Part shown: positions 1 through 64,000 of the stretch, one piece after another
Layout: each line of letters opens with the position of its first letter
How positions within the stretch are numbered: position 1 is the first letter of the stretch
Assembly: GCA_021513715.1 (NCBI GenBank)
Contig: CP084167.1
Coordinates: 2,336,001-2,400,000 of the forward strand
From: Candidatus Heimdallarchaeum endolithica
GTDB taxonomy: Archaea > Asgardarchaeota > Heimdallarchaeia > Heimdallarchaeales > Heimdallarchaeaceae
DNA length: 64,000 nt
Direction of reading: 5' to 3'
Notes under the pieces: model-generated
Databases searched by the model: none
Seen by the model: only the letters and a program-made list of their open reading frames with translations
What the model was told of the DNA's origin: nothing
Program-made: the position numbers and the translations under genes

Positions 1-114
1 TAAAGAAGTTTGAAGCTTTTTTTCTTATTTGTAAACTTGGTACTTTAATTAGTTGTTCAAAATCAAAATATTTAAAATAAAACTTTTATCACTCGTACTT
101 GGTTGTGATAAGAT

Positions 115-528
115 TTGAGTACGAAGAGATATAGATTTCAAGGCCATACAATTGATGAATTAAAAGCAATGGCTTTAGATGAAGTTTTACCTTTATTACC
201 TTCAAAAAGAAGAAGAAGCCTTTCAAGATCAGAATTCTGGACACCTAGAAGAAAAAAACTATTAGAGGATATTAGAGAAGCTGCAGAAGCTTTACAACGT
301 GGAGAAAAGAAAATTGTAAGAACGCACGTAAGAGATTTTCCAATTATCCCTGAAATGATAGGATTGACTATTGCTGTTTATAATGGTAAAGAGTTTATAG
401 AAGTCTTAGTTCAGCCAGAAATGATTGGAATGGTTTTAGGTGATTTAAGTCCAACAACAAAAGTAGTAAGGCATGGAGCTCCAGGTATAGGTGCAACAAA
501 ATCATCCTTATATGTTCCACTTAAATAA
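115..528 (+). CDS. rps19p: 30S ribosomal protein uS19 (archaeal S19P)
   Basis: Signature VRTHVRDFPIIPEMIGLTIAVYNGKEF...PEMIGMVLGD...HGAPGIGATKSSLYVPLK; TTG start. Confidence 0.97.
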   Translation: MSTKRYRFQGHTIDELKAMALDEVLPLLPSKRRRSLSRSEFWTPRRKKLLEDIREAAEALQRGEKKIVRTHVRDFPIIPEMIGLTIAVYNGKEFIEVLVQPEMIGMVLGDLSPTTKVVRHGAPGIGATKSSLYVPLK

Positions 529-656
529 CTTTTTACTTTCTTCTTTTTAAAAATAAGAAATTGAGTTATTTGATTATAATTTGCTATGAAAATCTTTTGT
601 GAATTTTTGTTTTATGAGATTAATTTTAAAAGTGAGCTAGCTATTGTTAGCTTATA

Positions 657-1037
657 ATGGTTCCGCCAAAAGAAGATGAATATACAGATAACCCAAGGTT
701 AACTAAGGCTTTTAAACGATTAGAGAAAAAACTGACCATTGAAATACTCTTTCTTTGGGTGATTAGGCTTTTGAAAGATGGGCCTAAATATGCATATGAA
801 CTAAAACAGGAATTTCAAGACCGTTTTGGTTTTAGTCCTGCTACTGTGACGAATTATACAGTATTGTATCTATTAGAAAAAGAGGGTATTGTAAAAAGAA
901 CCGAAGTTGTAGTAGATGATGAGAGAATTGATAGGAAATATTATGCTTTAACTGAATTGGGAGAAAAATTGTTCGAAGAGTGTAAAATCTTCTTAGAAGA
1001 CACGTTTTCAATCTTATTCTCAGATTTAAAGTCTTAA
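657..1037 (+). CDS. PadR-family winged-helix transcriptional regulator
   Basis: LLKDGPKYAYELKQ...YTVLYLLEKEGIV...RKYYALTELG PadR pattern. Confidence 0.9.
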   Translation: MVPPKEDEYTDNPRLTKAFKRLEKKLTIEILFLWVIRLLKDGPKYAYELKQEFQDRFGFSPATVTNYTVLYLLEKEGIVKRTEVVVDDERIDRKYYALTELGEKLFEECKIFLEDTFSILFSDLKS

Positions 1038-1112
1038 ATCAAAATCACGAATAAACAGATTTTTAAATATTCTTTCTTTTTTCTGCTCGATGACAATGCA
1101 GGTGATTTTTTA

Positions 1113-1391
1113 ATGCCAAAAAAGAGAAGATCTGGAGGTAGAACAAGAGGGAAAAAAGGAGTGGGAACTCAAGTATCTTGTGCTGCTTGCGGACAACTTG
1201 TAGAAAAATCGAAAGCAAAGAAATTCACCACTTATTCAAGTGGTGTAGAATATAAATTAGCTAAAGAAATACAAAGTGAAGGTGGATATATCCCACGACA
1301 GAAAAAAGTTCAATATTATTGTGTTTCTTGCGCTATACATCGCCATAAAATTCGGCCAGGTAGAAAAAGAGAAGAAAGAAAACGCAAGTAA
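1113..1391 (+). CDS. rps26e: 30S ribosomal protein eS26
   Basis: MPKKRRSGGR N-terminus, CxxC and YCVSCAIH zinc-finger motifs. Confidence 0.95.
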   Translation: MPKKRRSGGRTRGKKGVGTQVSCAACGQLVEKSKAKKFTTYSSGVEYKLAKEIQSEGGYIPRQKKVQYYCVSCAIHRHKIRPGRKREERKRK

Positions 1392-2054
1392 TTGTTTTTC
1401 TTCAATTTTCTGCCTTTAACTTTATCGATTTTTCTTCATTTATGCATTTTTTTGGTGATTTTTTTGGGTAAATCATTAATATTTCTTCTACCAACTTTTT
1501 CTGTGAGGTGTACAGAAAAAAAAAGTTTGAAAGCGTTAACTGGTGGATTTGAAAGAATGGATGTCTTAGCACGCTGTTTGTCAAGTGCTTTTAAGTGGGC
1601 AAAAAGACTAAATTTCAGTATTCTTTTTATGATATACTTTGCACATTCTGAAGAACAAAAACTTTTACAGATAAAATTGTCTGATATTAACAGAAATATA
1701 GTGAGTGAGGTTGATGCTTTAGGGGTGTTGATAGATATTTTTAACAACGCTGTAAAGGAAAATAAATTTGAAAAAATATCTTTTAAAAAGCTTTTATTTT
1801 CGATATCCAAAAATCAATATGAACTTATTTACCTTACTTCTGAAGGCCAAAAAGTAGAACTGGAATTAAAAAAAGAGGATAGTGAAAAAAATTTATGTTT
1901 TATTCTTGGGAGCCAAGATGATTTATCATCAGATCAAGAAGCTTTTTTAGAATCACTTGAAGTTAGAAAAATTAGTCTTGGACAAAGAGAATATCTTGCT
2001 TCTCATGTAATAACTATAATCTGCCACCATCTTTCTTTGTTAAGATTTTTCTAA
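1392..2054 (+). CDS. trmY: SPOUT methyltransferase, TrmY-like (tRNA pseudouridine-54 N1-methyltransferase); true start probably downstream of 1392
   Basis: RMDVLARCLSSAF and FILGSQDDL...KISLGQREYLASHVITI resemble TrmY motifs; the hydrophobic N-terminal extension is probably not translated. Confidence 0.65.
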   Translation: MFFFNFLPLTLSIFLHLCIFLVIFLGKSLIFLLPTFSVRCTEKKSLKALTGGFERMDVLARCLSSAFKWAKRLNFSILFMIYFAHSEEQKLLQIKLSDINRNIVSEVDALGVLIDIFNNAVKENKFEKISFKKLLFSISKNQYELIYLTSEGQKVELELKKEDSEKNLCFILGSQDDLSSDQEAFLESLEVRKISLGQREYLASHVITIICHHLSLLRFF

Positions 2055-2112
2055 TTTTTTTAGTATTCTTCCCAAAAGATATAAAGCGCACACCTTTATC
2101 TACAAATAACAA

Positions 2113-2934
2113 ATGAAAGCAAATGATAATGTTTCTCAAAAACTTAAGAAACTAAAACAAGATTCTCAAACGATATTATCTGTGATGAAAGAAGCTAATC
2201 AACTATTTCAAGACCAATTTCATAAAGGCTTTCAAACTAAGTATAAAGCAGTAGATGATCCTGTTACAATATTAGATTTGTTAATAGATGAATTCCTAAA
2301 GAGAAAACTTTTGTCACTATTTCCTCATTGTGGATGGTTGTCTGAAGAAACAAAAGATGATATAAAGAGGTTAGAAAAAAAACAAGTCTTTATAGTTGAT
2401 CCAATTGATGGGACAAGAGAATTGATACTTGGACTGCCTGAATATGCAATATCAGTAGCTCTAGTTGAGGATAATTACCCAGTTATTGGTGTAGTTTTAA
2501 ATCCTGCCACTGGAGAAATTTATCATGCAATTAAGGGGTTTGGGGCTTTTCTCAACAGTAAACCAATCACTACTAGAGCACAATCTGTTGGTAAACCAAT
2601 TATTATTGTTAGTCGATCTGATGAGAAAAAAGGTAGGTTTGAATTCTTAAAAAATAAAGTGAAGATTTTACCTGTAGGCTCAAGTGCATATAAACTTTCA
2701 AGGTTAGCTAAAGGGGATGCAGATGCTGCACTTACATTTCACCCAATGCATGAATGGGATATTGCTGCAGGGTTGTTGATCGCAGAAGAAGCTGGAGCAA
2801 TTGTAACTAGTGTTGATGGAAAATGTTTCACTTTTAATCGTTCCATAAACACAAAAATTGATTCTTTTCTTGCGGTGACAAAAGAAAGAGAAAAAGAAAT
2901 AAAACAATTGTTATATTATAAAACAAAAAATTAG
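2113..2934 (+). CDS. Inositol monophosphatase / CysQ-like 3'(2'),5'-bisphosphate nucleotidase
   Basis: WLSEE, IVDPIDGT and EWDIAAG motifs. Confidence 0.92.
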   Translation: MKANDNVSQKLKKLKQDSQTILSVMKEANQLFQDQFHKGFQTKYKAVDDPVTILDLLIDEFLKRKLLSLFPHCGWLSEETKDDIKRLEKKQVFIVDPIDGTRELILGLPEYAISVALVEDNYPVIGVVLNPATGEIYHAIKGFGAFLNSKPITTRAQSVGKPIIIVSRSDEKKGRFEFLKNKVKILPVGSSAYKLSRLAKGDADAALTFHPMHEWDIAAGLLIAEEAGAIVTSVDGKCFTFNRSINTKIDSFLAVTKEREKEIKQLLYYKTKN

Positions 2935-4130
2935 AAGAAAGTGGGCTCATCTTCAAAAGTTCTTTTTGGAGCTTCCATCTTCATTGTTTCGCTTGGTGAA
3001 AGAATCTCTATTAGTTCATAGCTTGAAGTCCCCATATCCATTTTTTCTCCAAATTGAACGGTTTCATAAGGATCCTTATAGGGACCATGTACTCGAGTAA
3101 AAGGATGTAAATCAGGTGTGGTGAGATCTACATGTTTGATATAAGGCGGAATATTTTTTTCAATTAATCCTTCCTTCTTTATTAAGTCTAAGGAAGCAGT
3201 TTCAATTGCAATTATGTCTGTTGAACCAAGAACGCCAATATCATTAACTATTGGAGCTTGTCCCATTCCTAAACAATCACAATAGGTTGTAATATCTAAA
3301 AGAAAATTCATGAAAAAGACTTTTTCCTTATCAAAACTTTTAAGCACTTCATTAGCAGCTATTGCCATCATTTCTTGGAAAGCACTATAAGCTTCTCTTG
3401 GTAATTTGACAGCTCCAAGTCCTTGATCTATTTCCAAGCATCTCATGCATTGATGACAATCATGATAATTCCTTCTTAGTTCATGTTTCTCTTCGTTATA
3501 ACTTAATGCGTGATATGGACATTCTGCAACTAGTTTTTTTGCTAATTCTGTGGTAAGTTTGTCTGGGTCATACATAGCATATGCATAATTTACTCCATGA
3601 ATCTTCTTCCAACGTGTAGGCCCTGAATATCCCCCAAGAGCTATGTTTTTTATTGCTCCACCAAATCCACAAGCTCCATGTCCCTTAACATGAGAAAGAT
3701 CAACAAGTACATCTGCATCTTCTAGAGCTCCAGCCATACTTAAACTGTCAACATTAAGAAAATCTATTTTTTTCTCTTTGACATAACCGTCTTTTACTCC
3801 TGAAATAGGTATAATAGGACATCCACAAGTGTACTCGGTGTATCCTCGATTGACTGCATTATAAACAGAGGTGGGGTTATCTGTAATAAAAGGATATGCA
3901 CCAGTTTTTTTGATTTTTTCAACTATCCTTCTAACAAAAAAAACAGGAATGGTTTGATATCCATCTCTAAATCCTAAATGCATTTTAATTGCTACTTTAT
4001 CTTTTTTTTCAATTTTTATTTCTTCAATAAGCTTTTCAGTAATTATATCCACTTTTGCTGCAAAAGAAGCAAAACGAGCCATTTGACCTTGTTGAATTGA
4101 GCCAAAATAAACCTTAGCTTTTTCTAACAT
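2931..4130 (-). CDS. DUF362-domain Fe-S protein
   Basis: VAIKMHLG, LSHVKGHGACGFGGAIKNIALG, CPY/CHQCMRC ferredoxin-like cysteines, YCDC motif. Confidence 0.85.
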   Translation of the reverse strand: MLEKAKVYFGSIQQGQMARFASFAAKVDIITEKLIEEIKIEKKDKVAIKMHLGFRDGYQTIPVFFVRRIVEKIKKTGAYPFITDNPTSVYNAVNRGYTEYTCGCPIIPISGVKDGYVKEKKIDFLNVDSLSMAGALEDADVLVDLSHVKGHGACGFGGAIKNIALGGYSGPTRWKKIHGVNYAYAMYDPDKLTTELAKKLVAECPYHALSYNEEKHELRRNYHDCHQCMRCLEIDQGLGAVKLPREAYSAFQEMMAIAANEVLKSFDKEKVFFMNFLLDITTYCDCLGMGQAPIVNDIGVLGSTDIIAIETASLDLIKKEGLIEKNIPPYIKHVDLTTPDLHPFTRVHGPYKDPYETVQFGEKMDMGTSSYELIEILSPSETMKMEAPKRTFEDEPTFF

Positions 4131-4300
4131 ATTATTCTTTACTCCTTTCCTTTAATAAATTCTTCGATAAATATTGTGTTTTAACGAAAATCTACTTAAA
4201 GAGCGTCAAATAAATGGATATAATTATTATAAAATAGTTGTACGCTATTTTGCTCGCAAGGAAGGTTAAGAGAAAAACAATAAAAAACAAAAAAAATAGG

Positions 4301-4897
4301 TTAAAAAGCTAACTTTGAACCACAATTAATGCAAAATTGAGCATCTTCTGGGTTTTTGTGCCCACAAAAAGGGCAATAATATTCTATTTTGTTATTGTCT
4401 AATGATGCAATTATTTGTTCTGCATGATGTTTATTTGGGCTTTTGTTAAATGTTTCACTTTTTTGATATTGAACATTTTCTCCAATTATTACCTCTCCTG
4501 ATTGTGCATCATACTTATACTGTAGTTTTCCTTTTATCCTTAAATGAAACAAGATTCTTATTAATTCATTTTCTCTTATACCCAGTTCTTTTGACATTGT
4601 CTCAACTTTAATTTTATTTCTTGTTTGGGTTGACACATAAGCAAGAACTGCGTTTCTCATTCGATTATCATTAATCATTTCTCCAATTGTCCCAGTAAAC
4701 ATGAAGAATGCCGGAATAAAAAGCCAGTAACCCCAGTGTCTTAAACCAATAAAGTCAATATTCATTCTTTGAAAAATTATTGATAGTATTCCAACAAACG
4801 TGAAAACAAACGCTGTACTAAAAGCTGAATAGTTCCCCTTATAGCTTTTTTTATAATAATATCTCACTTTAGTCATTAAGCTTATTTGGTTTACCAT
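4301..4897 (-). CDS. Membrane protein with winged-helix-like middle and C-terminal zinc ribbon
   Basis: Two TM segments; YCPFCGHKNPEDAQFCINCGSKL zinc ribbon. Confidence 0.75.
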   Translation of the reverse strand: MVNQISLMTKVRYYYKKSYKGNYSAFSTAFVFTFVGILSIIFQRMNIDFIGLRHWGYWLFIPAFFMFTGTIGEMINDNRMRNAVLAYVSTQTRNKIKVETMSKELGIRENELIRILFHLRIKGKLQYKYDAQSGEVIIGENVQYQKSETFNKSPNKHHAEQIIASLDNNKIEYYCPFCGHKNPEDAQFCINCGSKLAF

Positions 4898-4938
4898 TCT
4901 AATAAACGTTGACTTTTAAAAAAAGGAAAGGAGAAAAA

Positions 4939-6804
4939 TTACATCCTTCTATCTAAGAAATCTAACATTGCTTTAAAAGTTCTAATTCTAAAATTGGGGT
5001 CACTATATCCCCCATGACCAATATCGTCAAATTCTACGTATTCATAAGTTTTATTTCCCTTTTTTCCTTCCTTCCACCCGTTTTCTTTTAATTTTTCAAT
5101 GAAAACTCTTGCTTGTGATATAGGGCATCGAGGATCATTTTTTCCATGAATAATTAGTAGTGGACACATCAAATTTTGTGTATAATTAATAGGAGAACGT
5201 TCTTTATACAGTTTACTTTCTTCTTCCGGTTTTCCCAAAAGAGAATGCATGTAATATTTAAAATGAGGCATACTCTCCTTATATAGCAATCCCCAATCTG
5301 TTATTCCTACTGATGCTACTCCTAATTTCCATAGATCAGGTTTCTTTGTTGTTGCCAGATAAGTCATATATCCTCCATATGAAGCTCCAAAAATACCAAT
5401 TCGGTTACTATCAACATATTCTAGATTTTTTAGATACTCTACTCCTGCAGCTATATCTTCTAAATCTCCTCCACCTATGTCCTTGATATTAAGTTCTCTA
5501 AATTGTTTACCGTATCCAGTACTTCCTCTAAAATTAGGTCGTAAAAGAACATAACCTTTATTCACTAATATTTGTGAAAAAATACTAAAAGTCCTTAGTA
5601 CTTGAGCTGTCGGTCCGCCATGAACCTCAATTAGAGCTGGGAGTTTTTCTCCTTTTTGAATATTTTTTGGTTTATATAGAATAGCTCCAATGGTTAATCC
5701 ATCTGTAGAGTTATACTCGACGTATTCATCTTCCACGAAAATTGATTGTTCAAGTTCATTAATAGGTGATGGTATAAGTTCTGTTATTTCCTCGCTTTTA
5801 AGATTATAGGAAATTAACGAATTTGGGAGTGTAGATGAATTTATTCTCAAAATCAGATTTTTTCCATCAGCTGTTAATTTTGGTCCAGATACTAGACCCG
5901 GGGGAAAATTTAATTTTAATTCTTCTCCTGAATCAATTTCATAAATTACTGGTCTAATTGTCGCTTTATAATTTCGAAGAGCTATTAAATATTTTTTATC
6001 TTTTGAGATTTCAACAGCGAATTCTTCATAGTTATTATTACCAAAAAAGGTTAATTCCTCAGTTTTCAAATTAAAAATCCCAGCTTGAATATTGCCTTTA
6101 TAGTCTGAAGAAATGGCAAGAAGTTTACCATCTTCTGAAATGTCACTTACCCCCTCTCTAGATCCCTCTCTTTGACTCAAAAGTTTCCTCTGATCAGAAC
6201 CATCAGTTCTCATAATCCAAACATCAAGATTTTGCATGTTGTTTGAATCATTATAGCCAAAAAAAATAAAATCATTTGTGGGGGACCATTTTATTCCCCC
6301 CATAACTGGTTTACTAAATTTAGTTAGTTCAGTGACTTCTTTATTACTAAATTCTAATCTAAAAAGATTCATCTGACCATTCCTGGTACTCCTAAACAGT
6401 AAATATTTTCCGTCTGGGCTTGAATCAACCGCATGCTCTTGAAAATTAGGTGTATTCGTTAATTGTTTAATTTCTTTTGTTGTGATGTTTAACGAAAAAA
6501 GATCATGTTTTTCATTTCCATCTTTGTCTTTTGCAAAGATTATTTCATTGTCATTTTTTGTCCATATATAACCAGAACGAGGTGTTTTAGGTAACTCTCC
6601 CTCTGTTATTTGCTGAAGTTTCTTTGTTTTCAAATCTAAAAGATAAAATTCAATTCTACCCGTTTTATCCCAGTAAAAAGAAACTTTGTCTTTTGAATTA
6701 TTTAATTTTACAAAAGAAAATTGAGGAATTCGGGATAACTTTTCCAAAAGATTTTCTAGCATACTTAAGTTACTTACTGTATGTTGAAAAGTTTTTTTAT
6801 TCAT
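4939..6804 (-). CDS. S9-family peptidase (acylaminoacyl peptidase / prolyl oligopeptidase)
   Basis: Beta-propeller repeats, VHGGP, NFRGSTGYG, GASYGG nucleophile, D in HGKNDPRC, H in DIGHG. Confidence 0.95.
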   Translation of the reverse strand: MNKKTFQHTVSNLSMLENLLEKLSRIPQFSFVKLNNSKDKVSFYWDKTGRIEFYLLDLKTKKLQQITEGELPKTPRSGYIWTKNDNEIIFAKDKDGNEKHDLFSLNITTKEIKQLTNTPNFQEHAVDSSPDGKYLLFRSTRNGQMNLFRLEFSNKEVTELTKFSKPVMGGIKWSPTNDFIFFGYNDSNNMQNLDVWIMRTDGSDQRKLLSQREGSREGVSDISEDGKLLAISSDYKGNIQAGIFNLKTEELTFFGNNNYEEFAVEISKDKKYLIALRNYKATIRPVIYEIDSGEELKLNFPPGLVSGPKLTADGKNLILRINSSTLPNSLISYNLKSEEITELIPSPINELEQSIFVEDEYVEYNSTDGLTIGAILYKPKNIQKGEKLPALIEVHGGPTAQVLRTFSIFSQILVNKGYVLLRPNFRGSTGYGKQFRELNIKDIGGGDLEDIAAGVEYLKNLEYVDSNRIGIFGASYGGYMTYLATTKKPDLWKLGVASVGITDWGLLYKESMPHFKYYMHSLLGKPEEESKLYKERSPINYTQNLMCPLLIIHGKNDPRCPISQARVFIEKLKENGWKEGKKGNKTYEYVEFDDIGHGGYSDPNFRIRTFKAMLDFLDRRM

Positions 6805-7005
6805 TGATTATACAATCCTTTTCGTGATTTTGTTCTATTTTTTTGTAATTACTGTGTGATATAAAAACAGAACAATTTTCTAGTATTCATTTTTTTATAG
6901 CAAGAAGTGTCTAGGCTTTGGAAAACTTCGTTACAAAAATTTTTATAGAAGTGTTTTTGTTTAACTTTCACCCGTTATATCTATTTCATCTATGGTGTTA
7001 TTATT

Positions 7006-10000
7006 ATGTTATCTAATGTAGGTATTAATATAGGTTCTGTGTCTGTAAACTTTGTATTCATAGATACAGATGGTTCCATTCACAAATGTAAGAAAGCTCA
7101 TATGGGAAAACCACAAGAAGTGTTAAATGAAATAATAAAAGAGAATATTCCTAAAAAGAAAAATTGTGCTTTTGCTACTTCTGGGTCATTTGGTGATATA
7201 TCTGAAATTGCAGCTATTGAAAGAGGATTAAAATCTTATCCTAATGAAAAATTTGATATTGTTTTGTCTCTAGGTGGGGAGTCTTTTGTTTTATATGTTA
7301 TAGATGAAGAAAATAATATTGTAAATATATTATCACATGATAAATGTGCTGCTGGTAGTGGAGAATTCTTCCTCCAACAAATAGGTAGGTTAGGTTTATC
7401 TTTAGATGAGGCAATTGAACGAGCAAAAAAAGGAAAAAAAATTCAGTTGGCCTCTCGTTGTTCAGTTCATTGTAAATCTGATATCACTCACAAATTAAAC
7501 AAGGGCGAAGCGTCAATTGATGATATTCTTACTTCTGTCTTATTAAGTATGGTGAACAAAGTTTTGCATTTAATTATGCAATCTCGAGTGAGAGTTGAAA
7601 GAATATTGGTAATTGGAGGGGTAACCCTTAATGATACTTTTATTAAACTACTAAAAAAGGAACTACCTGATGTTGATGTAGTGATTAAAGATGTTAGCAG
7701 CGTTTTTGAAGCATATGGTGCTGCATTAATGGTTAGTGATAATCCACTATCATTTCCTAACAAACCATTATTGAAAACAGAAAAAAGTTTTGCAACACTT
7801 CCTCCATTAAAGAAATTTAGTGATCAAGTAACAATTATAAAGGCCAAACCCCCAAAAACAGATTTTAATGATACAACAATGTTTGTATTAGGTGTTGATG
7901 TAGGGTCTACAACTACAAAAGCAGTTCTTATGGACTATTCAGATAATGAGATTGTTGCTTCCTATTATGGCCGAACTCAAGGAAATCCAGTAAACGCAGC
8001 AAAGAAATGTATTACAGAAATAATAAAACAAGTCGGAGATAAAAAAGTGCAGTTGATTGGTGTAACTGGCTCTGGAAGACAAATTGTGGGCGCTTATTTT
8101 GGCACTCCTGCTATATATAATGAAATATCTGCTCATTCAACAGGCGCAGTCCATTTTGATGATGAGGTTGATACAATTTTCGAAATTGGAGGACAAGATT
8201 CAAAATATATGCTGATTAAAAATGGTGTTCCTATAGATTATGCAATGAACGCAAGTTGTTCTGCAGGAACAGGTTCATTTTTAGAAGAATGTTCAAAAGG
8301 AGATCTAGGGATATCTGTTTACGATATTGCTTCTGTGGCAATGCAAGCAGAAAATCCAGTACGTTTTAAAGCTGATTGTGCTGCTTTCATTAATTCTGAT
8401 ATTCGTACAGCTCTTCAAGAAGGATATAACCGTACAGACATCGTAGGTGGATTAGTTTACTCAATTGTGAATAATTATGTGGAAAAAGTTAAAGGCTCAA
8501 GAGAAGTAGGTAAAAAGGTCTTCTTTCAAGGAGGAGTTGCAAAAAACACTTCTGTGGGTTATGCATTTGCCCAAGCTACTGGAAAGCATATTATTATACC
8601 TCCAAATCCTGAACTGGTTGGGGCTTTTGGTGTAGCACTAATTGCAAAAGAGAAGTATGAACTTAATGAAATTGGGTTAATGCCAGAAAATACATCTCTC
8701 GAACAGCTTATAAAAGAAGAAATGAAACATCTTGGTCATTTCATTTGTAAAGCTTGTAATAATTATTGTCAAATTGAGAGATATGAGGTGGGAGGAAGGC
8801 GTTTCCCATTTGGAGGTCGGTGTAGTAGATATGAACATCAATGGCGTAGAACTGAAAAAATAAAAGAAAAAGAAGATTTGGTTCAAAAGAGAAATGATTT
8901 AATCTTTGAAAATGTAATAAAAGAGACAAAAACCAGTTCAAATACAGAAAAAATAGGTATTCCTCGAGCTTTGTTAACACATAGTCTTTTTCCTCTTTAT
9001 TCAACCTTCTTTAGGGAAATAGGTTATGAAGTTGTTCTCTCATCTATCGATGAAGAAAAGGAATTGTTAACTAATGCTTCATTCTGTTATCCAGTTCAAA
9101 TTTTACACGGTGCAGTAAATGATCTCATCAAGAAAGGAATAAAATTAATATTTTTACCCCATATCAGAAGTTTACCAAAGAATAAATCTTGGTTTGACTC
9201 TACTTTCTGTCCAATAACACAAGGAAGTTCTTATTATATTCCCACAACTTTTTCTCAAGCTGAAATATTGAATCCTGTGTTGGATTTTGAGGAAGGCTAC
9301 GAATATGATAACTCTTTAGTTGATTTTGTTGTGAAAAAATTTGGTATTTCAAAATCTAAAGCAAAGCGTGCATACATGTATGCAGTTAAAAAACAAAAAC
9401 AGGTTGAGCAACAATTTATTGAGTGGGGAGAAGAAGCACTTAAAAGACTGGAAGAGACAAATGAAACAGCAATTGTGCTAGTTGGAAGAAGTTACAATGC
9501 ATTCCCACCTGAAACATCACAGCTAATACCAAAAAAATTAGCAAGTATGGGTGTACCTGTTATTCCTTTTGATTTTCTTAAAAAAGTAGAAAGCCCAGAA
9601 GATATTCCTTGGTACTTCATTAATTATATTAATATCGCTTCAGATCTTGTACAAAAGAAGAAAAACTTGTTTTTGTTATACATTACAAACTTTAGTTGTA
9701 CCATTGATGGGTTTAATCAACAGCTTGTAAGAATAAAAATGAAATCTAAACCTTATTTGATACTAGAACTAGATGCTCACACAGCTGATGCTGGAACACA
9801 AACTAGATTAGAAGCTTTTCTTGAAATAATTAAAAACTATCGAGCTGTGAAAAAACAAGACGAAGAAAAAGAGTTTAAACTATGTCAAGTAAAAAGAAGA
9901 AATGGAAAAACTGTTGTTTTCACTTCAAATGGTGAGAAGCTAAATATTAGAGATCCAAGAGTAAAACTCTATTTTCCAAGTTTTTCTGAATACCATACTG

Positions 10001-11193
10001 ATGCTTTAAGCAAAATCTTCAATCTTCTTGGTTATAACACTGGTGATGTTACAGACATTAAATTAGATTATCCAGTGACTGGCTTACAGTACAGTTCTGG
10101 AAAAGAATGTATTCCACTTGCAGTTGTTTTAGGACATATCTTGCATTTAGTTAAACAACGAAAACCAGGAGAAGTAATAGGTTATTATATGATAAGAGGT
10201 GGGTCTCCTTGTGCTGTTTTCAGTTATTTTCATTATATTGAACGCTTTCTGAAAGAAAATAAGATAGAAGATGTTTTTGTTTTTAGATTTGACTACCTTA
10301 CAAACTTTATGGGTACTAGTTTGATGGATGTTATGCGTTATTTTCCACAAACGCTGATAATTGCTGACTTGATGAGTGAAATAGAGAGCGCTTTACATGT
10401 AGTAGGAAATGAGAATGGTTTAGAGCAGTTGCGTAATTACTGGAAAGAATACTTAAAAGAGGCTACTACGTTAAAGCAATACAAACGACTGATTCCTAAG
10501 TTGATAGAAAAAATAATGACTATTGAACGCAATGGGGATCCTAAGACTTATTCAAAAGTGTTAATAAGTGGAGATTTTTATGTACGATTTAGTCCATTTT
10601 TCATTGGAGAATTAAGAGATATGTATAAATTACATGATATTATTGTGAAATCACATGATCTGTGGGAACTTGTTCTTTATAGTGTTTACAGCACAAAAAT
10701 AGCAATCGCCCAAAGATGGAAAAAAGATTCAAATAAATTTTCAACTCTCATGTATGCATTTTCACGAATATTTGATAAAAGAGCGCAAACTTATATTCTC
10801 TGTATTTTCTCCATTCCTTTACTTGAATGGATTGAAAAGAGACAAAGAAAGGCATTTAGGAAAACAGGTTTACTATATTCTGGTGTTAATAAATTAAAAC
10901 CAATTTTTCGTTTCTCCAAACCATATATTAGTCCATTAATTATAGGAGAAGCTATACCAACAGTAGGGAAAGGTGTTGAAACTTTGATACATAATGGATA
11001 TGATTCGTTAATTCTTACAGGCCCAATGAATTGTTTACCCTATAAAGTTTCTCAAGCAATTTTAAAACCAATATTCTTCGAAAATAGAGTACCTTTCTTA
11101 GTCTTTGATGTAGATATTTCTTCCATGTCAACAAACATGAAACGTTTAGTACATGCGAACATAGAACAAATAAAGAAAAGAAATCTAAATTAA
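7006..11193 (+). CDS. Acyl-CoA dehydratase activase (two BadF/BcrAD ASKHA domains) fused to DUF2229-type region
   Basis: CAAGSGEF, RCSVHCKSD, GVDVGSTTTK, EIGGQDSK, CSAGTGSFLEE, CKACNNYC, ELDAHTADAGTQTRLEAF. Confidence 0.92.
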   Translation: MLSNVGINIGSVSVNFVFIDTDGSIHKCKKAHMGKPQEVLNEIIKENIPKKKNCAFATSGSFGDISEIAAIERGLKSYPNEKFDIVLSLGGESFVLYVIDEENNIVNILSHDKCAAGSGEFFLQQIGRLGLSLDEAIERAKKGKKIQLASRCSVHCKSDITHKLNKGEASIDDILTSVLLSMVNKVLHLIMQSRVRVERILVIGGVTLNDTFIKLLKKELPDVDVVIKDVSSVFEAYGAALMVSDNPLSFPNKPLLKTEKSFATLPPLKKFSDQVTIIKAKPPKTDFNDTTMFVLGVDVGSTTTKAVLMDYSDNEIVASYYGRTQGNPVNAAKKCITEIIKQVGDKKVQLIGVTGSGRQIVGAYFGTPAIYNEISAHSTGAVHFDDEVDTIFEIGGQDSKYMLIKNGVPIDYAMNASCSAGTGSFLEECSKGDLGISVYDIASVAMQAENPVRFKADCAAFINSDIRTALQEGYNRTDIVGGLVYSIVNNYVEKVKGSREVGKKVFFQGGVAKNTSVGYAFAQATGKHIIIPPNPELVGAFGVALIAKEKYELNEIGLMPENTSLEQLIKEEMKHLGHFICKACNNYCQIERYEVGGRRFPFGGRCSRYEHQWRRTEKIKEKEDLVQKRNDLIFENVIKETKTSSNTEKIGIPRALLTHSLFPLYSTFFREIGYEVVLSSIDEEKELLTNASFCYPVQILHGAVNDLIKKGIKLIFLPHIRSLPKNKSWFDSTFCPITQGSSYYIPTTFSQAEILNPVLDFEEGYEYDNSLVDFVVKKFGISKSKAKRAYMYAVKKQKQVEQQFIEWGEEALKRLEETNETAIVLVGRSYNAFPPETSQLIPKKLASMGVPVIPFDFLKKVESPEDIPWYFINYINIASDLVQKKKNLFLLYITNFSCTIDGFNQQLVRIKMKSKPYLILELDAHTADAGTQTRLEAFLEIIKNYRAVKKQDEEKEFKLCQVKRRNGKTVVFTSNGEKLNIRDPRVKLYFPSFSEYHTDALSKIFNLLGYNTGDVTDIKLDYPVTGLQYSSGKECIPLAVVLGHILHLVKQRKPGEVIGYYMIRGGSPCAVFSYFHYIERFLKENKIEDVFVFRFDYLTNFMGTSLMDVMRYFPQTLIIADLMSEIESALHVVGNENGLEQLRNYWKEYLKEATTLKQYKRLIPKLIEKIMTIERNGDPKTYSKVLISGDFYVRFSPFFIGELRDMYKLHDIIVKSHDLWELVLYSVYSTKIAIAQRWKKDSNKFSTLMYAFSRIFDKRAQTYILCIFSIPLLEWIEKRQRKAFRKTGLLYSGVNKLKPIFRFSKPYISPLIIGEAIPTVGKGVETLIHNGYDSLILTGPMNCLPYKVSQAILKPIFFENRVPFLVFDVDISSMSTNMKRLVHANIEQIKKRNLN

Positions 11194-11374
11194 CTTATGT
11201 CTTTTTAAAGAAGAAACCTTTTTTCTCATTTTTTAATAACTAACACAGATATTTGTTAGTCTCTCTATAGATTAATATGCTATTTTATCCTAGTTTTTTC
11301 TTTATTTCTCACTTTTTTATGCATTCAACTTAAACAAAAAGCGTAATGTAAAGAAAGAAAAAAGGAATAACAGA

Positions 11375-13180
11375 TTACAGAAGATAAAATTCAGTTGCCC
11401 ATAGTATTCCATTGTCATCTTCAATAAATGTATATTTTATATTGTCTCCCACATCTGTTAAAACAACATCATTCCAGTGAGTGTCATTTAAATAATCTCT
11501 AGAACAGCGAATAGTTCTGCTATCGTTGAGAGAGAAAACAAAGATGCTATTACCGTCTTTGACGTAGGTTCCCACTTTTTCAACTTGGGCATAGCTATAA
11601 ATTTTCTCTGGCTTGCTTCCTGAAAAGAAAGATTTGTAGGACAATCTAGCTTCTTTTACTGCCTCTGAACCAGTTAATCCTTCAGCATTGGTTATGGCAA
11701 TATAACTAGTTTCTTTTGCATCTAAAATACATATATGTGATAGCCTTTGAACAGTCCCACTTTCCCAATAAATGGGGATGATCCAAACTAATCTGTTGCC
11801 AAGGGAAGTATTTAATGTGAATGGTACTGGCATTTGAACAATATAGCTCCCCTCATTAGGAACAGTTAACTGACCTTTTGCAATTTGAGCTGCGGTACTA
11901 GCTGAAATAAATCCTTCACTACGTAAATCATAAAAAGTAACATCCGTTTTTGTAACCACTCCGATTCCTGCAAGTGTTTCTGGCGCATTTAAGGGATGAG
12001 TAGCAAAAAAAGCAAAACTTGAATTTTTTCGAAAAACATAACGTATATCTTCTACTCCTTCACCATAGAACCCAATTCTATCAGGGCTGTAGTTGGGAAA
12101 GCCACTAAATAATCTAATGTTACCAGAAGCACTGAGGTCTCTTTTAATACCCCACTTTTTGATCCAATAATCTTCTAGAAGGATTTCAGAGTAAACTTGT
12201 AAAACATAATCTGGCGTTTGTCTAAGCTCTTCTGGTCCATAGTGATTAATTAACTCTCCAGTTTTGACATCAACTATGTCGACACCATCAGAATGCCAAG
12301 CTCCATAAACGTTGCGTGTTGTGCGGGTGACAACATAAACCCATTTTTCTCCAGTCCAAGCAGGATAAGAACGATAATATTTGGCTGTTTGACTTCTTCG
12401 ATAAGATTTAAGGTTGACGTTATGATTACGCCAAAGATCTTCTGCATAATTGAAAGTCCCATCCGGAAATTCAATAATAATTGGTTCTGCATTGGGGTTA
12501 TTCACATCAATAAGAATCAAGCCTGAAACTTTGTTGAATAGACCCGGCTGCCAAAACTGTGCGCTAAAACGAGGGGCATAAACAATACACCAATAAAGTG
12601 TGTTGTTAACTAGAATTACATTAGCTTGAATATACATAACATTTGAGCCAAAAATAGCTTTATTCTGTTCAGCTCGACTAATGGCAAATTCTTTTGTAAC
12701 TAACCTTATTGAATTATCTATCTCTGTAACTTCATCTGAAACAACAAATGGTAGAGTAGAATAGTCAATGGTTACCATTTCTTCAAAAGTGCGAGCACTT
12801 TGAAGTGTCTTATTAATATTTAATAGAGAATTTATCAAAATTACAGTAACAATAATAAATACAAGGGCCGATGTAATCTTTCTTCTGAATCTTCTACGTG
12901 TAGTTAGTTCTCTTATTATTCTCCCTGTAAAGAGTTCAAAAATAATTACAAGTAAAATGTTCAATATTCCAACTAAAAGTAAATGCTCGATGGCTCCTGC
13001 ATATATGGTTCTAGCGACAAAGCCAAAAACCCAAACAAAAAATAATAAAAGACAATAAAAACCTATAGCCATCCCGCCAAATGTACTGCTTTTCCTGTAA
13101 AGGTGGATAACAATCCAAAGTAATGGGAGATAGGCTAAAAAAAGTAAAAGCGTTATACCAATATAGGACATGACAAACAA
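11375..13180 (-). CDS. Membrane protein with four N-terminal TM helices and a large extracytoplasmic domain
   Basis: 601-aa ORF with hydrophobic N-terminus; no family recognised. Confidence 0.75.
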   Translation of the reverse strand: MFVMSYIGITLLLFLAYLPLLWIVIHLYRKSSTFGGMAIGFYCLLLFFVWVFGFVARTIYAGAIEHLLLVGILNILLVIIFELFTGRIIRELTTRRRFRRKITSALVFIIVTVILINSLLNINKTLQSARTFEEMVTIDYSTLPFVVSDEVTEIDNSIRLVTKEFAISRAEQNKAIFGSNVMYIQANVILVNNTLYWCIVYAPRFSAQFWQPGLFNKVSGLILIDVNNPNAEPIIIEFPDGTFNYAEDLWRNHNVNLKSYRRSQTAKYYRSYPAWTGEKWVYVVTRTTRNVYGAWHSDGVDIVDVKTGELINHYGPEELRQTPDYVLQVYSEILLEDYWIKKWGIKRDLSASGNIRLFSGFPNYSPDRIGFYGEGVEDIRYVFRKNSSFAFFATHPLNAPETLAGIGVVTKTDVTFYDLRSEGFISASTAAQIAKGQLTVPNEGSYIVQMPVPFTLNTSLGNRLVWIIPIYWESGTVQRLSHICILDAKETSYIAITNAEGLTGSEAVKEARLSYKSFFSGSKPEKIYSYAQVEKVGTYVKDGNSIFVFSLNDSRTIRCSRDYLNDTHWNDVVLTDVGDNIKYTFIEDDNGILWATEFYLL

Positions 13181-13285
13181 TATGTGTATGTATATAAAAA
13201 ACTATTTTGGAATTTAAAGCATTTAACAATAAAAAACTTACTAAGGAAAAAAATAATTTATAAGTAGAAGAAAAAGTGTTTACGA

Positions 13286-13618
13286 ATGGAAGAAAAAGAT
13301 CTACAGTCGGAAATTGAAGAAAAAAGAAGAAAATATGATAAAGTGTTGTCAAAGAAATTTATCCAACTAAGTTTTACAATTCCTGTAATATTGTCTTTAG
13401 CTGGTATGGGAATAGGCTATTTGGCGACAATGAATAAACCTACGAATATTCAAAAAATAGCACTAATTATTGGCACTTTAATAGGCTTATTTCTTTCAAT
13501 AGGTTATGGTTTTGTTGTTGAATACATTGTTAAGAGAAGAATTGCAAATTCTAATAAAGAAAAAGAAGAAAATGAAACAAAAGAAAATAATAAAAACGTG
13601 GAATTAGAGCACGATTAA
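13286..13618 (+). CDS. Small two-TM membrane protein
   Basis: Two hydrophobic helices; stop overlaps the next start (TAATG). Confidence 0.7.
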   Translation: MEEKDLQSEIEEKRRKYDKVLSKKFIQLSFTIPVILSLAGMGIGYLATMNKPTNIQKIALIIGTLIGLFLSIGYGFVVEYIVKRRIANSNKEKEENETKENNKNVELEHD

Positions 13619-14370
13619 TGATATTTTTATTTCCTTCAAATAGAAATGATGTAAAAAAGTTGTTGAAAGAAACAAAATTGCTGATGCTTGATTTTGATGG
13701 AACATTAGTGGAGTTTGAAAAAGCAGAGAAAAAAGCGCTAAATGCGTTTCTCAAAAAAAACAATGTTAGGGCTAATAAAAGAAAAAAAGCAATAAAATTC
13801 TATGACCAAATTAACAAACAATTATGGCGAAAATTCGAGAAAAAAGAACTAACTCTGGAAGAAGTGAGAAAATCTAGGTTTTTAGCATTAAAAGAAAAAT
13901 ATGCTTTGAGGGGTGATCCTGAAAAGCTAGATAAAGAATATCTGCAATACTTAATTGAATGCACGAAAACAACCAAACAAACTTTGAAACTTTTAGGAAA
14001 ATTAAAGGAAAAATACAAAGTGTATGTAATTACAAATGGAATACATTATGTACAGGTTGCTAGGTTAGAAAAAACAAGGATAATGAATCTGACAGATGGT
14101 TTTGTAACAAGTGAAAAAATAGGTGCTCCAAAACCAGAAAGTGATATGTTTAACTATATTTTGGAAAAAGAGAACATGAAACCAAAACAAGCATTTGTAG
14201 TAGGTGATTCCTATAAAGCAGATATAGTGGGCGCAAATAAACTAGGAATAAAGTCATGTTTAATAGTTAAAAGTAAAAGAAAAAGAAAAAAATTTGATGA
14301 AAAAGAAAAACCGAATATGATAGCTAAAAGTTTTGTAGAGTGGGCAAAATTTATTATTTCGATTAATTAA
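13618..14370 (+). CDS. HAD-superfamily hydrolase, YjjG-like nucleotidase
   Basis: DFDGTL motif I, ITNG motif II, KP and VGDS...DI.GA motifs III/IV. Confidence 0.9.
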   Translation: MIFLFPSNRNDVKKLLKETKLLMLDFDGTLVEFEKAEKKALNAFLKKNNVRANKRKKAIKFYDQINKQLWRKFEKKELTLEEVRKSRFLALKEKYALRGDPEKLDKEYLQYLIECTKTTKQTLKLLGKLKEKYKVYVITNGIHYVQVARLEKTRIMNLTDGFVTSEKIGAPKPESDMFNYILEKENMKPKQAFVVGDSYKADIVGANKLGIKSCLIVKSKRKRKKFDEKEKPNMIAKSFVEWAKFIISIN

Positions 14371-14463
14371 AAAAACAAGTACAACATGAGCTATGATTTC
14401 GCGTGTGAAGTCTGTATCAACCCCCTCCATTCTCTTATTGTATGTTGAGGTTGAGTTATCAAG

Positions 14464-14501
14464 TAATTAAACACCTGTTTTCTAATTAAACACCTGTTTT
14501 C
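14464..14501. repeat. Perfect 19-bp tandem duplication (TAATTAAACACCTGTTTTC x2), intergenic
   Basis: Read directly at 14464-14482 and 14483-14501. Confidence 0.9.
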
Positions 14502-14663
14502 TCACTTGAAAGACTGAGTGCGAAAAACTTACGTAAAAAATAAATCATTAAAACTCAAAGAAAAAATAAGAATTTCTTGAAGAAATCAGAAATTTTAAAA
14601 GAGAACGAGAGTAGGTCGACCAGAAACTGTTAAGTAACAGTAAAGTTGAAGTGAGGGTACAAA

Positions 14664-15992
14664 ATGACTTCAAAAACAAGAATTTTAATAATGGGCGCAG
14701 CAGGAAGAGATTTTCACAACTTTAACACCGCCTTTAGAGATAATGAACAGTATGAAGTAGTAGCTTTTACAGCTACACAAATACCAGATATAGTTGATAG
14801 AAAATATCCCGCTGAATTAGCAGGAAAATTATATCCTGAAGGAATACCAATTTATGACGAAAAAGATTTACCACGTCTAATAAAAGAATTAAACGTGGAT
14901 GAAGTAGTATTCTCTTACAGCGATGTCCCACACACATACGTTATGCATAAGGCAGCACTAGTAAATGCTTGTGGAGCAAAATTCTCAATGATGGGAACAA
15001 AATATACACAAGTAAAAACAGACAAACCACTAATTAGCGTATGTGCAGTTAGAACAGGCTGTGGGAAATCACAAACAAGCAGAAAAATAGTTGACACTTT
15101 GCACAAAGCAGGAAAGAAAATAGTTGCAATAAGACATCCAATGCCATATGGCGATCTAGTAAAACAAAAAGTTCAAAGATTCGCAACATATGAAGACCTA
15201 GATAAACATGAATGTACAATCGAAGAAAGAGAAGAATATGAACCATACATTGATAGAGGACTAGTAATTTACGCAGGAGTAGACTATGAAGCAATATTAA
15301 GAGAAGCAGAAAAAGAAGCAGACGTAATATTATGGGATGGTGGAAATAATGACTTTCCATTCTATACATCAGACCAACACTTGAACATTGTAGTAGCTGA
15401 TCCACACAGAGTAGGGCACGAAAAATCTTACTACCCTGGAGAAACAAACGTAAATCTAGCAGATGTAATAGTAGTAAATAAAGTAGTAACAGCAAAATAC
15501 GAAGATATACTAAAATTAGAGGAAAATCTAAGAGAGATAAATCCCAATGCAACAATTATAGAAGCAGCATCACCAATATTCGTAGAAAAACCCGAACTAG
15601 TAAAAGGAAAAAGAGTACTAGTAATAGAAGATGGACCAACACTAACCCATGGAGAAATGAAATACGGAGCAGGAATAGTAGCTGCAAAAAGATTCGGAGC
15701 AAAAGAAATTATAGATCCAAGACCTTGGCTAGTAGGTTCACTAAAAGAAACATTCGAAAAATACCCAGAAATAGGAACACTATTACCAGCAATGGGATAC
15801 TTTGAACAACAACTAAAAGACCTAGAAGAAACAATAAATGCAGTAGATTGTGACGTAGTAGTATCAGCAACACCAATAGACCTAACAAGATTAATAAAAA
15901 TAAACAAACCAGTAGTACGTGTAAGATACGAACTAGAAGAAATAGGCTATCCAAAGTTAGAGGATATACTGAAAGAAAAAGGATATCTCTAA
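14664..15992 (+). CDS. COG2403-type P-loop protein (cyclic 2,3-diphosphoglycerate synthetase-like)
   Basis: MGAAGRDFHNFN, AVRTGCGKSQT P-loop, RHPMPYGDL, WDGGNND, EDGPTLTHG. Confidence 0.85.
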   Translation: MTSKTRILIMGAAGRDFHNFNTAFRDNEQYEVVAFTATQIPDIVDRKYPAELAGKLYPEGIPIYDEKDLPRLIKELNVDEVVFSYSDVPHTYVMHKAALVNACGAKFSMMGTKYTQVKTDKPLISVCAVRTGCGKSQTSRKIVDTLHKAGKKIVAIRHPMPYGDLVKQKVQRFATYEDLDKHECTIEEREEYEPYIDRGLVIYAGVDYEAILREAEKEADVILWDGGNNDFPFYTSDQHLNIVVADPHRVGHEKSYYPGETNVNLADVIVVNKVVTAKYEDILKLEENLREINPNATIIEAASPIFVEKPELVKGKRVLVIEDGPTLTHGEMKYGAGIVAAKRFGAKEIIDPRPWLVGSLKETFEKYPEIGTLLPAMGYFEQQLKDLEETINAVDCDVVVSATPIDLTRLIKINKPVVRVRYELEEIGYPKLEDILKEKGYL

Positions 15993-16092
15993 ATTTTATC
16001 CTATTTTTTTTCAAAATATATTTTTAATAAATGCTATTATGCCATAATAAGACAAAATAAATTGAAACGACAAAATAAGAAAGAAAAAAATA

Positions 16093-16246
16093 AAAGAAAA
16101 AAAACTTTAAAAACAAAGGAAAAATAGAAGAAACGTAAAAGGAAAACAAAAACATAGCCGCGATAGCTTAGTCGGTAGAGCATTCGGCTGTTAATCTTAA
16201 GATTTGAATGCACTACGGGTGTAAAAAGAGCAGCAACCGAAAGGCC
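16093..16246 (+). repeat. Left arm of 154-bp inverted repeat (tRNA-Asn upstream region + 5' gene part)
   Basis: Reverse complement of 54418-54571; first 70 bp identical, 11 mismatches overall by manual alignment. Confidence 0.95.
16157..16246 (+). pseudogene. Truncated tRNA-Asn(GTT): 5' acceptor strand, D arm, anticodon arm with 42-nt intron, variable loop; T arm and 3' acceptor missing
   Basis: GCCGCGATAGCTTAGTCGGTAGAGCATTCGGCTGTTA-intron-ACCGAAAGGCC followed by non-tRNA sequence. Confidence 0.9.
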
Positions 16247-16674
16247 GAATTTCCTATTTTGTGTTTTAAAAATATTTAACACATAAACCAATTTTTAGGT
16301 CGGGAAATGCATAAGCAAATCTGTAAATTTTTTTATAAAAAATAAAAAATCACGACCAATATTAAGGGTGGAGTTGTTAGGAATGGTTTGCTAAAAATCT
16401 AGTATATTGCAAATTCAATTAAAATGGTTTAATAACTGTCAAAAGATCTATTTTTTTTTGAGATAATGAATGTAATTTAACTTACTGTTCTTGTTTATTT
16501 AACCCTTATTTTTTTCCAAACAATTTCTTCATTTTTAGGTATTGTTTTATTTTGTAAAAAGAATTCATCTATGTATTCACACATTCTACACTTTTTGTTA
16601 CAATATTTCTTGTCTTTAATTCTTGGATATAATTGTTTTTCATATTTTAGTCTTTCAACAAAGGATATAGTCTT

Positions 16675-17684
16675 TGTTTACTCAATAGACTTGGGTTACA
16701 CTTTTGGGTACTAGAGAAACATAGGGGTGATTCATAAATCTTTCTCCTGGGGTGAGGAAGTTAAGAGATTGGTGAGGACGACTAAAATTGTAGTAAGAGC
16801 GATAGTAGGAGAGGTCGGGGTTGCAGTATTTTAGACCTAATCTTTCCATCTCACGGATGATTGTCCCATGTAGTCTTTCTACTTTTCCACATGTTTCAGG
16901 GTGAAAAACTCTAGCTCTGATGTGCTTTATTCCTTCTGTTTGACACCAACGGGAGAAGGTACTTGTTCCTCCTCTAACGGAAGAGAAGAGTGCTCCATTG
17001 TCAGTAAGTATAGACTCGGGGTAACCGTACTCTTTTATTGCTTCCTCTAGCAAACTTATTATCTGCTCTTTTTTTGGTGCAAAAGGGTGGAATTCAGCTC
17101 CCAGACAGAATCGTGAGTGGTCGTCTATCAAGGTTATGAGGTGGAGATGTTGTCCCTGTTCTTCTACCCAGAATGGTCCTTTCACATCTATTTGCCAGAG
17201 TTCGTTAGGTTTTTGACGTTCAAAACTCTTGTATCGAGGTCTTTTCCTCTTTTTTCTATTAACCCATAAAGGAAGACCTAACTCTTTTATTACTTTCGTC
17301 ACTGTCGTCTGAGAGAGTGCTTTTCCTTCTCTCTTCAACAAATAAGCTATCTTCTCCACATTCATTCCTTGTTTTATTCTTAACTCCCTTATCCTCTCTT
17401 TTAACTCCTCATCTACTTTCCTGTGTATAGTTTTTGGTCTGGAAGATCTATCTTTCCACCATACTCCTTCAGGGTTCTCTCTGAACCTCTTCAACCACTT
17501 ATACACAAACTTCCTACTCACCATATACTTGTGAGCTACCTCTTTTATCTTCTCTCCTTCCAAAGCTTTTTTAACCACAATCTTTCTTAGTTTCTCCAGG
17601 TTACGTTCGTTTTTGTTCATAATATATCACTTACCCACGTAACCCACTTCTATTTATTTGTTACCAATGTGAGTTGAGTATACA
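16675..17684 (-). mobile_element. IS481-family insertion sequence, 1010 bp, 26-bp imperfect terminal IRs, 17-bp target-site duplication
   Basis: TGT...ACA ends; IRs TGTTTACTCAATAGACTTGGGTTACA / TGTATACTCAACTCACATTGGTAACA (19/26); ACAAAGGATATAGTCTT at 16658-16674 and 17685-17701; higher GC than flanks. Confidence 0.93.
16682..17620 (-). CDS. IS481-family DDE transposase (HTH + rve integrase core)
   Basis: VSRKFVYKWLKRF HTH, LWQIDVKG, IDDHSRF, LTDNGALF, HPETCGKVERLH, YNFSRPHQSL. Confidence 0.95.
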   Translation of the reverse strand: MNKNERNLEKLRKIVVKKALEGEKIKEVAHKYMVSRKFVYKWLKRFRENPEGVWWKDRSSRPKTIHRKVDEELKERIRELRIKQGMNVEKIAYLLKREGKALSQTTVTKVIKELGLPLWVNRKKRKRPRYKSFERQKPNELWQIDVKGPFWVEEQGQHLHLITLIDDHSRFCLGAEFHPFAPKKEQIISLLEEAIKEYGYPESILTDNGALFSSVRGGTSTFSRWCQTEGIKHIRARVFHPETCGKVERLHGTIIREMERLGLKYCNPDLSYYRSYYNFSRPHQSLNFLTPGERFMNHPYVSLVPKSVTQVY

Positions 17685-18514
17685 ACAAAGGATATAGTCT
17701 TAGTAATCCTTTTTAGTTCTATATCCTCCTCAGTAAGATCTAATGTTCTTCTTTTCTGTTTATCATTGTTGTTTAGGTACCACAGTTCAGGAATAATTTC
17801 GATATTAGGTTTCTTTATTCTAATGATTTCAGAGTAGATTAGCACTTGTCTTTTGTCTCTAGGCGATTCTTTTCCTGTTTTTAGTTCTATCACTCTTATT
17901 GCTGTTCGATCTACTGTCCAAGCTAAAATGTCTATTCGACCTGTTAAAAGAAATTTTTCTGATAATTCATACTCAATTTTGTATTCGGTTCCTATAACAA
18001 GAGAAATTAGTTTTCCTCTATTATTCTCTTCAACTAAAGTAGAACAAAACATAGCCAAAGTGCGTAAATTAAAATAAAGCTTATCGTCAAACTTTACTTC
18101 TTTTTCTCTTTCAATTATACAATCAAAGTCCTTCTCTCCATCAGGAAAGAAAAATCTTTCTGTCAACTCATATAAAGCGGTAAAAAAAGATTCTTTGACG
18201 GATAGTTTTTCGTGTATGTAAAAATGTTGTACTAAGTCGAAATTGCTTGATAAAACAGATTGTAGAAGTAGATGGTAAAAAGTTCATAGCTCCATAGATC
18301 TTGAAGAAGAAGCATACTCTCTCAATTTATTCATTTTAAGTAGAACTGCAAAATATGGTCTTATTGTACAAAAATCATCTTCAAGAACATCAGTAACGCT
18401 AATACTAACATGTTTTTGGAACATGATATTCACGCTAATCTTTAATCTTTTAATTAATTTATAAAAAAGAAAAAAACATAGTCAAAAGTAACACATCTTA
18501 TTTTTTTTATTATT

Positions 18515-19969
18515 ATGTTTATATATCGAAATGTTATTTTTGAATTTGAAATGGCTTCAAGAACACATATTCAAGAATATGAATCATGTATTGTTTTCCA
18601 GAAATTTATGATCGAAGAAAACATACTTGTTAATTTCTGTAAACATATCGATTTTGGCATAGATGGTGAGCTGGATATATTACAAGAAGAGCCAAGGGAT
18701 GATTTTTACGAAGAACGTAGAGCAGTAGATATAGATTTAAGGAAAAAGGCTTTTGTTCAACTCAAATCTAAAAGAGAAAAAAGTAGGGTAAATGAAGATG
18801 GAACTGTTTCATATAGCTTTAAAAAACGACATTTAAAACTATGGCAAAATTCGCCCATACCCGTTTTTGTTTTTTTGGTTTACCTTGATGACTCAAAAGA
18901 GATCTATTGGACATATGTTGATATTGACTTACAAATAGAAGAAGGGGAATCGGAATGCCAAAACCTTACTCTTGAAAAACTAGAAGGGGGATGTAGAAAT
19001 AAATTCAATAAGATAATTGAGGAGCATTATAAAAAAACAGGATACAAATATAATGTCTCAACAAAATTACCAATGTTTAGAGATTTTATTGAAAGGAGAA
19101 AGCAAGGTTTAGAACTAAGAAAAAGTTTGATTTTCAAGGAATTAAATCCAATAGAAGATAAAAAAGCTAAAATGTTAAGTCCTTTTCCTAAATCAGGATT
19201 AAGAAAAAAAATCTCATTCTCAGAATATGCCTTATCTATAGATGATTTCTATGAAAAAATAGATGACGATGAATACATTAATGAGTTTTTTAGCCGTAAA
19301 TCAAGGATAGAAAGCAATATTATTGAGAGTGTATATAAAGCAGAAGTAGCAAAGATAAAATATGATCTTGTAAATAATCACGAAACTTTTTTTGCTGATA
19401 GTTGGATTGAAATATTTGAAAATATAACAAAAATAACAGAGGAATATACAAGACCTATTTTGTTTATTAATAGTGAACTAAGAGATATTATTCGAGGGAT
19501 TCCTGCAGCAGATAGACCTAGTCTAGTAAATCAAGTTCTTCATAATTCAAAAGAAGATGCAATATCACATTCTCATTATGAAAACATAATAAATGGAAAA
19601 AATGTTTATTTCTATTTCTTTTATATTCCTAGACACTTAACTAAAAAGTTTCCTGTGTTAAACGATATTAAAATAATTATTTTAGATAGAGAAAAGGTAA
19701 AATATATTGTTAAAGAGCCATTAAGATTAGAATGGAGGACGATTACTAGGCCAGTTCAAGTTGATATTATCGATGGCGCAGCATATAAAGTTACAAAAAA
19801 AGAAGAAGAGTGGGATTGGTTTGACTTTACTTGTTATACTGTAGGAGAAATAAGAAATGAAGGACCAATAAAAATATACAAATTTTCCGAAGATGAGAAA
19901 AAGGAATTACAAGACTTTGAAGATAGACTAATAAAACTTACAAAATCAAGAAAAATTACCAAGGGATAA
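18515..19969 (+). CDS. DUF4365-like PD-(D/E)XK nuclease fused to a C-terminal domain with possible HK97 capsid-like fold (likely start 18551)
   Basis: DFGIDGELDI...FVQLKS...LKLWQNSPIPVFVFLV...IYW fits DUF4365; the C-terminal assignment is by eye only. Confidence 0.7.
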   Translation: MFIYRNVIFEFEMASRTHIQEYESCIVFQKFMIEENILVNFCKHIDFGIDGELDILQEEPRDDFYEERRAVDIDLRKKAFVQLKSKREKSRVNEDGTVSYSFKKRHLKLWQNSPIPVFVFLVYLDDSKEIYWTYVDIDLQIEEGESECQNLTLEKLEGGCRNKFNKIIEEHYKKTGYKYNVSTKLPMFRDFIERRKQGLELRKSLIFKELNPIEDKKAKMLSPFPKSGLRKKISFSEYALSIDDFYEKIDDDEYINEFFSRKSRIESNIIESVYKAEVAKIKYDLVNNHETFFADSWIEIFENITKITEEYTRPILFINSELRDIIRGIPAADRPSLVNQVLHNSKEDAISHSHYENIINGKNVYFYFFYIPRHLTKKFPVLNDIKIIILDREKVKYIVKEPLRLEWRTITRPVQVDIIDGAAYKVTKKEEEWDWFDFTCYTVGEIRNEGPIKIYKFSEDEKKELQDFEDRLIKLTKSRKITKG

Positions 19970-19990
19970 TCGCGTTTATTTTTTATTTAC

Positions 19991-20290
19991 TTATTCGTCT
20001 ATTATTTTTTGTATTTCTTGTATAAATTCTGCTACTTTCATTCCTTTTTCTGTTAGGCTAAAAACACGTTTATTATAAGGTGGTAAGTATTCCTCTTCTA
20101 TGAGTTCAAGGACGAGAAGTTTGTTAAGTGAAGTATAAACAGATGTTTGTGCTATACCAGGTATATTATCTATCAGTTGTGTGATCATTGCTTTTTTTTC
20201 AGATAATAGGTATAACAGTATCCTAAGAGCTCCTTTTTGTTCAAGCAAAGAAAGGGAACCTTCTCGTTCTCTCATTCTTCGGTATCCCAT
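19991..20290 (-). CDS. Winged-helix (HxlR/MarR-like) regulator of the element
   Basis: LEQKGALRILLYL...SVYTSLNKLLVLELIEEEYLPPYNKRVFSLTEKG; paralog at 63224-63523. Confidence 0.88.
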   Translation of the reverse strand: MGYRRMREREGSLSLLEQKGALRILLYLLSEKKAMITQLIDNIPGIAQTSVYTSLNKLLVLELIEEEYLPPYNKRVFSLTEKGMKVAEFIQEIQKIIDE

Positions 20291-20738
20291 ACCCTTAAAC
20301 TGTCTAAGAGCTAAAAAATATTCTTATACGCATAATGTATGCATATATACAAAGGTTTTATATATCGGTAGCCATATAATACTTATAGGTGGATAGTGAG
20401 CGACGGAAAAAAATGAAAACAACCTAAGGAGTGATGAAAAAAGAATGATGGGTCAAAGATATGAGAAGAAAAGAAGAAAAAAACGTATATACGCCTTCTT
20501 CTGTAGTCTGTTCCGCATATAAATATATAGGGGACAAAGAGTTAGGTGTTTTGTGGATAAGTATTCAACTAGAGGGTGTAAAGCCTGATTTTTATAGTTT
20601 TGTTAGTAGATCATTTATTGGAAAAAAGTTTCTTTTATTTTTTTCTGCCTTTATAAATTATTTTTATGATAATATTGTAAACAACAAAACAAGAGGAGGA
20701 AAGAGAAGGATTTCTTCACTTCAAAAAAGTGAAACCGT

Positions 20739-21923
20739 GTGGTGGAGTTTATGACTGTAAGTGAAAGGGGAAAGGATAAGTTTTTTTCAAATGTCTATTA
20801 TGATTTTAAAGGGGAAAAAAATCGACTCTCTACCGAAATAATTCCGTTTGAGTTTGAAGCAGTAATACGAGAGGAACATCTGATTACTGTTAAAGATATT
20901 AGAATAAAGGCAGGAATAAAATATCATCTGCATATTAAAAGTTTGGAGACAGATCAAAAATTACAAGGAGTAGACCTTTTAATTAGAAAACGTGGAGAGA
21001 AGATAGTTTTTACTTTGTCGCATCGAATGAAAAAACTGTTCAAAAAAGGAGAAAAAGTAAAGGTTAGTATCTTTTGTCCAACAGAGGAGTTTTACGGAAG
21101 AAAACAAAAAGAAGGAATAAGAGATGTATCCATCCACAACGATGAGATCTTGTGTATAGCTTTTATCTATCAAATGGGAGAAAATAAAGGACTAATCAGT
21201 CTCAATAGCGAAAATGAAGAGTATTTGTCAAAATTAGAAGGAATACAAGAGACTTTTCATATCTTGGATGATAGAATAATAAGGAGAGATGAGGAAGGAA
21301 ATGTCCCCTTTGAAGCTAAAAGTTACTCTAATTATGCAATAATAAGATACTACACGATAATGAACAGGTATGATTTCATAAAGAATCAAGAAAATCACTC
21401 TTCTGTTTATACTTATTTCGTAGGAGATGAAAAAATCCTTCCTACAGTAACATCCGTCAAAGCTTGTTTAGTGATAGTAATAAACAAGTCCTTGATTCCT
21501 ATATGTCTAGAAGAGAGAGTAAGAAAAGAAATAAACATGTTTCTGGACAAAAAAATGCCTTTATTTAAAATACAAGACCAACTTTATGAATTGAAAAGAG
21601 TAATTTTACAATATATTAGAGCGTATTATAGACCTATCATAGCAGAAGAGACGTACAACGAGTTCAACATTAAATCAATGATTTTTCATTTAAACCGCAA
21701 AACTTCTCCTGTATACAAAGCAATTATATCCCTCGTATCTTTTGATAACTACATCTCAGTAGAAAAACTGGTGAACTATGTAGAAGAGAAGTATAAAATA
21801 AAAGATAGACGTTACATCAGTGAATCGTTAACAGAACTGATAAATCTTGGAATTATAAAAAGAAAGGTTGAGGACGGAAAAGTAGGGGTAGGGGTTGTGA
21901 GATCATATGATGAAAAAAGATGA
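20739..21923 (+). CDS. Hypothetical element protein with C-terminal winged helix (likely start ATG 20751)
   Basis: 394-aa ORF; GGTGGAG precedes ATG 20751; ISVEKLVNYVEE...YISESLTELINLGIIKR wHTH-like end; overlaps the ParA gene. Confidence 0.75.
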   Translation: MVEFMTVSERGKDKFFSNVYYDFKGEKNRLSTEIIPFEFEAVIREEHLITVKDIRIKAGIKYHLHIKSLETDQKLQGVDLLIRKRGEKIVFTLSHRMKKLFKKGEKVKVSIFCPTEEFYGRKQKEGIRDVSIHNDEILCIAFIYQMGENKGLISLNSENEEYLSKLEGIQETFHILDDRIIRRDEEGNVPFEAKSYSNYAIIRYYTIMNRYDFIKNQENHSSVYTYFVGDEKILPTVTSVKACLVIVINKSLIPICLEERVRKEINMFLDKKMPLFKIQDQLYELKRVILQYIRAYYRPIIAEETYNEFNIKSMIFHLNRKTSPVYKAIISLVSFDNYISVEKLVNYVEEKYKIKDRRYISESLTELINLGIIKRKVEDGKVGVGVVRSYDEKR

Positions 21924-22707
21924 ACAAGGAAAAGTAGTGAGTTTTTTCAGTTTTTCAGGAGGAGTAGGTAAAACGACTTTGGTTGTTAACATTGCTAAAA
22001 TGTTAGCCGAACAAGGAAAGAAAATAATAGTGCTAGAACTAGAATTACTCTCACCTAAATACCAAACTATTTTTGGTTTTAATCCTGCGAAATCTATAGA
22101 TGAACTATATATGCAAAACTATAGAAACAATCTTGAACTAGAAACGGTTGATAGAATAATTAAGAAAAGTATAATTACAAACGATTATGGAGTAGATTTC
22201 ATTATCCCTACTGCTCCCACAACAATAGAAGATCTAATTAACAGAGATAGAGACTATAATCATAAAGATTTTGCAAACTTTATAAGAAATTTACTAGCTT
22301 ATCTGAGGAAGAAATACGAGCTAGTGTTGATAGACTCTCCAAGTATAACGAACACCGAAATAATGAGTGTTTTACTGCTATCAGATAAATTAGTTTATGT
22401 CTGTATTCCCCCTTTGGAAGATATATCTGAGGGAATAGAACAAATAAAAAAATTTCCAGAGAGTACATTCATCGATCCAATTGATGTGATAATAAACAAA
22501 GTACCAGTAGAAACAGAAAAAAAAAGACAAATATTGGAAAGAAAAATGAAAGAACGACTAAAGAAAGAAAAAATAAACAAAGTAAGAATAGTAGAATTAT
22601 CACTAAATTATATAAAAGAGAATGTAAAAGAAAGGAGAATATACATAGAAAAAGAAAAGGAAAAAAACATTTATCAAACACTGCTAAACTACAGTAAAGA
22701 ATTATAA
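21907..22707 (+). CDS. MinD/ParA-family ATPase with deviant Walker A
   Basis: VVSFFSFSGGVGKTTLVVNIAKMLAEQGKKI, YELVLIDSP, VIINKV. Confidence 0.9.
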   Translation: MMKKDEQGKVVSFFSFSGGVGKTTLVVNIAKMLAEQGKKIIVLELELLSPKYQTIFGFNPAKSIDELYMQNYRNNLELETVDRIIKKSIITNDYGVDFIIPTAPTTIEDLINRDRDYNHKDFANFIRNLLAYLRKKYELVLIDSPSITNTEIMSVLLLSDKLVYVCIPPLEDISEGIEQIKKFPESTFIDPIDVIINKVPVETEKKRQILERKMKERLKKEKINKVRIVELSLNYIKENVKERRIYIEKEKEKNIYQTLLNYSKEL

Positions 22708-22756
22708 TATCAAAATTAAAAGAAAAGAAAAATAAAGTCTATCCCTACCGCCAAAA

Positions 22757-22786
22757 CTATCACTATCATTATCACTATCATTTTCA
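22757..22786. repeat. Hexamer tandem repeat (C/T)TATCA x4 plus one degenerate copy
   Basis: CTATCA CTATCA TTATCA CTATCA TTTTCA, 50 bp after the ParA stop. Confidence 0.7.
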
Positions 22787-22860
22787 TTTGAACTAGCAAA
22801 AAAGAAACAAAACAAAACGAAAAGGAAAAAAAACAAAAGAATTGGAAATAAGGAAATTTA

Positions 22861-24243
22861 CTATTTTCTCTTATTTTTTAAAAGAAAGAGGAGATTTTTA
22901 ACCGAGAAAATAGAAACGAAGGATAAAGGAGTGAGAACGATTATCAAGTACATTATTTGGTTTTTGATTAAGGGATTGGTATGGTTATAAAATTCTTCAA
23001 GATTGGTTAAACCATCACCATCAAGGTCAAGATAAGAGTCATTAGTTAAAGGGTCAGAACCATAATGAACTTCCCAACCGTCAGGTAAAAGGTCTCCATC
23101 CGAATCAGGATTCCAGGGGTCAGTACCATAAAGATGATCTTCAAGATAATCTAGTAGCATGTCTTCGTCGAAATCGCTTCCACGAGGAAAAGGGTCAAAA
23201 GCTTTAGCTTTTCCATCGATAGGGTAAGGTTCAGAGCCATCGGTATCTGACCAATAGTTACCAATAGAATAGACGGGGTCAAACCAGGTGTTATTCGCTC
23301 CATCATCAAAAGCTTGAGAAAGATTATTACCTTTATTGTTCTTGAAAAAAACGTTACGTGAGATAAAGTTGTTAGAAGCAGCTTTGTGAACAAACAGTCC
23401 ATACTCACTGTTATTGAACAAAACATTAGAAGAAAGGTGATTGTTAGAACCACCTAAAAATATCCCACTTTTTCTGCTCTCGGAAATAACGTTATCGGTA
23501 ACGGAGTTGTTATCCCCACTTACGCTTATTCCTTTATAAAAAGTATAAGTAATAGTATTATTTGTTATGATGTTATTATGTCCTGAACCATAAATTCCAT
23601 GTGCTCCACTATACGATATGTAGTTATTAGTAATAATGTTAAAACAACTTTCAGTCATATCAATACTTTTTCCACTATTATGAGAAATATTATTACCACT
23701 AACCAAATTGTGAGAACCGTGTTGGATTCTTATTGCTCCCCGAGTATGAGTTATAAAATTGTTAATAACGACGTTATCAGAACTGTATAAACGTATTAAT
23801 TCGCGAGAATAAGTTCGATTGGTTCCACCAACAAGAGTGGAACCCTCAAGGTGAAGATGGGCGTTATCCCATGCTCCAATATCCCAAGGACTGTCAGTGT
23901 AAGTTAGAATGGTTGTATCATAGATCTCTAAAGAAGAATTGTCTATAGCATAAATACTTAGAGAACCCACTCTATCATGTTCAATAACAATAAAACAATT
24001 ACGAAGAATAAGAGAGCCTTCGTCCTTGATAAGAACTCTGTTGATAAGTTTAATAAACTCGTTTTCAACTACAGTAGGTTCAGTAATGTTCCAAATACCT
24101 TCCGGAGGAGGAAAGGTTCCTGAGCTAGATGCAGAAGAAGTAACTAGAGGACTAAAAGTAGGTGAAAAGAGCAGGAGAGAAGAAAAAATCACAAGTAAAA
24201 GCACGAACGAATTATTTTTCCTTTTTGTTAGAATAAAAAGCAT
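22861..24243 (-). CDS. Membrane-anchored right-handed beta-helix (NosD-like) protein with Ca-binding DxDGD repeats
   Basis: Signal-like N-terminus, N-x-I-x-x-N repeats, GNYWSD motif, DSDGDLLPDGWE / DLDGDGLTNLEE repeats, C-terminal TM. Confidence 0.88.
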   Translation of the reverse strand: MLFILTKRKNNSFVLLLVIFSSLLLFSPTFSPLVTSSASSSGTFPPPEGIWNITEPTVVENEFIKLINRVLIKDEGSLILRNCFIVIEHDRVGSLSIYAIDNSSLEIYDTTILTYTDSPWDIGAWDNAHLHLEGSTLVGGTNRTYSRELIRLYSSDNVVINNFITHTRGAIRIQHGSHNLVSGNNISHNSGKSIDMTESCFNIITNNYISYSGAHGIYGSGHNNIITNNTITYTFYKGISVSGDNNSVTDNVISESRKSGIFLGGSNNHLSSNVLFNNSEYGLFVHKAASNNFISRNVFFKNNKGNNLSQAFDDGANNTWFDPVYSIGNYWSDTDGSEPYPIDGKAKAFDPFPRGSDFDEDMLLDYLEDHLYGTDPWNPDSDGDLLPDGWEVHYGSDPLTNDSYLDLDGDGLTNLEEFYNHTNPLIKNQIMYLIIVLTPLSFVSIFSVKNLLFLLKNKRK

Positions 24244-24378
24244 GAATAAATAACCCTTTTTTTTATTAATAAATTTTTGTAAATTATTGCTTTAACTGTT
24301 ATTTAATGTGATAGAATAGTAAGTTAAAGATACATTATAAAAGAAATAAATAAAGGATAGCAAATTGCTACTGTGAAA

Positions 24379-24466
24379 AAACGTCTATAAAAACTATCGA
24401 CATTTTTGAGAAACGTCTATAAAAACTATCGACATTTTTGAGAAACGTCTATAAAAACTATCGACA
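24379..24466. repeat. 32-bp perfect tandem repeat x2.75 (AAACGTCTATAAAAACTATCGACATTTTTGAG)
   Basis: Units at 24379-24410, 24411-24442 and partial 24443-24466; no spacers. Confidence 0.95.
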
Positions 24467-25051
24467 CAAATTCAATCTATGACAAAAGATGTCTTTTAAA
24501 ATCATTTATAATGTGGTAGAAAAGTCTCCTGGGTTTAAATACTACCAATAGTTTTATATATCAGTAATTGACCAAAAAGAAAAAACTTCACACGATACTA
24601 AAAAATGCATTTTTATTTAATTAAAAGGCTGAAGAATAAGAAGTGTGATATATATACACTGTTGGATAAAAACAACTTACGGGTTATAAATTCAAACAGA
24701 AAATAAAGAGAATGAGAAAAATTTACAGGTATTTATAAATACCATATTGATTTAAATAGAAAAAGAGATAGTCACATTTTATGAGTCAATGTAGTAAAAA
24801 ATTGTTCAACCCCAAGTACCCGAACAAAACTATGTTGACTCATAAATCCTTGAAAAACTCAAATTCAAGGATAACCCAGAAAGAAAAAATTGACTCATGT
24901 TGCTTTTTAGCAAACTTTTTTTCAACAGCAGATCTGGGTAAAAAAAGGAAAGTGGAGATTTTTTCACTTTCCACACTCTCCTTTAAGTTTATTTTTAAGC
25001 ATAATAGTGCTTCTTTTTGTTCTCTCTCAAAGAAAATAAAGGTGGATAAGA

Positions 25052-28000
25052 ATGGAGAAAATAAAGATAAAGAAAAAGTTAACAATTTATTCAATTTTAA
25101 TAATATTACTATTCTCTAATTTAAGTGGATTGAATTTTAAGTTTTTACAAGCAGAAAATGGAGACCAGAGTCCTCCATCTATACTCAGAGTTACACAGTT
25201 TCCTGAAATTCCTACCCAATTCGATGGAGTAGTAGTTTATGTAGAAGTGGAAGATGAAACAGGGTTTAGTTCAATATATTTAATGTATGAGAGAAACAAT
25301 AACTTAACATCCATACCAATGAAGTATTTACCCAATTATTATGGAAATGGAACATGTTTTTATGCTTCTCTTCCTTCTTTTTCAGCAGGAACTAGAATAA
25401 CTTATTTTATCGAAGTGACTGATTCGAGTGAGAATCAGAATATTGCACACTCACTAAAATATGATTATGTGGTGGTGAGTGATGGAATACCAAAAATAAA
25501 GTTATTAAACGAACCAAAATTTCTGTATTCGGAAGAAGAATATACTTTCCAGTTTACAATTTATGATGAGGATAATATCTCTCTTCAAGATACGGGAATT
25601 GATCCACCTTTATTATATTACAGAACAGAAAGAGTAGAAGGAACACAACAAGTAGTTTATAATTCCACGTCAGAAGTATTTGAAAGCGTTTTACCTTCCG
25701 TTAGTTTACTAGATGGAGAAATAAAGGAAGGAGAAAAGATAGAGGTGTGGGTAGGAGCTTATGATAAAAGTCCTGCACACCAGTATGGAGAGAGCCAACA
25801 TTTGCAGTTACCAGTCATTAACGAGAAACCTTACATTTACGGTGTGGATAGATACCCATATATTCCTTTGTATAATGAAAGTTTCAATTTAACCACAACA
25901 ATCTATTATAGAGAAAATATAGGTATGAATATCACGCAAGTATCGGCAACTATAAACCGATATGATGAGGTTACACAAAAAATTACAAAGCAAAGTTATA
26001 TTTTAACCCAAAGTGAATATTCAAAATTTGTATTTACAGGAATAATAGAACCGATTGGATATATAGATAATATAGAACTAAAAATAAATTGTAAGTATAC
26101 TTCAGATTACCAAATAGAAGAAGCAGAAGTAGAAAAACAAGAAAAAAGTTTTAGCGTAAGAGATTGCGAAGCTCCAGCGATATTAGAAAGTGGATTTAGC
26201 AGCGGAGTAACAACATTAAAAGAAGGAGAAGAAGTAAAAGTCTATGCCAATGTATTAGATCGTTTGAATACAAAAGATGTCACTGCAATAGTTACTGAAG
26301 AGTATAAATCAGGATTGCAACTTATTCGTTCATCAAAGGAATATTTTCAAAAATTGAGTTACTATGGAGATGATGGAATAAGTTTTATTCAACAGATGAG
26401 TATTGATCAGAGTATAAGTGGAGATTTTTATTTTGATGGATTAGTTCTAAAAGAAGAATATGTGAGTAAAGTTAGAAAAGAAGCAGCAAGCGAAACATTA
26501 TCTATTTACGCAGTAGAAGGAAAAAATGAATTATTTATAAAAATCATAAATCCTGAAGGGTTTTTACCATTAAACTATAACCAATTGGTTATACAAGCAC
26601 GTGCTATAGGACAAGATATTCTTTTAGCAGGAGTATATGCGGATTTAGGAGAAACAGTAATTTGGAATGAAACAGTAGGAAATTACGTTTACGATAATGT
26701 GTTGCCTATAGACAAGTTTTTTTCTACAGATGAATACGGGACAGCTTGTTTATACAATCTTCAAAATATCGAAGATATTACTAATTCAATATGGCTAAAA
26801 TTCGTTCCTGCTGATGGAGGAAATTTTAGTTCATCTGATGGTTTAAGTATTGATAATATTAGATTGTTCAGTATAAATACTCTAAATGGTGAAAGAATAG
26901 ACTGTTATCATCAAGAAATAAATCATGATTTTGTTGAATATTACGGTTATTATCAAGCTAAAAAGGTTGATCAATTAATAACTTTCTATATCCAAGCGAG
27001 CGACGGAATAAATATCCAAACCCAAAATAATGAGGAAACAATAATAGTAACTGATGGTAAACCTCCTACATTTGCCATTAATCAAATATCGGGAGTGGAT
27101 ATAGAGGATACTGAACTTAAATTTAGTATGGCTATAACTGATTATTCTATAATAGATCCAACTGATGCATTAAATGTCTGTTTTCATTACAAGATTAACG
27201 GATTAGAAGAAATAATTGTAAACTTAACAGTTGCTAATAACTGGGATGAAAAAGGAAAAGTGTGGGTGTATAATTTTAACAATACAACAATATTGAATTT
27301 CAATGATATGTGGGAATATTGGTTCAGTGCAGAAGATCCTTGTGGTAATCGTGGAGAAAGTAAACATTACTCTTTTGTTGTAGAAGAAAATAGTGCACCT
27401 ACAATATCTTTAACTTGTCAAACAGTTACATATAATGGAGAAGAAAAAACAGTTGTTGAACCCGCAGGGGCAGAAATAGGAATATCTGGAGAATATTTAG
27501 ACATAAACATGGATATAACAGAGAATGAAGGAGGAAGTGGAATAAAACTTATCCAGCTATATTGGTATACTTCTTCTCACGAATCCAATTGCTGGAGTTC
27601 AGAAGTATATAGTTTTATGTCTGTCTATTCCATCACTGATTTGACTGTAGCAGAAAAAATGATACATAATTTCGATAAAGTAGGTATACTTTATTATTAT
27701 GCACAAGTAATTGATCATGCAGGAAACATTTATCAAACACCAGAATATCAAGTACAGTTAATAGATAATGTAAAGCCTATAATAAAAATCAACTCTGAAT
27801 ATAATAGCCCAAATGGGTTGTATAATGTCGACAATTCGTATGGTGATATAAGCTATAATGAAGATGCATATATCACTTTAGAAATAGAAGATGCATCAAC
27901 TATAACTAACCTAATTTTGGAGGCAGAAACATCACAAGGTACCTTTGCAGGAGAAGTTATATGGGACGAATATTATCATGATTGGACATTACAACATTAT

Positions 28001-31000
28001 CAGATTAAAGTAAATAAAGCGTGGGAAGTAGGAGAAAATATCAATTTAAAGATTACAGCGGTAGATTCTTTTGGAAATGCACTAAACAATTTTCTATTAG
28101 GTACAGAATACATTATAGATAAACTTCCTCCTGTTTTACTCTCCTATTCGGATAATAATCCTGAACTAGGGGGAGGAGAAATAACTATTTCTTACCAAGT
28201 TAAGGATATAGGAAGTGTTGTAGCTTACCTTTATTATAATTTTAATTCGTCAGTGGAAACACCCTCAACTGAAAACGCTACTCTTTCTGATTTTCAAGTG
28301 GCTGTAATGGAACTTGAATCAATAGACGATACAAAATACGCACCTTATATTGAATGGTCATTTACCAAAACATTATCTCTACCATTAGAAATATTATATC
28401 CTGCAGTATCAATATATTTTGTAGCATTAGACGAATACAATAACAGTTTAACATGTATTGGAGGAAAAGCATATTCCCTACCTAATTTTGATATAGAAAC
28501 AAGTATTTACACTCCCAAGATTGAATCATATAAAAAACTCGCTGATAAATTTGGAGATTTTAGAGAATACCCCAGAGATAATGTTGATAAAAGATGGGTG
28601 GGAGAAACAGAAACAACGATAATTTCCTATGACTTCAGTGTAGAAGAAAATTTTTCTATAAACTATGCTCATCCTTATGGAGATAGATTTGCAAAAAGCG
28701 TATTGGAGTTTTATACTAGGGGTTGCCAAAATAGTTACTACGCACTTGGAGAACCAGATGGAAACATGGCGGAGGTAGGAGAATATATACGTTTAGACAT
28801 GGAGTATGAAGGAAAAATATTGAGTAAGCCTGGAGATGGAGAAGATTTTAAAGTTTATGGGGGAGCAGGACAATATCAAGTAATATTAATAAAAAATGCA
28901 TTGTCTCCCTTGCCAGCATATTATCATCTAGGAACAGGAACGGGTATAACTTCTTGGGACTTAGAAGCAGTGGGTTTAGATGAAGTAAGATATATAGAAA
29001 TATGGAATGAAAACACTGATAACTCTCCAGTTTATATTGATGCAATAGAAGCAATACATTGTGATGGGGATAGTTTCACCGGTCAAGAATGGCAAAATGC
29101 AGAAGAAAATAACGGAATTCCTGCAAATATAGTAGATAAGCAACTTTCAATGTATTACCATGGTTATAATGGAAACAATGAAATATTAGAAACCACGGTC
29201 AATCCTGAGTTTTACGACTACTTGTACATACCTCTATGGATGAATACCTATCTCCCTCAAATAAAACTGTCAATCAACTTTGTACAACAAGCTTATTCTG
29301 TTGATCTTTTTGCAGTAGATAATATAGCAAAGGATTCTTTGATGCAAAATGGAAATTATGTGCATCTAGGAAAAATAGATGGCTCTGGAGTGTATTATTT
29401 TGCATGTTCATACCCTAATAGATACACAGGTGTGTTATTCAAAATAAGACATAGCTGGGAAAGAATAACGAGCGAACTTGTTCAAATGTACAATTATGAA
29501 TTTACGCTTGATTATATTAAATTATTTGGAATTTTTTATAGAATAGAAGAATTATCAGGACCAAATTATTCAGAATTTGAAAAAATGTATGAAAAAAATA
29601 GCGGGAGCAATCCTGATCCTCTATTTTTACAAATGGAAAATTATAATGGTGAAAATCAGAAAAGTGCAAGTATAGATAATATCCATGAGGAAATATGGGC
29701 TGATGCAATTAATGAATTGGAAATTTTTGGTGGTACAAAAGGAGAATGGTTTTATCTCGCAATAGATAGAGCAAGTGAGCAACCTAATAATCCCATTGTT
29801 ACGGATGTTCAAGTTGTTTATGTAGACGGAGAAAGATTATATTGGAAAAATGCATATAATAACCAAAAAAGAATAGCCTTAATTTTTGACACTTTAGAAT
29901 TCTATGAAACTTATGGAGTGAGTAATTACTTTTACATTATGTCAAATGCCACAATTGAGGGAAAAGGATTTACAGCTTACTATTATTCTTTTTATTCTAA
30001 TAATGAACTGTTAGAAGGGTTCAACTATGAAGGAATACCTCAGGCAGATTTCAGGACAGGTGATGCACTTAACCCCACTCTTGAAGATACAAGTTACGAT
30101 TCTCCATGGTGGAATAACCCATTAGATTTTACCTCTCTCAATTCGGATAAACACGGGTGTATAGTCGTACAAATCCAAGAAAATCAGTCGGGTAATATTG
30201 ATTATCTAAATTTTGAAGGATATTACTCTTTCTTATTGGATGATCTTTATCTTGGTGGAGAAGAATTACATACACATAGAATCGGTTATCTCCCTATACA
30301 TATAGAAGGATTTAGCTACTATAGTGGAATAATGGACGGTTTTTATATTACTGACGATATAAAACCCAAATTAAGATTGCAGACATCTATAGCAAATCTT
30401 TATTCTCACCCCTTAGAATTAAGCTATGTTCTTCCTCTCGAGTTTATTGATTATGGAGAAGGGTGGTTACCCAGAGAAATAAAAGATTATGATACTAGTT
30501 ACTTAGATAATGAAAGATATAGATGGTTAGAGGTAGAATTTCACAATAAGATTCAATATGCTATTACAGAACTAAATAATGATTCATGCACACTTTTTCA
30601 GAAAGTGTTCGATACTCAATCAAATGAGATTTATTTTGAAGAGAGCTATACTCATTATAAAAGTAAAAATATAGATAATGAACTCACAAAGAGTTTCTCT
30701 CATATAATTCCTGAATCAGAAGCTATTTTTCCAAGTTCATATCAAGATTTTACTTACAAGTCAAGCTTAAACTATGTAGGAAATATTTCTTCTTCAGATT
30801 ATGTAGAAGTTGATTCACCAGAGATTAAAATAGGAAATACAAAAAAAGAAGATTCAAATATAAATGAACAATATGAAAGAGCGAAAGATGAATACAGATT
30901 TTATTATTTCTTGCCATATGAAAGCGATACAAATTCTATTGCTTTTGTGAATATTTCATCTAAAACTATAAGATTTGATGATGAAGCTTGTACTCCAAGT

Positions 31001-34000
31001 AATATAATAGACAAGATAAACATAAAAGCTCATTTATCTCTCGATATAGGGGAAAGCTTAGAACAAGTTTCAATTTACAAGATATACGCAATAGATATTG
31101 AAAATAAAGAACATGTTTTATACTCATCCAATTATGATGAATACTATTTCAATTATACAAGCGATTTAAATTATGAAATAGACTTAAATGTTTCAGCAGA
31201 TTCAGCGTATTTCTACATAATAAAAGAATTTAAAGTAGAATTTAAAATAAAAACCTTTACAGCAAGTGCTCAAGATGTAGTAGAAATATGTTTTGCAGAG
31301 TTGAAAGTTATCACTGATGAATTTTTACCCTATGATGTCATCTATCCAAAGGATACATCACCACCTTCAATCGATCTTATTCCTGTCTCTCCTCTGAGTC
31401 TAGAAAATAACATTTGGACGTTTACATACTCCGCAGAAGATTATTCAGGATTGAAAAATAATCAGTTCCAATATCGTATAAAATATGATTGGGGAGGAAT
31501 AGATGATCAAGGTATAGTATATTCTAAATCCGATAGTTATTCAGAATACATGGTTTTTAATCTTGGAGATGAATTCAATATTTTTAGCCCTAGTCCTCAA
31601 ATTGAGGGGGATGTTACCTATTATGCAAAGCGACTATGGCTGGAAATTTATGCTGTGGATGGTTCAATATGGGAAAATGAATATTTCTATGAAAAAACAT
31701 GGCAGATAGATGATGGGATCAGTCCTTGGATAGAACAACAATTTAACTATCTTATTGTGCAAATGTACAATGATAATCAACTTATCTGGACAGAAGCGAA
31801 AGATATTGCTGGAGTAAATACAGTTGAACTCATAATAGAAAATATTGAAGATTTTCATCATAACATCTATCAAATCAATGATATTTACACCTTAAACAAA
31901 ATTAACAATAGATGGTATTTAGGAGATGATTTAACTCCATTTAGTTTTTACAAATATGGAGAAGAGAAAATCCTACCTTACAAAGTAAATTACTATTATA
32001 CCATTTATGCAGAAGATGGAAAAGTATGGGATTCAGAAATTTTTACTCTTCAATACCAGGATGGAATAACTCCAAACTACTATACTCACTCAATAGAGGC
32101 TTATACTGACGCAGAAGATGTGGTAATAGAGGTATGGACATATGATGAGATATTTACTAATGATGAACTTAATGTTTCAGCAGAATATTGTCAATCTATT
32201 TATGAAAATTTTGAGTGGATAAATAATGGCTCATTATATTATGAGAGTTTTAGTTTGCAAACGGATGGAGAAATTATTCATAATGGAGAAACGTACTATA
32301 GATATAAACTAGTTATTCCTCATGATAGAATTGAAGCAGGGTACGGAATAGTAGGAAAAATAATTGTTTCAGATCTAGCATCAACACCTAATGTTTTTAC
32401 TATTCCCATAGAAATACAATTGTATGACTCGAGAATAGTATTAGGAACACCTCATCTTACTCCTACTCCAGATCAAAATGGATACGTTCATTTTCTTTCT
32501 GATTTATCCCTATCAGTTATAATAATTGAATCGTATTATCCTACTCCTGTCGTATGGGCAGATGTATATGTCAATGACGTTTATTCTACTACATTGAATC
32601 TTGGAACAGGAGATTATGTTACATACGTTTATGGTTCATTTGATTATAACACCATAGGAGCAACACTACACGATGAAGTGAGATTAGAACTTCATGCTTC
32701 AGCAACTATTAACTCAGAAACAGTGAATGAAGAAGAAGTAAGAATAATAGATTTTGTCTACTGGGATCTTGTACCTCCTGAAATTACATATGTTTCGTCT
32801 ATTCCTGCAAGAATGAATCCTGCAGAATTCTCATTTAAGGTAAAAGAAGATATCAGAACGATTATCCCTGGATTAATTACAGTAGAATATTCTCTCTCCA
32901 ATCAAAATAATTGGAACCCGTGTGATGTGGAATATACAGAGTCGGTTGGAAATGGAGAGTGGTTAGTTAATGCTTCTTTTGACAGTTCAAGCATGTCAGC
33001 AGGAGAGATATACGATTTCAAAATAACAGTGACGGATTATTATAGTGTTACAAGTTTAACAGTTAGTCGAACATTAACAGATATTACAGCTCCTACAGTT
33101 TTATTTACTTCCCCTTCCACCCCAGGATACAGTCAAGATATTACTGTAGAAGCAGTTCTAGTAGATGATTCAGAAGTTGACATAGATAATGTGTATATTA
33201 ATTACAAGAACGAAAATGGAGAATGGATATATTCTACAGATTTTAGTATTGAACAAAAGATGAGTTATGATACGAATACTAACTCTTTCCACTTCACTTT
33301 GGAATCAGAAAATCATCAAGCTCCTTACTCTATGCTGATAAAAATATGGTGTCAAGATAAATATTCTAATGCCCATTGGTCAGAATTCACAATATCTCTG
33401 GAAGACGACACCCCACCACTAATTATGAATGATGAAGTGTTAGTGAATATAGATAACATCAACGCAATCACCGCGGTAGCAGATACTGAAATTGTCTTAA
33501 GGGCAAGAGATGCTTGGTCAGCAATAAGAGAAACAGAAGTTCAAGTATATAAAGAAGTAAGTGCTGATAGCTGGGAACTAATAGCTGTTATTCTTCTTTC
33601 TCCAGACAGTAGCAGAGACGAAGGAATATTTAAGGGATACTCTGGAATATTAAATAAAGAAACACTTGAGATAAACAATGTCGTAACAGGAACACGGTTG
33701 AAATTTATTCCGTGGGTTGTGGATGATAAAGAAAACGAAGCCGATACTTTTGAAATCGTAAAAAAAGTAGTTGAAGGAAAACCTGAAATAAACACCGTAA
33801 ACATGAACCCTTCACCTAGTTCATATCTACCTTATGATTCAACTGTAAATGTAGAAGTCAACACCACTTGTATTTATAGTGTAGAGGAAGTAAAATTAGA
33901 TATATACATAGATGATGTGTTGAAGATAACTGGTTACTCTTTCACTTTTGATTCTGGAACAAATACATGGAAAACGGTTTTACCGGACTTAAGCCAATAT

Positions 34001-37000
34001 GCAAGAAAAAATGTCAAATTGATGATTTATTCATATACAACTCCACCAGGAGAAAATAGTCTTTCTTCTTCTCCAGAAATCATAGAATATTATCTGAAAG
34101 ACGTCTATGCTCCAGTTTATCTTGAAAATAACATCCCCTTACTTTTTGCTGAACAATGCAATAATAAAGTATGGTTTGCTGTTTATGAAGATATAACGAT
34201 ATTAGCAGAAACAAACATTGCTGTAAAATTCAAAAAACATGGTATTATATCCACATATTATGCTACAATTGATAGTATAACAAACTATTATGATGGAGAC
34301 AGCAAAAAATACAAAATAGAGGTTACTTTAGATGATTTAATCAATTTTAGTGCAGGAGAAAATATAGATATAATTCTTGAAGTAACAGATGATGAAGGAA
34401 ACCTTTTATCTCAGACTTTTGATGGCAGTTATGGTACGGGAATAACACTTATAGAATCTGACCCTCCAACTATAGCTGTAGAATCTTCTTTTAGTTCTTC
34501 TCAAGAAGCAGGGGTGGATTATGAAATAGGGTATAACGAAGATTTGATATTTGATTTTAGTTTAAATGACGTCTCTGGTGTAGACGTGGGAAGTGTATCT
34601 TACAGTTATACAATTATTGATCCTTCTTCTTCATTTTCTCCCTCTGGAATAAATCCTTTTTCTTTTACAATAGGCACTACAAATTATGATTACAATGCGT
34701 TAATTACAATAAACATTAATGCACAAGATATTCATGGTTTTGGCTCCTCTTTTCTATATCGCTTTAGAACAATAGATAATGTTCTTCCTTCGGATATTGT
34801 TTTTACAAGTGGATTAAGTTCTACGATAGAAGTAGATTCACCCTATTCCTTTAGTTTTAGAGGAATAGATGAAATATCTACCAATCAGAACATGGAATGT
34901 AAGTATCGTTTGTCTTACGATGGGGGTTCAACTTGGACAAGTTACACCGTCTTAGAAGCTTCTTCTTATGACTCTGCTAATGATGCGTGGGATGTGACAA
35001 TAGGAGCTTATTCTGATTTGAGAACAGTAACTGTGGAAGTAGTTGTTACTGACCAAAGTTCTAATAGCAGAAGCGAAACTTTCTCATATACAGTTATAGA
35101 TACTTTAGTTCCTGATATTACATGGAATAATGCCCCCACGAGTTATGGTGATAACTCTGATTTGTGGGTTAGTGCATTTATCACTGACAATATAGCTGTA
35201 GATGAGAGTAGTATAGATTTTTATTATGTTAAACAAGGAGATTCTACAGTTTATCATTTAAGTTATGAAACAGATCCTTTACTTACAACTCTCTTTAAAG
35301 CAAAAATACCTAACAGTGCTCTATCATGGCAAGATGTTGTTACTTATTATGTTTATACGGAAGATAGTTCTGGTAATAGTTTAGAGATTTCTAAAACCGT
35401 GACAATAAATATTGATGAAAAAAAACCTATTATAAATTATTATGATTATGGAGCTGAAAACACATTTTACTATTATGACTATTCAGTTGATGTTATAAAA
35501 GATTCTTGGGATTTCGAAGATGATACTGATGGCTGGGCAGATGCAGGGATATATTCTAGTCAACGGTATGTGAATGAATATGGAAATTTGATTGTGAGAG
35601 TAGACTCTGGAACAAGATACTATTTTGGAACTTATTATTATGAATATACTCACCCTATCAACATGGTGGATACTTCTTATCGTGTTTTCCGAATATCTTG
35701 GCGTGTGAGTCATGTTCCCTCTGGGGCAAGTGTAAGGATGTGTGTGGGTGTTAGTTCTTCTGGTAGTGGAGAAAATTTCTGGAATCATGATACGTGGAGA
35801 TACTCTTCATGGTATTCAGATACAAACTGGCATACAAGTATTATCTACTTTGATTCTTTTGATTCTTCAACTGACGGGAGAAACATACAAAAAATACGTT
35901 TACACGTTGCTTCTAGTTCCAGTAGCGCAACTTTCACTCCAAGTACTGACTATTGGGCTTGTCAATATATCAACCTTTACGCACATGAAAATAAACCCTC
36001 CTTTGATAGAAGTGGAGCAATATATGTCACAGTAGACGATAACACTGATTTGTCTTCAGTGAAAGCGTATGTCAAACGTAGTGATCAGTCTACTTGGCAA
36101 GGAGGGTGGACTTTAACAAATTACATGACAAATAGATGGTATATTTACGCTAATGAGATGTTTTTTATATGGTATTCTTCTTCAAGTTGTTATGATATCA
36201 AAGTAGTTGCCACTGATAGCAACTCTAACACTGAAACAGTCACTTTTACTCAAAAAATACAATCTTTGGATATGAAATGGCCATCTATCACCAGTATCAC
36301 GTCTGATGATTATAATATCTACAATGACGAATGTTGTTATATTACTGTCAACACTTACGACCCTGGCGATCCTTGGAATGGCGATAAAGGGGCGTCAAGG
36401 ATATATTATTCTAATAATGTCGACTTTTATTATAAAGCTTCCAGTCAGTCCTATTGGACACTCTTCTCAACCAACTATTTCTCTGAAAGTGGAAAGTATG
36501 CAAATGCAAAATTCTCCGCTGCAAGTTCTTTTCCTGATCAAGATATACAGTTTAAGGCAATAGTTACTGACAGAGCAGGAAACTCTATAACTAGCAGTAT
36601 TATTACCATCCATGTAACTAAACGTCACAATGCTCCTGTAGTTGTCAGTAGATGGGACTCAGGATATGATAATACTAAAGTTAACGATTATTTTTATGCT
36701 CGCGCACATATTACTTGTGATAGTGATGACATTTCTTCTGTTGATATACGTTATGGTCCTTCAACCTCTTCATATACAACTTTGTCAGGAGGAGCTTCAA
36801 AATATTCAGGTAATTTAAGAGATGGCTACTGGCAGAAAGGTCTTTATGGCGGTGATACAATAGGAGAAAGAGTTTACTTCAGTTTTAGAGCAAAAAGTGT
36901 TGCAGGAGTAACAGGTAGTTGGAGTAGCTGGGACTATGTAGAATATAAGGGAATTTTGTTCTCTCAAGAACTTTATTCGGTAGACGATATAATCTATAAA

Positions 37001-37729
37001 AAACAAGATAATCGCTTATATGTTATCTTCCGTAATTCTTTCTCATCAGAAAACTATTCCGTTTACCTCAATTTATATGTTGAAAATTATTCTTTACCTC
37101 TGTCTCTTCTCCATGAAAATGATGAAGAGAGAAATGTTTATTCTGTTTATATCAAAAATGTAATAGATAAATACCAATTAGAATTGTTAACTTATTCAGT
37201 TTCTATCAGAGACTATTTCAAAGTTCTTTATACCTCTCGCAATTTCACTCTTTCTGTAGGCGACGTTTCCCCTCCTGTAATAGAAGAAATAAAAGTTAAC
37301 TCTTTTTACAAATACGGTACTCCAATTACAATCACATCTGTTGTCTCTGATAAACATATGGATAAAATAGAAGTAGAATTACTTGATCTTGATGAAAACA
37401 ACGAATGGCGCGTCTATGAAAAATTATCTATGAAAGATACCTTTTCTTACTATTTTGTGAAATTTGAAGCCCTACATATTCCTGGATATTACATAAGAGT
37501 TAAAGCTTCTGATAAGTCGTTTAATGTAGCTTATAGTGAAATTCTACGAGTGCATGTAGGAGAAAAAGAAAATAAAAACACTCAATCTTATTTTAATCAA
37601 GCCTTAATTTTATCATTCAGCTTGTTTATTGGCTCGTTGACTTTTATTCGTAAACGAACCTTTTTAAAAACAAAATTTTACTCTCTGAAATTTTTCAAAA
37701 TAATAAATAAACAGTTTAGGAGGAAATAA
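25052..37729 (+). CDS. Giant 4225-aa cell-surface protein with ~20 Ig-like modules, N-terminal signal/TM and C-terminal TM anchor
   Basis: Uninterrupted 12.7-kb ORF; recurring D-x-x-(P/A)-P-x-I motifs (DQSPPSI, DGKPPTF, DTSPPSI, DLVPPEI, DITAPTV, DDTPPLI, DVSPPVI); ALILSFSLFIGSLTFI plus basic tail. Confidence 0.9.
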   Translation: MEKIKIKKKLTIYSILIILLFSNLSGLNFKFLQAENGDQSPPSILRVTQFPEIPTQFDGVVVYVEVEDETGFSSIYLMYERNNNLTSIPMKYLPNYYGNGTCFYASLPSFSAGTRITYFIEVTDSSENQNIAHSLKYDYVVVSDGIPKIKLLNEPKFLYSEEEYTFQFTIYDEDNISLQDTGIDPPLLYYRTERVEGTQQVVYNSTSEVFESVLPSVSLLDGEIKEGEKIEVWVGAYDKSPAHQYGESQHLQLPVINEKPYIYGVDRYPYIPLYNESFNLTTTIYYRENIGMNITQVSATINRYDEVTQKITKQSYILTQSEYSKFVFTGIIEPIGYIDNIELKINCKYTSDYQIEEAEVEKQEKSFSVRDCEAPAILESGFSSGVTTLKEGEEVKVYANVLDRLNTKDVTAIVTEEYKSGLQLIRSSKEYFQKLSYYGDDGISFIQQMSIDQSISGDFYFDGLVLKEEYVSKVRKEAASETLSIYAVEGKNELFIKIINPEGFLPLNYNQLVIQARAIGQDILLAGVYADLGETVIWNETVGNYVYDNVLPIDKFFSTDEYGTACLYNLQNIEDITNSIWLKFVPADGGNFSSSDGLSIDNIRLFSINTLNGERIDCYHQEINHDFVEYYGYYQAKKVDQLITFYIQASDGINIQTQNNEETIIVTDGKPPTFAINQISGVDIEDTELKFSMAITDYSIIDPTDALNVCFHYKINGLEEIIVNLTVANNWDEKGKVWVYNFNNTTILNFNDMWEYWFSAEDPCGNRGESKHYSFVVEENSAPTISLTCQTVTYNGEEKTVVEPAGAEIGISGEYLDINMDITENEGGSGIKLIQLYWYTSSHESNCWSSEVYSFMSVYSITDLTVAEKMIHNFDKVGILYYYAQVIDHAGNIYQTPEYQVQLIDNVKPIIKINSEYNSPNGLYNVDNSYGDISYNEDAYITLEIEDASTITNLILEAETSQGTFAGEVIWDEYYHDWTLQHYQIKVNKAWEVGENINLKITAVDSFGNALNNFLLGTEYIIDKLPPVLLSYSDNNPELGGGEITISYQVKDIGSVVAYLYYNFNSSVETPSTENATLSDFQVAVMELESIDDTKYAPYIEWSFTKTLSLPLEILYPAVSIYFVALDEYNNSLTCIGGKAYSLPNFDIETSIYTPKIESYKKLADKFGDFREYPRDNVDKRWVGETETTIISYDFSVEENFSINYAHPYGDRFAKSVLEFYTRGCQNSYYALGEPDGNMAEVGEYIRLDMEYEGKILSKPGDGEDFKVYGGAGQYQVILIKNALSPLPAYYHLGTGTGITSWDLEAVGLDEVRYIEIWNENTDNSPVYIDAIEAIHCDGDSFTGQEWQNAEENNGIPANIVDKQLSMYYHGYNGNNEILETTVNPEFYDYLYIPLWMNTYLPQIKLSINFVQQAYSVDLFAVDNIAKDSLMQNGNYVHLGKIDGSGVYYFACSYPNRYTGVLFKIRHSWERITSELVQMYNYEFTLDYIKLFGIFYRIEELSGPNYSEFEKMYEKNSGSNPDPLFLQMENYNGENQKSASIDNIHEEIWADAINELEIFGGTKGEWFYLAIDRASEQPNNPIVTDVQVVYVDGERLYWKNAYNNQKRIALIFDTLEFYETYGVSNYFYIMSNATIEGKGFTAYYYSFYSNNELLEGFNYEGIPQADFRTGDALNPTLEDTSYDSPWWNNPLDFTSLNSDKHGCIVVQIQENQSGNIDYLNFEGYYSFLLDDLYLGGEELHTHRIGYLPIHIEGFSYYSGIMDGFYITDDIKPKLRLQTSIANLYSHPLELSYVLPLEFIDYGEGWLPREIKDYDTSYLDNERYRWLEVEFHNKIQYAITELNNDSCTLFQKVFDTQSNEIYFEESYTHYKSKNIDNELTKSFSHIIPESEAIFPSSYQDFTYKSSLNYVGNISSSDYVEVDSPEIKIGNTKKEDSNINEQYERAKDEYRFYYFLPYESDTNSIAFVNISSKTIRFDDEACTPSNIIDKINIKAHLSLDIGESLEQVSIYKIYAIDIENKEHVLYSSNYDEYYFNYTSDLNYEIDLNVSADSAYFYIIKEFKVEFKIKTFTASAQDVVEICFAELKVITDEFLPYDVIYPKDTSPPSIDLIPVSPLSLENNIWTFTYSAEDYSGLKNNQFQYRIKYDWGGIDDQGIVYSKSDSYSEYMVFNLGDEFNIFSPSPQIEGDVTYYAKRLWLEIYAVDGSIWENEYFYEKTWQIDDGISPWIEQQFNYLIVQMYNDNQLIWTEAKDIAGVNTVELIIENIEDFHHNIYQINDIYTLNKINNRWYLGDDLTPFSFYKYGEEKILPYKVNYYYTIYAEDGKVWDSEIFTLQYQDGITPNYYTHSIEAYTDAEDVVIEVWTYDEIFTNDELNVSAEYCQSIYENFEWINNGSLYYESFSLQTDGEIIHNGETYYRYKLVIPHDRIEAGYGIVGKIIVSDLASTPNVFTIPIEIQLYDSRIVLGTPHLTPTPDQNGYVHFLSDLSLSVIIIESYYPTPVVWADVYVNDVYSTTLNLGTGDYVTYVYGSFDYNTIGATLHDEVRLELHASATINSETVNEEEVRIIDFVYWDLVPPEITYVSSIPARMNPAEFSFKVKEDIRTIIPGLITVEYSLSNQNNWNPCDVEYTESVGNGEWLVNASFDSSSMSAGEIYDFKITVTDYYSVTSLTVSRTLTDITAPTVLFTSPSTPGYSQDITVEAVLVDDSEVDIDNVYINYKNENGEWIYSTDFSIEQKMSYDTNTNSFHFTLESENHQAPYSMLIKIWCQDKYSNAHWSEFTISLEDDTPPLIMNDEVLVNIDNINAITAVADTEIVLRARDAWSAIRETEVQVYKEVSADSWELIAVILLSPDSSRDEGIFKGYSGILNKETLEINNVVTGTRLKFIPWVVDDKENEADTFEIVKKVVEGKPEINTVNMNPSPSSYLPYDSTVNVEVNTTCIYSVEEVKLDIYIDDVLKITGYSFTFDSGTNTWKTVLPDLSQYARKNVKLMIYSYTTPPGENSLSSSPEIIEYYLKDVYAPVYLENNIPLLFAEQCNNKVWFAVYEDITILAETNIAVKFKKHGIISTYYATIDSITNYYDGDSKKYKIEVTLDDLINFSAGENIDIILEVTDDEGNLLSQTFDGSYGTGITLIESDPPTIAVESSFSSSQEAGVDYEIGYNEDLIFDFSLNDVSGVDVGSVSYSYTIIDPSSSFSPSGINPFSFTIGTTNYDYNALITININAQDIHGFGSSFLYRFRTIDNVLPSDIVFTSGLSSTIEVDSPYSFSFRGIDEISTNQNMECKYRLSYDGGSTWTSYTVLEASSYDSANDAWDVTIGAYSDLRTVTVEVVVTDQSSNSRSETFSYTVIDTLVPDITWNNAPTSYGDNSDLWVSAFITDNIAVDESSIDFYYVKQGDSTVYHLSYETDPLLTTLFKAKIPNSALSWQDVVTYYVYTEDSSGNSLEISKTVTINIDEKKPIINYYDYGAENTFYYYDYSVDVIKDSWDFEDDTDGWADAGIYSSQRYVNEYGNLIVRVDSGTRYYFGTYYYEYTHPINMVDTSYRVFRISWRVSHVPSGASVRMCVGVSSSGSGENFWNHDTWRYSSWYSDTNWHTSIIYFDSFDSSTDGRNIQKIRLHVASSSSSATFTPSTDYWACQYINLYAHENKPSFDRSGAIYVTVDDNTDLSSVKAYVKRSDQSTWQGGWTLTNYMTNRWYIYANEMFFIWYSSSSCYDIKVVATDSNSNTETVTFTQKIQSLDMKWPSITSITSDDYNIYNDECCYITVNTYDPGDPWNGDKGASRIYYSNNVDFYYKASSQSYWTLFSTNYFSESGKYANAKFSAASSFPDQDIQFKAIVTDRAGNSITSSIITIHVTKRHNAPVVVSRWDSGYDNTKVNDYFYARAHITCDSDDISSVDIRYGPSTSSYTTLSGGASKYSGNLRDGYWQKGLYGGDTIGERVYFSFRAKSVAGVTGSWSSWDYVEYKGILFSQELYSVDDIIYKKQDNRLYVIFRNSFSSENYSVYLNLYVENYSLPLSLLHENDEERNVYSVYIKNVIDKYQLELLTYSVSIRDYFKVLYTSRNFTLSVGDVSPPVIEEIKVNSFYKYGTPITITSVVSDKHMDKIEVELLDLDENNEWRVYEKLSMKDTFSYYFVKFEALHIPGYYIRVKASDKSFNVAYSEILRVHVGEKENKNTQSYFNQALILSFSLFIGSLTFIRKRTFLKTKFYSLKFFKIINKQFRRK
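37718..37723 (+). promoter_or_regulatory. Shine-Dalgarno-like AGGAGG for giant gene 2, embedded in the last codons of giant gene 1
   Basis: AGGAGG 8 nt before ATG 37732; the two genes are separated by 2 nt. Confidence 0.65.
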
Positions 37730-37731
37730 AA

Positions 37732-40700
37732 ATGCAAAAAATCAAATCTAAAATGAATACTTTTCTAGGCAAATTGAATAAACGTAGTCTTGTTATTACA
37801 GGAGTAGCGTTATTTATTTCAGTAATTGTTATCCTTCAGAGTTTCTCTATTGCTCTCTATCCTCAATCATCAGACGATGATAGCTATACCTTTTTCTACT
37901 CTGACTTTTCAGATAAAGAAGAGTGGAAAGGAGTTTATCGCTTATCTTGGGGGTCTATAATTGTAGATAGTAATTTTAATGCTATGAGTAAAAAAATAGA
38001 CCTTTATTGGTATGGTATGCAACAGTTGTTCTTAGAAGTGAAAGGAATAGATAGTTTAAAACTTGATTCTTCTTCAGCAATACAAGTTATAGACGCTGAT
38101 ACTTCTCGCATCTTATATGAACTTCGAGGATCTCAACTTTCTTCATTTAATGTCTCTGTAGACTTGTCCGCATACGTGTATGAAGACACTTCAGCGCTAT
38201 ATATCAATATTATTGGAAGCATAAAAATTATTGATTATATAAGAATTTTTACTCCTAAACTGTATTATCATAATTTTCTTAACGATGGAAAAACTTTTCC
38301 GAATGCTTATCACGAATTTAATCAGTTATATATTGATTATTTAGCCTACACAGAAGAAGTGACCTATGAAACTCCAGTTATCAAAGTTCCAGAAGGTAAT
38401 AACGTTAATCTTACTTTCGCTTTTAATTTAGTCCCATCGCTTACTTCTAATTATTCTATGTTTGCTCATATTTATGCCGATATATATGGATTAGGAGGTT
38501 TTGGTGAAGTAGAACAGCGAATAGAATTAGGATACAGTTATACAAATATGAGTTTTGGAGCAGACTATGTCTCTCTTATTGATAAAGAAATAACACTTTT
38601 AGGAAACTACTATGTAAGATTTTACTTAAATTTTGATTGTTTTGAAACAAATGAGGAAGACATACAAATAAAATTAATTGCTTTTTTCATTCAACCTCAC
38701 AATAACGTTGAAGCGCAGTCTGAATATGTCGACCCTGCACTTTATATTCGCAAATCTCCCAATGCTTATATCTCTGAACAAGTAGTAGAAGGAAGGGTAT
38801 TTAATGCTCTTACCGTTGATAGACAAGGATACATTGCTACATATAAGATCTCACATATGGATACGATATTTTATGATAAATTAGATCCAAGCACTATTGA
38901 AGAAAATTATACAATAGGTAACCCTGATACCTTAGTATATGATTTCGACAGTTCTAAGAATCTGAGATTAAACTCCTCAGGTTACCTTTATTCCTCTGAG
39001 TCTATTGGTAGTGATTTCTCTGTTTCTACTTCTTTTAATCTTAATAGTTTAGCAAGTAACCGTATTTTTGCAGGTATAGGTATTTATGGCACACATTCTT
39101 ACGAATTTGCTGTAGGGAATATGACTCTTTATGAAGAAACTTATGTTGATGAAGAGACAACCACAGTGAAAGTAAAAGAGGTTTATCAAGCTTATTTACA
39201 TGTCTACAAAGACAATTTATTAATTCGCTCTTATGCTCTCAATCAGACTTTTGGAGAAGGACAAGTTATTTCTCTTTCCCTTTCCTCTAAATTTGGTTAT
39301 AAAGCTTATAGTGTTCAAATTAATTATGAAGAAATAGTTATTTCTCTTCCCGAGATTATAGCGATAGGAGGAAAACCAGGTATATTTGCTAAAATTCCTC
39401 AACCTAGCCCTGATAACTTTGTTTCCTTTTACTACTTATCCGCAAGTGGTATAACAGAATATAGTCCCCGTCGTTTATTGATTTATAGTAAAACTCAACA
39501 ATATGTTACTGTTGTACTTAAAGCTACAAGAATCAATCCTTTGAGTTTTTCTTCGGAAAAAGTAGTTATAGACGAAAAGAAGTTATCTCAAAACAAAGAA
39601 GGTATACTTTATTTTTCTTATATTCCTAAACCTTTTGAGTATATTCATTTAGAAGTGTATTGTACTAATCCTGATGAAGAGCTAACTAGTTCATTTAGTA
39701 TTTTGGCTATGAAATTCTCAGGAATACACGAATATAATACAATTATCCCCTCTTATGATTACTATGATATATCTGATTCTGTCTATTTCGAGAAACGTAA
39801 TCTTATTTCTGAAGACCTTTCTGATAATTTTATTGCCTCTTATGACGCAATAGTAGAAGAAAGGTATAGTTTATTGGAGATAGGTGCTGAAGCACAAGAC
39901 TCTCTTCCCGATACCCAAATAGATATTTATACTCGAAAATTAAATAGTGGGCTTCCTTTCACCTTCCAAGGAACAGTTTACTGGACTGAACATGAAAGTG
40001 GAAGTTTCTTTTCTCATGTTCTTTATCTTGATCTTTCACCCGGAAATTATGAGATAAGATTAGAACGACCTTTAATTTTTACAAGTAAATTAAATATTAG
40101 TTACCTTCTTCTTCGACCTTTGACCTCTTATGCTAATGCTGTAACTGATTCAGTAGGTTTTACCAACCCTTTATCTTGGGAAAAAGATTTTACCACTGAT
40201 AAAATTGATGCATTCAATGGTATAGACCAGTTTATAGAAGAGAGTTATTACTCTTTAGTTCATCCCAGTTGTTATATGAAAGACGATGGAAATGGGAACT
40301 ATGAACAATATACTGATTGGACGCCTTCTACAGATGATACACAGATATGGTCAGTAGAAGATAACCTTGCTTCCTTTGTAGGAGGAGTAAAACTTGATAT
40401 TCCTGATGTTTCCACGGGTTCTGAAGGCTATCCCTATTTGCGTTTTGTTGCTAGAACGTACTCAAACTATACAATAGACTTAAAATTAACTTTAACTTAC
40501 TCAGATGGAAGCACAAACGAGTACTATTATTCTGTTTCTCAAGAACCAAAAGTATACTTTTTCAATTTTGATTATACTGATAGTCCTAAAATTTTATCAG
40601 GAATAGAATTTTTCACCAACTATATCCTTTATAACGATAAGGACGAGTCTGTTATCGTTTCCGATATTCATCTTTATCGCTTTACTAACATAGAAGTCAA

Positions 40701-43700
40701 ACTAGAAGACCAGTCGTATTTAGATGATAGTGGATTTGACACCTCTGACTATTCAGGAGACAATTTTTCTGTTGCTCCCTTTTTGAGCGATTATTATGGC
40801 TTGCTTGATATAGATTTAAATTATATTCCATCAAACGAAAGGGTTAAAGTATGGACAGATAACGATGCGGAAGGATTAAAACAATATTACTATAATAATA
40901 ACAACCATTATTTGCTTCCTTCTACCGTTACTGTTCCTATAAACGATTGGAGGGTAAATAAAGGAGCGTCAGTAGGAATCTATTCTACTCCCTTAACTTC
41001 ATTGAATCTTAATTTTATGATTAGTATGGATATTGAAAATAGAAAGACGTTTAATGAGGATATGACAATTGAACTTTTTGAATATAAATTCAAGCCTAAT
41101 ACTGATGCTTATGCTACTTCTCTTCCTTATTCTTATTATAAACTTAAGTTCTATCTTTATGGTTCAATTGAAATGCAAAATGAAGAAGGAGAGATGGAAG
41201 GAGGATATTTGTACTACCGTTTATTTGCTTATGATGGAGTAGAAGAAACTGAACTTACTCCTACTTACGATATGTTGAGCGATAATACTGATTTTCTTCA
41301 AGCTATATCTACTAATACTTTAGACTTTCCTAATATGCTAAGAATAACTGATAATTATGAAAAAGGTATTACGCACCTTATTTATAATACAAATGAAGAA
41401 AGTGAACTTCGTGCTGTTTTTCCTGTCAATTTTGAAGAAGCGTATACTATTTCTATTCACTTTGGTCAAGATCAAAGAATTGAAAGAGAATATGCCGATG
41501 CTGATTCTAAAAATGATGTTTTTGATACTCCATTTTTTGTAGGTGTATCCTCTTTTGACACTTTTCTAGAACTATATGAGGGAAGTGGAGAAAAAGCTAC
41601 TCTATTATTTGCTGATGTAACAATTCCTAGTTCAATGTTTCCTTCTCTTTTTATTCAAACTTCTGAAGCTATTAACTCCACTACTGAACTTTCATGGGAA
41701 ACAGATTATTCTATTAATTGGACACCTGAACCTACTTTCTATGTTAATTCTTACGAACCTTCTAGAAACGATGAAACAGGGTATAAACCTCTTGCACATC
41801 ACATTAACTTGTTTGAAAACCGTTATTTACTTTTGGAAGATTTAAAAACAATTTTTGAAGAAATAGATGTTACTCCCTATTTAGTAAACGAAAACTATGG
41901 AGACTTTCTTTACTTACCCAAATATTATTCTGCCACGCTCTCTACTTTTCAAGATGTATATGTTACTAATTATGACTTAAGCTTTGAAGGGACAGGAAAT
42001 TTCCAACTTATCGGCAATACAATACTTTCTTCTTATACTTTTGATTATAATGACGAGAAAAACAAAAATTGGAAAAATGAATTTATTTATAAAACTGTTA
42101 GTTCTTTGAAGTTTATTTCTACTTATGAAAAAGACTCTTTACCTAAAACCTATCTTTCATGTCTAGATTATTTATCTTATGAATATTATGCAAAAAACAA
42201 AAAAAGAGAGTATTCTTTTACTGACGGTTTTACTAATTATGAAGACTGGACAACAGTTGATTTTAGCCTCTTTGAAAGAGTAAAAGAACCTTCTTTACGT
42301 TCTTCTCCTTTAGGGTTAGTTATAGATGAGAATTCCATAGATTTTACCAACGAGAATATGGATAGTATTTACGATTATTTTGACCCCACTGATGAGTTAG
42401 AAGATCTTTTCTCCTTCTCTGGAAAAACTATGTACTATCTTCCCAGTTACTATATGAAAGGAGGAGATGACCAACCTGGACATAGTCTTTGGGATAGAGT
42501 ACTTGCAGGTGAAGCATTTCAAGGATTTAACCCTTCCTCTTCCCCCTATTATCAGAACCAGCAATATCTTTACAACAATTGGATGTACGATTTACAAAGC
42601 CAAATAATACAAAAAGAAGCAAAGAACATAGACGAAGATAGCGAATTAAATATCTACAATTTCTACGATGAGTTTCCAGAAGATGGACTTGATTTTTCTT
42701 GTATGTTACCTGATTATTTAAGATTTAAACCAGTTTACTATTCTGCCAGTTTACCTAAAGATTTTATATGGTCGTTTGATATAAACGTTGATTCATGGAG
42801 TCTTGGTAACCTTGCAGAAGACTATGTCAAGTTTTTTGATAAAGAAGAAGGACGATACTCTTTTTATATTACTATACCTATTATTTTACCTTCTCATGGG
42901 AATAAACCTTATTATCAAGATTTATCACCAGATCCCAATGTTTTAAGACTTTTCATCTATTATGATTCAGGAACAGAATATCACGATTCAGAAATAGAGA
43001 AAGGATACGTTAAACTTGACCCCCATTACAGCATCTATTTAGGTAGATCAATCATTGGAGTGTGGAAAGCATCAGAAAGTGTATCTCTCCATTTCGAAAT
43101 AGCAGTAGAGGAAAAAGAGATAGACGAGAGTTATGCTATTTATCAAGAGGGCGTTAATGGAGGTCCTCAAATTACAGCTTATTACGATTATAACCTTCAG
43201 ATGTGGATAAATAACGACAATATGTACTGGGATTTGCTCAAATTGCCGATGTGGATGTTGACAATAACTTATCCATATAAAGACAAAGATTATGATGCAA
43301 TAGAAAATACATATCAATACGACCTCATGTATAATCAGTTATTTAATACTCTCCCTTCTGAAAACGGTTATATCAACCCTCAATACTTTCAAGCTTTTAA
43401 CACGTACTATAAAGGATTATATGGAGACAAAGAACCTACTGGTTTTCAAATTGACGGTAGACTGTTTTTCGATACTGGAACATTAACTGAGCATACTTAC
43501 CATTGGTTGCAATATCAACGTTCTTTAGTTTCCGATAAATATTATTCTTTATCTTTATCCGAATACGGTATCGACCCTTCTGACCCTTCTCTTTACGATT
43601 TGGATTATCACTATTATAGCAGAGACAATTATGCAGGGATGGTTCGTTCAGATATGGCGGATGTAAGGTTTGAGAACCCTCGATATGTTAGAGGAGAATA

Positions 43701-46700
43701 TGATTGGTTTAACATAGCAAATGAAATTTATGAGAATGATTTTGCTTTATATAATATAGATTATGCTTTAGATAATAGTTTATACAAAATCCCACAAAGA
43801 ACAATAGGTTTTGGAGTAAATTATCCTTTTGTGGGGATAAGTGACGTGTCTATTACTCCTCTTAACTCTATTCAGACAACTGATCTGGATGAGGATGGAG
43901 AAGAAGATTTTTCTGTTATCAACGGAGAAGTAGCAACGGATGGAGAAAATGTTATAGTTAAACCTGGTAGTGCAATAACTTCTTTAGATTTGTCGAATGA
44001 TTTGGATATTGCTATTAAATATAAAGACATAATATCTTCTTGTAGGGGTTATTATGATAAAACTCTTCTAGACTACTCTTTTGAAGTTGGATTACAAGAT
44101 TTGCATAATCCTAATCTTAAATATTATTTTTATATGAAAAATAGGTACCCGTATAACCAATATTTTGAATATAAAAACTCAGAACAGATTGATAGTATCG
44201 ATCATTTTGGAGGAGACGATTCTTTACCAAGTTTAGATTCAGGAATAACTCAACCACTTATGGGAACATATGTGGGGATAAAAGGTTACGCTCAGAGTTC
44301 GTCAGACTATTCCTTAATTACAGATACACTTTCTTCTACTTTCAAACGTATATTTCAACCCAAGAATTCGATTTTATATGATTATTTAAATATAAAATAT
44401 GATGTTACCACTAAAATATTGACTTTTATACTCTGGTCGGAAAAATACGGTAATAAACAATCCTATGAAATAAGCTATAACCTTTCGGAAACAGGAGAAT
44501 TAGGAACGAATGATTTGACAAATTATACCTTATATTTTAAGACAGAGAACGCTTACTTGTTTATAGATAAGATTTACACTCGAACCTTTATGCCTGTAGA
44601 GGATACTAATTCTGAACGCTATTACAGAGGAGCAGGAAAACTAGGGGATTATTATCTTTACTCTCCTGTTAATCATGGGTTAGAATTACAAAATCAAGTT
44701 AAACTTAGCTATGAAGATTATAATCTTAATTCTTTTCCTTCCACTGAATTTTATTTCATACCTACTTCAGAGTCCAGTTTCTCCTTAGATTTATTTGGAA
44801 TAAAGAGTGATGATACACTCGAGAATTTTCTTAAGTTGGAAATAAATGGAAAAGAGTGTAAACTTTCATTAGATTCTGGAGACTCATGGAATTCTCTCAA
44901 TAATACAGAAATAGAGAATATGTTTGATGTGGTGAATAGTTATACTTGGAACAGTTTATCTATTCATCGTGGGAGTGAAGAAGACCAGCTGATTATAAAT
45001 CTGAATAATCAAGATTATCCATTCGTTTTTTATATTGATACCGAGGAATATTATAAGTACAAGTTCACTTTAACTCATAAGCGTTCAAGAACCGTAATAG
45101 ACAATTTATCTTTCATTTCTCTTTATGAGGAATTTGAAAATGATAGAGAGTTGTTAAATGATGAGTGGGAAAAAGATATTTCTCGAGGATTTTATAGACA
45201 GATACAGGTTACAAAAGTTCAATCCCAACTGATTATTTATGGTGCTGCAATTATAGAAGGGGAAACAGAAGTTGCAGTGACCTTCAACGATGATCCCAGT
45301 ACTACAGTCAGTCAAGTTTGGAAAATGTCTTCAGTAGGTATGAAGATGGACTATTTCTCTTACGTTATACCTTCTTCTGTAGATATGTCTTCACCAGTTA
45401 AAATTTCTCTTTCTGTTAGTAATATGGCTATAATCAACTGGTTAAGTATTGAACCGATGAAAGATGTTGAGTCTATACTTTATCTTTCTAACAATAATAA
45501 GTATATAAACCAAGTCTATAGTCCAATGGAGTATCTTTCTGGTTCAGAACTTGTCGATACTTCCACCTATGAGCAACCTCATGCTCTTGAAGTCGGAGGA
45601 ACAACGCAAGTAAAGTTCAAGTATAATTATTCTCCTGAAGATCTAGATGTCGCTCCTAACGTGGTTTTTGAAGGGTTTATAAAAGGACAAGGTAAAATCT
45701 CTTTCTCTTTTCAAGTTAAACTTCCAGACAAATTAACTAGTTTGAATGTGAATTTCATAGGTTTAGTGGGCGTAGGAGAGAGTACAGAGCAGTATATTGC
45801 TACAATCAGCAGAGAAGAAAAAACGATTACTTATTCCGCTATTCTCAGTTCAGCAGAGGAGCAAGAACAGTGGAAATATTTCTATATTAGCCTTTATCAA
45901 CTTGCAAGACATATTCCTAAAGAATTACTTGTAGATAATTATTCAAATGGAAGTAAAGAGGTGGATCTATTAGATGAAAATTACCCTGTTTCTGGTATAA
46001 TTTCTGATGCAAAAATGGTCGTTAATTATGCGGGCGCATATGTGGAAAAAATTATCCAATTAGAAAAAGGAGCAAGTCAAAATCTATACATTTCTGACTT
46101 GAAATCTACAATTACTAACATTCATAGCGCATATCCTTACGAAAATGCTTTATCTTCTTTGTCCGAGGAAATAAAGTGGAAAAAATATGATGTCCCATTT
46201 GATGGGTATATTCCTCTTGATAATGTCTATCTTGATGATTTTGACGGTAGTTCGTATTATATCTACGATGTAGTGGTTTATGTTGATGCTTCCACTTATT
46301 CTAAAGTACATTTAACAGTTGAAACTGAGGGCTCTTTTGTTCTTTCTAACCGCTACTCTATAATATTACAAAAGATGGGTTTTTCAAACGAAGTTGTTTC
46401 TACAGTCTTTAGCGCACAACAAGGATATACTCCCTTGTATCTTCACGTTGTTTTTCCAAAAACAGCTTTTAATCAGAATATACGCATTCAATACATCTCC
46501 AATGGAGGAGTGGCTATAAGTGCTGAAAACAATAGAGAAGGAGATGCCATATCAGAGTGGTTGATCTCTACTCCTTTCTATTCTGAAAAAAATGAGGACA
46601 CCGTTGATTATCTTAATTTTATTTCACAAGTTACACCTATGGAAGGAGAGCGATTCGAAAAAAGAGTAGTAGATTCAGAAGGATTTACCCACACAGAAAC

Positions 46701-49700
46701 AATAGAATTTTCTGAATTCACTTTTCCTGGATTTTGTCCTATCTTAGACTTTGTTCCTCATGCTGTTCCTTCAGGTTATTCTGTTATTCTCACTACTACG
46801 CTCGATTTCGCCAAAAGTTTGAACACTTCCTTAGTTCTACTCCTAAACAAAGAAAGTGGCATAACAATACAATCCTTACTTTGGGATGAGACTCCACTTC
46901 TTTACATCAATGAAGGAGTATTTAACGAAATTGACTCCGATTTGGAAAATGGTATGATTACTATACCTTTGAATAGTGAAGGGTTAACTGTCAACAGTCT
47001 CTTTTCTCCTAAAGAAAACAACCCTAATGAGTATGGTTTCATAGAAAACGACCCTGATTATAACTTTCATTTTTCATCTTCTGACCCTTATAGTATAAAA
47101 ACATCCTCTGTTAACCCTGATTCTGTTATTTTGAACAACAAAGGCATTCACAGAATAGTTATCCAATTAACCTTTCCTTCTCCTTATAATACAGATTTTG
47201 GAATATATTTGGAAAATGTAGATGATAGCGTGCGAACTGTTTTATCTCCCTCAGATAAAGCAATAGACTTTCATGCAGTAGCACAGAAGAACTTTATTCA
47301 ATTTGAAAACGATCTTCATCAACCTCAAACTCTTGCTCAATTAGAGAAAAACGAGAATACTTTATTTAAATCACGATATTTCAAAGATGACTATGGTCAA
47401 TACCATTCCTATAGAATTTATAGTCTTGGCTTTTCTGATGAATACACTTTAGATAAAGGAAAGAAATGGAAAATATATGATGGTGATACTGATGATTCTA
47501 ACGATGTTATCTATGAAAGTACAACCCACTATAATTGGAAACATGTAATAGGAAAGATGAATTTTGCAATTGTTATAGATGAAGGAACTCCACAAGTTTT
47601 GCAATTACCTTTTAATTTTCTAGTAGGTTATATGGTCTTTTGTGATTGGCTAGATACAAATGGAGATGGATTAGAAGACACATGTGCTCCTTATATAGGT
47701 CTAGCAGACCCCCTGGATGCTAGTTCTACTTACGATGATGTAAAAAAAGGTGTAGTTTATAATACAGAGGAAGAAAAGAAGATAAGTTATGATGTTACTG
47801 ATGAACAACAAGCAGAACTCAAGAATCTTACTGTACACCAATCGTTGGTATCTTCTCTTTCAACTACAGTAATTACAAAAACAGAAGAAGAAATACCCTT
47901 ATCCTACACTTCTGACGAAATAGCTGCTATTCAAAACAATGGATTAACTCTTGATCGTTATCTTCATTCTTTAATAGAAAATGACTATTTGACCTACTCT
48001 AAAGATATTGCAAGAGTAAAAATAACTATTAGTTCTTCAAATAATAAAGCAATAGACCTTGCTTATGATTATGATAAAGAAGTATTGTTCACCCACAGTA
48101 TTGATAATGCTACAGGAGAAGAAGAAAAAATAGTCTATGATTTCAGATATGACTGTTTTTCTGTCCTCACTCCTGATGCTTTTGCTAACGATAACTACAG
48201 AGTAGATTTTTATACTTTTAATAATAAACTAAGTCTCTATAATACAGATTTGTATAAACTTAAAGAGACTCCTAATTCTTACGGATTGTTTGATGACCCA
48301 CAAACTCTTTCACCTATGGTAGTATTAGAAAATTATAACTATGAAATAAAAGAAACTGTTAATAGTCTTGATTCAAAAGATGAAGAAATTTTAAACAATA
48401 CTCCAACAACAATTGTAGACGCTTTTGTTCAAGGATTAACTCTTTCTCAACTAAGTGTGGAAATGTATGATGCAGAAATAGAGATGGATTATTATAGTTT
48501 AGATCTCTTCTACTCTGTTTTCTTTAATGAATATTTGACTCTACAACAGTTCTTCTCTTCTCAAGAAACATTAAATAACAACCAGAAACATCAGTATTAT
48601 CCCACTGGGACAATCCAATTTGCTATATGGATTAGTTCAATACTTAACTCCTATATAATCCACCAATCAGACAAATTATTCGACGAATACCAAAACCGTA
48701 CTTCCCGATATGATTCAGAGAAAAAAGCTATAGCTGCTATGTCCTTTTTGTTAGACCTTATTATACCTTATCGCGGATTCAAAACCTATGGAGCGGAACC
48801 AGAACCAGAAGAGACTCATCACCCACGTTTCTCTAGTTATGTTGATTTCAAATATAGTCTAGTTATGTTTTGGGGATTAATCTTAGGTAATAGTGCAGGA
48901 TGTGGAATACCTAAAAATTCTATCCCTATGTTTCGAGATAGTGAGAGAACTGGAAAACTTTTGATGATTGACGAATTATGGGATAAAGCTATTAAAAACT
49001 GGAACTTGGCAGATAAAAGTAGAATAGATGATCCTAGCGAATATTTACCCTATACTGACCAAGCTGTAGTAGACAAAATACTGTTTGACGCTAGAGTAAG
49101 AGGAGATGAAGCTATGATCGACTGGATAACAAATGAAGATTATAGTGCTGAGGCTTATTACATGCAACCCTATGGAGTAGATTATGCGATTTATTACTGG
49201 TTGAAGGCTTTTACTATTCAACAAGGATATGACCCTTATGCTATCAAAGTTTACACCATTGAAGAGATGAATAGTCAAGAGAGAGAAGATTTTGACGAAA
49301 ATTATTTTGTTATAGGCGTTCCTGTTTCCACAATCGAAGACCGATATTTAGAATATAACTGGTTTGTAAGTCTAGATAAAGAAACACGTGTACCCACTTC
49401 TGCTACATCACAACTAATAGACTTTATCCCTCTTGTATTCGGTCAAAGTTCTAATCCACATGTAAGAACAATGATGAAAATAATTAAAAGATTAGGAAAT
49501 GTAGCAAAAGGAGAAAATTTCGGTTATAACACTTTTAGCATGAGCGAATTTAGCTTAATTGTTACTTTGGAATTTTTAGTGAATCTTATAGATATAGGCG
49601 CTTTACTTATTGATATCAGAGATGCCTATATAGGAGCTACTCCTTTTATACGCAAAATGTCGCTCATGCAAATACCAATGGATATACTAGATCTGTTTAC

Positions 49701-52700
49701 CCCAGGACCTTTTTCTCTCGTAGGAAATACAATGAATAATATTTTCAAATCTATAGTAGGTGACATTCCTACAGGAGTAAAAGGATTAACAAAAACAGCT
49801 AATTTGCTAGATATTATACAAAATTCTGCACAAGGAGAGTGGAAAAGCATTGCTCGCGCAGCAGGAAAATCAGAACTAATGATTTGGATAGTTGAAGCAG
49901 CACAAGTGACTTATCGTTTCTCTACACTAGCTAACCAGTTTTACCAATGGTTCTTCTTCCTCCCGCAAAAGATTTTCATGAGCAGTTTGCAAATAACCTT
50001 AAACTCATTCATGATCTTTGCCTCTAAAATGATTTATACCATCAGAAGAATGGATATAGAAGAAGCTACACTGTTAAACATTAAAGCGCAAGAATACTTC
50101 TACCAAGGACTAGATGATACTGCTAAAATGACAAGAGCTATATTAAGCCATCCAAAAATGCTATCCAGATTTGGGACTGAAGGACTTATAGAACGAGCAA
50201 ATATAGTAGCCAAATATTACATGAACATTATAATAAAGAAAGTAATGGAGTTGGAAGCAACATCAAAAGCAATACTAGAATCGGTTGAAAAGTCACGCTT
50301 CTATGTTATGATGGCCTTAAGATATGCTACACATATGTACATGAACACCCCAGGAGGAGTAGGTATACACTTCTCCCCCAATTTAATTGATAATGATAAA
50401 GAAACTGAAGGAAGATATTTTTCCACCGTGGATAACACTACAATTCGTCATGACATTAGTAACTCTTTGGATATATACCGATTTAACTATATAGCCGATA
50501 GTAAAACTAGACTCAACTTTGAGAAAGCTAAGTTTACAATAAGTGATTTAGAAGCTGCCAAAATAAAACTAGCCATATCTTTTTCCTCGCTTTCAGCAAT
50601 ACATTCGACACCTGAAACATTTCAAGCATATAAGGAAACGTTAGAATATATCGATGAAAGGTTGAAACAAATAACAAATGAAGAAGGTGAAAATCTAGAG
50701 TATACACCTATATGGTGGATTTTACATGTACCGGTTAATGCAGATATGAACAAGTACTCACTTAGACCTATATTTGATGAAAATCCGGCAGTTTCTTTTG
50801 TTCTCAGAATATTTATGTTAGAGAAAGCTCTAAATGAAAACTTGGAAAAGTCAATGGCTGAAGGAGAAATAAATTTTGGAGATTATGATGTTCGAACAGA
50901 ATATGAAAAAGAAATTCGTTCTAGTCTGGATAAAATATTAAGTTCTGCGCCTGTAGGTTTAAGCCATAGAGGCTTTGAACTAGTGGAGGACATAGATAGA
51001 AAATACGTGTGGAGAGCAAGAATTTTAGAACTATTTGGACAAACTCAAGGTTCACTGTGTAAACTAAAAACAAGAGATGAATTTGGTGATTGGGTAAGGT
51101 ATGGACGAACGGGAACAGATTTATTAGGTCTATTTGGATATGAAGAGTATAAACAATGTAAAAAAACAATAAGACGTATTCTATCTGCTCGTAGCCAAGA
51201 TGCTGTCTCTTTTATCTATTACTTTATGTCTTTAGGATTATTTGGATTTCGGTTCTATTCTGATGATGAAAGTGTGATGGCTCAATTAAGAAAAGATTTT
51301 CCAGACCATGATTTTGATACAGAACCGAGTATTAGTTTTACTAAGTTAGCAACTAAATATGGTGTGTCTGATTTTCAAGGATTAATGCCATCGAAAGAAT
51401 TTATAGTGCAAGCTCTTACACATTTAGGCTTAAAAGGTTTGGCGATTGATACAAAGATTACAAATTCTCTTTACTCTGTTACAGATTCAATGGGAATATT
51501 CAATAAAGCTATTGCAAAGAATATTTTGACCTCTGTAGCAGCAGAAAATGCATATATTGGACATGGGAGTGTAATTTACTATAAGGATAAAACGCAAGGA
51601 GAAATTATAAAAGATTTTGATAAAAACTCAGTATATTTTGCAAGGTATGTAGACGGAAAAGATACGAAACCTCCTATGGCATTTATTCCTGGTGACGCAA
51701 TACTGTTATATGACACAAACGAAGACCGTTATCTGTTTTTACGGAATAATTATCCAGAGCGGTTTTTTTATGAAGGTTTTACATTCCAAAAAACAGAATT
51801 CCTTGTATATTGGTTTCGAATAAACGAGGTCACAGGTAAAGGAGAGGTAGTTTATGATATATTGGATCACTATTGTAAAGATGAAGAAGGAAAACTAAAA
51901 GAAGGAATAACAATTGTAGGAACGGAAGATGTTCTTACAGATATGAATAAGTTTTATCCCAAAAGAAATAAAATAAGAAGCAGTCAACCCATAATATCAA
52001 TTGAAGTAAAACAAAATGGTGAAAACACAGATTACGTTGTCTCAATGGATGAAAAACTACCCTTGTTTAAGTTTGTAGGAGGAGATTACGCTACTCCAAC
52101 AGAAAAAGATATCAACTTTGCAAGTTTCCTTTATCCAAGCAAATATTCAGGAAATATTGTTTTTGGTTTATTAGATGATAACTTAGAGTTTATAGATGAA
52201 AAAGGCTTATGGCCTGTTTATATGGGGTTAAGTCCCTCAAGATACACATATAATGTAAAAGGAATAAATCTAGAAAACGTTAATTCAGCAAAAGAGTTAT
52301 TAGATAAATTAGATAAAAAAGAAAACTTACCAGAGGTAGAAGTAGCTACAAATACAAATAAATTGATAACTCGTCCCGCAACAGTTCAGGAAGTAAACCA
52401 ACAAAGAGTATACGAATTAATTAGATGGTACACAACGAATCAAGTTTATACTTATTATGTATCTACTTTAAAAAAAGAAAATAAAGCATTTTTATGTAGA
52501 GCCTATCTAGATGATTGGAACGCGGTTAAGTCATTAGGTGAAATCATAGAAATAATTGAAGATTCAGAAGGATATCTATATCAAAAATATGGATACAAGA
52601 ATAAACAAGAATATCTAAACTTTAGAATAAACATGATTCAAACAATAATAAATGAACAAGAACAATTCTATAAATACAAATTTAAAGACGATAACCTTTC

Positions 52701-54357
52701 TAATGAAGATAAGTTGATAGAATTTCTAAAAGAACAAAAAGAATTCTTTGAAAGATTAAGTAAACAAGCAGCTAAAATAGAAGCTTTTCAAGAACCATTC
52801 TTTTCAAACTTGAGATTAGATATATATGAAGAAAGCCTAAGTCAATCAATACTAGACATTAATTATGAAACAATGTTAACATTATTGTTATCAAATAGAT
52901 TTAATTCTTATAACAAAATACGATTGTTTGAAGGAGATGTACCTTTCAGCAGAAACCAAATGAAATTCGCGTTCGATAATATAATACTACAATTAGGAAC
53001 AAAAACTTTCATTGAAGAAGCAAAGAAAATGGGAATATTAGATCTCAATGAGAACACAGATGAAATAATAGATATGATGAATAAAGTATTAATAAAAGTG
53101 CATCGCAATACTCCGAAGATTAGGAAGAATATTGCAAAAAAGGTGGAAATTTATGGTCCAAAAACAGCAGAAAAACAAATACTGTTTTATCATAAAGAAA
53201 GAATGCAAAGAATAAACTATCAAAAAGAGCAACTAAAAATAGAAAGAGCAGAAGAAAGACTTTGGAAACTATACGGTGAAAAAACAGAAAATAAGAAAAA
53301 AGACCTAACAGTAGAACAACTATACGAGATAGAAGAAGAATTCAACAATCTGAATGGAAAAAGCATAGTAGAAAAAACAGGAACAGGAATGGTGGTTGTC
53401 GAAAATGGTGATATATACACGGTTAAAATATTTAATGTGATAAGTGATGTAATGTACAAAAAAATATCAATAGTTCAAAGAGGATATGCTCATGATATGA
53501 TAGAAAAGGTAGTAGGGTTAGCAGAGCACATATCATACAACGAAGGTCGAAAGCGCACATATATTAATTGCGCAATGATTAACATTCTCTATCTGATACA
53601 AGCTTTAACATGCGGAAATATAAGAATTGATAATTATAAAAATTTAGAAGAATTGAAAAAATTAGAAGAATTCAAAAAAATACTGATAAATTATCTGGGC
53701 AAAGAAAGAACGGAAAGAATACTGAAATTATTCAAAGAACCAATGATAGGCGTAAAAACTTCACCAAGAGTTGACGAAAAATTAAAAACAGGTTTTTTAC
53801 AAACCTTTGGGTCAGTAGATTTTCATCAACCAAGTAAAACTTTACCAGACATATATGGAAAATATGCATTAAACGGAATGATGAAAAAAAATATACTGAT
53901 GCTACTAGAAATTATATATGGAATATATTACACAGGAGTGAAATATACGAAAGATCTGAATGAAAACCTGACAGATACAATAATAATGAAATTCAAAAAA
54001 ACAATTGAGGATGGAAAAGAAATATTACGTTTAAAAGATGTAAAATTAAGAAAAGAAGAACTAGAAGGAGAATTCATATATACAATTAAAGAACTGAATA
54101 CTGGACTAGACGAAAAAACAAAAACAATATTGTTAAAACTCGCAAAAAAACCATATTCATCAGTGTTCGGACCAGAATTCATGAGCAAAAATGAATTACA
54201 AAAAATGGTGGACAAGATAATAGACGAATATGAAAAAATAATTCAACTGAAAATAAGGAATTTTAACGATATAATAACTGAAGAGGACATGAAGGTAGTG
54301 TTAATAGCAGAAGAATTCAAAATAGAAAACCTATTAAAAATATTTAAAACAAAATAA
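37732..54357 (+). CDS. Giant 5541-aa protein: N-terminal TM, long acidic Tyr/Ser-rich beta-type region, hydrophobic helical segment, Lys/Glu-rich C-terminal region
   Basis: Uninterrupted 16.6-kb ORF; LVITGVALFISVIVILQSFSIAL TM; DLDEDGEEDF and DTNGDGLEDT Ca-loop-like motifs. Confidence 0.9.
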   Translation: MQKIKSKMNTFLGKLNKRSLVITGVALFISVIVILQSFSIALYPQSSDDDSYTFFYSDFSDKEEWKGVYRLSWGSIIVDSNFNAMSKKIDLYWYGMQQLFLEVKGIDSLKLDSSSAIQVIDADTSRILYELRGSQLSSFNVSVDLSAYVYEDTSALYINIIGSIKIIDYIRIFTPKLYYHNFLNDGKTFPNAYHEFNQLYIDYLAYTEEVTYETPVIKVPEGNNVNLTFAFNLVPSLTSNYSMFAHIYADIYGLGGFGEVEQRIELGYSYTNMSFGADYVSLIDKEITLLGNYYVRFYLNFDCFETNEEDIQIKLIAFFIQPHNNVEAQSEYVDPALYIRKSPNAYISEQVVEGRVFNALTVDRQGYIATYKISHMDTIFYDKLDPSTIEENYTIGNPDTLVYDFDSSKNLRLNSSGYLYSSESIGSDFSVSTSFNLNSLASNRIFAGIGIYGTHSYEFAVGNMTLYEETYVDEETTTVKVKEVYQAYLHVYKDNLLIRSYALNQTFGEGQVISLSLSSKFGYKAYSVQINYEEIVISLPEIIAIGGKPGIFAKIPQPSPDNFVSFYYLSASGITEYSPRRLLIYSKTQQYVTVVLKATRINPLSFSSEKVVIDEKKLSQNKEGILYFSYIPKPFEYIHLEVYCTNPDEELTSSFSILAMKFSGIHEYNTIIPSYDYYDISDSVYFEKRNLISEDLSDNFIASYDAIVEERYSLLEIGAEAQDSLPDTQIDIYTRKLNSGLPFTFQGTVYWTEHESGSFFSHVLYLDLSPGNYEIRLERPLIFTSKLNISYLLLRPLTSYANAVTDSVGFTNPLSWEKDFTTDKIDAFNGIDQFIEESYYSLVHPSCYMKDDGNGNYEQYTDWTPSTDDTQIWSVEDNLASFVGGVKLDIPDVSTGSEGYPYLRFVARTYSNYTIDLKLTLTYSDGSTNEYYYSVSQEPKVYFFNFDYTDSPKILSGIEFFTNYILYNDKDESVIVSDIHLYRFTNIEVKLEDQSYLDDSGFDTSDYSGDNFSVAPFLSDYYGLLDIDLNYIPSNERVKVWTDNDAEGLKQYYYNNNNHYLLPSTVTVPINDWRVNKGASVGIYSTPLTSLNLNFMISMDIENRKTFNEDMTIELFEYKFKPNTDAYATSLPYSYYKLKFYLYGSIEMQNEEGEMEGGYLYYRLFAYDGVEETELTPTYDMLSDNTDFLQAISTNTLDFPNMLRITDNYEKGITHLIYNTNEESELRAVFPVNFEEAYTISIHFGQDQRIEREYADADSKNDVFDTPFFVGVSSFDTFLELYEGSGEKATLLFADVTIPSSMFPSLFIQTSEAINSTTELSWETDYSINWTPEPTFYVNSYEPSRNDETGYKPLAHHINLFENRYLLLEDLKTIFEEIDVTPYLVNENYGDFLYLPKYYSATLSTFQDVYVTNYDLSFEGTGNFQLIGNTILSSYTFDYNDEKNKNWKNEFIYKTVSSLKFISTYEKDSLPKTYLSCLDYLSYEYYAKNKKREYSFTDGFTNYEDWTTVDFSLFERVKEPSLRSSPLGLVIDENSIDFTNENMDSIYDYFDPTDELEDLFSFSGKTMYYLPSYYMKGGDDQPGHSLWDRVLAGEAFQGFNPSSSPYYQNQQYLYNNWMYDLQSQIIQKEAKNIDEDSELNIYNFYDEFPEDGLDFSCMLPDYLRFKPVYYSASLPKDFIWSFDINVDSWSLGNLAEDYVKFFDKEEGRYSFYITIPIILPSHGNKPYYQDLSPDPNVLRLFIYYDSGTEYHDSEIEKGYVKLDPHYSIYLGRSIIGVWKASESVSLHFEIAVEEKEIDESYAIYQEGVNGGPQITAYYDYNLQMWINNDNMYWDLLKLPMWMLTITYPYKDKDYDAIENTYQYDLMYNQLFNTLPSENGYINPQYFQAFNTYYKGLYGDKEPTGFQIDGRLFFDTGTLTEHTYHWLQYQRSLVSDKYYSLSLSEYGIDPSDPSLYDLDYHYYSRDNYAGMVRSDMADVRFENPRYVRGEYDWFNIANEIYENDFALYNIDYALDNSLYKIPQRTIGFGVNYPFVGISDVSITPLNSIQTTDLDEDGEEDFSVINGEVATDGENVIVKPGSAITSLDLSNDLDIAIKYKDIISSCRGYYDKTLLDYSFEVGLQDLHNPNLKYYFYMKNRYPYNQYFEYKNSEQIDSIDHFGGDDSLPSLDSGITQPLMGTYVGIKGYAQSSSDYSLITDTLSSTFKRIFQPKNSILYDYLNIKYDVTTKILTFILWSEKYGNKQSYEISYNLSETGELGTNDLTNYTLYFKTENAYLFIDKIYTRTFMPVEDTNSERYYRGAGKLGDYYLYSPVNHGLELQNQVKLSYEDYNLNSFPSTEFYFIPTSESSFSLDLFGIKSDDTLENFLKLEINGKECKLSLDSGDSWNSLNNTEIENMFDVVNSYTWNSLSIHRGSEEDQLIINLNNQDYPFVFYIDTEEYYKYKFTLTHKRSRTVIDNLSFISLYEEFENDRELLNDEWEKDISRGFYRQIQVTKVQSQLIIYGAAIIEGETEVAVTFNDDPSTTVSQVWKMSSVGMKMDYFSYVIPSSVDMSSPVKISLSVSNMAIINWLSIEPMKDVESILYLSNNNKYINQVYSPMEYLSGSELVDTSTYEQPHALEVGGTTQVKFKYNYSPEDLDVAPNVVFEGFIKGQGKISFSFQVKLPDKLTSLNVNFIGLVGVGESTEQYIATISREEKTITYSAILSSAEEQEQWKYFYISLYQLARHIPKELLVDNYSNGSKEVDLLDENYPVSGIISDAKMVVNYAGAYVEKIIQLEKGASQNLYISDLKSTITNIHSAYPYENALSSLSEEIKWKKYDVPFDGYIPLDNVYLDDFDGSSYYIYDVVVYVDASTYSKVHLTVETEGSFVLSNRYSIILQKMGFSNEVVSTVFSAQQGYTPLYLHVVFPKTAFNQNIRIQYISNGGVAISAENNREGDAISEWLISTPFYSEKNEDTVDYLNFISQVTPMEGERFEKRVVDSEGFTHTETIEFSEFTFPGFCPILDFVPHAVPSGYSVILTTTLDFAKSLNTSLVLLLNKESGITIQSLLWDETPLLYINEGVFNEIDSDLENGMITIPLNSEGLTVNSLFSPKENNPNEYGFIENDPDYNFHFSSSDPYSIKTSSVNPDSVILNNKGIHRIVIQLTFPSPYNTDFGIYLENVDDSVRTVLSPSDKAIDFHAVAQKNFIQFENDLHQPQTLAQLEKNENTLFKSRYFKDDYGQYHSYRIYSLGFSDEYTLDKGKKWKIYDGDTDDSNDVIYESTTHYNWKHVIGKMNFAIVIDEGTPQVLQLPFNFLVGYMVFCDWLDTNGDGLEDTCAPYIGLADPLDASSTYDDVKKGVVYNTEEEKKISYDVTDEQQAELKNLTVHQSLVSSLSTTVITKTEEEIPLSYTSDEIAAIQNNGLTLDRYLHSLIENDYLTYSKDIARVKITISSSNNKAIDLAYDYDKEVLFTHSIDNATGEEEKIVYDFRYDCFSVLTPDAFANDNYRVDFYTFNNKLSLYNTDLYKLKETPNSYGLFDDPQTLSPMVVLENYNYEIKETVNSLDSKDEEILNNTPTTIVDAFVQGLTLSQLSVEMYDAEIEMDYYSLDLFYSVFFNEYLTLQQFFSSQETLNNNQKHQYYPTGTIQFAIWISSILNSYIIHQSDKLFDEYQNRTSRYDSEKKAIAAMSFLLDLIIPYRGFKTYGAEPEPEETHHPRFSSYVDFKYSLVMFWGLILGNSAGCGIPKNSIPMFRDSERTGKLLMIDELWDKAIKNWNLADKSRIDDPSEYLPYTDQAVVDKILFDARVRGDEAMIDWITNEDYSAEAYYMQPYGVDYAIYYWLKAFTIQQGYDPYAIKVYTIEEMNSQEREDFDENYFVIGVPVSTIEDRYLEYNWFVSLDKETRVPTSATSQLIDFIPLVFGQSSNPHVRTMMKIIKRLGNVAKGENFGYNTFSMSEFSLIVTLEFLVNLIDIGALLIDIRDAYIGATPFIRKMSLMQIPMDILDLFTPGPFSLVGNTMNNIFKSIVGDIPTGVKGLTKTANLLDIIQNSAQGEWKSIARAAGKSELMIWIVEAAQVTYRFSTLANQFYQWFFFLPQKIFMSSLQITLNSFMIFASKMIYTIRRMDIEEATLLNIKAQEYFYQGLDDTAKMTRAILSHPKMLSRFGTEGLIERANIVAKYYMNIIIKKVMELEATSKAILESVEKSRFYVMMALRYATHMYMNTPGGVGIHFSPNLIDNDKETEGRYFSTVDNTTIRHDISNSLDIYRFNYIADSKTRLNFEKAKFTISDLEAAKIKLAISFSSLSAIHSTPETFQAYKETLEYIDERLKQITNEEGENLEYTPIWWILHVPVNADMNKYSLRPIFDENPAVSFVLRIFMLEKALNENLEKSMAEGEINFGDYDVRTEYEKEIRSSLDKILSSAPVGLSHRGFELVEDIDRKYVWRARILELFGQTQGSLCKLKTRDEFGDWVRYGRTGTDLLGLFGYEEYKQCKKTIRRILSARSQDAVSFIYYFMSLGLFGFRFYSDDESVMAQLRKDFPDHDFDTEPSISFTKLATKYGVSDFQGLMPSKEFIVQALTHLGLKGLAIDTKITNSLYSVTDSMGIFNKAIAKNILTSVAAENAYIGHGSVIYYKDKTQGEIIKDFDKNSVYFARYVDGKDTKPPMAFIPGDAILLYDTNEDRYLFLRNNYPERFFYEGFTFQKTEFLVYWFRINEVTGKGEVVYDILDHYCKDEEGKLKEGITIVGTEDVLTDMNKFYPKRNKIRSSQPIISIEVKQNGENTDYVVSMDEKLPLFKFVGGDYATPTEKDINFASFLYPSKYSGNIVFGLLDDNLEFIDEKGLWPVYMGLSPSRYTYNVKGINLENVNSAKELLDKLDKKENLPEVEVATNTNKLITRPATVQEVNQQRVYELIRWYTTNQVYTYYVSTLKKENKAFLCRAYLDDWNAVKSLGEIIEIIEDSEGYLYQKYGYKNKQEYLNFRINMIQTIINEQEQFYKYKFKDDNLSNEDKLIEFLKEQKEFFERLSKQAAKIEAFQEPFFSNLRLDIYEESLSQSILDINYETMLTLLLSNRFNSYNKIRLFEGDVPFSRNQMKFAFDNIILQLGTKTFIEEAKKMGILDLNENTDEIIDMMNKVLIKVHRNTPKIRKNIAKKVEIYGPKTAEKQILFYHKERMQRINYQKEQLKIERAEERLWKLYGEKTENKKKDLTVEQLYEIEEEFNNLNGKSIVEKTGTGMVVVENGDIYTVKIFNVISDVMYKKISIVQRGYAHDMIEKVVGLAEHISYNEGRKRTYINCAMINILYLIQALTCGNIRIDNYKNLEELKKLEEFKKILINYLGKERTERILKLFKEPMIGVKTSPRVDEKLKTGFLQTFGSVDFHQPSKTLPDIYGKYALNGMMKKNILMLLEIIYGIYYTGVKYTKDLNENLTDTIIMKFKKTIEDGKEILRLKDVKLRKEELEGEFIYTIKELNTGLDEKTKTILLKLAKKPYSSVFGPEFMSKNELQKMVDKIIDEYEKIIQLKIRNFNDIITEEDMKVVLIAEEFKIENLLKIFKTK

Positions 54358-54389
54358 CAAAAGTAAATGCCACAATAATTAGAAAAACC

Positions 54390-54507
54390 TGGCGCCGCGC
54401 AAAGGACTTGAACCTTTGGTCTTTCGGTTGCTGCTCTTTTTACACCTTTCGTGCATTCTTTTTTTCTGATTAACAGCCGAATGCTCTACCGACTAAGCTA
54501 GCGCGGC
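54390..54507 (-). tRNA. tRNA-Asn(GTT), intact, 42-nt intron at 37/38 (54429-54470), encoded CCA
   Basis: Cloverleaf folded by hand: GCCGCGC/GCGCGGC acceptor, TTCGG-CTGTTA^A-CCGAA anticodon arm, AAAGG-TTCAAGT-CCTTT T arm, G73-CCA. Confidence 0.96.
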
Positions 54508-54571
54508 TATGTTTTTGTTTTCCTTTTACGTTTCTTCTATTTTTCCTTTGTTTTTAAAGTTTTTTTTCTTT
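54418..54571 (-). repeat. Right arm of 154-bp inverted repeat
   Basis: Reverse complement matches 16093-16246. Confidence 0.95.
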
Positions 54572-54816
54572 GCTTGCTTTTTTCTTTAGTTTTTTTTCTT
54601 TTTATTTTTGTTTTTTATCCATCTTGTTTGCAATAATGAGTTTTTTACTCAACAAATTTTTGTAAAATTTCATAGTGGGCACTTTTACAATTACATTAGA
54701 GTCCCTTTCGTTTTCACTTCCTATATCAGTTGATATATTACTTATTCTTTTTCTATTTTTTTCGATTCCTTAAACTTAAGTTTAAATAATCAAATATTTT
54801 TATTCTTTCAGATTAT

Positions 54817-57210
54817 ATGAGCCATTTTTCAGTGTTAACTCTTTCTGTTCGCGAGCTTGTTGAGTATTCATTACGTTCTGGAAGTATTCAATCTAGTTTT
54901 TTTTCTTCTTATCGAATGCTTGATGGGATTGAAGGTCATAAATATGTTCAGAAAAAACGTCCTTCTACATATAAGAGTGAGGTTACTATCTCTGGAAATA
55001 TTTCTTTTCAAGGTTATTCTTTTACTCTTAGAGGGCGAATTGATGGGTTATTTCGTTCTTTAGATTATTTCGTTTTGGAGGAGATTAAGACTACCTCCCG
55101 CCCTTTGTCCTCTATTACTCGAGATGATAATCCTCATTATTGGGCTCAGGCTAAATGTTACGCTTATCTCTATTCTAAAGAACACGATCTTTCCTCTATT
55201 GTTGTTCAACTTTGTTATTTTAATATTGATACAAAAAAAGAAAGAACTTTTTCTGAAGTTTACAATATTAAACAGTTAGAGTCTTTTGTTTTTTCCTTAC
55301 TTGAGGAATATTTATCATGGATTAAACTTGTTATTAATGAGCGAGAAAAACGCGACTTATCTCTTTCTTCTTTTCTCTCTTTCCCTTTCCCTCAGTTCAG
55401 AAAAGGGCAGAAACAAATGATTGACTTTGTTCGTTCTCATATCTCTTCTGGTCAGATAGCCTTTTGTCAAGCTCCTACAGGTATAGGAAAAACCATTGCT
55501 GTGTTATATCCTGCCATAGAGTATCTTCAATCTGATCCCTCTGCTCAAATTTTTTATCTTACATCAAAGACAACGCAGAAAGCAATTGCTGAAAAAACCT
55601 TAGATCTCTTACGTAAAAATGGGTTGAAAATAAAATCTCTTACTCTTACCGCTAAGTCTCAGATTTGTTTTAAGGAAAAAAGTGTTTGTGATCCATCTTT
55701 ATGTGAGTACGCTGATGGTCATTTTGATAGAATTAATGATGCGATAAAAGATATATTCCCTAAAGATTCTTTTACTAGAGAAAGAATTACTAAATATGCT
55801 CAAAAGCATCGTGTTTGCCCTTTTGAGTTTTCTTTAGATCTTTCACTCTTTTCAGATTGCATAATTTGTGATTATAATTACCTTTTCGATCCTCGGGTTA
55901 AATTAAAACGCTTTTTTGATTTTAATTCTGGTTCCTATGTTTTTCTTATTGATGAAGCACATAATTTGGTTGAACGTGCAAGAAACATGTTCTCTGCAGA
56001 GTTAAATAAACGAACTTTTTTGCTTTTAAAAAGTAAAACAAAAGAGATTTTACCTCATATTTCAAAACTTTTGGGTGCTTTAAATAAACATATGATTAAT
56101 TTCAGAAAAGATTGTGAGCAGAAAGGAAAAAGAGATATTGCTCTCCTTTCTCCGCCTAAAAAAGATTTTATTCGCGATCTTAAGAAATTCATTGTTGAAA
56201 GTGAAAAATGGTTGGCATTAAATATATTAACGGATTTTAGAGAAGAACTTTTGGAATTATATTTTGATGTTAGGAGCTTTCTTAACATTACTGAATTGTA
56301 TGACTCTAATTATGTGACTTATTACTCTAAGCAATCTAAAGGTGATCTATTGGTCAAGCTTTTCTGTATCGACCCTTCGATTCTAGTAAATAAAGAATTA
56401 AAGAAAGGCCATTCTTCTATTTTCTTCTCTGCGACGCTTACTCCTTTAGATTACTATGTTAACTTACTTGTTGGCGAGCGAAGAAAAAATATTCTCGAAC
56501 TAGATTCTCCCTTTCCCCCAGAAAATTTTCTTGTTCTAATTAACGATACCATTTCTACAAAATATAAGGATAGAAATGAAACATTTAATGAAATTGTTGA
56601 AGCTATCGTTTCTTTTATTGAAACAAAAAAAGGAAATTTCATGGTTTATTTTCCATCATACGAATATATGCAAAAAATTGTTCCTTATGTAAAAGAGTAT
56701 GAAAGAACTAGAGGAATGGAAATTATTGTTCAGGATAAAGAGATGAACGAAAGCGATAGAGAAATTTTTCTCAAGAAGTTTCATAAACATGGAAAAAGAA
56801 CATTAGTAGGTTTCGTAGTTTTGGGAGGAATTTTTGGTGAGAGCATAGATCTGGTCGGAGAAAAGTTGTCTGGAGTTGTAGTTGTTGGAGTAGGTTTACC
56901 AAAAATATGTTTTGAGAGAGAATTAATGAAGAACTACTTTGATGCAAAAATGAAACAAGGTTTTCACTATTCTTATACCTTTCCTGGGTTAAATAGAGTT
57001 CTTCAAGCAGTTGGAAGGTTGATAAGAACTGAAAAAGATAGGGGAGTAGTTTTATTAGTTGATGATCGTTTCACAAACCCCACATACAAACGACTTTTAC
57101 CTTGTTATTGGAAAAACGTTGTGATTGTAAAGAATAGTAAAGAAATAAGTAAACACACTCTAGAATTCTGGGAGAAAAAAAGAAAAAGAAAAAAAAAGAA
57201 AGTTGAATAG
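54817..57210 (+). CDS. DinG/XPD-family Fe-S helicase with N-terminal Cas4-like PD-(D/E)XK nuclease domain
   Basis: RGRIDG...LEEIKTT...QAKCY; QAPTGIGKT, Fe-S cysteines (ICF..VCD..LCEY..VCPFE), DEAH, SATL, QAVGRLIR. Confidence 0.93.
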   Translation: MSHFSVLTLSVRELVEYSLRSGSIQSSFFSSYRMLDGIEGHKYVQKKRPSTYKSEVTISGNISFQGYSFTLRGRIDGLFRSLDYFVLEEIKTTSRPLSSITRDDNPHYWAQAKCYAYLYSKEHDLSSIVVQLCYFNIDTKKERTFSEVYNIKQLESFVFSLLEEYLSWIKLVINEREKRDLSLSSFLSFPFPQFRKGQKQMIDFVRSHISSGQIAFCQAPTGIGKTIAVLYPAIEYLQSDPSAQIFYLTSKTTQKAIAEKTLDLLRKNGLKIKSLTLTAKSQICFKEKSVCDPSLCEYADGHFDRINDAIKDIFPKDSFTRERITKYAQKHRVCPFEFSLDLSLFSDCIICDYNYLFDPRVKLKRFFDFNSGSYVFLIDEAHNLVERARNMFSAELNKRTFLLLKSKTKEILPHISKLLGALNKHMINFRKDCEQKGKRDIALLSPPKKDFIRDLKKFIVESEKWLALNILTDFREELLELYFDVRSFLNITELYDSNYVTYYSKQSKGDLLVKLFCIDPSILVNKELKKGHSSIFFSATLTPLDYYVNLLVGERRKNILELDSPFPPENFLVLINDTISTKYKDRNETFNEIVEAIVSFIETKKGNFMVYFPSYEYMQKIVPYVKEYERTRGMEIIVQDKEMNESDREIFLKKFHKHGKRTLVGFVVLGGIFGESIDLVGEKLSGVVVVGVGLPKICFERELMKNYFDAKMKQGFHYSYTFPGLNRVLQAVGRLIRTEKDRGVVLLVDDRFTNPTYKRLLPCYWKNVVIVKNSKEISKHTLEFWEKKRKRKKKKVE

Positions 57211-57230
57211 TTAAAATTTGTTTAATTTTT

Positions 57231-57881
57231 TCACTTAATGAATCTTTTTCTTAGTTCTGAAGCATTAATTTGAGTTATCACTTCGATGTCTTTTTCTTTT
57301 AATCCTGCACCTAAAATGAGATCGGAAACTCTTTTCTGAGAAAGCATGTCTGAAGGAGTATGTGTGTCCGAATTTACTAACATCTTGGCATTATATTTTT
57401 TAGCTAGTCTGGCTACATGACCATTAGTAAAACTATGTCCCTTTCTTCCAGAAAGTTCGAGGAAAACATCGTTTTCAACAGCAAGCTTGACTTCTTCTTC
57501 AGTAATTAAACCTGGATGAGCAAGGATATCAACATAACCCGAATTTAAAGCAGCAAAATTCGTTCCTTTTCTAACAGGTTCAACTATTGTTTCACCATGA
57601 ACAATAACCAGTAAACCAGCTTGCTTTGCTTTTTTAGCTAACTCTGGTATCCTAGACGGAAGAACGTGTGTGATTTCTACCCCCGGAATAACGTCTATCA
57701 TATCACTTTCGTTTAACATCTTGGAAAGCTCAATTATTACACGATCAATAGTTGAAACATCAACATGGTCTGTTATAGCTATGGAAGTATAACCATTTGC
57801 TTCTGCTCTACGAACGAGTTCTGAAGGAAGTAAAAAACCATCCGAAAGAATGGTGTGCATATGAAAATCTGTAAAAGACAT
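57231..57881 (-). CDS. PHP-domain phosphoesterase (histidinol phosphatase-like)
   Basis: DFHMHT..SDG, AITDH, GVEITH, VHGET, LAHPG, NSDTH. Confidence 0.93.
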   Translation of the reverse strand: MSFTDFHMHTILSDGFLLPSELVRRAEANGYTSIAITDHVDVSTIDRVIIELSKMLNESDMIDVIPGVEITHVLPSRIPELAKKAKQAGLLVIVHGETIVEPVRKGTNFAALNSGYVDILAHPGLITEEEVKLAVENDVFLELSGRKGHSFTNGHVARLAKKYNAKMLVNSDTHTPSDMLSQKRVSDLILGAGLKEKDIEVITQINASELRKRFIK

Positions 57882-58083
57882 AAAAAAAAATTTGAAGTTG
57901 TCTAATTAATATTTCTATAATCAATAAAAACCAATTTTTTGCCTAATTCGATCAAAACAGAACCATATATTTAAAAAAGCATATAAAGATAAATAGATGC
58001 TACAAATCGAAAGTTTAAAAAAAGGAACAAAAAAAAGATAAATAACCCCAATTGTTCATTGGATAGAAGACAATAACTTGCGT

Positions 58084-58197
58084 GGGCTGGTAGTTCAGAG
58101 GAAGAACGATTCATTTGCAGTGAATAGGCCGGGGGTTCGAGAATTAAAGTTTCAGGCGCTGTGGGCACCGAATCCGAAAATCCCCCCCAGTCCACCA
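58084..58197 (+). tRNA. tRNA-Ala(TGC) with 39-nt non-canonical intron in the T-loop (probably 59/60; 58142-58180), encoded CCA
   Basis: GGGCTGG/CCAGTCC acceptor with G3:U70, ATTCA-TTTGCAG-TGAAT anticodon arm, GGGGG-TTCGAG^T-CCCCC after intron removal. Confidence 0.93.
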
Positions 58198-58319
58198 AAC
58201 CCTTTTTCAATCATTGTTACTTATAAAAAACAAATTTATCTTGAACATTAAGCCCTTTCATCATATCTGTTTGTGATTTTTTCGAAAGGTTTATTGTTCT
58301 CTTTTTCTTACTTCTTCCA

Positions 58320-59267
58320 ATGCTTTCTATCGTTATTCCCGTATATAATGAGGAAGAATCTCTTCCTTCACTTTACTCTGAGTTACAAGAAGTTCTTTCC
58401 TCACTCAACATCCAATACGAAATCATCTTTATAAACGATGGTTCTACTGATAAAAGCCTATCAGTTTTAAAAGAAATATATTCCAAAGATAGCTCACATA
58501 TTAGAATTATTGACCTCCGCCGAAATTTTGGTCAGACTGCAGCTCTATTGGCTGGATTTCAACATGCTCGCGGCGATTTAGTATTATCTCTTGATGCAGA
58601 TGGTCAGAACGACCCTCACGATATTCCGTTATTACTTAATACTTTGACAGAAGAAATAGATGTTATTTGTGGATGGCGTTATCCTCGTCACGATCCTTTT
58701 TTTCGCAAAATTCTCCCTTCTCGTGTCTCAAACTTTCTTAACCGAAAAATCAATAATTTAGACATTCATGACAGCGGTTGTACTCTTAGACTGTACCGTA
58801 TTGAGGCAGTAAAAAATCTCTCCTTAATGCGTGGAGAACATCGTTATATTCCTGCGATATTAAGTCATCAAGGATTTAACATTTCTGAAGTTAAAGTTAA
58901 TCACCGCCCTCGTGTTAAAGGTAAAAGTAAATATGGTTTCAACCGTCTTTTTTCTGGTTTTTTCGATTTATTTATGATTAAGCTCTTATCTAACTATAAC
59001 CAAAAACCTATTCGATTATTCGCTAAAATAGGCTTTTTATTCTTAATTACAGCTTTTTCTTTAGGAACCTATCTTTTAATAGTAAAATACGCTTTGGGGC
59101 AAGATATAGGTGATCGTCCTTTACTTTTACTAACTTTACTTCTTGGTTTGTCTGGTTTCCAATTCTTGCTTTCAGGCTTTATGACAGAACTAATTGTTAG
59201 ACATACCAGTTATGTAAATAATCCAAGTACAGATATTACCTACCATATCAAAAAGATATATGAATAA
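58320..59267 (+). CDS. GT2 glycosyltransferase, polyprenol-phosphate (ArnC/DPM-like) with two C-terminal TMs
   Basis: SIVIPVYNEE, NDGSTD, RRNFGQTAAL, LDADGQNDP, HRPRVKGKSKY. Confidence 0.95.
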   Translation: MLSIVIPVYNEEESLPSLYSELQEVLSSLNIQYEIIFINDGSTDKSLSVLKEIYSKDSSHIRIIDLRRNFGQTAALLAGFQHARGDLVLSLDADGQNDPHDIPLLLNTLTEEIDVICGWRYPRHDPFFRKILPSRVSNFLNRKINNLDIHDSGCTLRLYRIEAVKNLSLMRGEHRYIPAILSHQGFNISEVKVNHRPRVKGKSKYGFNRLFSGFFDLFMIKLLSNYNQKPIRLFAKIGFLFLITAFSLGTYLLIVKYALGQDIGDRPLLLLTLLLGLSGFQFLLSGFMTELIVRHTSYVNNPSTDITYHIKKIYE

Positions 59268-59425
59268 TTCTTTCTTTCATTTTGTTTTATTGAAGTTTGT
59301 TTATTATTTACAAAGTTTTAAGTTTGATGTCTTTTGCAAGACCTCTTCTATAGTCTGTAAAGATTTATTAGAAATAATGATTCAAGGTAGAAAAAGAGTT
59401 TTTTGCTCTCTGTTTGCTTAGTAAT

Positions 59426-60088
59426 TTATATGGCTTTGAAATAGTATTTCTTGGGTTCATATATGTCTCCGCTTTTAATTAGGCTTTGTATAGCTTTTTC
59501 TACTTTCTCTCCTTCTTCACCTATTTTGTCTAATATCTCTTTCATACTTAATGCATTTTCTGTTTCTTGTAAAAGTATTAGTACTTCTGCAGTAATTTTG
59601 TTTAATGATTCTTGTTCTTCACTTTCTTCAAAAGTTTGTTTTTCTTCTTTTATTTTTATTCCTTTTTTTGTATATCTCTTTGCTCTGACTAATCTTAGGT
59701 ATATTTCTTTGTCTATGCTTTCAATTTTCATGGGTCTCTCTGGTAATACGAAAATTTCCTCTTCGTTTCCTCTTGGTTTCCCAATTACGTCTATTTGTTC
59801 ACCTTTGTCAAACCTATTAAGTTCAGCTGCACTAAGTTCCCAAGCTTTGACTGCAATTACCCCTGTTCCATCGTCTACTGATAACATAGTATAATCTTTC
59901 TTTCCTTCAATTCCTTCAGAATGATATTTGTCTACGATTGTTCCAACTATTCTTACCCTTTCAATCAACTCTCCATTTTTTGTAAGAATGGCCATTTGAA
60001 AAGGATTTTCAGGGTCTGTTCTGAGTGTACCATTAATCAAATCATAAATATAAACAATTATAGCAGGAGGTGATACGAATTGACTCAT
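59426..60088 (-). CDS. Replication protein A subunit 2-like (OB fold + C-terminal winged helix)
   Basis: RVRIVGTIV, VDDGTGVIAVKAW, AIQSLIKSGDIYEP. Confidence 0.85.
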   Translation of the reverse strand: MSQFVSPPAIIVYIYDLINGTLRTDPENPFQMAILTKNGELIERVRIVGTIVDKYHSEGIEGKKDYTMLSVDDGTGVIAVKAWELSAAELNRFDKGEQIDVIGKPRGNEEEIFVLPERPMKIESIDKEIYLRLVRAKRYTKKGIKIKEEKQTFEESEEQESLNKITAEVLILLQETENALSMKEILDKIGEEGEKVEKAIQSLIKSGDIYEPKKYYFKAI

Positions 60089-60629
60089 AGTTTAACCTAT
60101 TGATATAGATTAAAAATGTTTACTACTTTTACTTTTTTGCCCTTACCTCTTTAAGCAAAAAACTAACTGGCTTTTTTGGCTATTTATCTGTTTTCTCTTC
60201 TTATCTTTTATTTTAGTATAGCTGATAAAAAATTTAAGAGGTTATCGAACTTTCAATAAAAAGTTTTTTTATTCTCTTTAGTACTTCCGAATTATCTCAA
60301 AAAGTATAAATTGAGAACACCCCAATGATAGTATGAACGCCTATAATTTTAACCTATAGAAATCGGTCAACTTATTGCGGAAGTACTATCTCTTTAAGGA
60401 AATGTTAAAGTTCACCTCAAATCTTGGTACACAAAGATGAAAAAGCAAAACCTTTTTTTATTAATGTCAATTTTATTTACTCTCATCTTTTCCATTGTAA
60501 TTATAGGGGATCCTACTAATGCACAATTAAACGGACAGAAACAAGAAAAAGATTCTTCTTTTTACTCCTCTACAATTAAACATGATTTAATTGGACATGC
60601 CCTTCTGTTTTTGTTAAGTTCCAACAATA

Positions 60630-61367
60630 CTAATAATTTCTAGTAAGTTTTGTTTCGAGAACAATGGTAGGTTTATAAATAGAATCATAGAAGAACTTTA
60701 TTCCAATAAAAAGCAAGAAAACGACTTCTAAATAAGCATAAATAATTAGCATAGTTACTCCTAAGTCCAACGAATTAGGCTGGTTTTCCCTAAGTCCAAG
60801 AGAAATGAGCGTGAAACCTAGACAGTAAAATATGGCATAAGTTATTGCATAAAGAAAAAGGAGAAATGTACCATATTTTTTTACTGGTAAAGCTAGAATG
60901 CGGTATGACTTAAACAGAACTTTGATTCGAATAAAACTAAAAATTGAGAAGAGAAATAAAAGCAGTAAAGGATGAAATGTTATCATCTTTAATTCTACTG
61001 TGTGTTGTAGAATGTTGGTGAAAACAAATAAGATTAAAAGAAGGGGAAAAACTTTTCCATCTTTAATTTCTTCTGAAAATGCAGACCCAACTCGATTAAC
61101 AGGAAAATAAAGAAATAAAAAACCTATAGTATAGCTAATATTGCTGATAATTACCAAAGGAAGAGAAATTTCAGCATCAAATAAATTATATTTCCCAAAT
61201 AAGATATACATTAATATCCTCTCATCATAAGCAGTTAAAAAATCAGCAGTATCAAAGCGAATAAGCCGTATAATGAAAATAATAGCTGTTAAAAAGAGCA
61301 TTATTCCAATAATAAAATTAAAAGAAGAGATATTATTTTTTTGGTGATTTTGTTCTTCATTTAACAT
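60630..61367 (-). CDS. Multi-pass membrane protein, unknown function
   Basis: 245-aa ORF with about six hydrophobic helices. Confidence 0.7.
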   Translation of the reverse strand: MLNEEQNHQKNNISSFNFIIGIMLFLTAIIFIIRLIRFDTADFLTAYDERILMYILFGKYNLFDAEISLPLVIISNISYTIGFLFLYFPVNRVGSAFSEEIKDGKVFPLLLILFVFTNILQHTVELKMITFHPLLLLFLFSIFSFIRIKVLFKSYRILALPVKKYGTFLLFLYAITYAIFYCLGFTLISLGLRENQPNSLDLGVTMLIIYAYLEVVFLLFIGIKFFYDSIYKPTIVLETKLTRNY

Positions 61368-61772
61368 AAAAACAACAAAACATTATATATTTTAAAAATG
61401 TGTAATATCAAAATTAAAATGGTTAAAAAGTGATTTATAAGCATTAAAAATAAATTCTTAACTAGATCAAATAAAAATTGTAAAGATTATTTAATTATTT
61501 ACTCATATGAGTGTAGAAATGACATATTGTTATTAGTAACTACCTACTACATTATCGTGCTGAAATAAATCAAATATAGACATTGGTTTTTCCTATTATA
61601 AAGCAGAGAAATTCAGTTGTCACATTTTAACATTAAAACAATAAAAACGAATGTGTTTTGTGTATCTTACCAAGAGCATTATTTGAAATAAATATATTTT
61701 CCTTAAGTCCTCATTCATTTATTCATTTCAAAATTGACTTCTCTTGCTAATTATTTGTTCAGAAAATAGTTT

Positions 61773-61893
61773 TGGAGCCTCAGGCGTGATTTGAACACGC
61801 GACACCCGGATTGCTGCACAAGTGCTGAAACAGTTTAGTTTTTCAGCGTTTTTGGTTCTTCAGTCCGGCGCTCTCCCGCTGAGCTACTGAGGC
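61773..61893 (-). tRNA. tRNA-Phe(GAA) with 46-nt intron at 37/38 (61812-61857), encoded CCA
   Basis: GCCTCAG/CTGAGGC acceptor, CCGGA-CTGAAG^A-TCCGG anticodon arm, GCGTG-TTCAAAT-CACGC T arm. Confidence 0.94.
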
Positions 61894-62079
61894 ACTTGGT
61901 TTGTTTTAGGGCTTAAAACACTGTTGTACTTGAAGTCTTTTTTACTCGTGTTTTGTCCCGTTTTTTACAAATGTTTCCCTTTTAAAAATTTTTCTAATTA
62001 CTAGTGCTTCTGAATTATCGTGACAACTATTAATTTAATGGACCAGGTGACAAATTTTTCCTATATCTATTTTTTTGAG

Positions 62080-63008
62080 CTAATTAATGTAATCGTTTAA
62101 CTTACTGTTCTTGTTTAACCAGTATTTTTTTCCAAACAATTTCTTTATTTTTGGGATTTTTTTATTTGGTGCAAAGATTTCATCTATATATTCACACATT
62201 CTACATTTTTCTTCACAAAAAGCTCTTTCTTTAATTACACAAGGTAATTGTTCTTCGATTTTTACTTTCACAACAAAAGATATAACCTTACTAATCCTCT
62301 TTAGTTCTATGTTATCCTCAGTAAAATCTAATATTACTCGTTTCTTTTCATTATTGTTGTTTAGGTACCACAGTTCAGGAACGATTTCGATGTTAGGTTT
62401 CTTTTTTCTAAGGATTTCAGAGTAGGTTAGAACTTGCTTTTTGTCTCTGAACGATTTTTCTCTTGTTTTTAGTTCTATCACTCTTATTGCTTTTCGATCT
62501 ACTGTCCAAGCTAAAATGTCTATTCGACCTGTTAAAAGAAATTTCTCTGATAATTCATACTCAATTTTATATTCAGTTCCGATAACAAGAGAAATTAGTC
62601 TTCCGTTATTAGTTTCTTCAACTAAAGTAGAACAAAACATAGCTAAAGAGCGTAAATTAAAATAAAGCTCATCGTCAAACTTTACTTCTTTTTCTCTCTC
62701 AATTATACAATCAAAGTCCTTCTCTCCATCAGGAAAGAAAAATCTTTCCTACACTCATTTAGAGCAGAAAAAAAAGATTCTTGGACGGATAATTTTTCTT
62801 GTATATAAAAATGTTCTACTAAGTCGAAATTATTTGATAAAACAGATTGTAGAAGTAGATGGTAAAAAGTTCCTAATTCCATAGACCGTGTAGAAGCATA
62901 CTCTCTTAATTTATTCATTTTAAGTAGAAGAGCGATATAAGGTCTAATTGTACAAAAATCATCATCAAGAACATCAGTAACGCTAATACGAATAGGTTTA
63001 GAGATCAT
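62080..63008 (-). pseudogene. Cas4-like PD-(D/E)XK Fe-S nuclease, second copy, with 1-nt frameshift near 62750
   Basis: MISKPIRISVTDVLDDDFCTIRP start at 63008; GAGTGTAGGAAAGA (14 nt) versus GAGTTGACAGAAAGA (15 nt) in the paralog; GRIDIL, IELKT, FCEEKCRMC. Confidence 0.82.
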
Positions 63009-63223
63009 GTTACTCACACTAATTATTAATTTTTGAATTAATTTATAAAAAAGGAAAAAGAGAATTATTAAAAAAGAATATAAAAAAATCCTATGAAAAC
63101 AAGTATTCCAAACAGTGAAAACATAAAAAGGAAATAAAGAGAATAGGAAGGGATTATTTGAATTAATTATAATAATAGTTGTAAAAAGCATGTATTGAGT
63201 GTACATAAAGTAAAGATAGGAGA

Positions 63224-63523
63224 TTAAGTGATTTCTTTCAATTTTTTTAATATCTCAACAACTTTCTTTCCTCTAGTAGTAAGCGAAAAAAACCTGCGGT
63301 TGTAAGGGGGTTCTTTTTTTTCATTAATCAGTTCCTGATCTAAAAGTTTGCGAACAGCGGTATAAATAGCTGTTTGCCCAATTTTTACAGTATCCTTAAT
63401 AATACTTGATAAATTAGCGTTCTTCTTTTCATCTAAATAAATGAGAATATGTATCGCTCCTTTTTGTTCTAGGGTTGCTATCAATTCTTTGAAAGAATAG
63501 TTCTCAGTGTCATTCATACGCAT
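63224..63523 (-). CDS. Winged-helix regulator, paralog of 19991-20290
   Basis: LEQKGAIHILIYL...QTAIYTAVRKLL...PPYNRRFFSLTTRG. Confidence 0.88.
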   Translation of the reverse strand: MRMNDTENYSFKELIATLEQKGAIHILIYLDEKKNANLSSIIKDTVKIGQTAIYTAVRKLLDQELINEKKEPPYNRRFFSLTTRGKKVVEILKKLKEIT

Positions 63524-63959
63524 TTAACACCGTTAGAATATATAAAACATGTCTTCGTCTTAACAATTAACGTAATTATAAAAACAAAAGTTTAAATAAT
63601 ATATTGTAGATAAACTAAATGAGTATTTATTCTTCAGTAATAGATATTCAGAGCGACGGAAGTGATAAAACATGAAAGGAGAAAAAAATGCGAAAAAAAG
63701 AAAAAGGAAAAAAAACTTTTATTCATTATTTAGTCGCTCCAGACAATAAAAGGGAAGAAGAACAGTTTGCTTACAAAACTCTTAAACATTCTATAAAGGA
63801 CAGAATCTTATTTAATCCTTCGAGTACTTTTACTTTTCACTTCTATGATAGAGTCCAAGATTTTTTGCTTTCTTTAAAAACCATTTCACAGATTATTTTT
63901 TTAGAAATTTATATTTTTTTTAATCTTCCTTCATTTCACATATATGGAGGGAATAAGAA

Positions 63960-64000
63960 ATGACAATAACTGAGAATGAAACAATACAGCAGGAATCACC
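63960..64000 (+). CDS. Start of an ORF running off the window; positional equivalent of the 20751 gene
   Basis: GGAGG at 63946-63950 then ATG 63960 (MTITE... versus MTVSE...); only 13 codons visible. Confidence 0.45.
   Translation, partial: MTITENETIQQES

Follow-up and report, generated by a model that had tools for sequence, protein, structure and literature searches.

How does a 38-kb mobile element come to lie between two inverted copies of a tRNA-Asn gene? The question is raised by the window, a stretch of 64,000 nucleotides of the Candidatus Heimdallarchaeum endolithica genome, which was compared with the sister genome of Ca. Heimdallarchaeum aukensis (CP084166.1). The original prediction, made from the sequence of the window, described a giant-gene element between perfectly complementary tRNA-Asn repeats and proposed that it either entered by a non-standard route, such as tRNA capture or replacement, or forms an invertible segment.

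The 38-kb interval is almost certainly Aloposon2 of Ca. H. endolithica, a giant-gene mobile element that has already been published. Aloposons were described in the genus Ca. Heimdallarchaeum together with the giant proteins Otus and Ephialtes (Wu et al., 2022, Nat Microbiol, PMC8813620). Their hallmarks are tandem genes for proteins of 3,000-6,000 aa, a downstream tRNA and an upstream block with a MinD/ParA-like ATPase, and it has been reported that the endolithica and aukensis counterparts reside at different tRNAs (PMC8813620). The interval shares these features. Its tandem giant genes encode 4225 aa and 5541 aa, both within the published range, and it sits at a tRNA site downstream of them, the same layout as is found with tRNA-Gly(TCC) in H. 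aukensis. The gene block upstream of the giants comprises 20461-20754, 20739-21923, the DUF4365 gene at 18515-19969 and then the ParA-like ATPase. The host genus and the conserved counterpart at another tRNA in the sister species match the aloposon definition as well. Giant gene 1 has no Pfam domain. No integrase, invertase or other recombinase was found with Pfam or PHROGs among the ORFs of the element, several of whose proteins fall into no family. Its sole rve protein belongs to a multicopy IS481-like insertion sequence with about 25 near-identical copies in the genome. This insertion sequence is a later arrival in the nuclease cassette. An inversion mediated by it is unlikely, since it splits a cassette that the other copies have in one piece, and an overlap of about 14 bp resembles a target duplication. 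A PD-(D/E)XK ORF of the cassette (17654-18166) was considered as a duplicate of the N-terminal nuclease domain of the flanking helicase and was rejected (BLASTP E 0.68). The features of the locus are listed in Table 1.

Table 1. Features of the tRNA-Asn locus and its aloposon (window coordinates).
Feature	Position	Strand	Basis or remark
CobW/HypB/UreG-like GTPase, left flank	14664..15992	+	weak Pfam cobW match
Left arm, upstream/promoter part	16059..16156	+	last 71 nt identical in right arm, CP084166.1 and L045
Dead stump of resident tRNA-Asn: exon 1, 42-nt intron, 13 nt of exon 2	16157..16249	+	no Rfam match, no cloverleaf fold
Left-end spacer of element	16250..16403	+	without counterpart in CP084166.1 or at remnant site
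Direct repeat, left copy (att-like)	16253..16282	+	3 nt past tRNA stump
Cas4-like PD-(D/E)XK nuclease cassette, left end, IS-interrupted	16404..18669	-	Pfam PDDEXK_1
IS481-like insertion sequence (rve transposase 16682-17620)	16675..17684	-	Pfam rve and HTH_32
DUF4365 (restriction-endonuclease-like) protein	18515..19969	+	Pfam DUF4365, E 6e-12
394-aa protein, then ParA/MinD-like ATPase (21907-22707)	20739..22707	+	Pfam AAA_31/CbiA/ParA; PHROG ParA-like
Beta-helix / NosD-like protein	22861..24243	-	Pfam Beta_helix, NosD
Giant gene 1, 4225 aa, Otus-like	25052..37729	+	ORF list; 94% DNA identity to CP084166.1 from 2027294
Giant gene 2, 5541 aa, Ephialtes-like	37732..54357	+	ORF list
Direct repeat, right copy	54330..54350	+	overlaps 3' end of giant gene 2
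Complete tRNA-Asn(GTT), 42-nt intron	54390..54507	-	Rfam 59 bits; ARAGORN Asn-gtt; cloverleaf fold
Right arm, upstream/promoter part	54508..54608	-	64 nt identical to left arm, then fading
Right flank with XPD/Rad3-like helicase gene (54817-57210)	54610..57210	+	Pfam DEAD_2/HBB/Helicase_C_2

Inverted repeats are present at both borders of the element. BLAST pairs 16059-16249 with 54608-54415 at 87.6% identity (E 7e-66), a repeat finder returns a single inverted pair (16072-16249 / 54415-54592), and a search of the 3.33-Mb genome finds these two arm copies and none further. The inverted repeat over 154 bp (16093-16246 / 54418-54571) is therefore real, but the perfect complementarity ascribed to it is not: the arms differ at 11 positions (about 93% identity), and their longest exact match is 70 bp (16093-16162), made up of 64 bp upstream of the tRNA and 6 nt of the tRNA itself. 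The predicted identity of the 64 upstream bp is thereby confirmed. It had been read as a sign of conversion between the arms, a reading that fails because the 71 nt at the end of the upstream part are identical not only in both arms but also in H. aukensis and in the metagenomic contig L045; the upstream part is about 80% conserved even in other genera. The mismatches between the arms sit in clustered patches, and the T stem differs besides. A better hint of exchange between the arms is a 15-nt intron patch that is common to these two and is not shared by the genes at empty sites. With the arms in this inverted arrangement, recombination of one with the other can flip the element and cannot delete it.

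Both tRNA copies point inward as predicted, but only the right one is a tRNA gene. In the right arm lies a complete gene whose allele stems from another lineage. It is now the cell's only source of tRNA-Asn, as ARAGORN finds no other tRNA-Asn gene in the whole genome. This allele has a C7:G66 pair and differs from the resident type in the T stem and in two intron patches. Its 3' end faces giant gene 2, with 32 nt between the stop codon and the tRNA. The left arm retains the promoter and the first 52 or so tRNA positions and breaks off at 16249 inside the T stem, so that it has neither a T arm nor a 3' acceptor strand and about 25 nt of the resident gene are gone. It gives no match to Rfam even at E 10 and cannot be folded into a cloverleaf. 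Its A7 and the 5' half of its intron are the same as in the empty-site genes of CP084166.1 and L045, which marks it as the stump of the resident gene. A genome-wide search for the missing 3' half (T arm plus complementary acceptor strand) did not find it elsewhere; the search returned the complete tRNA-Asn and a tRNA-Ser only. The original prediction had reported no direct repeat of the tRNA 3' end near the left boundary. This now holds for the whole genome, in which the right copy alone matches at up to 5 mismatches, and a repeat search found no direct repeat of at least 40 nt.

The same locus is found without the element in related genomes. In CP084166.1 the CobW-like gene, one forward tRNA-Asn and the helicase all lie within 500 bp; the GTPase, directly upstream of the tRNA, is 99% identical at the amino acid level and the helicase 98%. 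Contig L045 holds the same empty site with a left flank that is 98-100% identical at the DNA level, and contig L044 has a single forward tRNA-Asn as well. Given these three empty sites, 16250-54609 is an insertion that removed the 25 or so missing nucleotides of the resident gene. Because the element-free relatives have one tRNA-Asn and not a convergent pair, the concern attached to the original prediction, that two convergent genes might predate the element, falls away. On the right, the flank resumes at 54610, the base that follows the tRNA 3' end in the empty sites, so that this joint is flush. The tRNA-Asn event must be recent, since the strain with the 98-100% identical left flank still has an empty site. 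Position 54612-56114 of the right flank equals 1724-3226 of contig L004 at 99%. The right flank is 97-100% identical to CP084166.1 and 90-98% to the near-identical strain L045; this comparison covers 400 bp of conspecific flank, so a co-import of the flank is argued from little sequence. No GC step was found at the element borders. Two ideas on the 3' flank of the right arm were discarded. It does not resemble the helicase flank (p 0.25-0.94), as a template-switch copy of the resident 3' flank would be, and a likeness to L044 seen by eye was not upheld by BLAST. Overall, the locus supports a tRNA replacement, in which the resident tRNA-Asn was knocked out and a copy of a foreign allele was supplied by the inserted DNA. 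On this point the original prediction has stood up well.

The source of this allele was sought widely. An exact 37-mer of it had no match in the metagenome contigs searched, a genus-level pattern matched just two contigs, both with empty sites, H. aukensis was the sole return among the genome contigs searched, and there was no match among viral contigs. Among the contigs and relatives searched, none emerged as a donor of the right-arm allele or of the att sequence of the element.

The element has a direct repeat of its own, which lies inside the arms and is unrelated to the tRNA sequence. The composite motif occurs only at these two border sites in 3.33 Mb (both strands); a 21-mer of it, with up to 2 mismatches allowed, is unique in the H. 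endolithica genome and absent from CP084166.1. An empty site with this att is absent from CP084166.1 and does not rise above control level in 30 relatives. Two other aloposons of the same genome, B and D, have direct repeats of 48 bp and 95 bp at their borders and no inverted arms. Among these aloposons, inverted arms are found at this element alone, and the proposal that the arms serve as integration or recombination sites is not borne out. For the H. aukensis aloposon, no direct repeat was matched at the left end, and the sole likeness is a 55-bp match at 76% between the 3' parts of the two tRNA-Gly genes. At the tRNA-Asn locus, then, comparison with three empty sites reveals an insertion, with one arm truncated, the sole functional gene in the other, differing alleles and a direct repeat that belongs to the element.

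The element is of mixed ancestry, as its ends stem from a different lineage than its core. Over the core, identity to CP084166.1 2019936-2056540, beside tRNA-Gly(TCC), is 93-94%. In giant gene 2, H. aukensis-like sequence gives way at 54328 to a divergent type, which makes up the final 10 codons. The nuclease cassette, present in four genome copies, one per aloposon or remnant, is of the divergent type at 16643-17869 and H. aukensis-like in its remaining part. A reciprocal remnant lies at tRNA-Gly in the H. endolithica genome (2102264-2103915) and consists of tRNA-Gly(TCC), 130 bp of the 3' end of giant gene 2 and a nuclease cassette. Its breakpoint equals window position 54327 within 1-2 nt, and the patterns of informative sites are reciprocal between the window cassette and the remnant cassette. 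A single inversion and a simple circle excision were both considered for the move of the core; neither yields both loci, so the move calls for a double crossover, in the cassette and at the right border. The tRNA-Gly(TCC) was left behind when the core moved, and a tRNA is therefore not obligatory cargo. All of this indicates that the published 'transposition' between tRNAs was a recombinational swap of two aloposon scaffolds and not a hop.

We give an even chance to the reading in which an aloposon sits in the tRNA-Asn locus and its arms are a one-off recombination scar left by an imported block, not an integration mechanism. In another Heimdallarchaeum lineage, an aloposon would first have inserted some 39 nt downstream of tRNA-Asn by the usual reaction that forms direct repeats. 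A block made up of this aloposon, the tRNA-Asn beside it and probably also the flank with the helicase would then have recombined into the present strain, with one joint inside the resident tRNA-Asn, in a one-off event that may have been illegitimate or anchored by homology. Such an import would have been survivable only because the incoming block held a working tRNA-Asn, in the opposite orientation. Later, the 36-kb core would have been swapped with that of an H. aukensis-like aloposon at tRNA-Gly through two crossovers, of which one lay within the nuclease cassette common to both and the other at the att border on the right. Some features sit awkwardly with an import. An inverted tRNA flush with the helicase flank fits no single standard reaction and calls for at least one illegitimate joint. 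For a random joint, its position in the very gene that was replaced is a coincidence, and a targeted mechanism may be indicated instead. To account for the intron patch common to the arms, a further conversion step is needed, or a donor with a stump already in place.

A targeted mechanism is at the centre of the first alternative, which we regard as doubtful. Here the element would replace tRNA genes regularly, with the tRNA as cargo and its own nuclease or recombinase cutting the resident homologue in the zone from the T arm to the 3' end, the classic tRNA att zone. Joining the element in would destroy the resident gene and leave the host reliant on the copy of the element. The loss of about 25 nt corresponds exactly to the T arm and the 3' acceptor strand, the right joint is flush, the left end of the insert lies just 3 nt outside the left direct repeat, as expected for one cut at att, several PD-(D/E)XK-type nucleases are encoded by the element, and the right-arm allele is foreign to the species. 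Yet aloposons B and D and the H. aukensis copy have no truncated or inverted tRNA, the att-like repeat bears no relation to tRNA sequence, tRNA-Gly(TCC) stayed when the core moved, and there is one instance only. An equally doubtful variant has this done by an aberrantly excised form that captured the tRNA-Asn next to it, like a specialised transducing phage. Like a product of such imprecise excision, the insert ends 3 nt from one att and about 260 bp beyond the other, and the part beyond the att takes in a host tRNA gene with its promoter. It differs in that it landed inside the homologous host gene, inverted, and that no free or circular form is known here.

The element might instead have integrated normally downstream of the tRNA-Asn native to this lineage, after which the tRNA 3' part and the element would have been inverted as one block, with the promoter and tRNA positions 1-52 duplicated in inverted form through staggered breaks or a replication template switch, and with the arms diverging since. 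The order of flank, copy, inverted segment, inverted copy and flank is the topology of a staggered-break inversion. The flush right joint fits it too, and giant gene 2 is oriented towards the tRNA 3' end as in H. aukensis. We nevertheless consider such an origin in situ unlikely, as the 11 differences over 154 positions, which are clustered in patches, and those in the T stem are many for a recent event, and as the right arm has a 3' flank with no similarity to the resident one. This account could still hold if the event took place in a donor lineage.

A little less probable still is the second route of the original prediction, an actively invertible segment of 38 kb whose two isomers coexist through recombination across the arms of about 190 bp, by host homologous recombination or by an integrase of relaxed specificity, of the kind demonstrated for pTN3 in Thermococcus. 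The 70-bp exact run and the identity of about 93% over 154 bp could sustain this, the intron patch confined to the two arms suggests an exchange of sequence, and either isomer keeps one complete tRNA-Asn. There is also a precedent in Thermococcales, where integrases mediate inversions between tRNA genes or att sites and where inversions between tRNA genes and short repeats are described (Cossu et al., 2017, PMC5495485). However, if the segment flipped often, with crossovers along the arm, the alleles would be scrambled, and these are coherent, with C7 and G66 together in one arm and all resident-type sites in the other. The searches of the element also recognised neither an invertase nor an integrase. 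The Thermococcales cases resemble ours as element-associated rearrangements at tRNA genes, and the exchange proposed for the right border, between two inverted loci, would amount to an att-by-att inversion. They differ in that our arms include a truncated copy, that no integrase was recognised, and that our case is known from sequence alone.

It is very improbable that the segment between the arms was misplaced or misoriented in assembly. Repeats at both borders and a genome rich in repeats and IS copies could mislead an assembler, but the assembly is de novo Nanopore polished with Illumina (PMC8813620), the two arms are short and neither identical nor symmetrical, the tRNA of the right arm is consistent within itself (C7:G66), and the tRNA-Gly remnant independently shows that the core left that site. 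We dismiss a split-tRNA reading, with the left arm as the 5' half and a 3' half supplied in trans from another locus, although this arm keeps its promoter, exon 1 and an intact-looking intron, because the left copy has no Rfam match, the genome already holds a complete tRNA-Asn and shows no T arm with a matching acceptor strand (the only fitting strand is that of the tRNA-Ser), and split tRNA genes of the Nanoarchaeum / Caldivirga type have a separate 3'-half gene with a pairing acceptor strand, which was not found here.

The scar that we favour invites comparison with elements that target tRNA genes through tyrosine recombinases, including those with SSV- and pNOB8-type integrases in archaea. 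Here, too, a tRNA locus is hit in the zone from the T arm to the 3' end, and a working tRNA is kept after insertion. Those elements leave a direct repeat of the tRNA 3' part at the far end, and neither this nor a recognisable integrase was found here. There the tRNA is rebuilt by a 3' segment borne on the att, whereas here a whole inverted gene with its own promoter takes over. The main text of the aloposon description (PMC8813620) is silent on the truncated tRNA-Asn, the inverted replacement gene, the direct repeat of the element, the chimeric ends and the tRNA-Gly remnant. The direct repeat, the differing lineages of ends and core, the remnant, and the direct repeats at two other aloposons are new here.

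Few mobile elements are known from the archaea nearest to eukaryotes. Aloposons belong to these few, and the borders of one are described here for the first time at the level of single bases. The locus is also a clean natural case in which an essential single-copy tRNA gene was lost and replaced by a foreign allele in one event, which bears on how tRNA loci tolerate mobile DNA. Tentatively, insertion of an aloposon, or of the block that brings it in, may be able to replace a single-copy tRNA of its host, with the inverted foreign allele creating dependence and the arms barring loss. If true, this would be a lock-in or addiction strategy of a kind not described for tRNA-site elements; if the arrangement is merely a scar, its value is descriptive. 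As a minor observation, the left-end spacer of the element resembles, by eye only, the left end of aloposon B.

The segment 16250-54609 has inserted at a tRNA-Asn site that is conserved and otherwise empty. The element-free relatives to which the original prediction looked for comparison each have a single forward tRNA-Asn here, which identifies the intervening segment as inserted: they are the sister genome Candidatus Heimdallarchaeum aukensis (CP084166.1; 3,081,793 bp) and the metagenomic contigs L045 and L044. In H. aukensis a CobW-like gene (99% amino acid identical to that of the window), one forward tRNA-Asn and an XPD-like helicase gene (98% amino acid identical) all lie within ~500 bp. 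This element-free locus (L004) aligns from 3-1694 with window 14557-16247 and from 1724-3226 with window 54612-56114. The helicase flank follows directly after tRNA-Asn in L045, whose source, judged by 98-100% identity to the left flank, is evidently a near-identical strain, while L044 represents a third population and has a tRNA-Asn with C7:G66. At the insertion the resident tRNA-Asn has lost its last ~25 nt, and the right flank restarts at the base following the tRNA 3' end. In L044 (Ga0190359_1084991), ~725 bp downstream of its tRNA-Asn, the DNA that separates tRNA-Asn from the helicase flank is unrelated; it appears to contain a small ORF and would represent a further use of this tRNA-Asn site.

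A repeat search of the window found one long inverted pair (16072-16249 and 54415-54592), which BLAST extends to 16059-16249 and 54608-54415 at 87.6% identity. The arm sequence occurs in two copies and no more across the 3,326,783-bp genome, a single contig of ~31% GC in which many tRNAs have introns. The predicted inverted pair is real, but its 154 bp are not perfect reverse complements, having 11 mismatches and a longest exact run of 70 bp (16093-16162). Likewise, a tRNA-Asn had been placed at both ends, but only the right copy is complete. This tRNA-Asn(GTT) has a 42-nt intron in the canonical position (Rfam, 59 bits; ARAGORN), folds into a cloverleaf and is the sole tRNA-Asn of the genome (ARAGORN, intron mode). 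The left copy spans 16157 to 16249, breaking off within the T stem. Rfam gives no match to it even at E 10, it is unable to form a cloverleaf in folding, and a genome-wide search found no T arm with matching acceptor strand for it elsewhere. The left arm is a dead stump of the resident tRNA-Asn.

The left arm, H. aukensis and L045 all have A7 and agree in the 5' half of the intron. In the right arm C7 pairs with G66, the T stem is of another type, and two patches of the intron are replaced. The sole functional tRNA-Asn is a foreign allele. Within the 3' half of the intron, 15 nt are common to the two arms only, as compared with three other lineages, and point to either a brief exchange between the arms or a donor that already had the stump. 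The upstream identity of the arms, once read as a sign of gene conversion or recent recombination, extends over 71 nt that are equally the same in H. aukensis and L045 and ~80% conserved in other genera; it therefore reflects conservation and is no evidence of conversion.

Both the element itself and its switch between tRNA sites have already been published. Wu et al. (2022; PMC8813620) described two circular Heimdallarchaeum genomes (3.32 and 3.08 Mbp; 88% ANI) and defined "aloposons" by the tandem giant genes Otus and Ephialtes, a downstream tRNA site and, upstream, a block of genes with a MinD/ParA-like ATPase among them. They presented Aloposon2 of H. endolithica and Aloposon3 of H. aukensis as one conserved element with a changed tRNA site. 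Every published feature is present in the window, where the giants (4225 and 5541 aa) have no Pfam domain. A term search of the main text of that paper found no mention of the border anatomy, which is new relative to that main text.

Coordinates of features of the aloposons and the remnant (window positions unless marked as genome)
Feature	Coordinates	Remarks
Direct repeat, tRNA-Asn element	16253-16282 / 54330-54350	Left copy 3 nt past stump, right copy 2 nt past 54327
ParA-like ATPase, DUF4365 nuclease-like protein, beta-helix protein		Element of window; domain searches
Cas4-like PD-(D/E)XK cassette		Left end of window element
IS481-like element		Inserted in Cas4-like cassette; ~25 copies in genome
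Cassette copies	16404-18669; 62065-63059; genome 2102496-2103727; genome 2241054-2242015	
Window cassette, types	16643-17869 divergent; from ~17926 on aukensis-like	
tRNA-Gly remnant	genome 2102264-2103915	tRNA-Gly(TCC), ~130 bp of giant gene 2 3' end, nuclease cassette, tRNA-Gly(GCC)
Remnant cassette, types		Last ~100 bp divergent; left part aukensis-like
Aloposon B	genome 2397998-2437480 (from window 61998)	48-bp imperfect direct repeat in tRNA 5' flank; not in H. aukensis
Aloposon B, tRNA	61776-61893 (-)	
Aloposon B, repeat	61950-61997 / genome 2437481-2437528	
Aloposon B, Cas4-like cassette	62065-63059	
Aloposon B, giant genes	genome 2409593-2437404	
Aloposon D (L041, L042)	genome 2207497-2245385, within 2204662-2245520	~95-bp direct repeats; site immediately 3' of the single 16S rRNA gene

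A direct repeat lies just inside the arms, so that the tRNA arms are outside the aloposon it bounds. It is built of a 6-nt word, a 9-nt indel and a 15-nt AT-rich word with one mismatch, and its right copy overlaps the final codons of giant gene 2. The composite motif is found, genome-wide and on both strands, at the two element borders only. At up to two mismatches the 21-mer is unique in the genome, has no match in H. aukensis and stays at control level in 30 relatives. These direct repeats are the element's own. Inverted tRNA ends, raised by the original prediction for other tandem-giant-gene elements, do not recur: Aloposons B and D have ordinary direct repeats, and among the aloposons of this genome inverted arms belong to the tRNA-Asn element only. 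H. aukensis has a single copy of the Aloposon B repeat (2206436-2206483). The Aloposon D site is the HeimV2 site of PMC8813620; a third, partial copy of its repeat lies 2.7 kb further on, two copies in H. aukensis enclose a different 6.5-kb insert, an arrangement suggestive of a hot spot for tandem integration. Every aloposon, and the remnant too, has at its left end a ~1.25-kb cassette for one or two Cas4/Dna2-like PD-(D/E)XK proteins, which may contribute to mobility.

The same 36 kb are present in H. aukensis at 2019936-2056540 with 93-94% identity, between tRNA-Gly(GCC) and tRNA-Gly(TCC). The tRNA-Gly remnant of H. endolithica occupies the corresponding locus. The breakpoint of the H. endolithica tRNA-Gly remnant in giant gene 2 coincides to 1-2 nt with window 54327, past which giant gene 2 of the window turns from aukensis-like to a divergent yet homologous tail. 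The informative sites of the window and remnant cassettes are reciprocal. Such patterns show a chimeric ancestry of the element with a reciprocal remnant at tRNA-Gly, and fit a core from the tRNA-Gly site. Two exchanges would have joined an aukensis-like aloposon at tRNA-Gly with a divergent aloposon scaffold at tRNA-Asn. The first crossover, in the cassette, would be homologous; the second, at the right att border, cannot be, because the remnant is without homology on one side of it. Both tRNA-Gly genes flanking the H. aukensis aloposon are on the same strand, and their 3' parts, together with ~20 nt of trailer, make up a direct repeat of 55 bp at 76% identity (2019480-2019533 / 2056649-2056698; loci L016 and L017), either an att site or mere paralogy.

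We infer that the arms are the scar of a one-off recombination event, which would have occurred when a block with an aloposon and its adjoining tRNA-Asn entered this strain. The left flank is 98-100% identical to L045; for the right flank (54610-55010) the identity is 97-100% to H. aukensis but only 90-98% to L045, a pattern that suggests import of the helicase flank along with the insert, from an aukensis-like donor. We could not account for the inverted, flush joint by any single standard reaction. It may reflect targeted replacement of the tRNA, or an in-situ inversion-duplication within a donor lineage; in principle the element could also flip by way of its arms. An assembly artefact is unlikely, given the Nanopore-based assembly and the internal coherence of the right arm.

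Background identity between the two genomes is 82-92%, with islands of 94-99%. The islands 14546-16249 and 54612-57914 are 96-99% identical to H. aukensis in surroundings of 82-88%, and similar islands (95-98%) lie near the tRNA-Gly site. This distribution suggests that the two species have recently exchanged genes near aloposon loci. A ~260-kb inversion (~2.021-2.279 Mb in H. endolithica, ~1.900-2.133 Mb in H. aukensis) includes the tRNA-Gly aloposon site. Window 57973-59266 (1.3 kb) is inverted relative to H. aukensis 2203674-2204970 at 82% identity; it holds a glycosyltransferase gene (58320-59267) and borders the high-identity helicase block.

Follow-up and report, generated by a model that had tools for sequence, protein, structure and literature searches.

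Proteins with the HK97 fold are familiar as the building blocks of virus heads and of the encapsulin shells that house metabolic enzymes, and HNH effectors of the Cap5 type are switched on by oligomerisation. In published fusion encapsulins, the attached domain is ferritin-like, a cytochrome or helical. The cargo-peptide site of family 1 encapsulins consists of the N-helix and the P-domain, their N-terminal fusions face the lumen, and the E-loop is one of three features universal among shell-forming encapsulins (PMC11664910). The DREN (DUF4365) nuclease domain of the SPARDA systems shows no activity by itself and becomes active on forming a tetramer (bioRxiv 2025.04.08.647717). Here, we describe a protein of Candidatus Heimdallarchaeum endolithica, designated P0001, in which a nuclease domain of this type is joined within one gene to a predicted HK97-fold domain.

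The window, that is, the whole stretch of 64,000 nucleotides that was analyzed, contains an element with the twin giant genes, the four upstream genes including MinD/ParA and the downstream tRNA that characterize the aloposons of Ca. Heimdallarchaeum (PMC8813620), and the gene for P0001 is located at the left end of this aloposon (Table 1). The close match to an element of H. aukensis suggests that it corresponds to Aloposon2. The start of the divergent Cas4-like gene lies 126 bp upstream of the P0001 gene, for which an alternative ATG is present at 18515; the start of the homolog P0007 corresponds to 18551. H. aukensis and three contigs from vent metagenomes likewise have the gene in the slot between the Cas4-like and wHTH genes. 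In the second element (62-64 kb), about 215 bp separate these two genes, in agreement with the first-pass annotation, which had described the slot as empty in the paralogous element. Two related elements of the host genome lack a P0001-type gene, and a frameshifted stub of such a gene, comprising its first ~50 codons, occurs at a different tRNA site of the same genome, next to a Cas4-like gene. Profiles for portal proteins (PF04860), terminases (PF03237) and PF05065 capsids have no match in the host genome, so that the earlier remark that no portal or terminase genes are nearby holds for these two profiles genome-wide, and neither portal nor terminase nor prohead protease occurs among the called genes at the loci of the homologs; the gene context of a viral major capsid protein was thus not found.

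Table 1. Features of the P0001 locus (positions within the window)
Feature	Position	Strand	Remarks
Truncated inverted copy of tRNA-Asn (5' exon, intron, part of 3' exon)	16157..16249	+	Left end of element
Divergent Cas4-like gene, split by IS481 near codon 245	16498..18424	-	Intact with 303 codons in H. aukensis
IS481-family element (transposase 16682-17620)	16675..17685	-	Many near-identical copies in the genome
Gene for nuclease and predicted HK97-fold fusion (P0001)	18551..19969	+	Single open frame, 472 codons/472 aa
DUF4365/DREN PD-(D/E)XK nuclease domain, residues 1-165 (D34, D38, Q70, K72)	18551..19045	+	Pfam, Foldseek, VIA
Predicted HK97-fold domain, residues 172-445: N-helix, stub E-loop, spine helix, A-domain, P-domain sheet	19064..19885	+	AlphaFold2 and structure searches
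E-loop remnant, residues 203-213, 11 residues between two strands	19157..19189	+	DSSP of model
C-terminal helix, residues 447-468, outside the HK97 fold	19889..19954	+	Model; absent in P0009/P0010
Four-gene cassette: wHTH (-), 97-aa ORF, 394-aa ORF, MinD/ParA ATPase	19991..22707	.	Aloposon, PMC8813620
NosD/beta-helix surface protein gene	22861..24243	-	
Twin giant genes, 4225 and 5541 aa, the Otus and Ephialtes pair of aloposons	25052..54357	+	PMC8813620
tRNA-Asn(GTT) with intron	54390..54507	-	Right end of element

Several further observations concern the element as such. Its bounds (16072-16249 and 54390-54592) are marked by an inverted, truncated copy of the tRNA-Asn that includes the upstream region, the 5' exon and the intron, whereas integration ordinarily results in a direct repeat of the tRNA 3' end. 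The Cas4-like genes at 16498-18424 (IS481) and 62170-63008 (frameshift) are both broken, and two intact copies are present elsewhere in the genome. A scar of this same element near tRNA-Cys and tRNA-Gly (C1:2087387-2103915) comprises an intact Cas4-like gene, the frameshifted start of a DUF4365 gene, a MinD remnant and two NosD-like copies. Upstream of the first giant gene, a 32-nt repeat occurs in tandem as two exact copies and one partial copy (24379-24474), and just past the tRNA-Asn a gene at 54817-57210 encodes a 797-aa XPD/DinG-like helicase with an N-terminal PD-(D/E)XK domain.

The N-terminal ~165 residues of P0001 had been assigned to DUF4365-type PD-(D/E)XK nucleases from their motifs, and this assignment was confirmed: residues 25-125 match DUF4365 (Pfam PF14280) with an E value of 5.9e-12 and 46.3 bits against a cut-off of 24.3, and the motifs D34-x-G36-x-D38 and Q70-x-K72 are retained in the full-length DUF4365 homologs, these being the PD and (Q/E)xK catalytic motifs of PD-(D/E)XK nucleases. 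When the full-length model was compared with solved structures, the DREN domain of SPARDA (9qcc, E 1.6e-7) emerged as the top Foldseek match of the nuclease domain, and Hjc and I-Ssp6803I structures were matched as well (VIA). By analogy with SPARDA, the nuclease activity of P0001 may depend on tetramer formation. Outside DUF4365, nothing significant was found in Pfam, PHROGs, NCBIfam, PADLOC or the PDB sequences; the PADLOC match is confined to residues 32-143.

The remainder of the protein was modelled with AlphaFold2 from a 14-row alignment of residues 168-472 (pLDDT 78.2, pTM 0.75; five models with pLDDT 72-78). The best 50 Foldseek matches of this model in the PDB are all HK97-type capsids or encapsulins (top E 7.7e-6), and those of its BFVD matches that have names are capsid or head proteins. 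A search of 48,161 solved chains that is independent of Foldseek likewise listed 50 chains, all of them with the HK97 fold; the encapsulin of Pyrococcus furiosus (2e0z) led its first pass with Z 12.0, an rmsd of 4.0 and 203 aligned residues, and HK97 prohead I reached Z 10.1. In a second look, ranks 1-20 were all taken by family 1 encapsulins (best 2e0z_C, Z 12.6, rmsd 3.3 Å, 196 aligned) and the first phage chain followed with Z 11.0. The same structural matches were obtained for residues 173-444 by Foldseek and VIA from a model of the full-length protein, which reached pLDDT 75.9 and pTM 0.55 and is of low confidence in the linker 166-177. Spine helix, with its conserved part at about 253-275, A-domain and P-domain are all present in the predicted models, and the encapsulin alignments run from the encapsulin N-terminal helix to the last strand, helix 175-191 of P0001 being placed on the encapsulin N-terminus in the manner of the family 1 N-helix on the P-domain. 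The first-pass annotation had read an HK97-type order of motifs into residues ~225-460 and had named a predicted structure devoid of HK97 similarity as the outcome that would speak against it. Structure prediction and searches instead returned the HK97 fold, so that the proposal stands as far as the predicted fold is concerned, while the start of the domain had to be moved from 225 to near 172 and now includes an encapsulin-type N-helix. Taken together, the models support the view that the C-terminal domain of P0001 adopts the HK97 fold. We do not conclude that it descends from an encapsulin rather than from a virus, because the gap between encapsulin and phage scores is small and may reflect compactness.

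Sequence comparison yielded no comparable link. Searches of PHROGs, PDB sequences, Pfam and NCBIfam revealed no similarity to capsids or encapsulins, the family profile did not match any of four single capsid or encapsulin sequences significantly, and neither tblastn against phages and plasmids nor pattern scans of viral and metagenome data nor Atlas feature searches uncovered a capsid link. The profile for family 1 encapsulins (PF04454) was matched by no family member even at an E value of 10, and by no protein of the host genome. One non-significant profile match placed the predicted spine helix onto the spine helix of the L028 capsid; the contig of this capsid has 64% GC and is probably a contaminant of its assembly. 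A longer fusion was not found, which is weak evidence. The score of 0.01 for a predicted complex of three copies carries no weight for or against assembly. Since a sequence-level signal is absent, the fold call rests on prediction.

One element of the fold deviates in the entire family. The strands that flank the E-loop stub are residues 200-202 and 214-222 in the full-length model, and the spacing amounts to 11-12 residues in all nine homologs that cover the region, in line with the earlier impression of a short E-loop; the extended hairpin typical of the HK97 fold is absent from the model. For the family 1 encapsulin of L049, the E-loop comprises about 36 residues when the register is set by eye. 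Because P0001 has a mere stub and the E-loop is universal in shell-forming encapsulins, it is doubtful, judging from the model, that the protein assembles into a normal closed shell. Column conservation in the C-terminal domain peaks in the N-helix (0.62) and the P-domain strands (0.57), the parts to which cargo peptides bind in family 1 encapsulins, and the A-domain has the lowest value (0.42). P0001 and its ortholog from H. aukensis are 97.7% identical, and four of their 11 differences fall into residues 219-225, just past the stub loop; this cluster may be a recombined patch but is only suggestive.

The family is small: with the C-terminal 303 residues as the query, an exhaustive search retrieved seven other clusters. 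Among 400 Asgard genomes, true matches are confined to the Heimdallarchaeaceae, where six of the 30 other genomes contain them, in several cases as remnants only; the weak match in genome G084 turned out to be an unrelated protein. While P0002, P0013, P0008, P0009, P0010 and P0015 carry DUF4365, P0004 and P0012 have an HNH domain instead that matches profiles of CBASS and SAVED-HNH effectors (E 2.6e-14). In a midpoint-rooted tree of the C-terminal domain, the HNH clade groups with the P0001 lineage, apart from the DUF4365-bearing P0008-P0011 group, with support of 100/100. On this topology, which nests the HNH clade among DUF4365 lineages, the effector is exchanged at least once. Decay is common in the family: P0007 and P0003 are two halves of one frameshifted gene, P0015 loses its frame after the spine helix, P0005 and P0011 lack their 5' ends, and G011 and G012 contain remnants with stops. 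The C-terminal domain is under purifying selection, as indicated by dN/dS values of 0.30 for the HNH pair and 0.09 (saturated) for P0009/P0010; the closest pairs gave 0.5-0.8 and are too small or mosaic-looking, and a clear sign of diversifying selection in the C-terminal domain was not detected.

The homologs of other genera stand outside aloposons, and several family members have restriction, CBASS, SIR2-TPR or AbiJ genes next to them. P0009 has SIR2-TPR, PLD and Eco57I-type restriction-modification genes within 6 kb, P0004 is accompanied by genes for HNH, type ISP restriction-modification and HerA proteins, P0015 by AbiJ-NTD and resolvase-TIR genes, and P0008 by a PIN gene. A CD-NTase gene follows P0005 at a distance of 100 bp, and a second CD-NTase gene with a 2TM-like gene, NucS and HEPN are also present. 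P0010 and the short contigs offered no informative neighbours, and P0001 itself is surrounded by aloposon genes, not by defence genes. This pattern has to be read against the facts that genomes of the host family are rich in such genes and that the loci are kin. Homologs with a swapped effector, which the first-pass annotation had suggested looking for in defence islands, do exist, and several homologs lie in defence neighbourhoods. Two neighbouring loci deserve mention in their own right: at L024:1577-3789, two convergent CD-NTase genes, one with the 2TM-like partner, adjoin the 5'-truncated P0005, and at L032:4222-5268, near P0015, a resolvase domain is fused to a TIR domain of the CAP12/Pycsar type. 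A Mrr-like remnant that had been spotted by eye upstream of P0005 was not supported on checking.

What could such a protein be good for? An antiviral role of the family appears likely, and because its relatives reside among antiviral genes, P0001 probably represents a new kind of defence protein. Two nucleases that depend on clustering, one fold of the assembly type, defence neighbourhoods and fast turnover together suggest a sensor and an effector in one gene. As DREN domains cut only as tetramers, clustering by a capsid-fold domain would be a natural switch. In the mechanism that we tentatively favour, and that as a whole we consider possible rather than probable, the nuclease would be inactive as long as the protein is dispersed, and the HK97-fold domain, with most of its E-loop gone, would no longer make a closed shell. 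Instead, it would meet head-assembly parts of an infecting HK97-type virus, namely its capsid subunits or else a peptide of a scaffold or protease that docks onto the face formed by N-helix and P-domain. The resulting clustering would gather four or more DREN domains, whose sequence-nonspecific cleavage of DNA would then abort the infection. HK97 viruses such as GuangzhiV1 have been predicted for Heimdallarchaeaceae (PMC13700489). A contig of a Heimdallarchaeaceae assembly starts with genes for a protease, a scaffold-like protein and an HK97 capsid (L029:4-2103, 39% GC), a candidate source of the trigger, and an Asgard assembly contains a gene for a 353-aa capsid-like protein with a weak PF04454 match that is probably a virus capsid gene (L050:1066-2127). 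The term capsid mimic, which the first-pass annotation had used, is one reading among several, because the closest structures to the model are cellular family 1 encapsulins and not viral capsids.

A somewhat unlikely but serious alternative is that P0001 is a defence nuclease whose capsid-fold domain serves as a general oligomerisation scaffold or senses something else, be it another viral protein, a host stress signal or a CBASS messenger. All evidence for defence fits this explanation equally well, the sequence of the domain is far from that of any viral capsid, and a CD-NTase gene directly follows one homolog; this link, however, was seen once, in a copy without its 5' end, and a mere scaffold would not need the whole fold, which is kept from the N-helix to the last strand. 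It is unlikely that P0001 is a fusion encapsulin that stores the nuclease inside its own shell or rings until the shell opens, comparable to the Pyrococcus encapsulin with its ferritin-like domain. The exclusive occupation of structure ranks 1-20 by family 1 encapsulins would fit, as would the flexible linker 166-177, the match to 2e0z that starts at residue 110 of the latter, about where its shell part follows the fused domain, and the location of N-terminal fusions in the lumen (PMC11664910), but every homolog has the E-loop stub, PF04454 is not matched, and family 1 encapsulins were found in a single one of 400 Asgard genomes and in none of this class. We consider it rather improbable that the gene serves the aloposon itself, as addiction toxin, by excluding rival elements or as a mobility nuclease: although the same slot is kept at 97.7% identity between two species and also in vent metagenomes, no integrase was recognised in the element and Hjc and a homing endonuclease are among the neighbours in nuclease fold, two related elements of the host genome do without the gene and the homologs of other genera are located outside aloposons. 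Little weight is given to the Trojan-horse idea that the HK97-fold domain becomes part of the invader's procapsid, where the stub E-loop would spoil the lattice and the nucleases would cut the viral genome in the head during packaging; as the N-terminus of the fold faces the lumen, the nucleases would be gathered inside the head and thereby become active. The least plausible reading is that a shallow alignment led to a false prediction of the HK97 fold, for although this alignment has 14 rows, profiles do not match and an Atlas single-sequence model of low confidence (pLDDT 0.46) does not resemble capsids, the five models are similar in confidence, the second, full-length model leads to the same matches, about 200 residues align across the full encapsulin chain and 50 out of 50 listed chains have the HK97 fold.

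If they act in defence, P0001 and its relatives would exemplify a third use of the HK97 fold, as an immune switch with fused nuclease, cut-down E-loop and exchangeable effectors, and would constitute a lineage-specific defence of an Asgard group close to eukaryotes that is missed by current defence scanners. Being a soluble protein from a single gene whose catalytic site is known, P0001 is a tractable test case. A literature search that reached few subscription papers found no report on a nuclease-fused or defence-linked HK97 fold, and within this reach the architecture predicted here appears to be new. To our knowledge, neither CapRel SJ46 nor the satellite scaffold TcaP employs an HK97-fold domain of its own as a sensor. 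Both resemble P0001 in acting on viral head proteins, provided that our best explanation holds (PMC9712102; PMC10945586). The aloposons of Ca. Heimdallarchaeum share the host element with its MinD-containing four-gene cassette, twin giant genes and tRNA end, and the main text of the paper describing them mentions neither DUF4365 nor a capsid fold (PMC8813620). SPARDA (DUF4365/DREN-APAZ with short Argonaute) possesses the same nuclease domain and provides the best structural match of residues 1-165; in contrast, P0001 lacks APAZ, has no Argonaute among its neighbours and combines DREN with a predicted HK97-fold domain in one gene. The HNH domains of the swapped homologs match the profiles of CBASS HNH-SAVED effectors (Cap5 type), with the HK97-fold domain taking the place of the SAVED sensor. 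Finally, family 1 fusion encapsulins (the Flp fusion 2e0z of P. furiosus and the cytochrome fusion cEnc of anammox bacteria) share with P0001 the N-terminal enzyme domain, the flexible linker and, according to the models, an HK97 fold with an N-helix and no long N-arm, whereas P0001 and its homologs differ from them in carrying a nuclease (DREN or HNH) in place of a redox or iron protein, in their stub E-loop, in the absence of sequence similarity and in their defence and mobile-element contexts.
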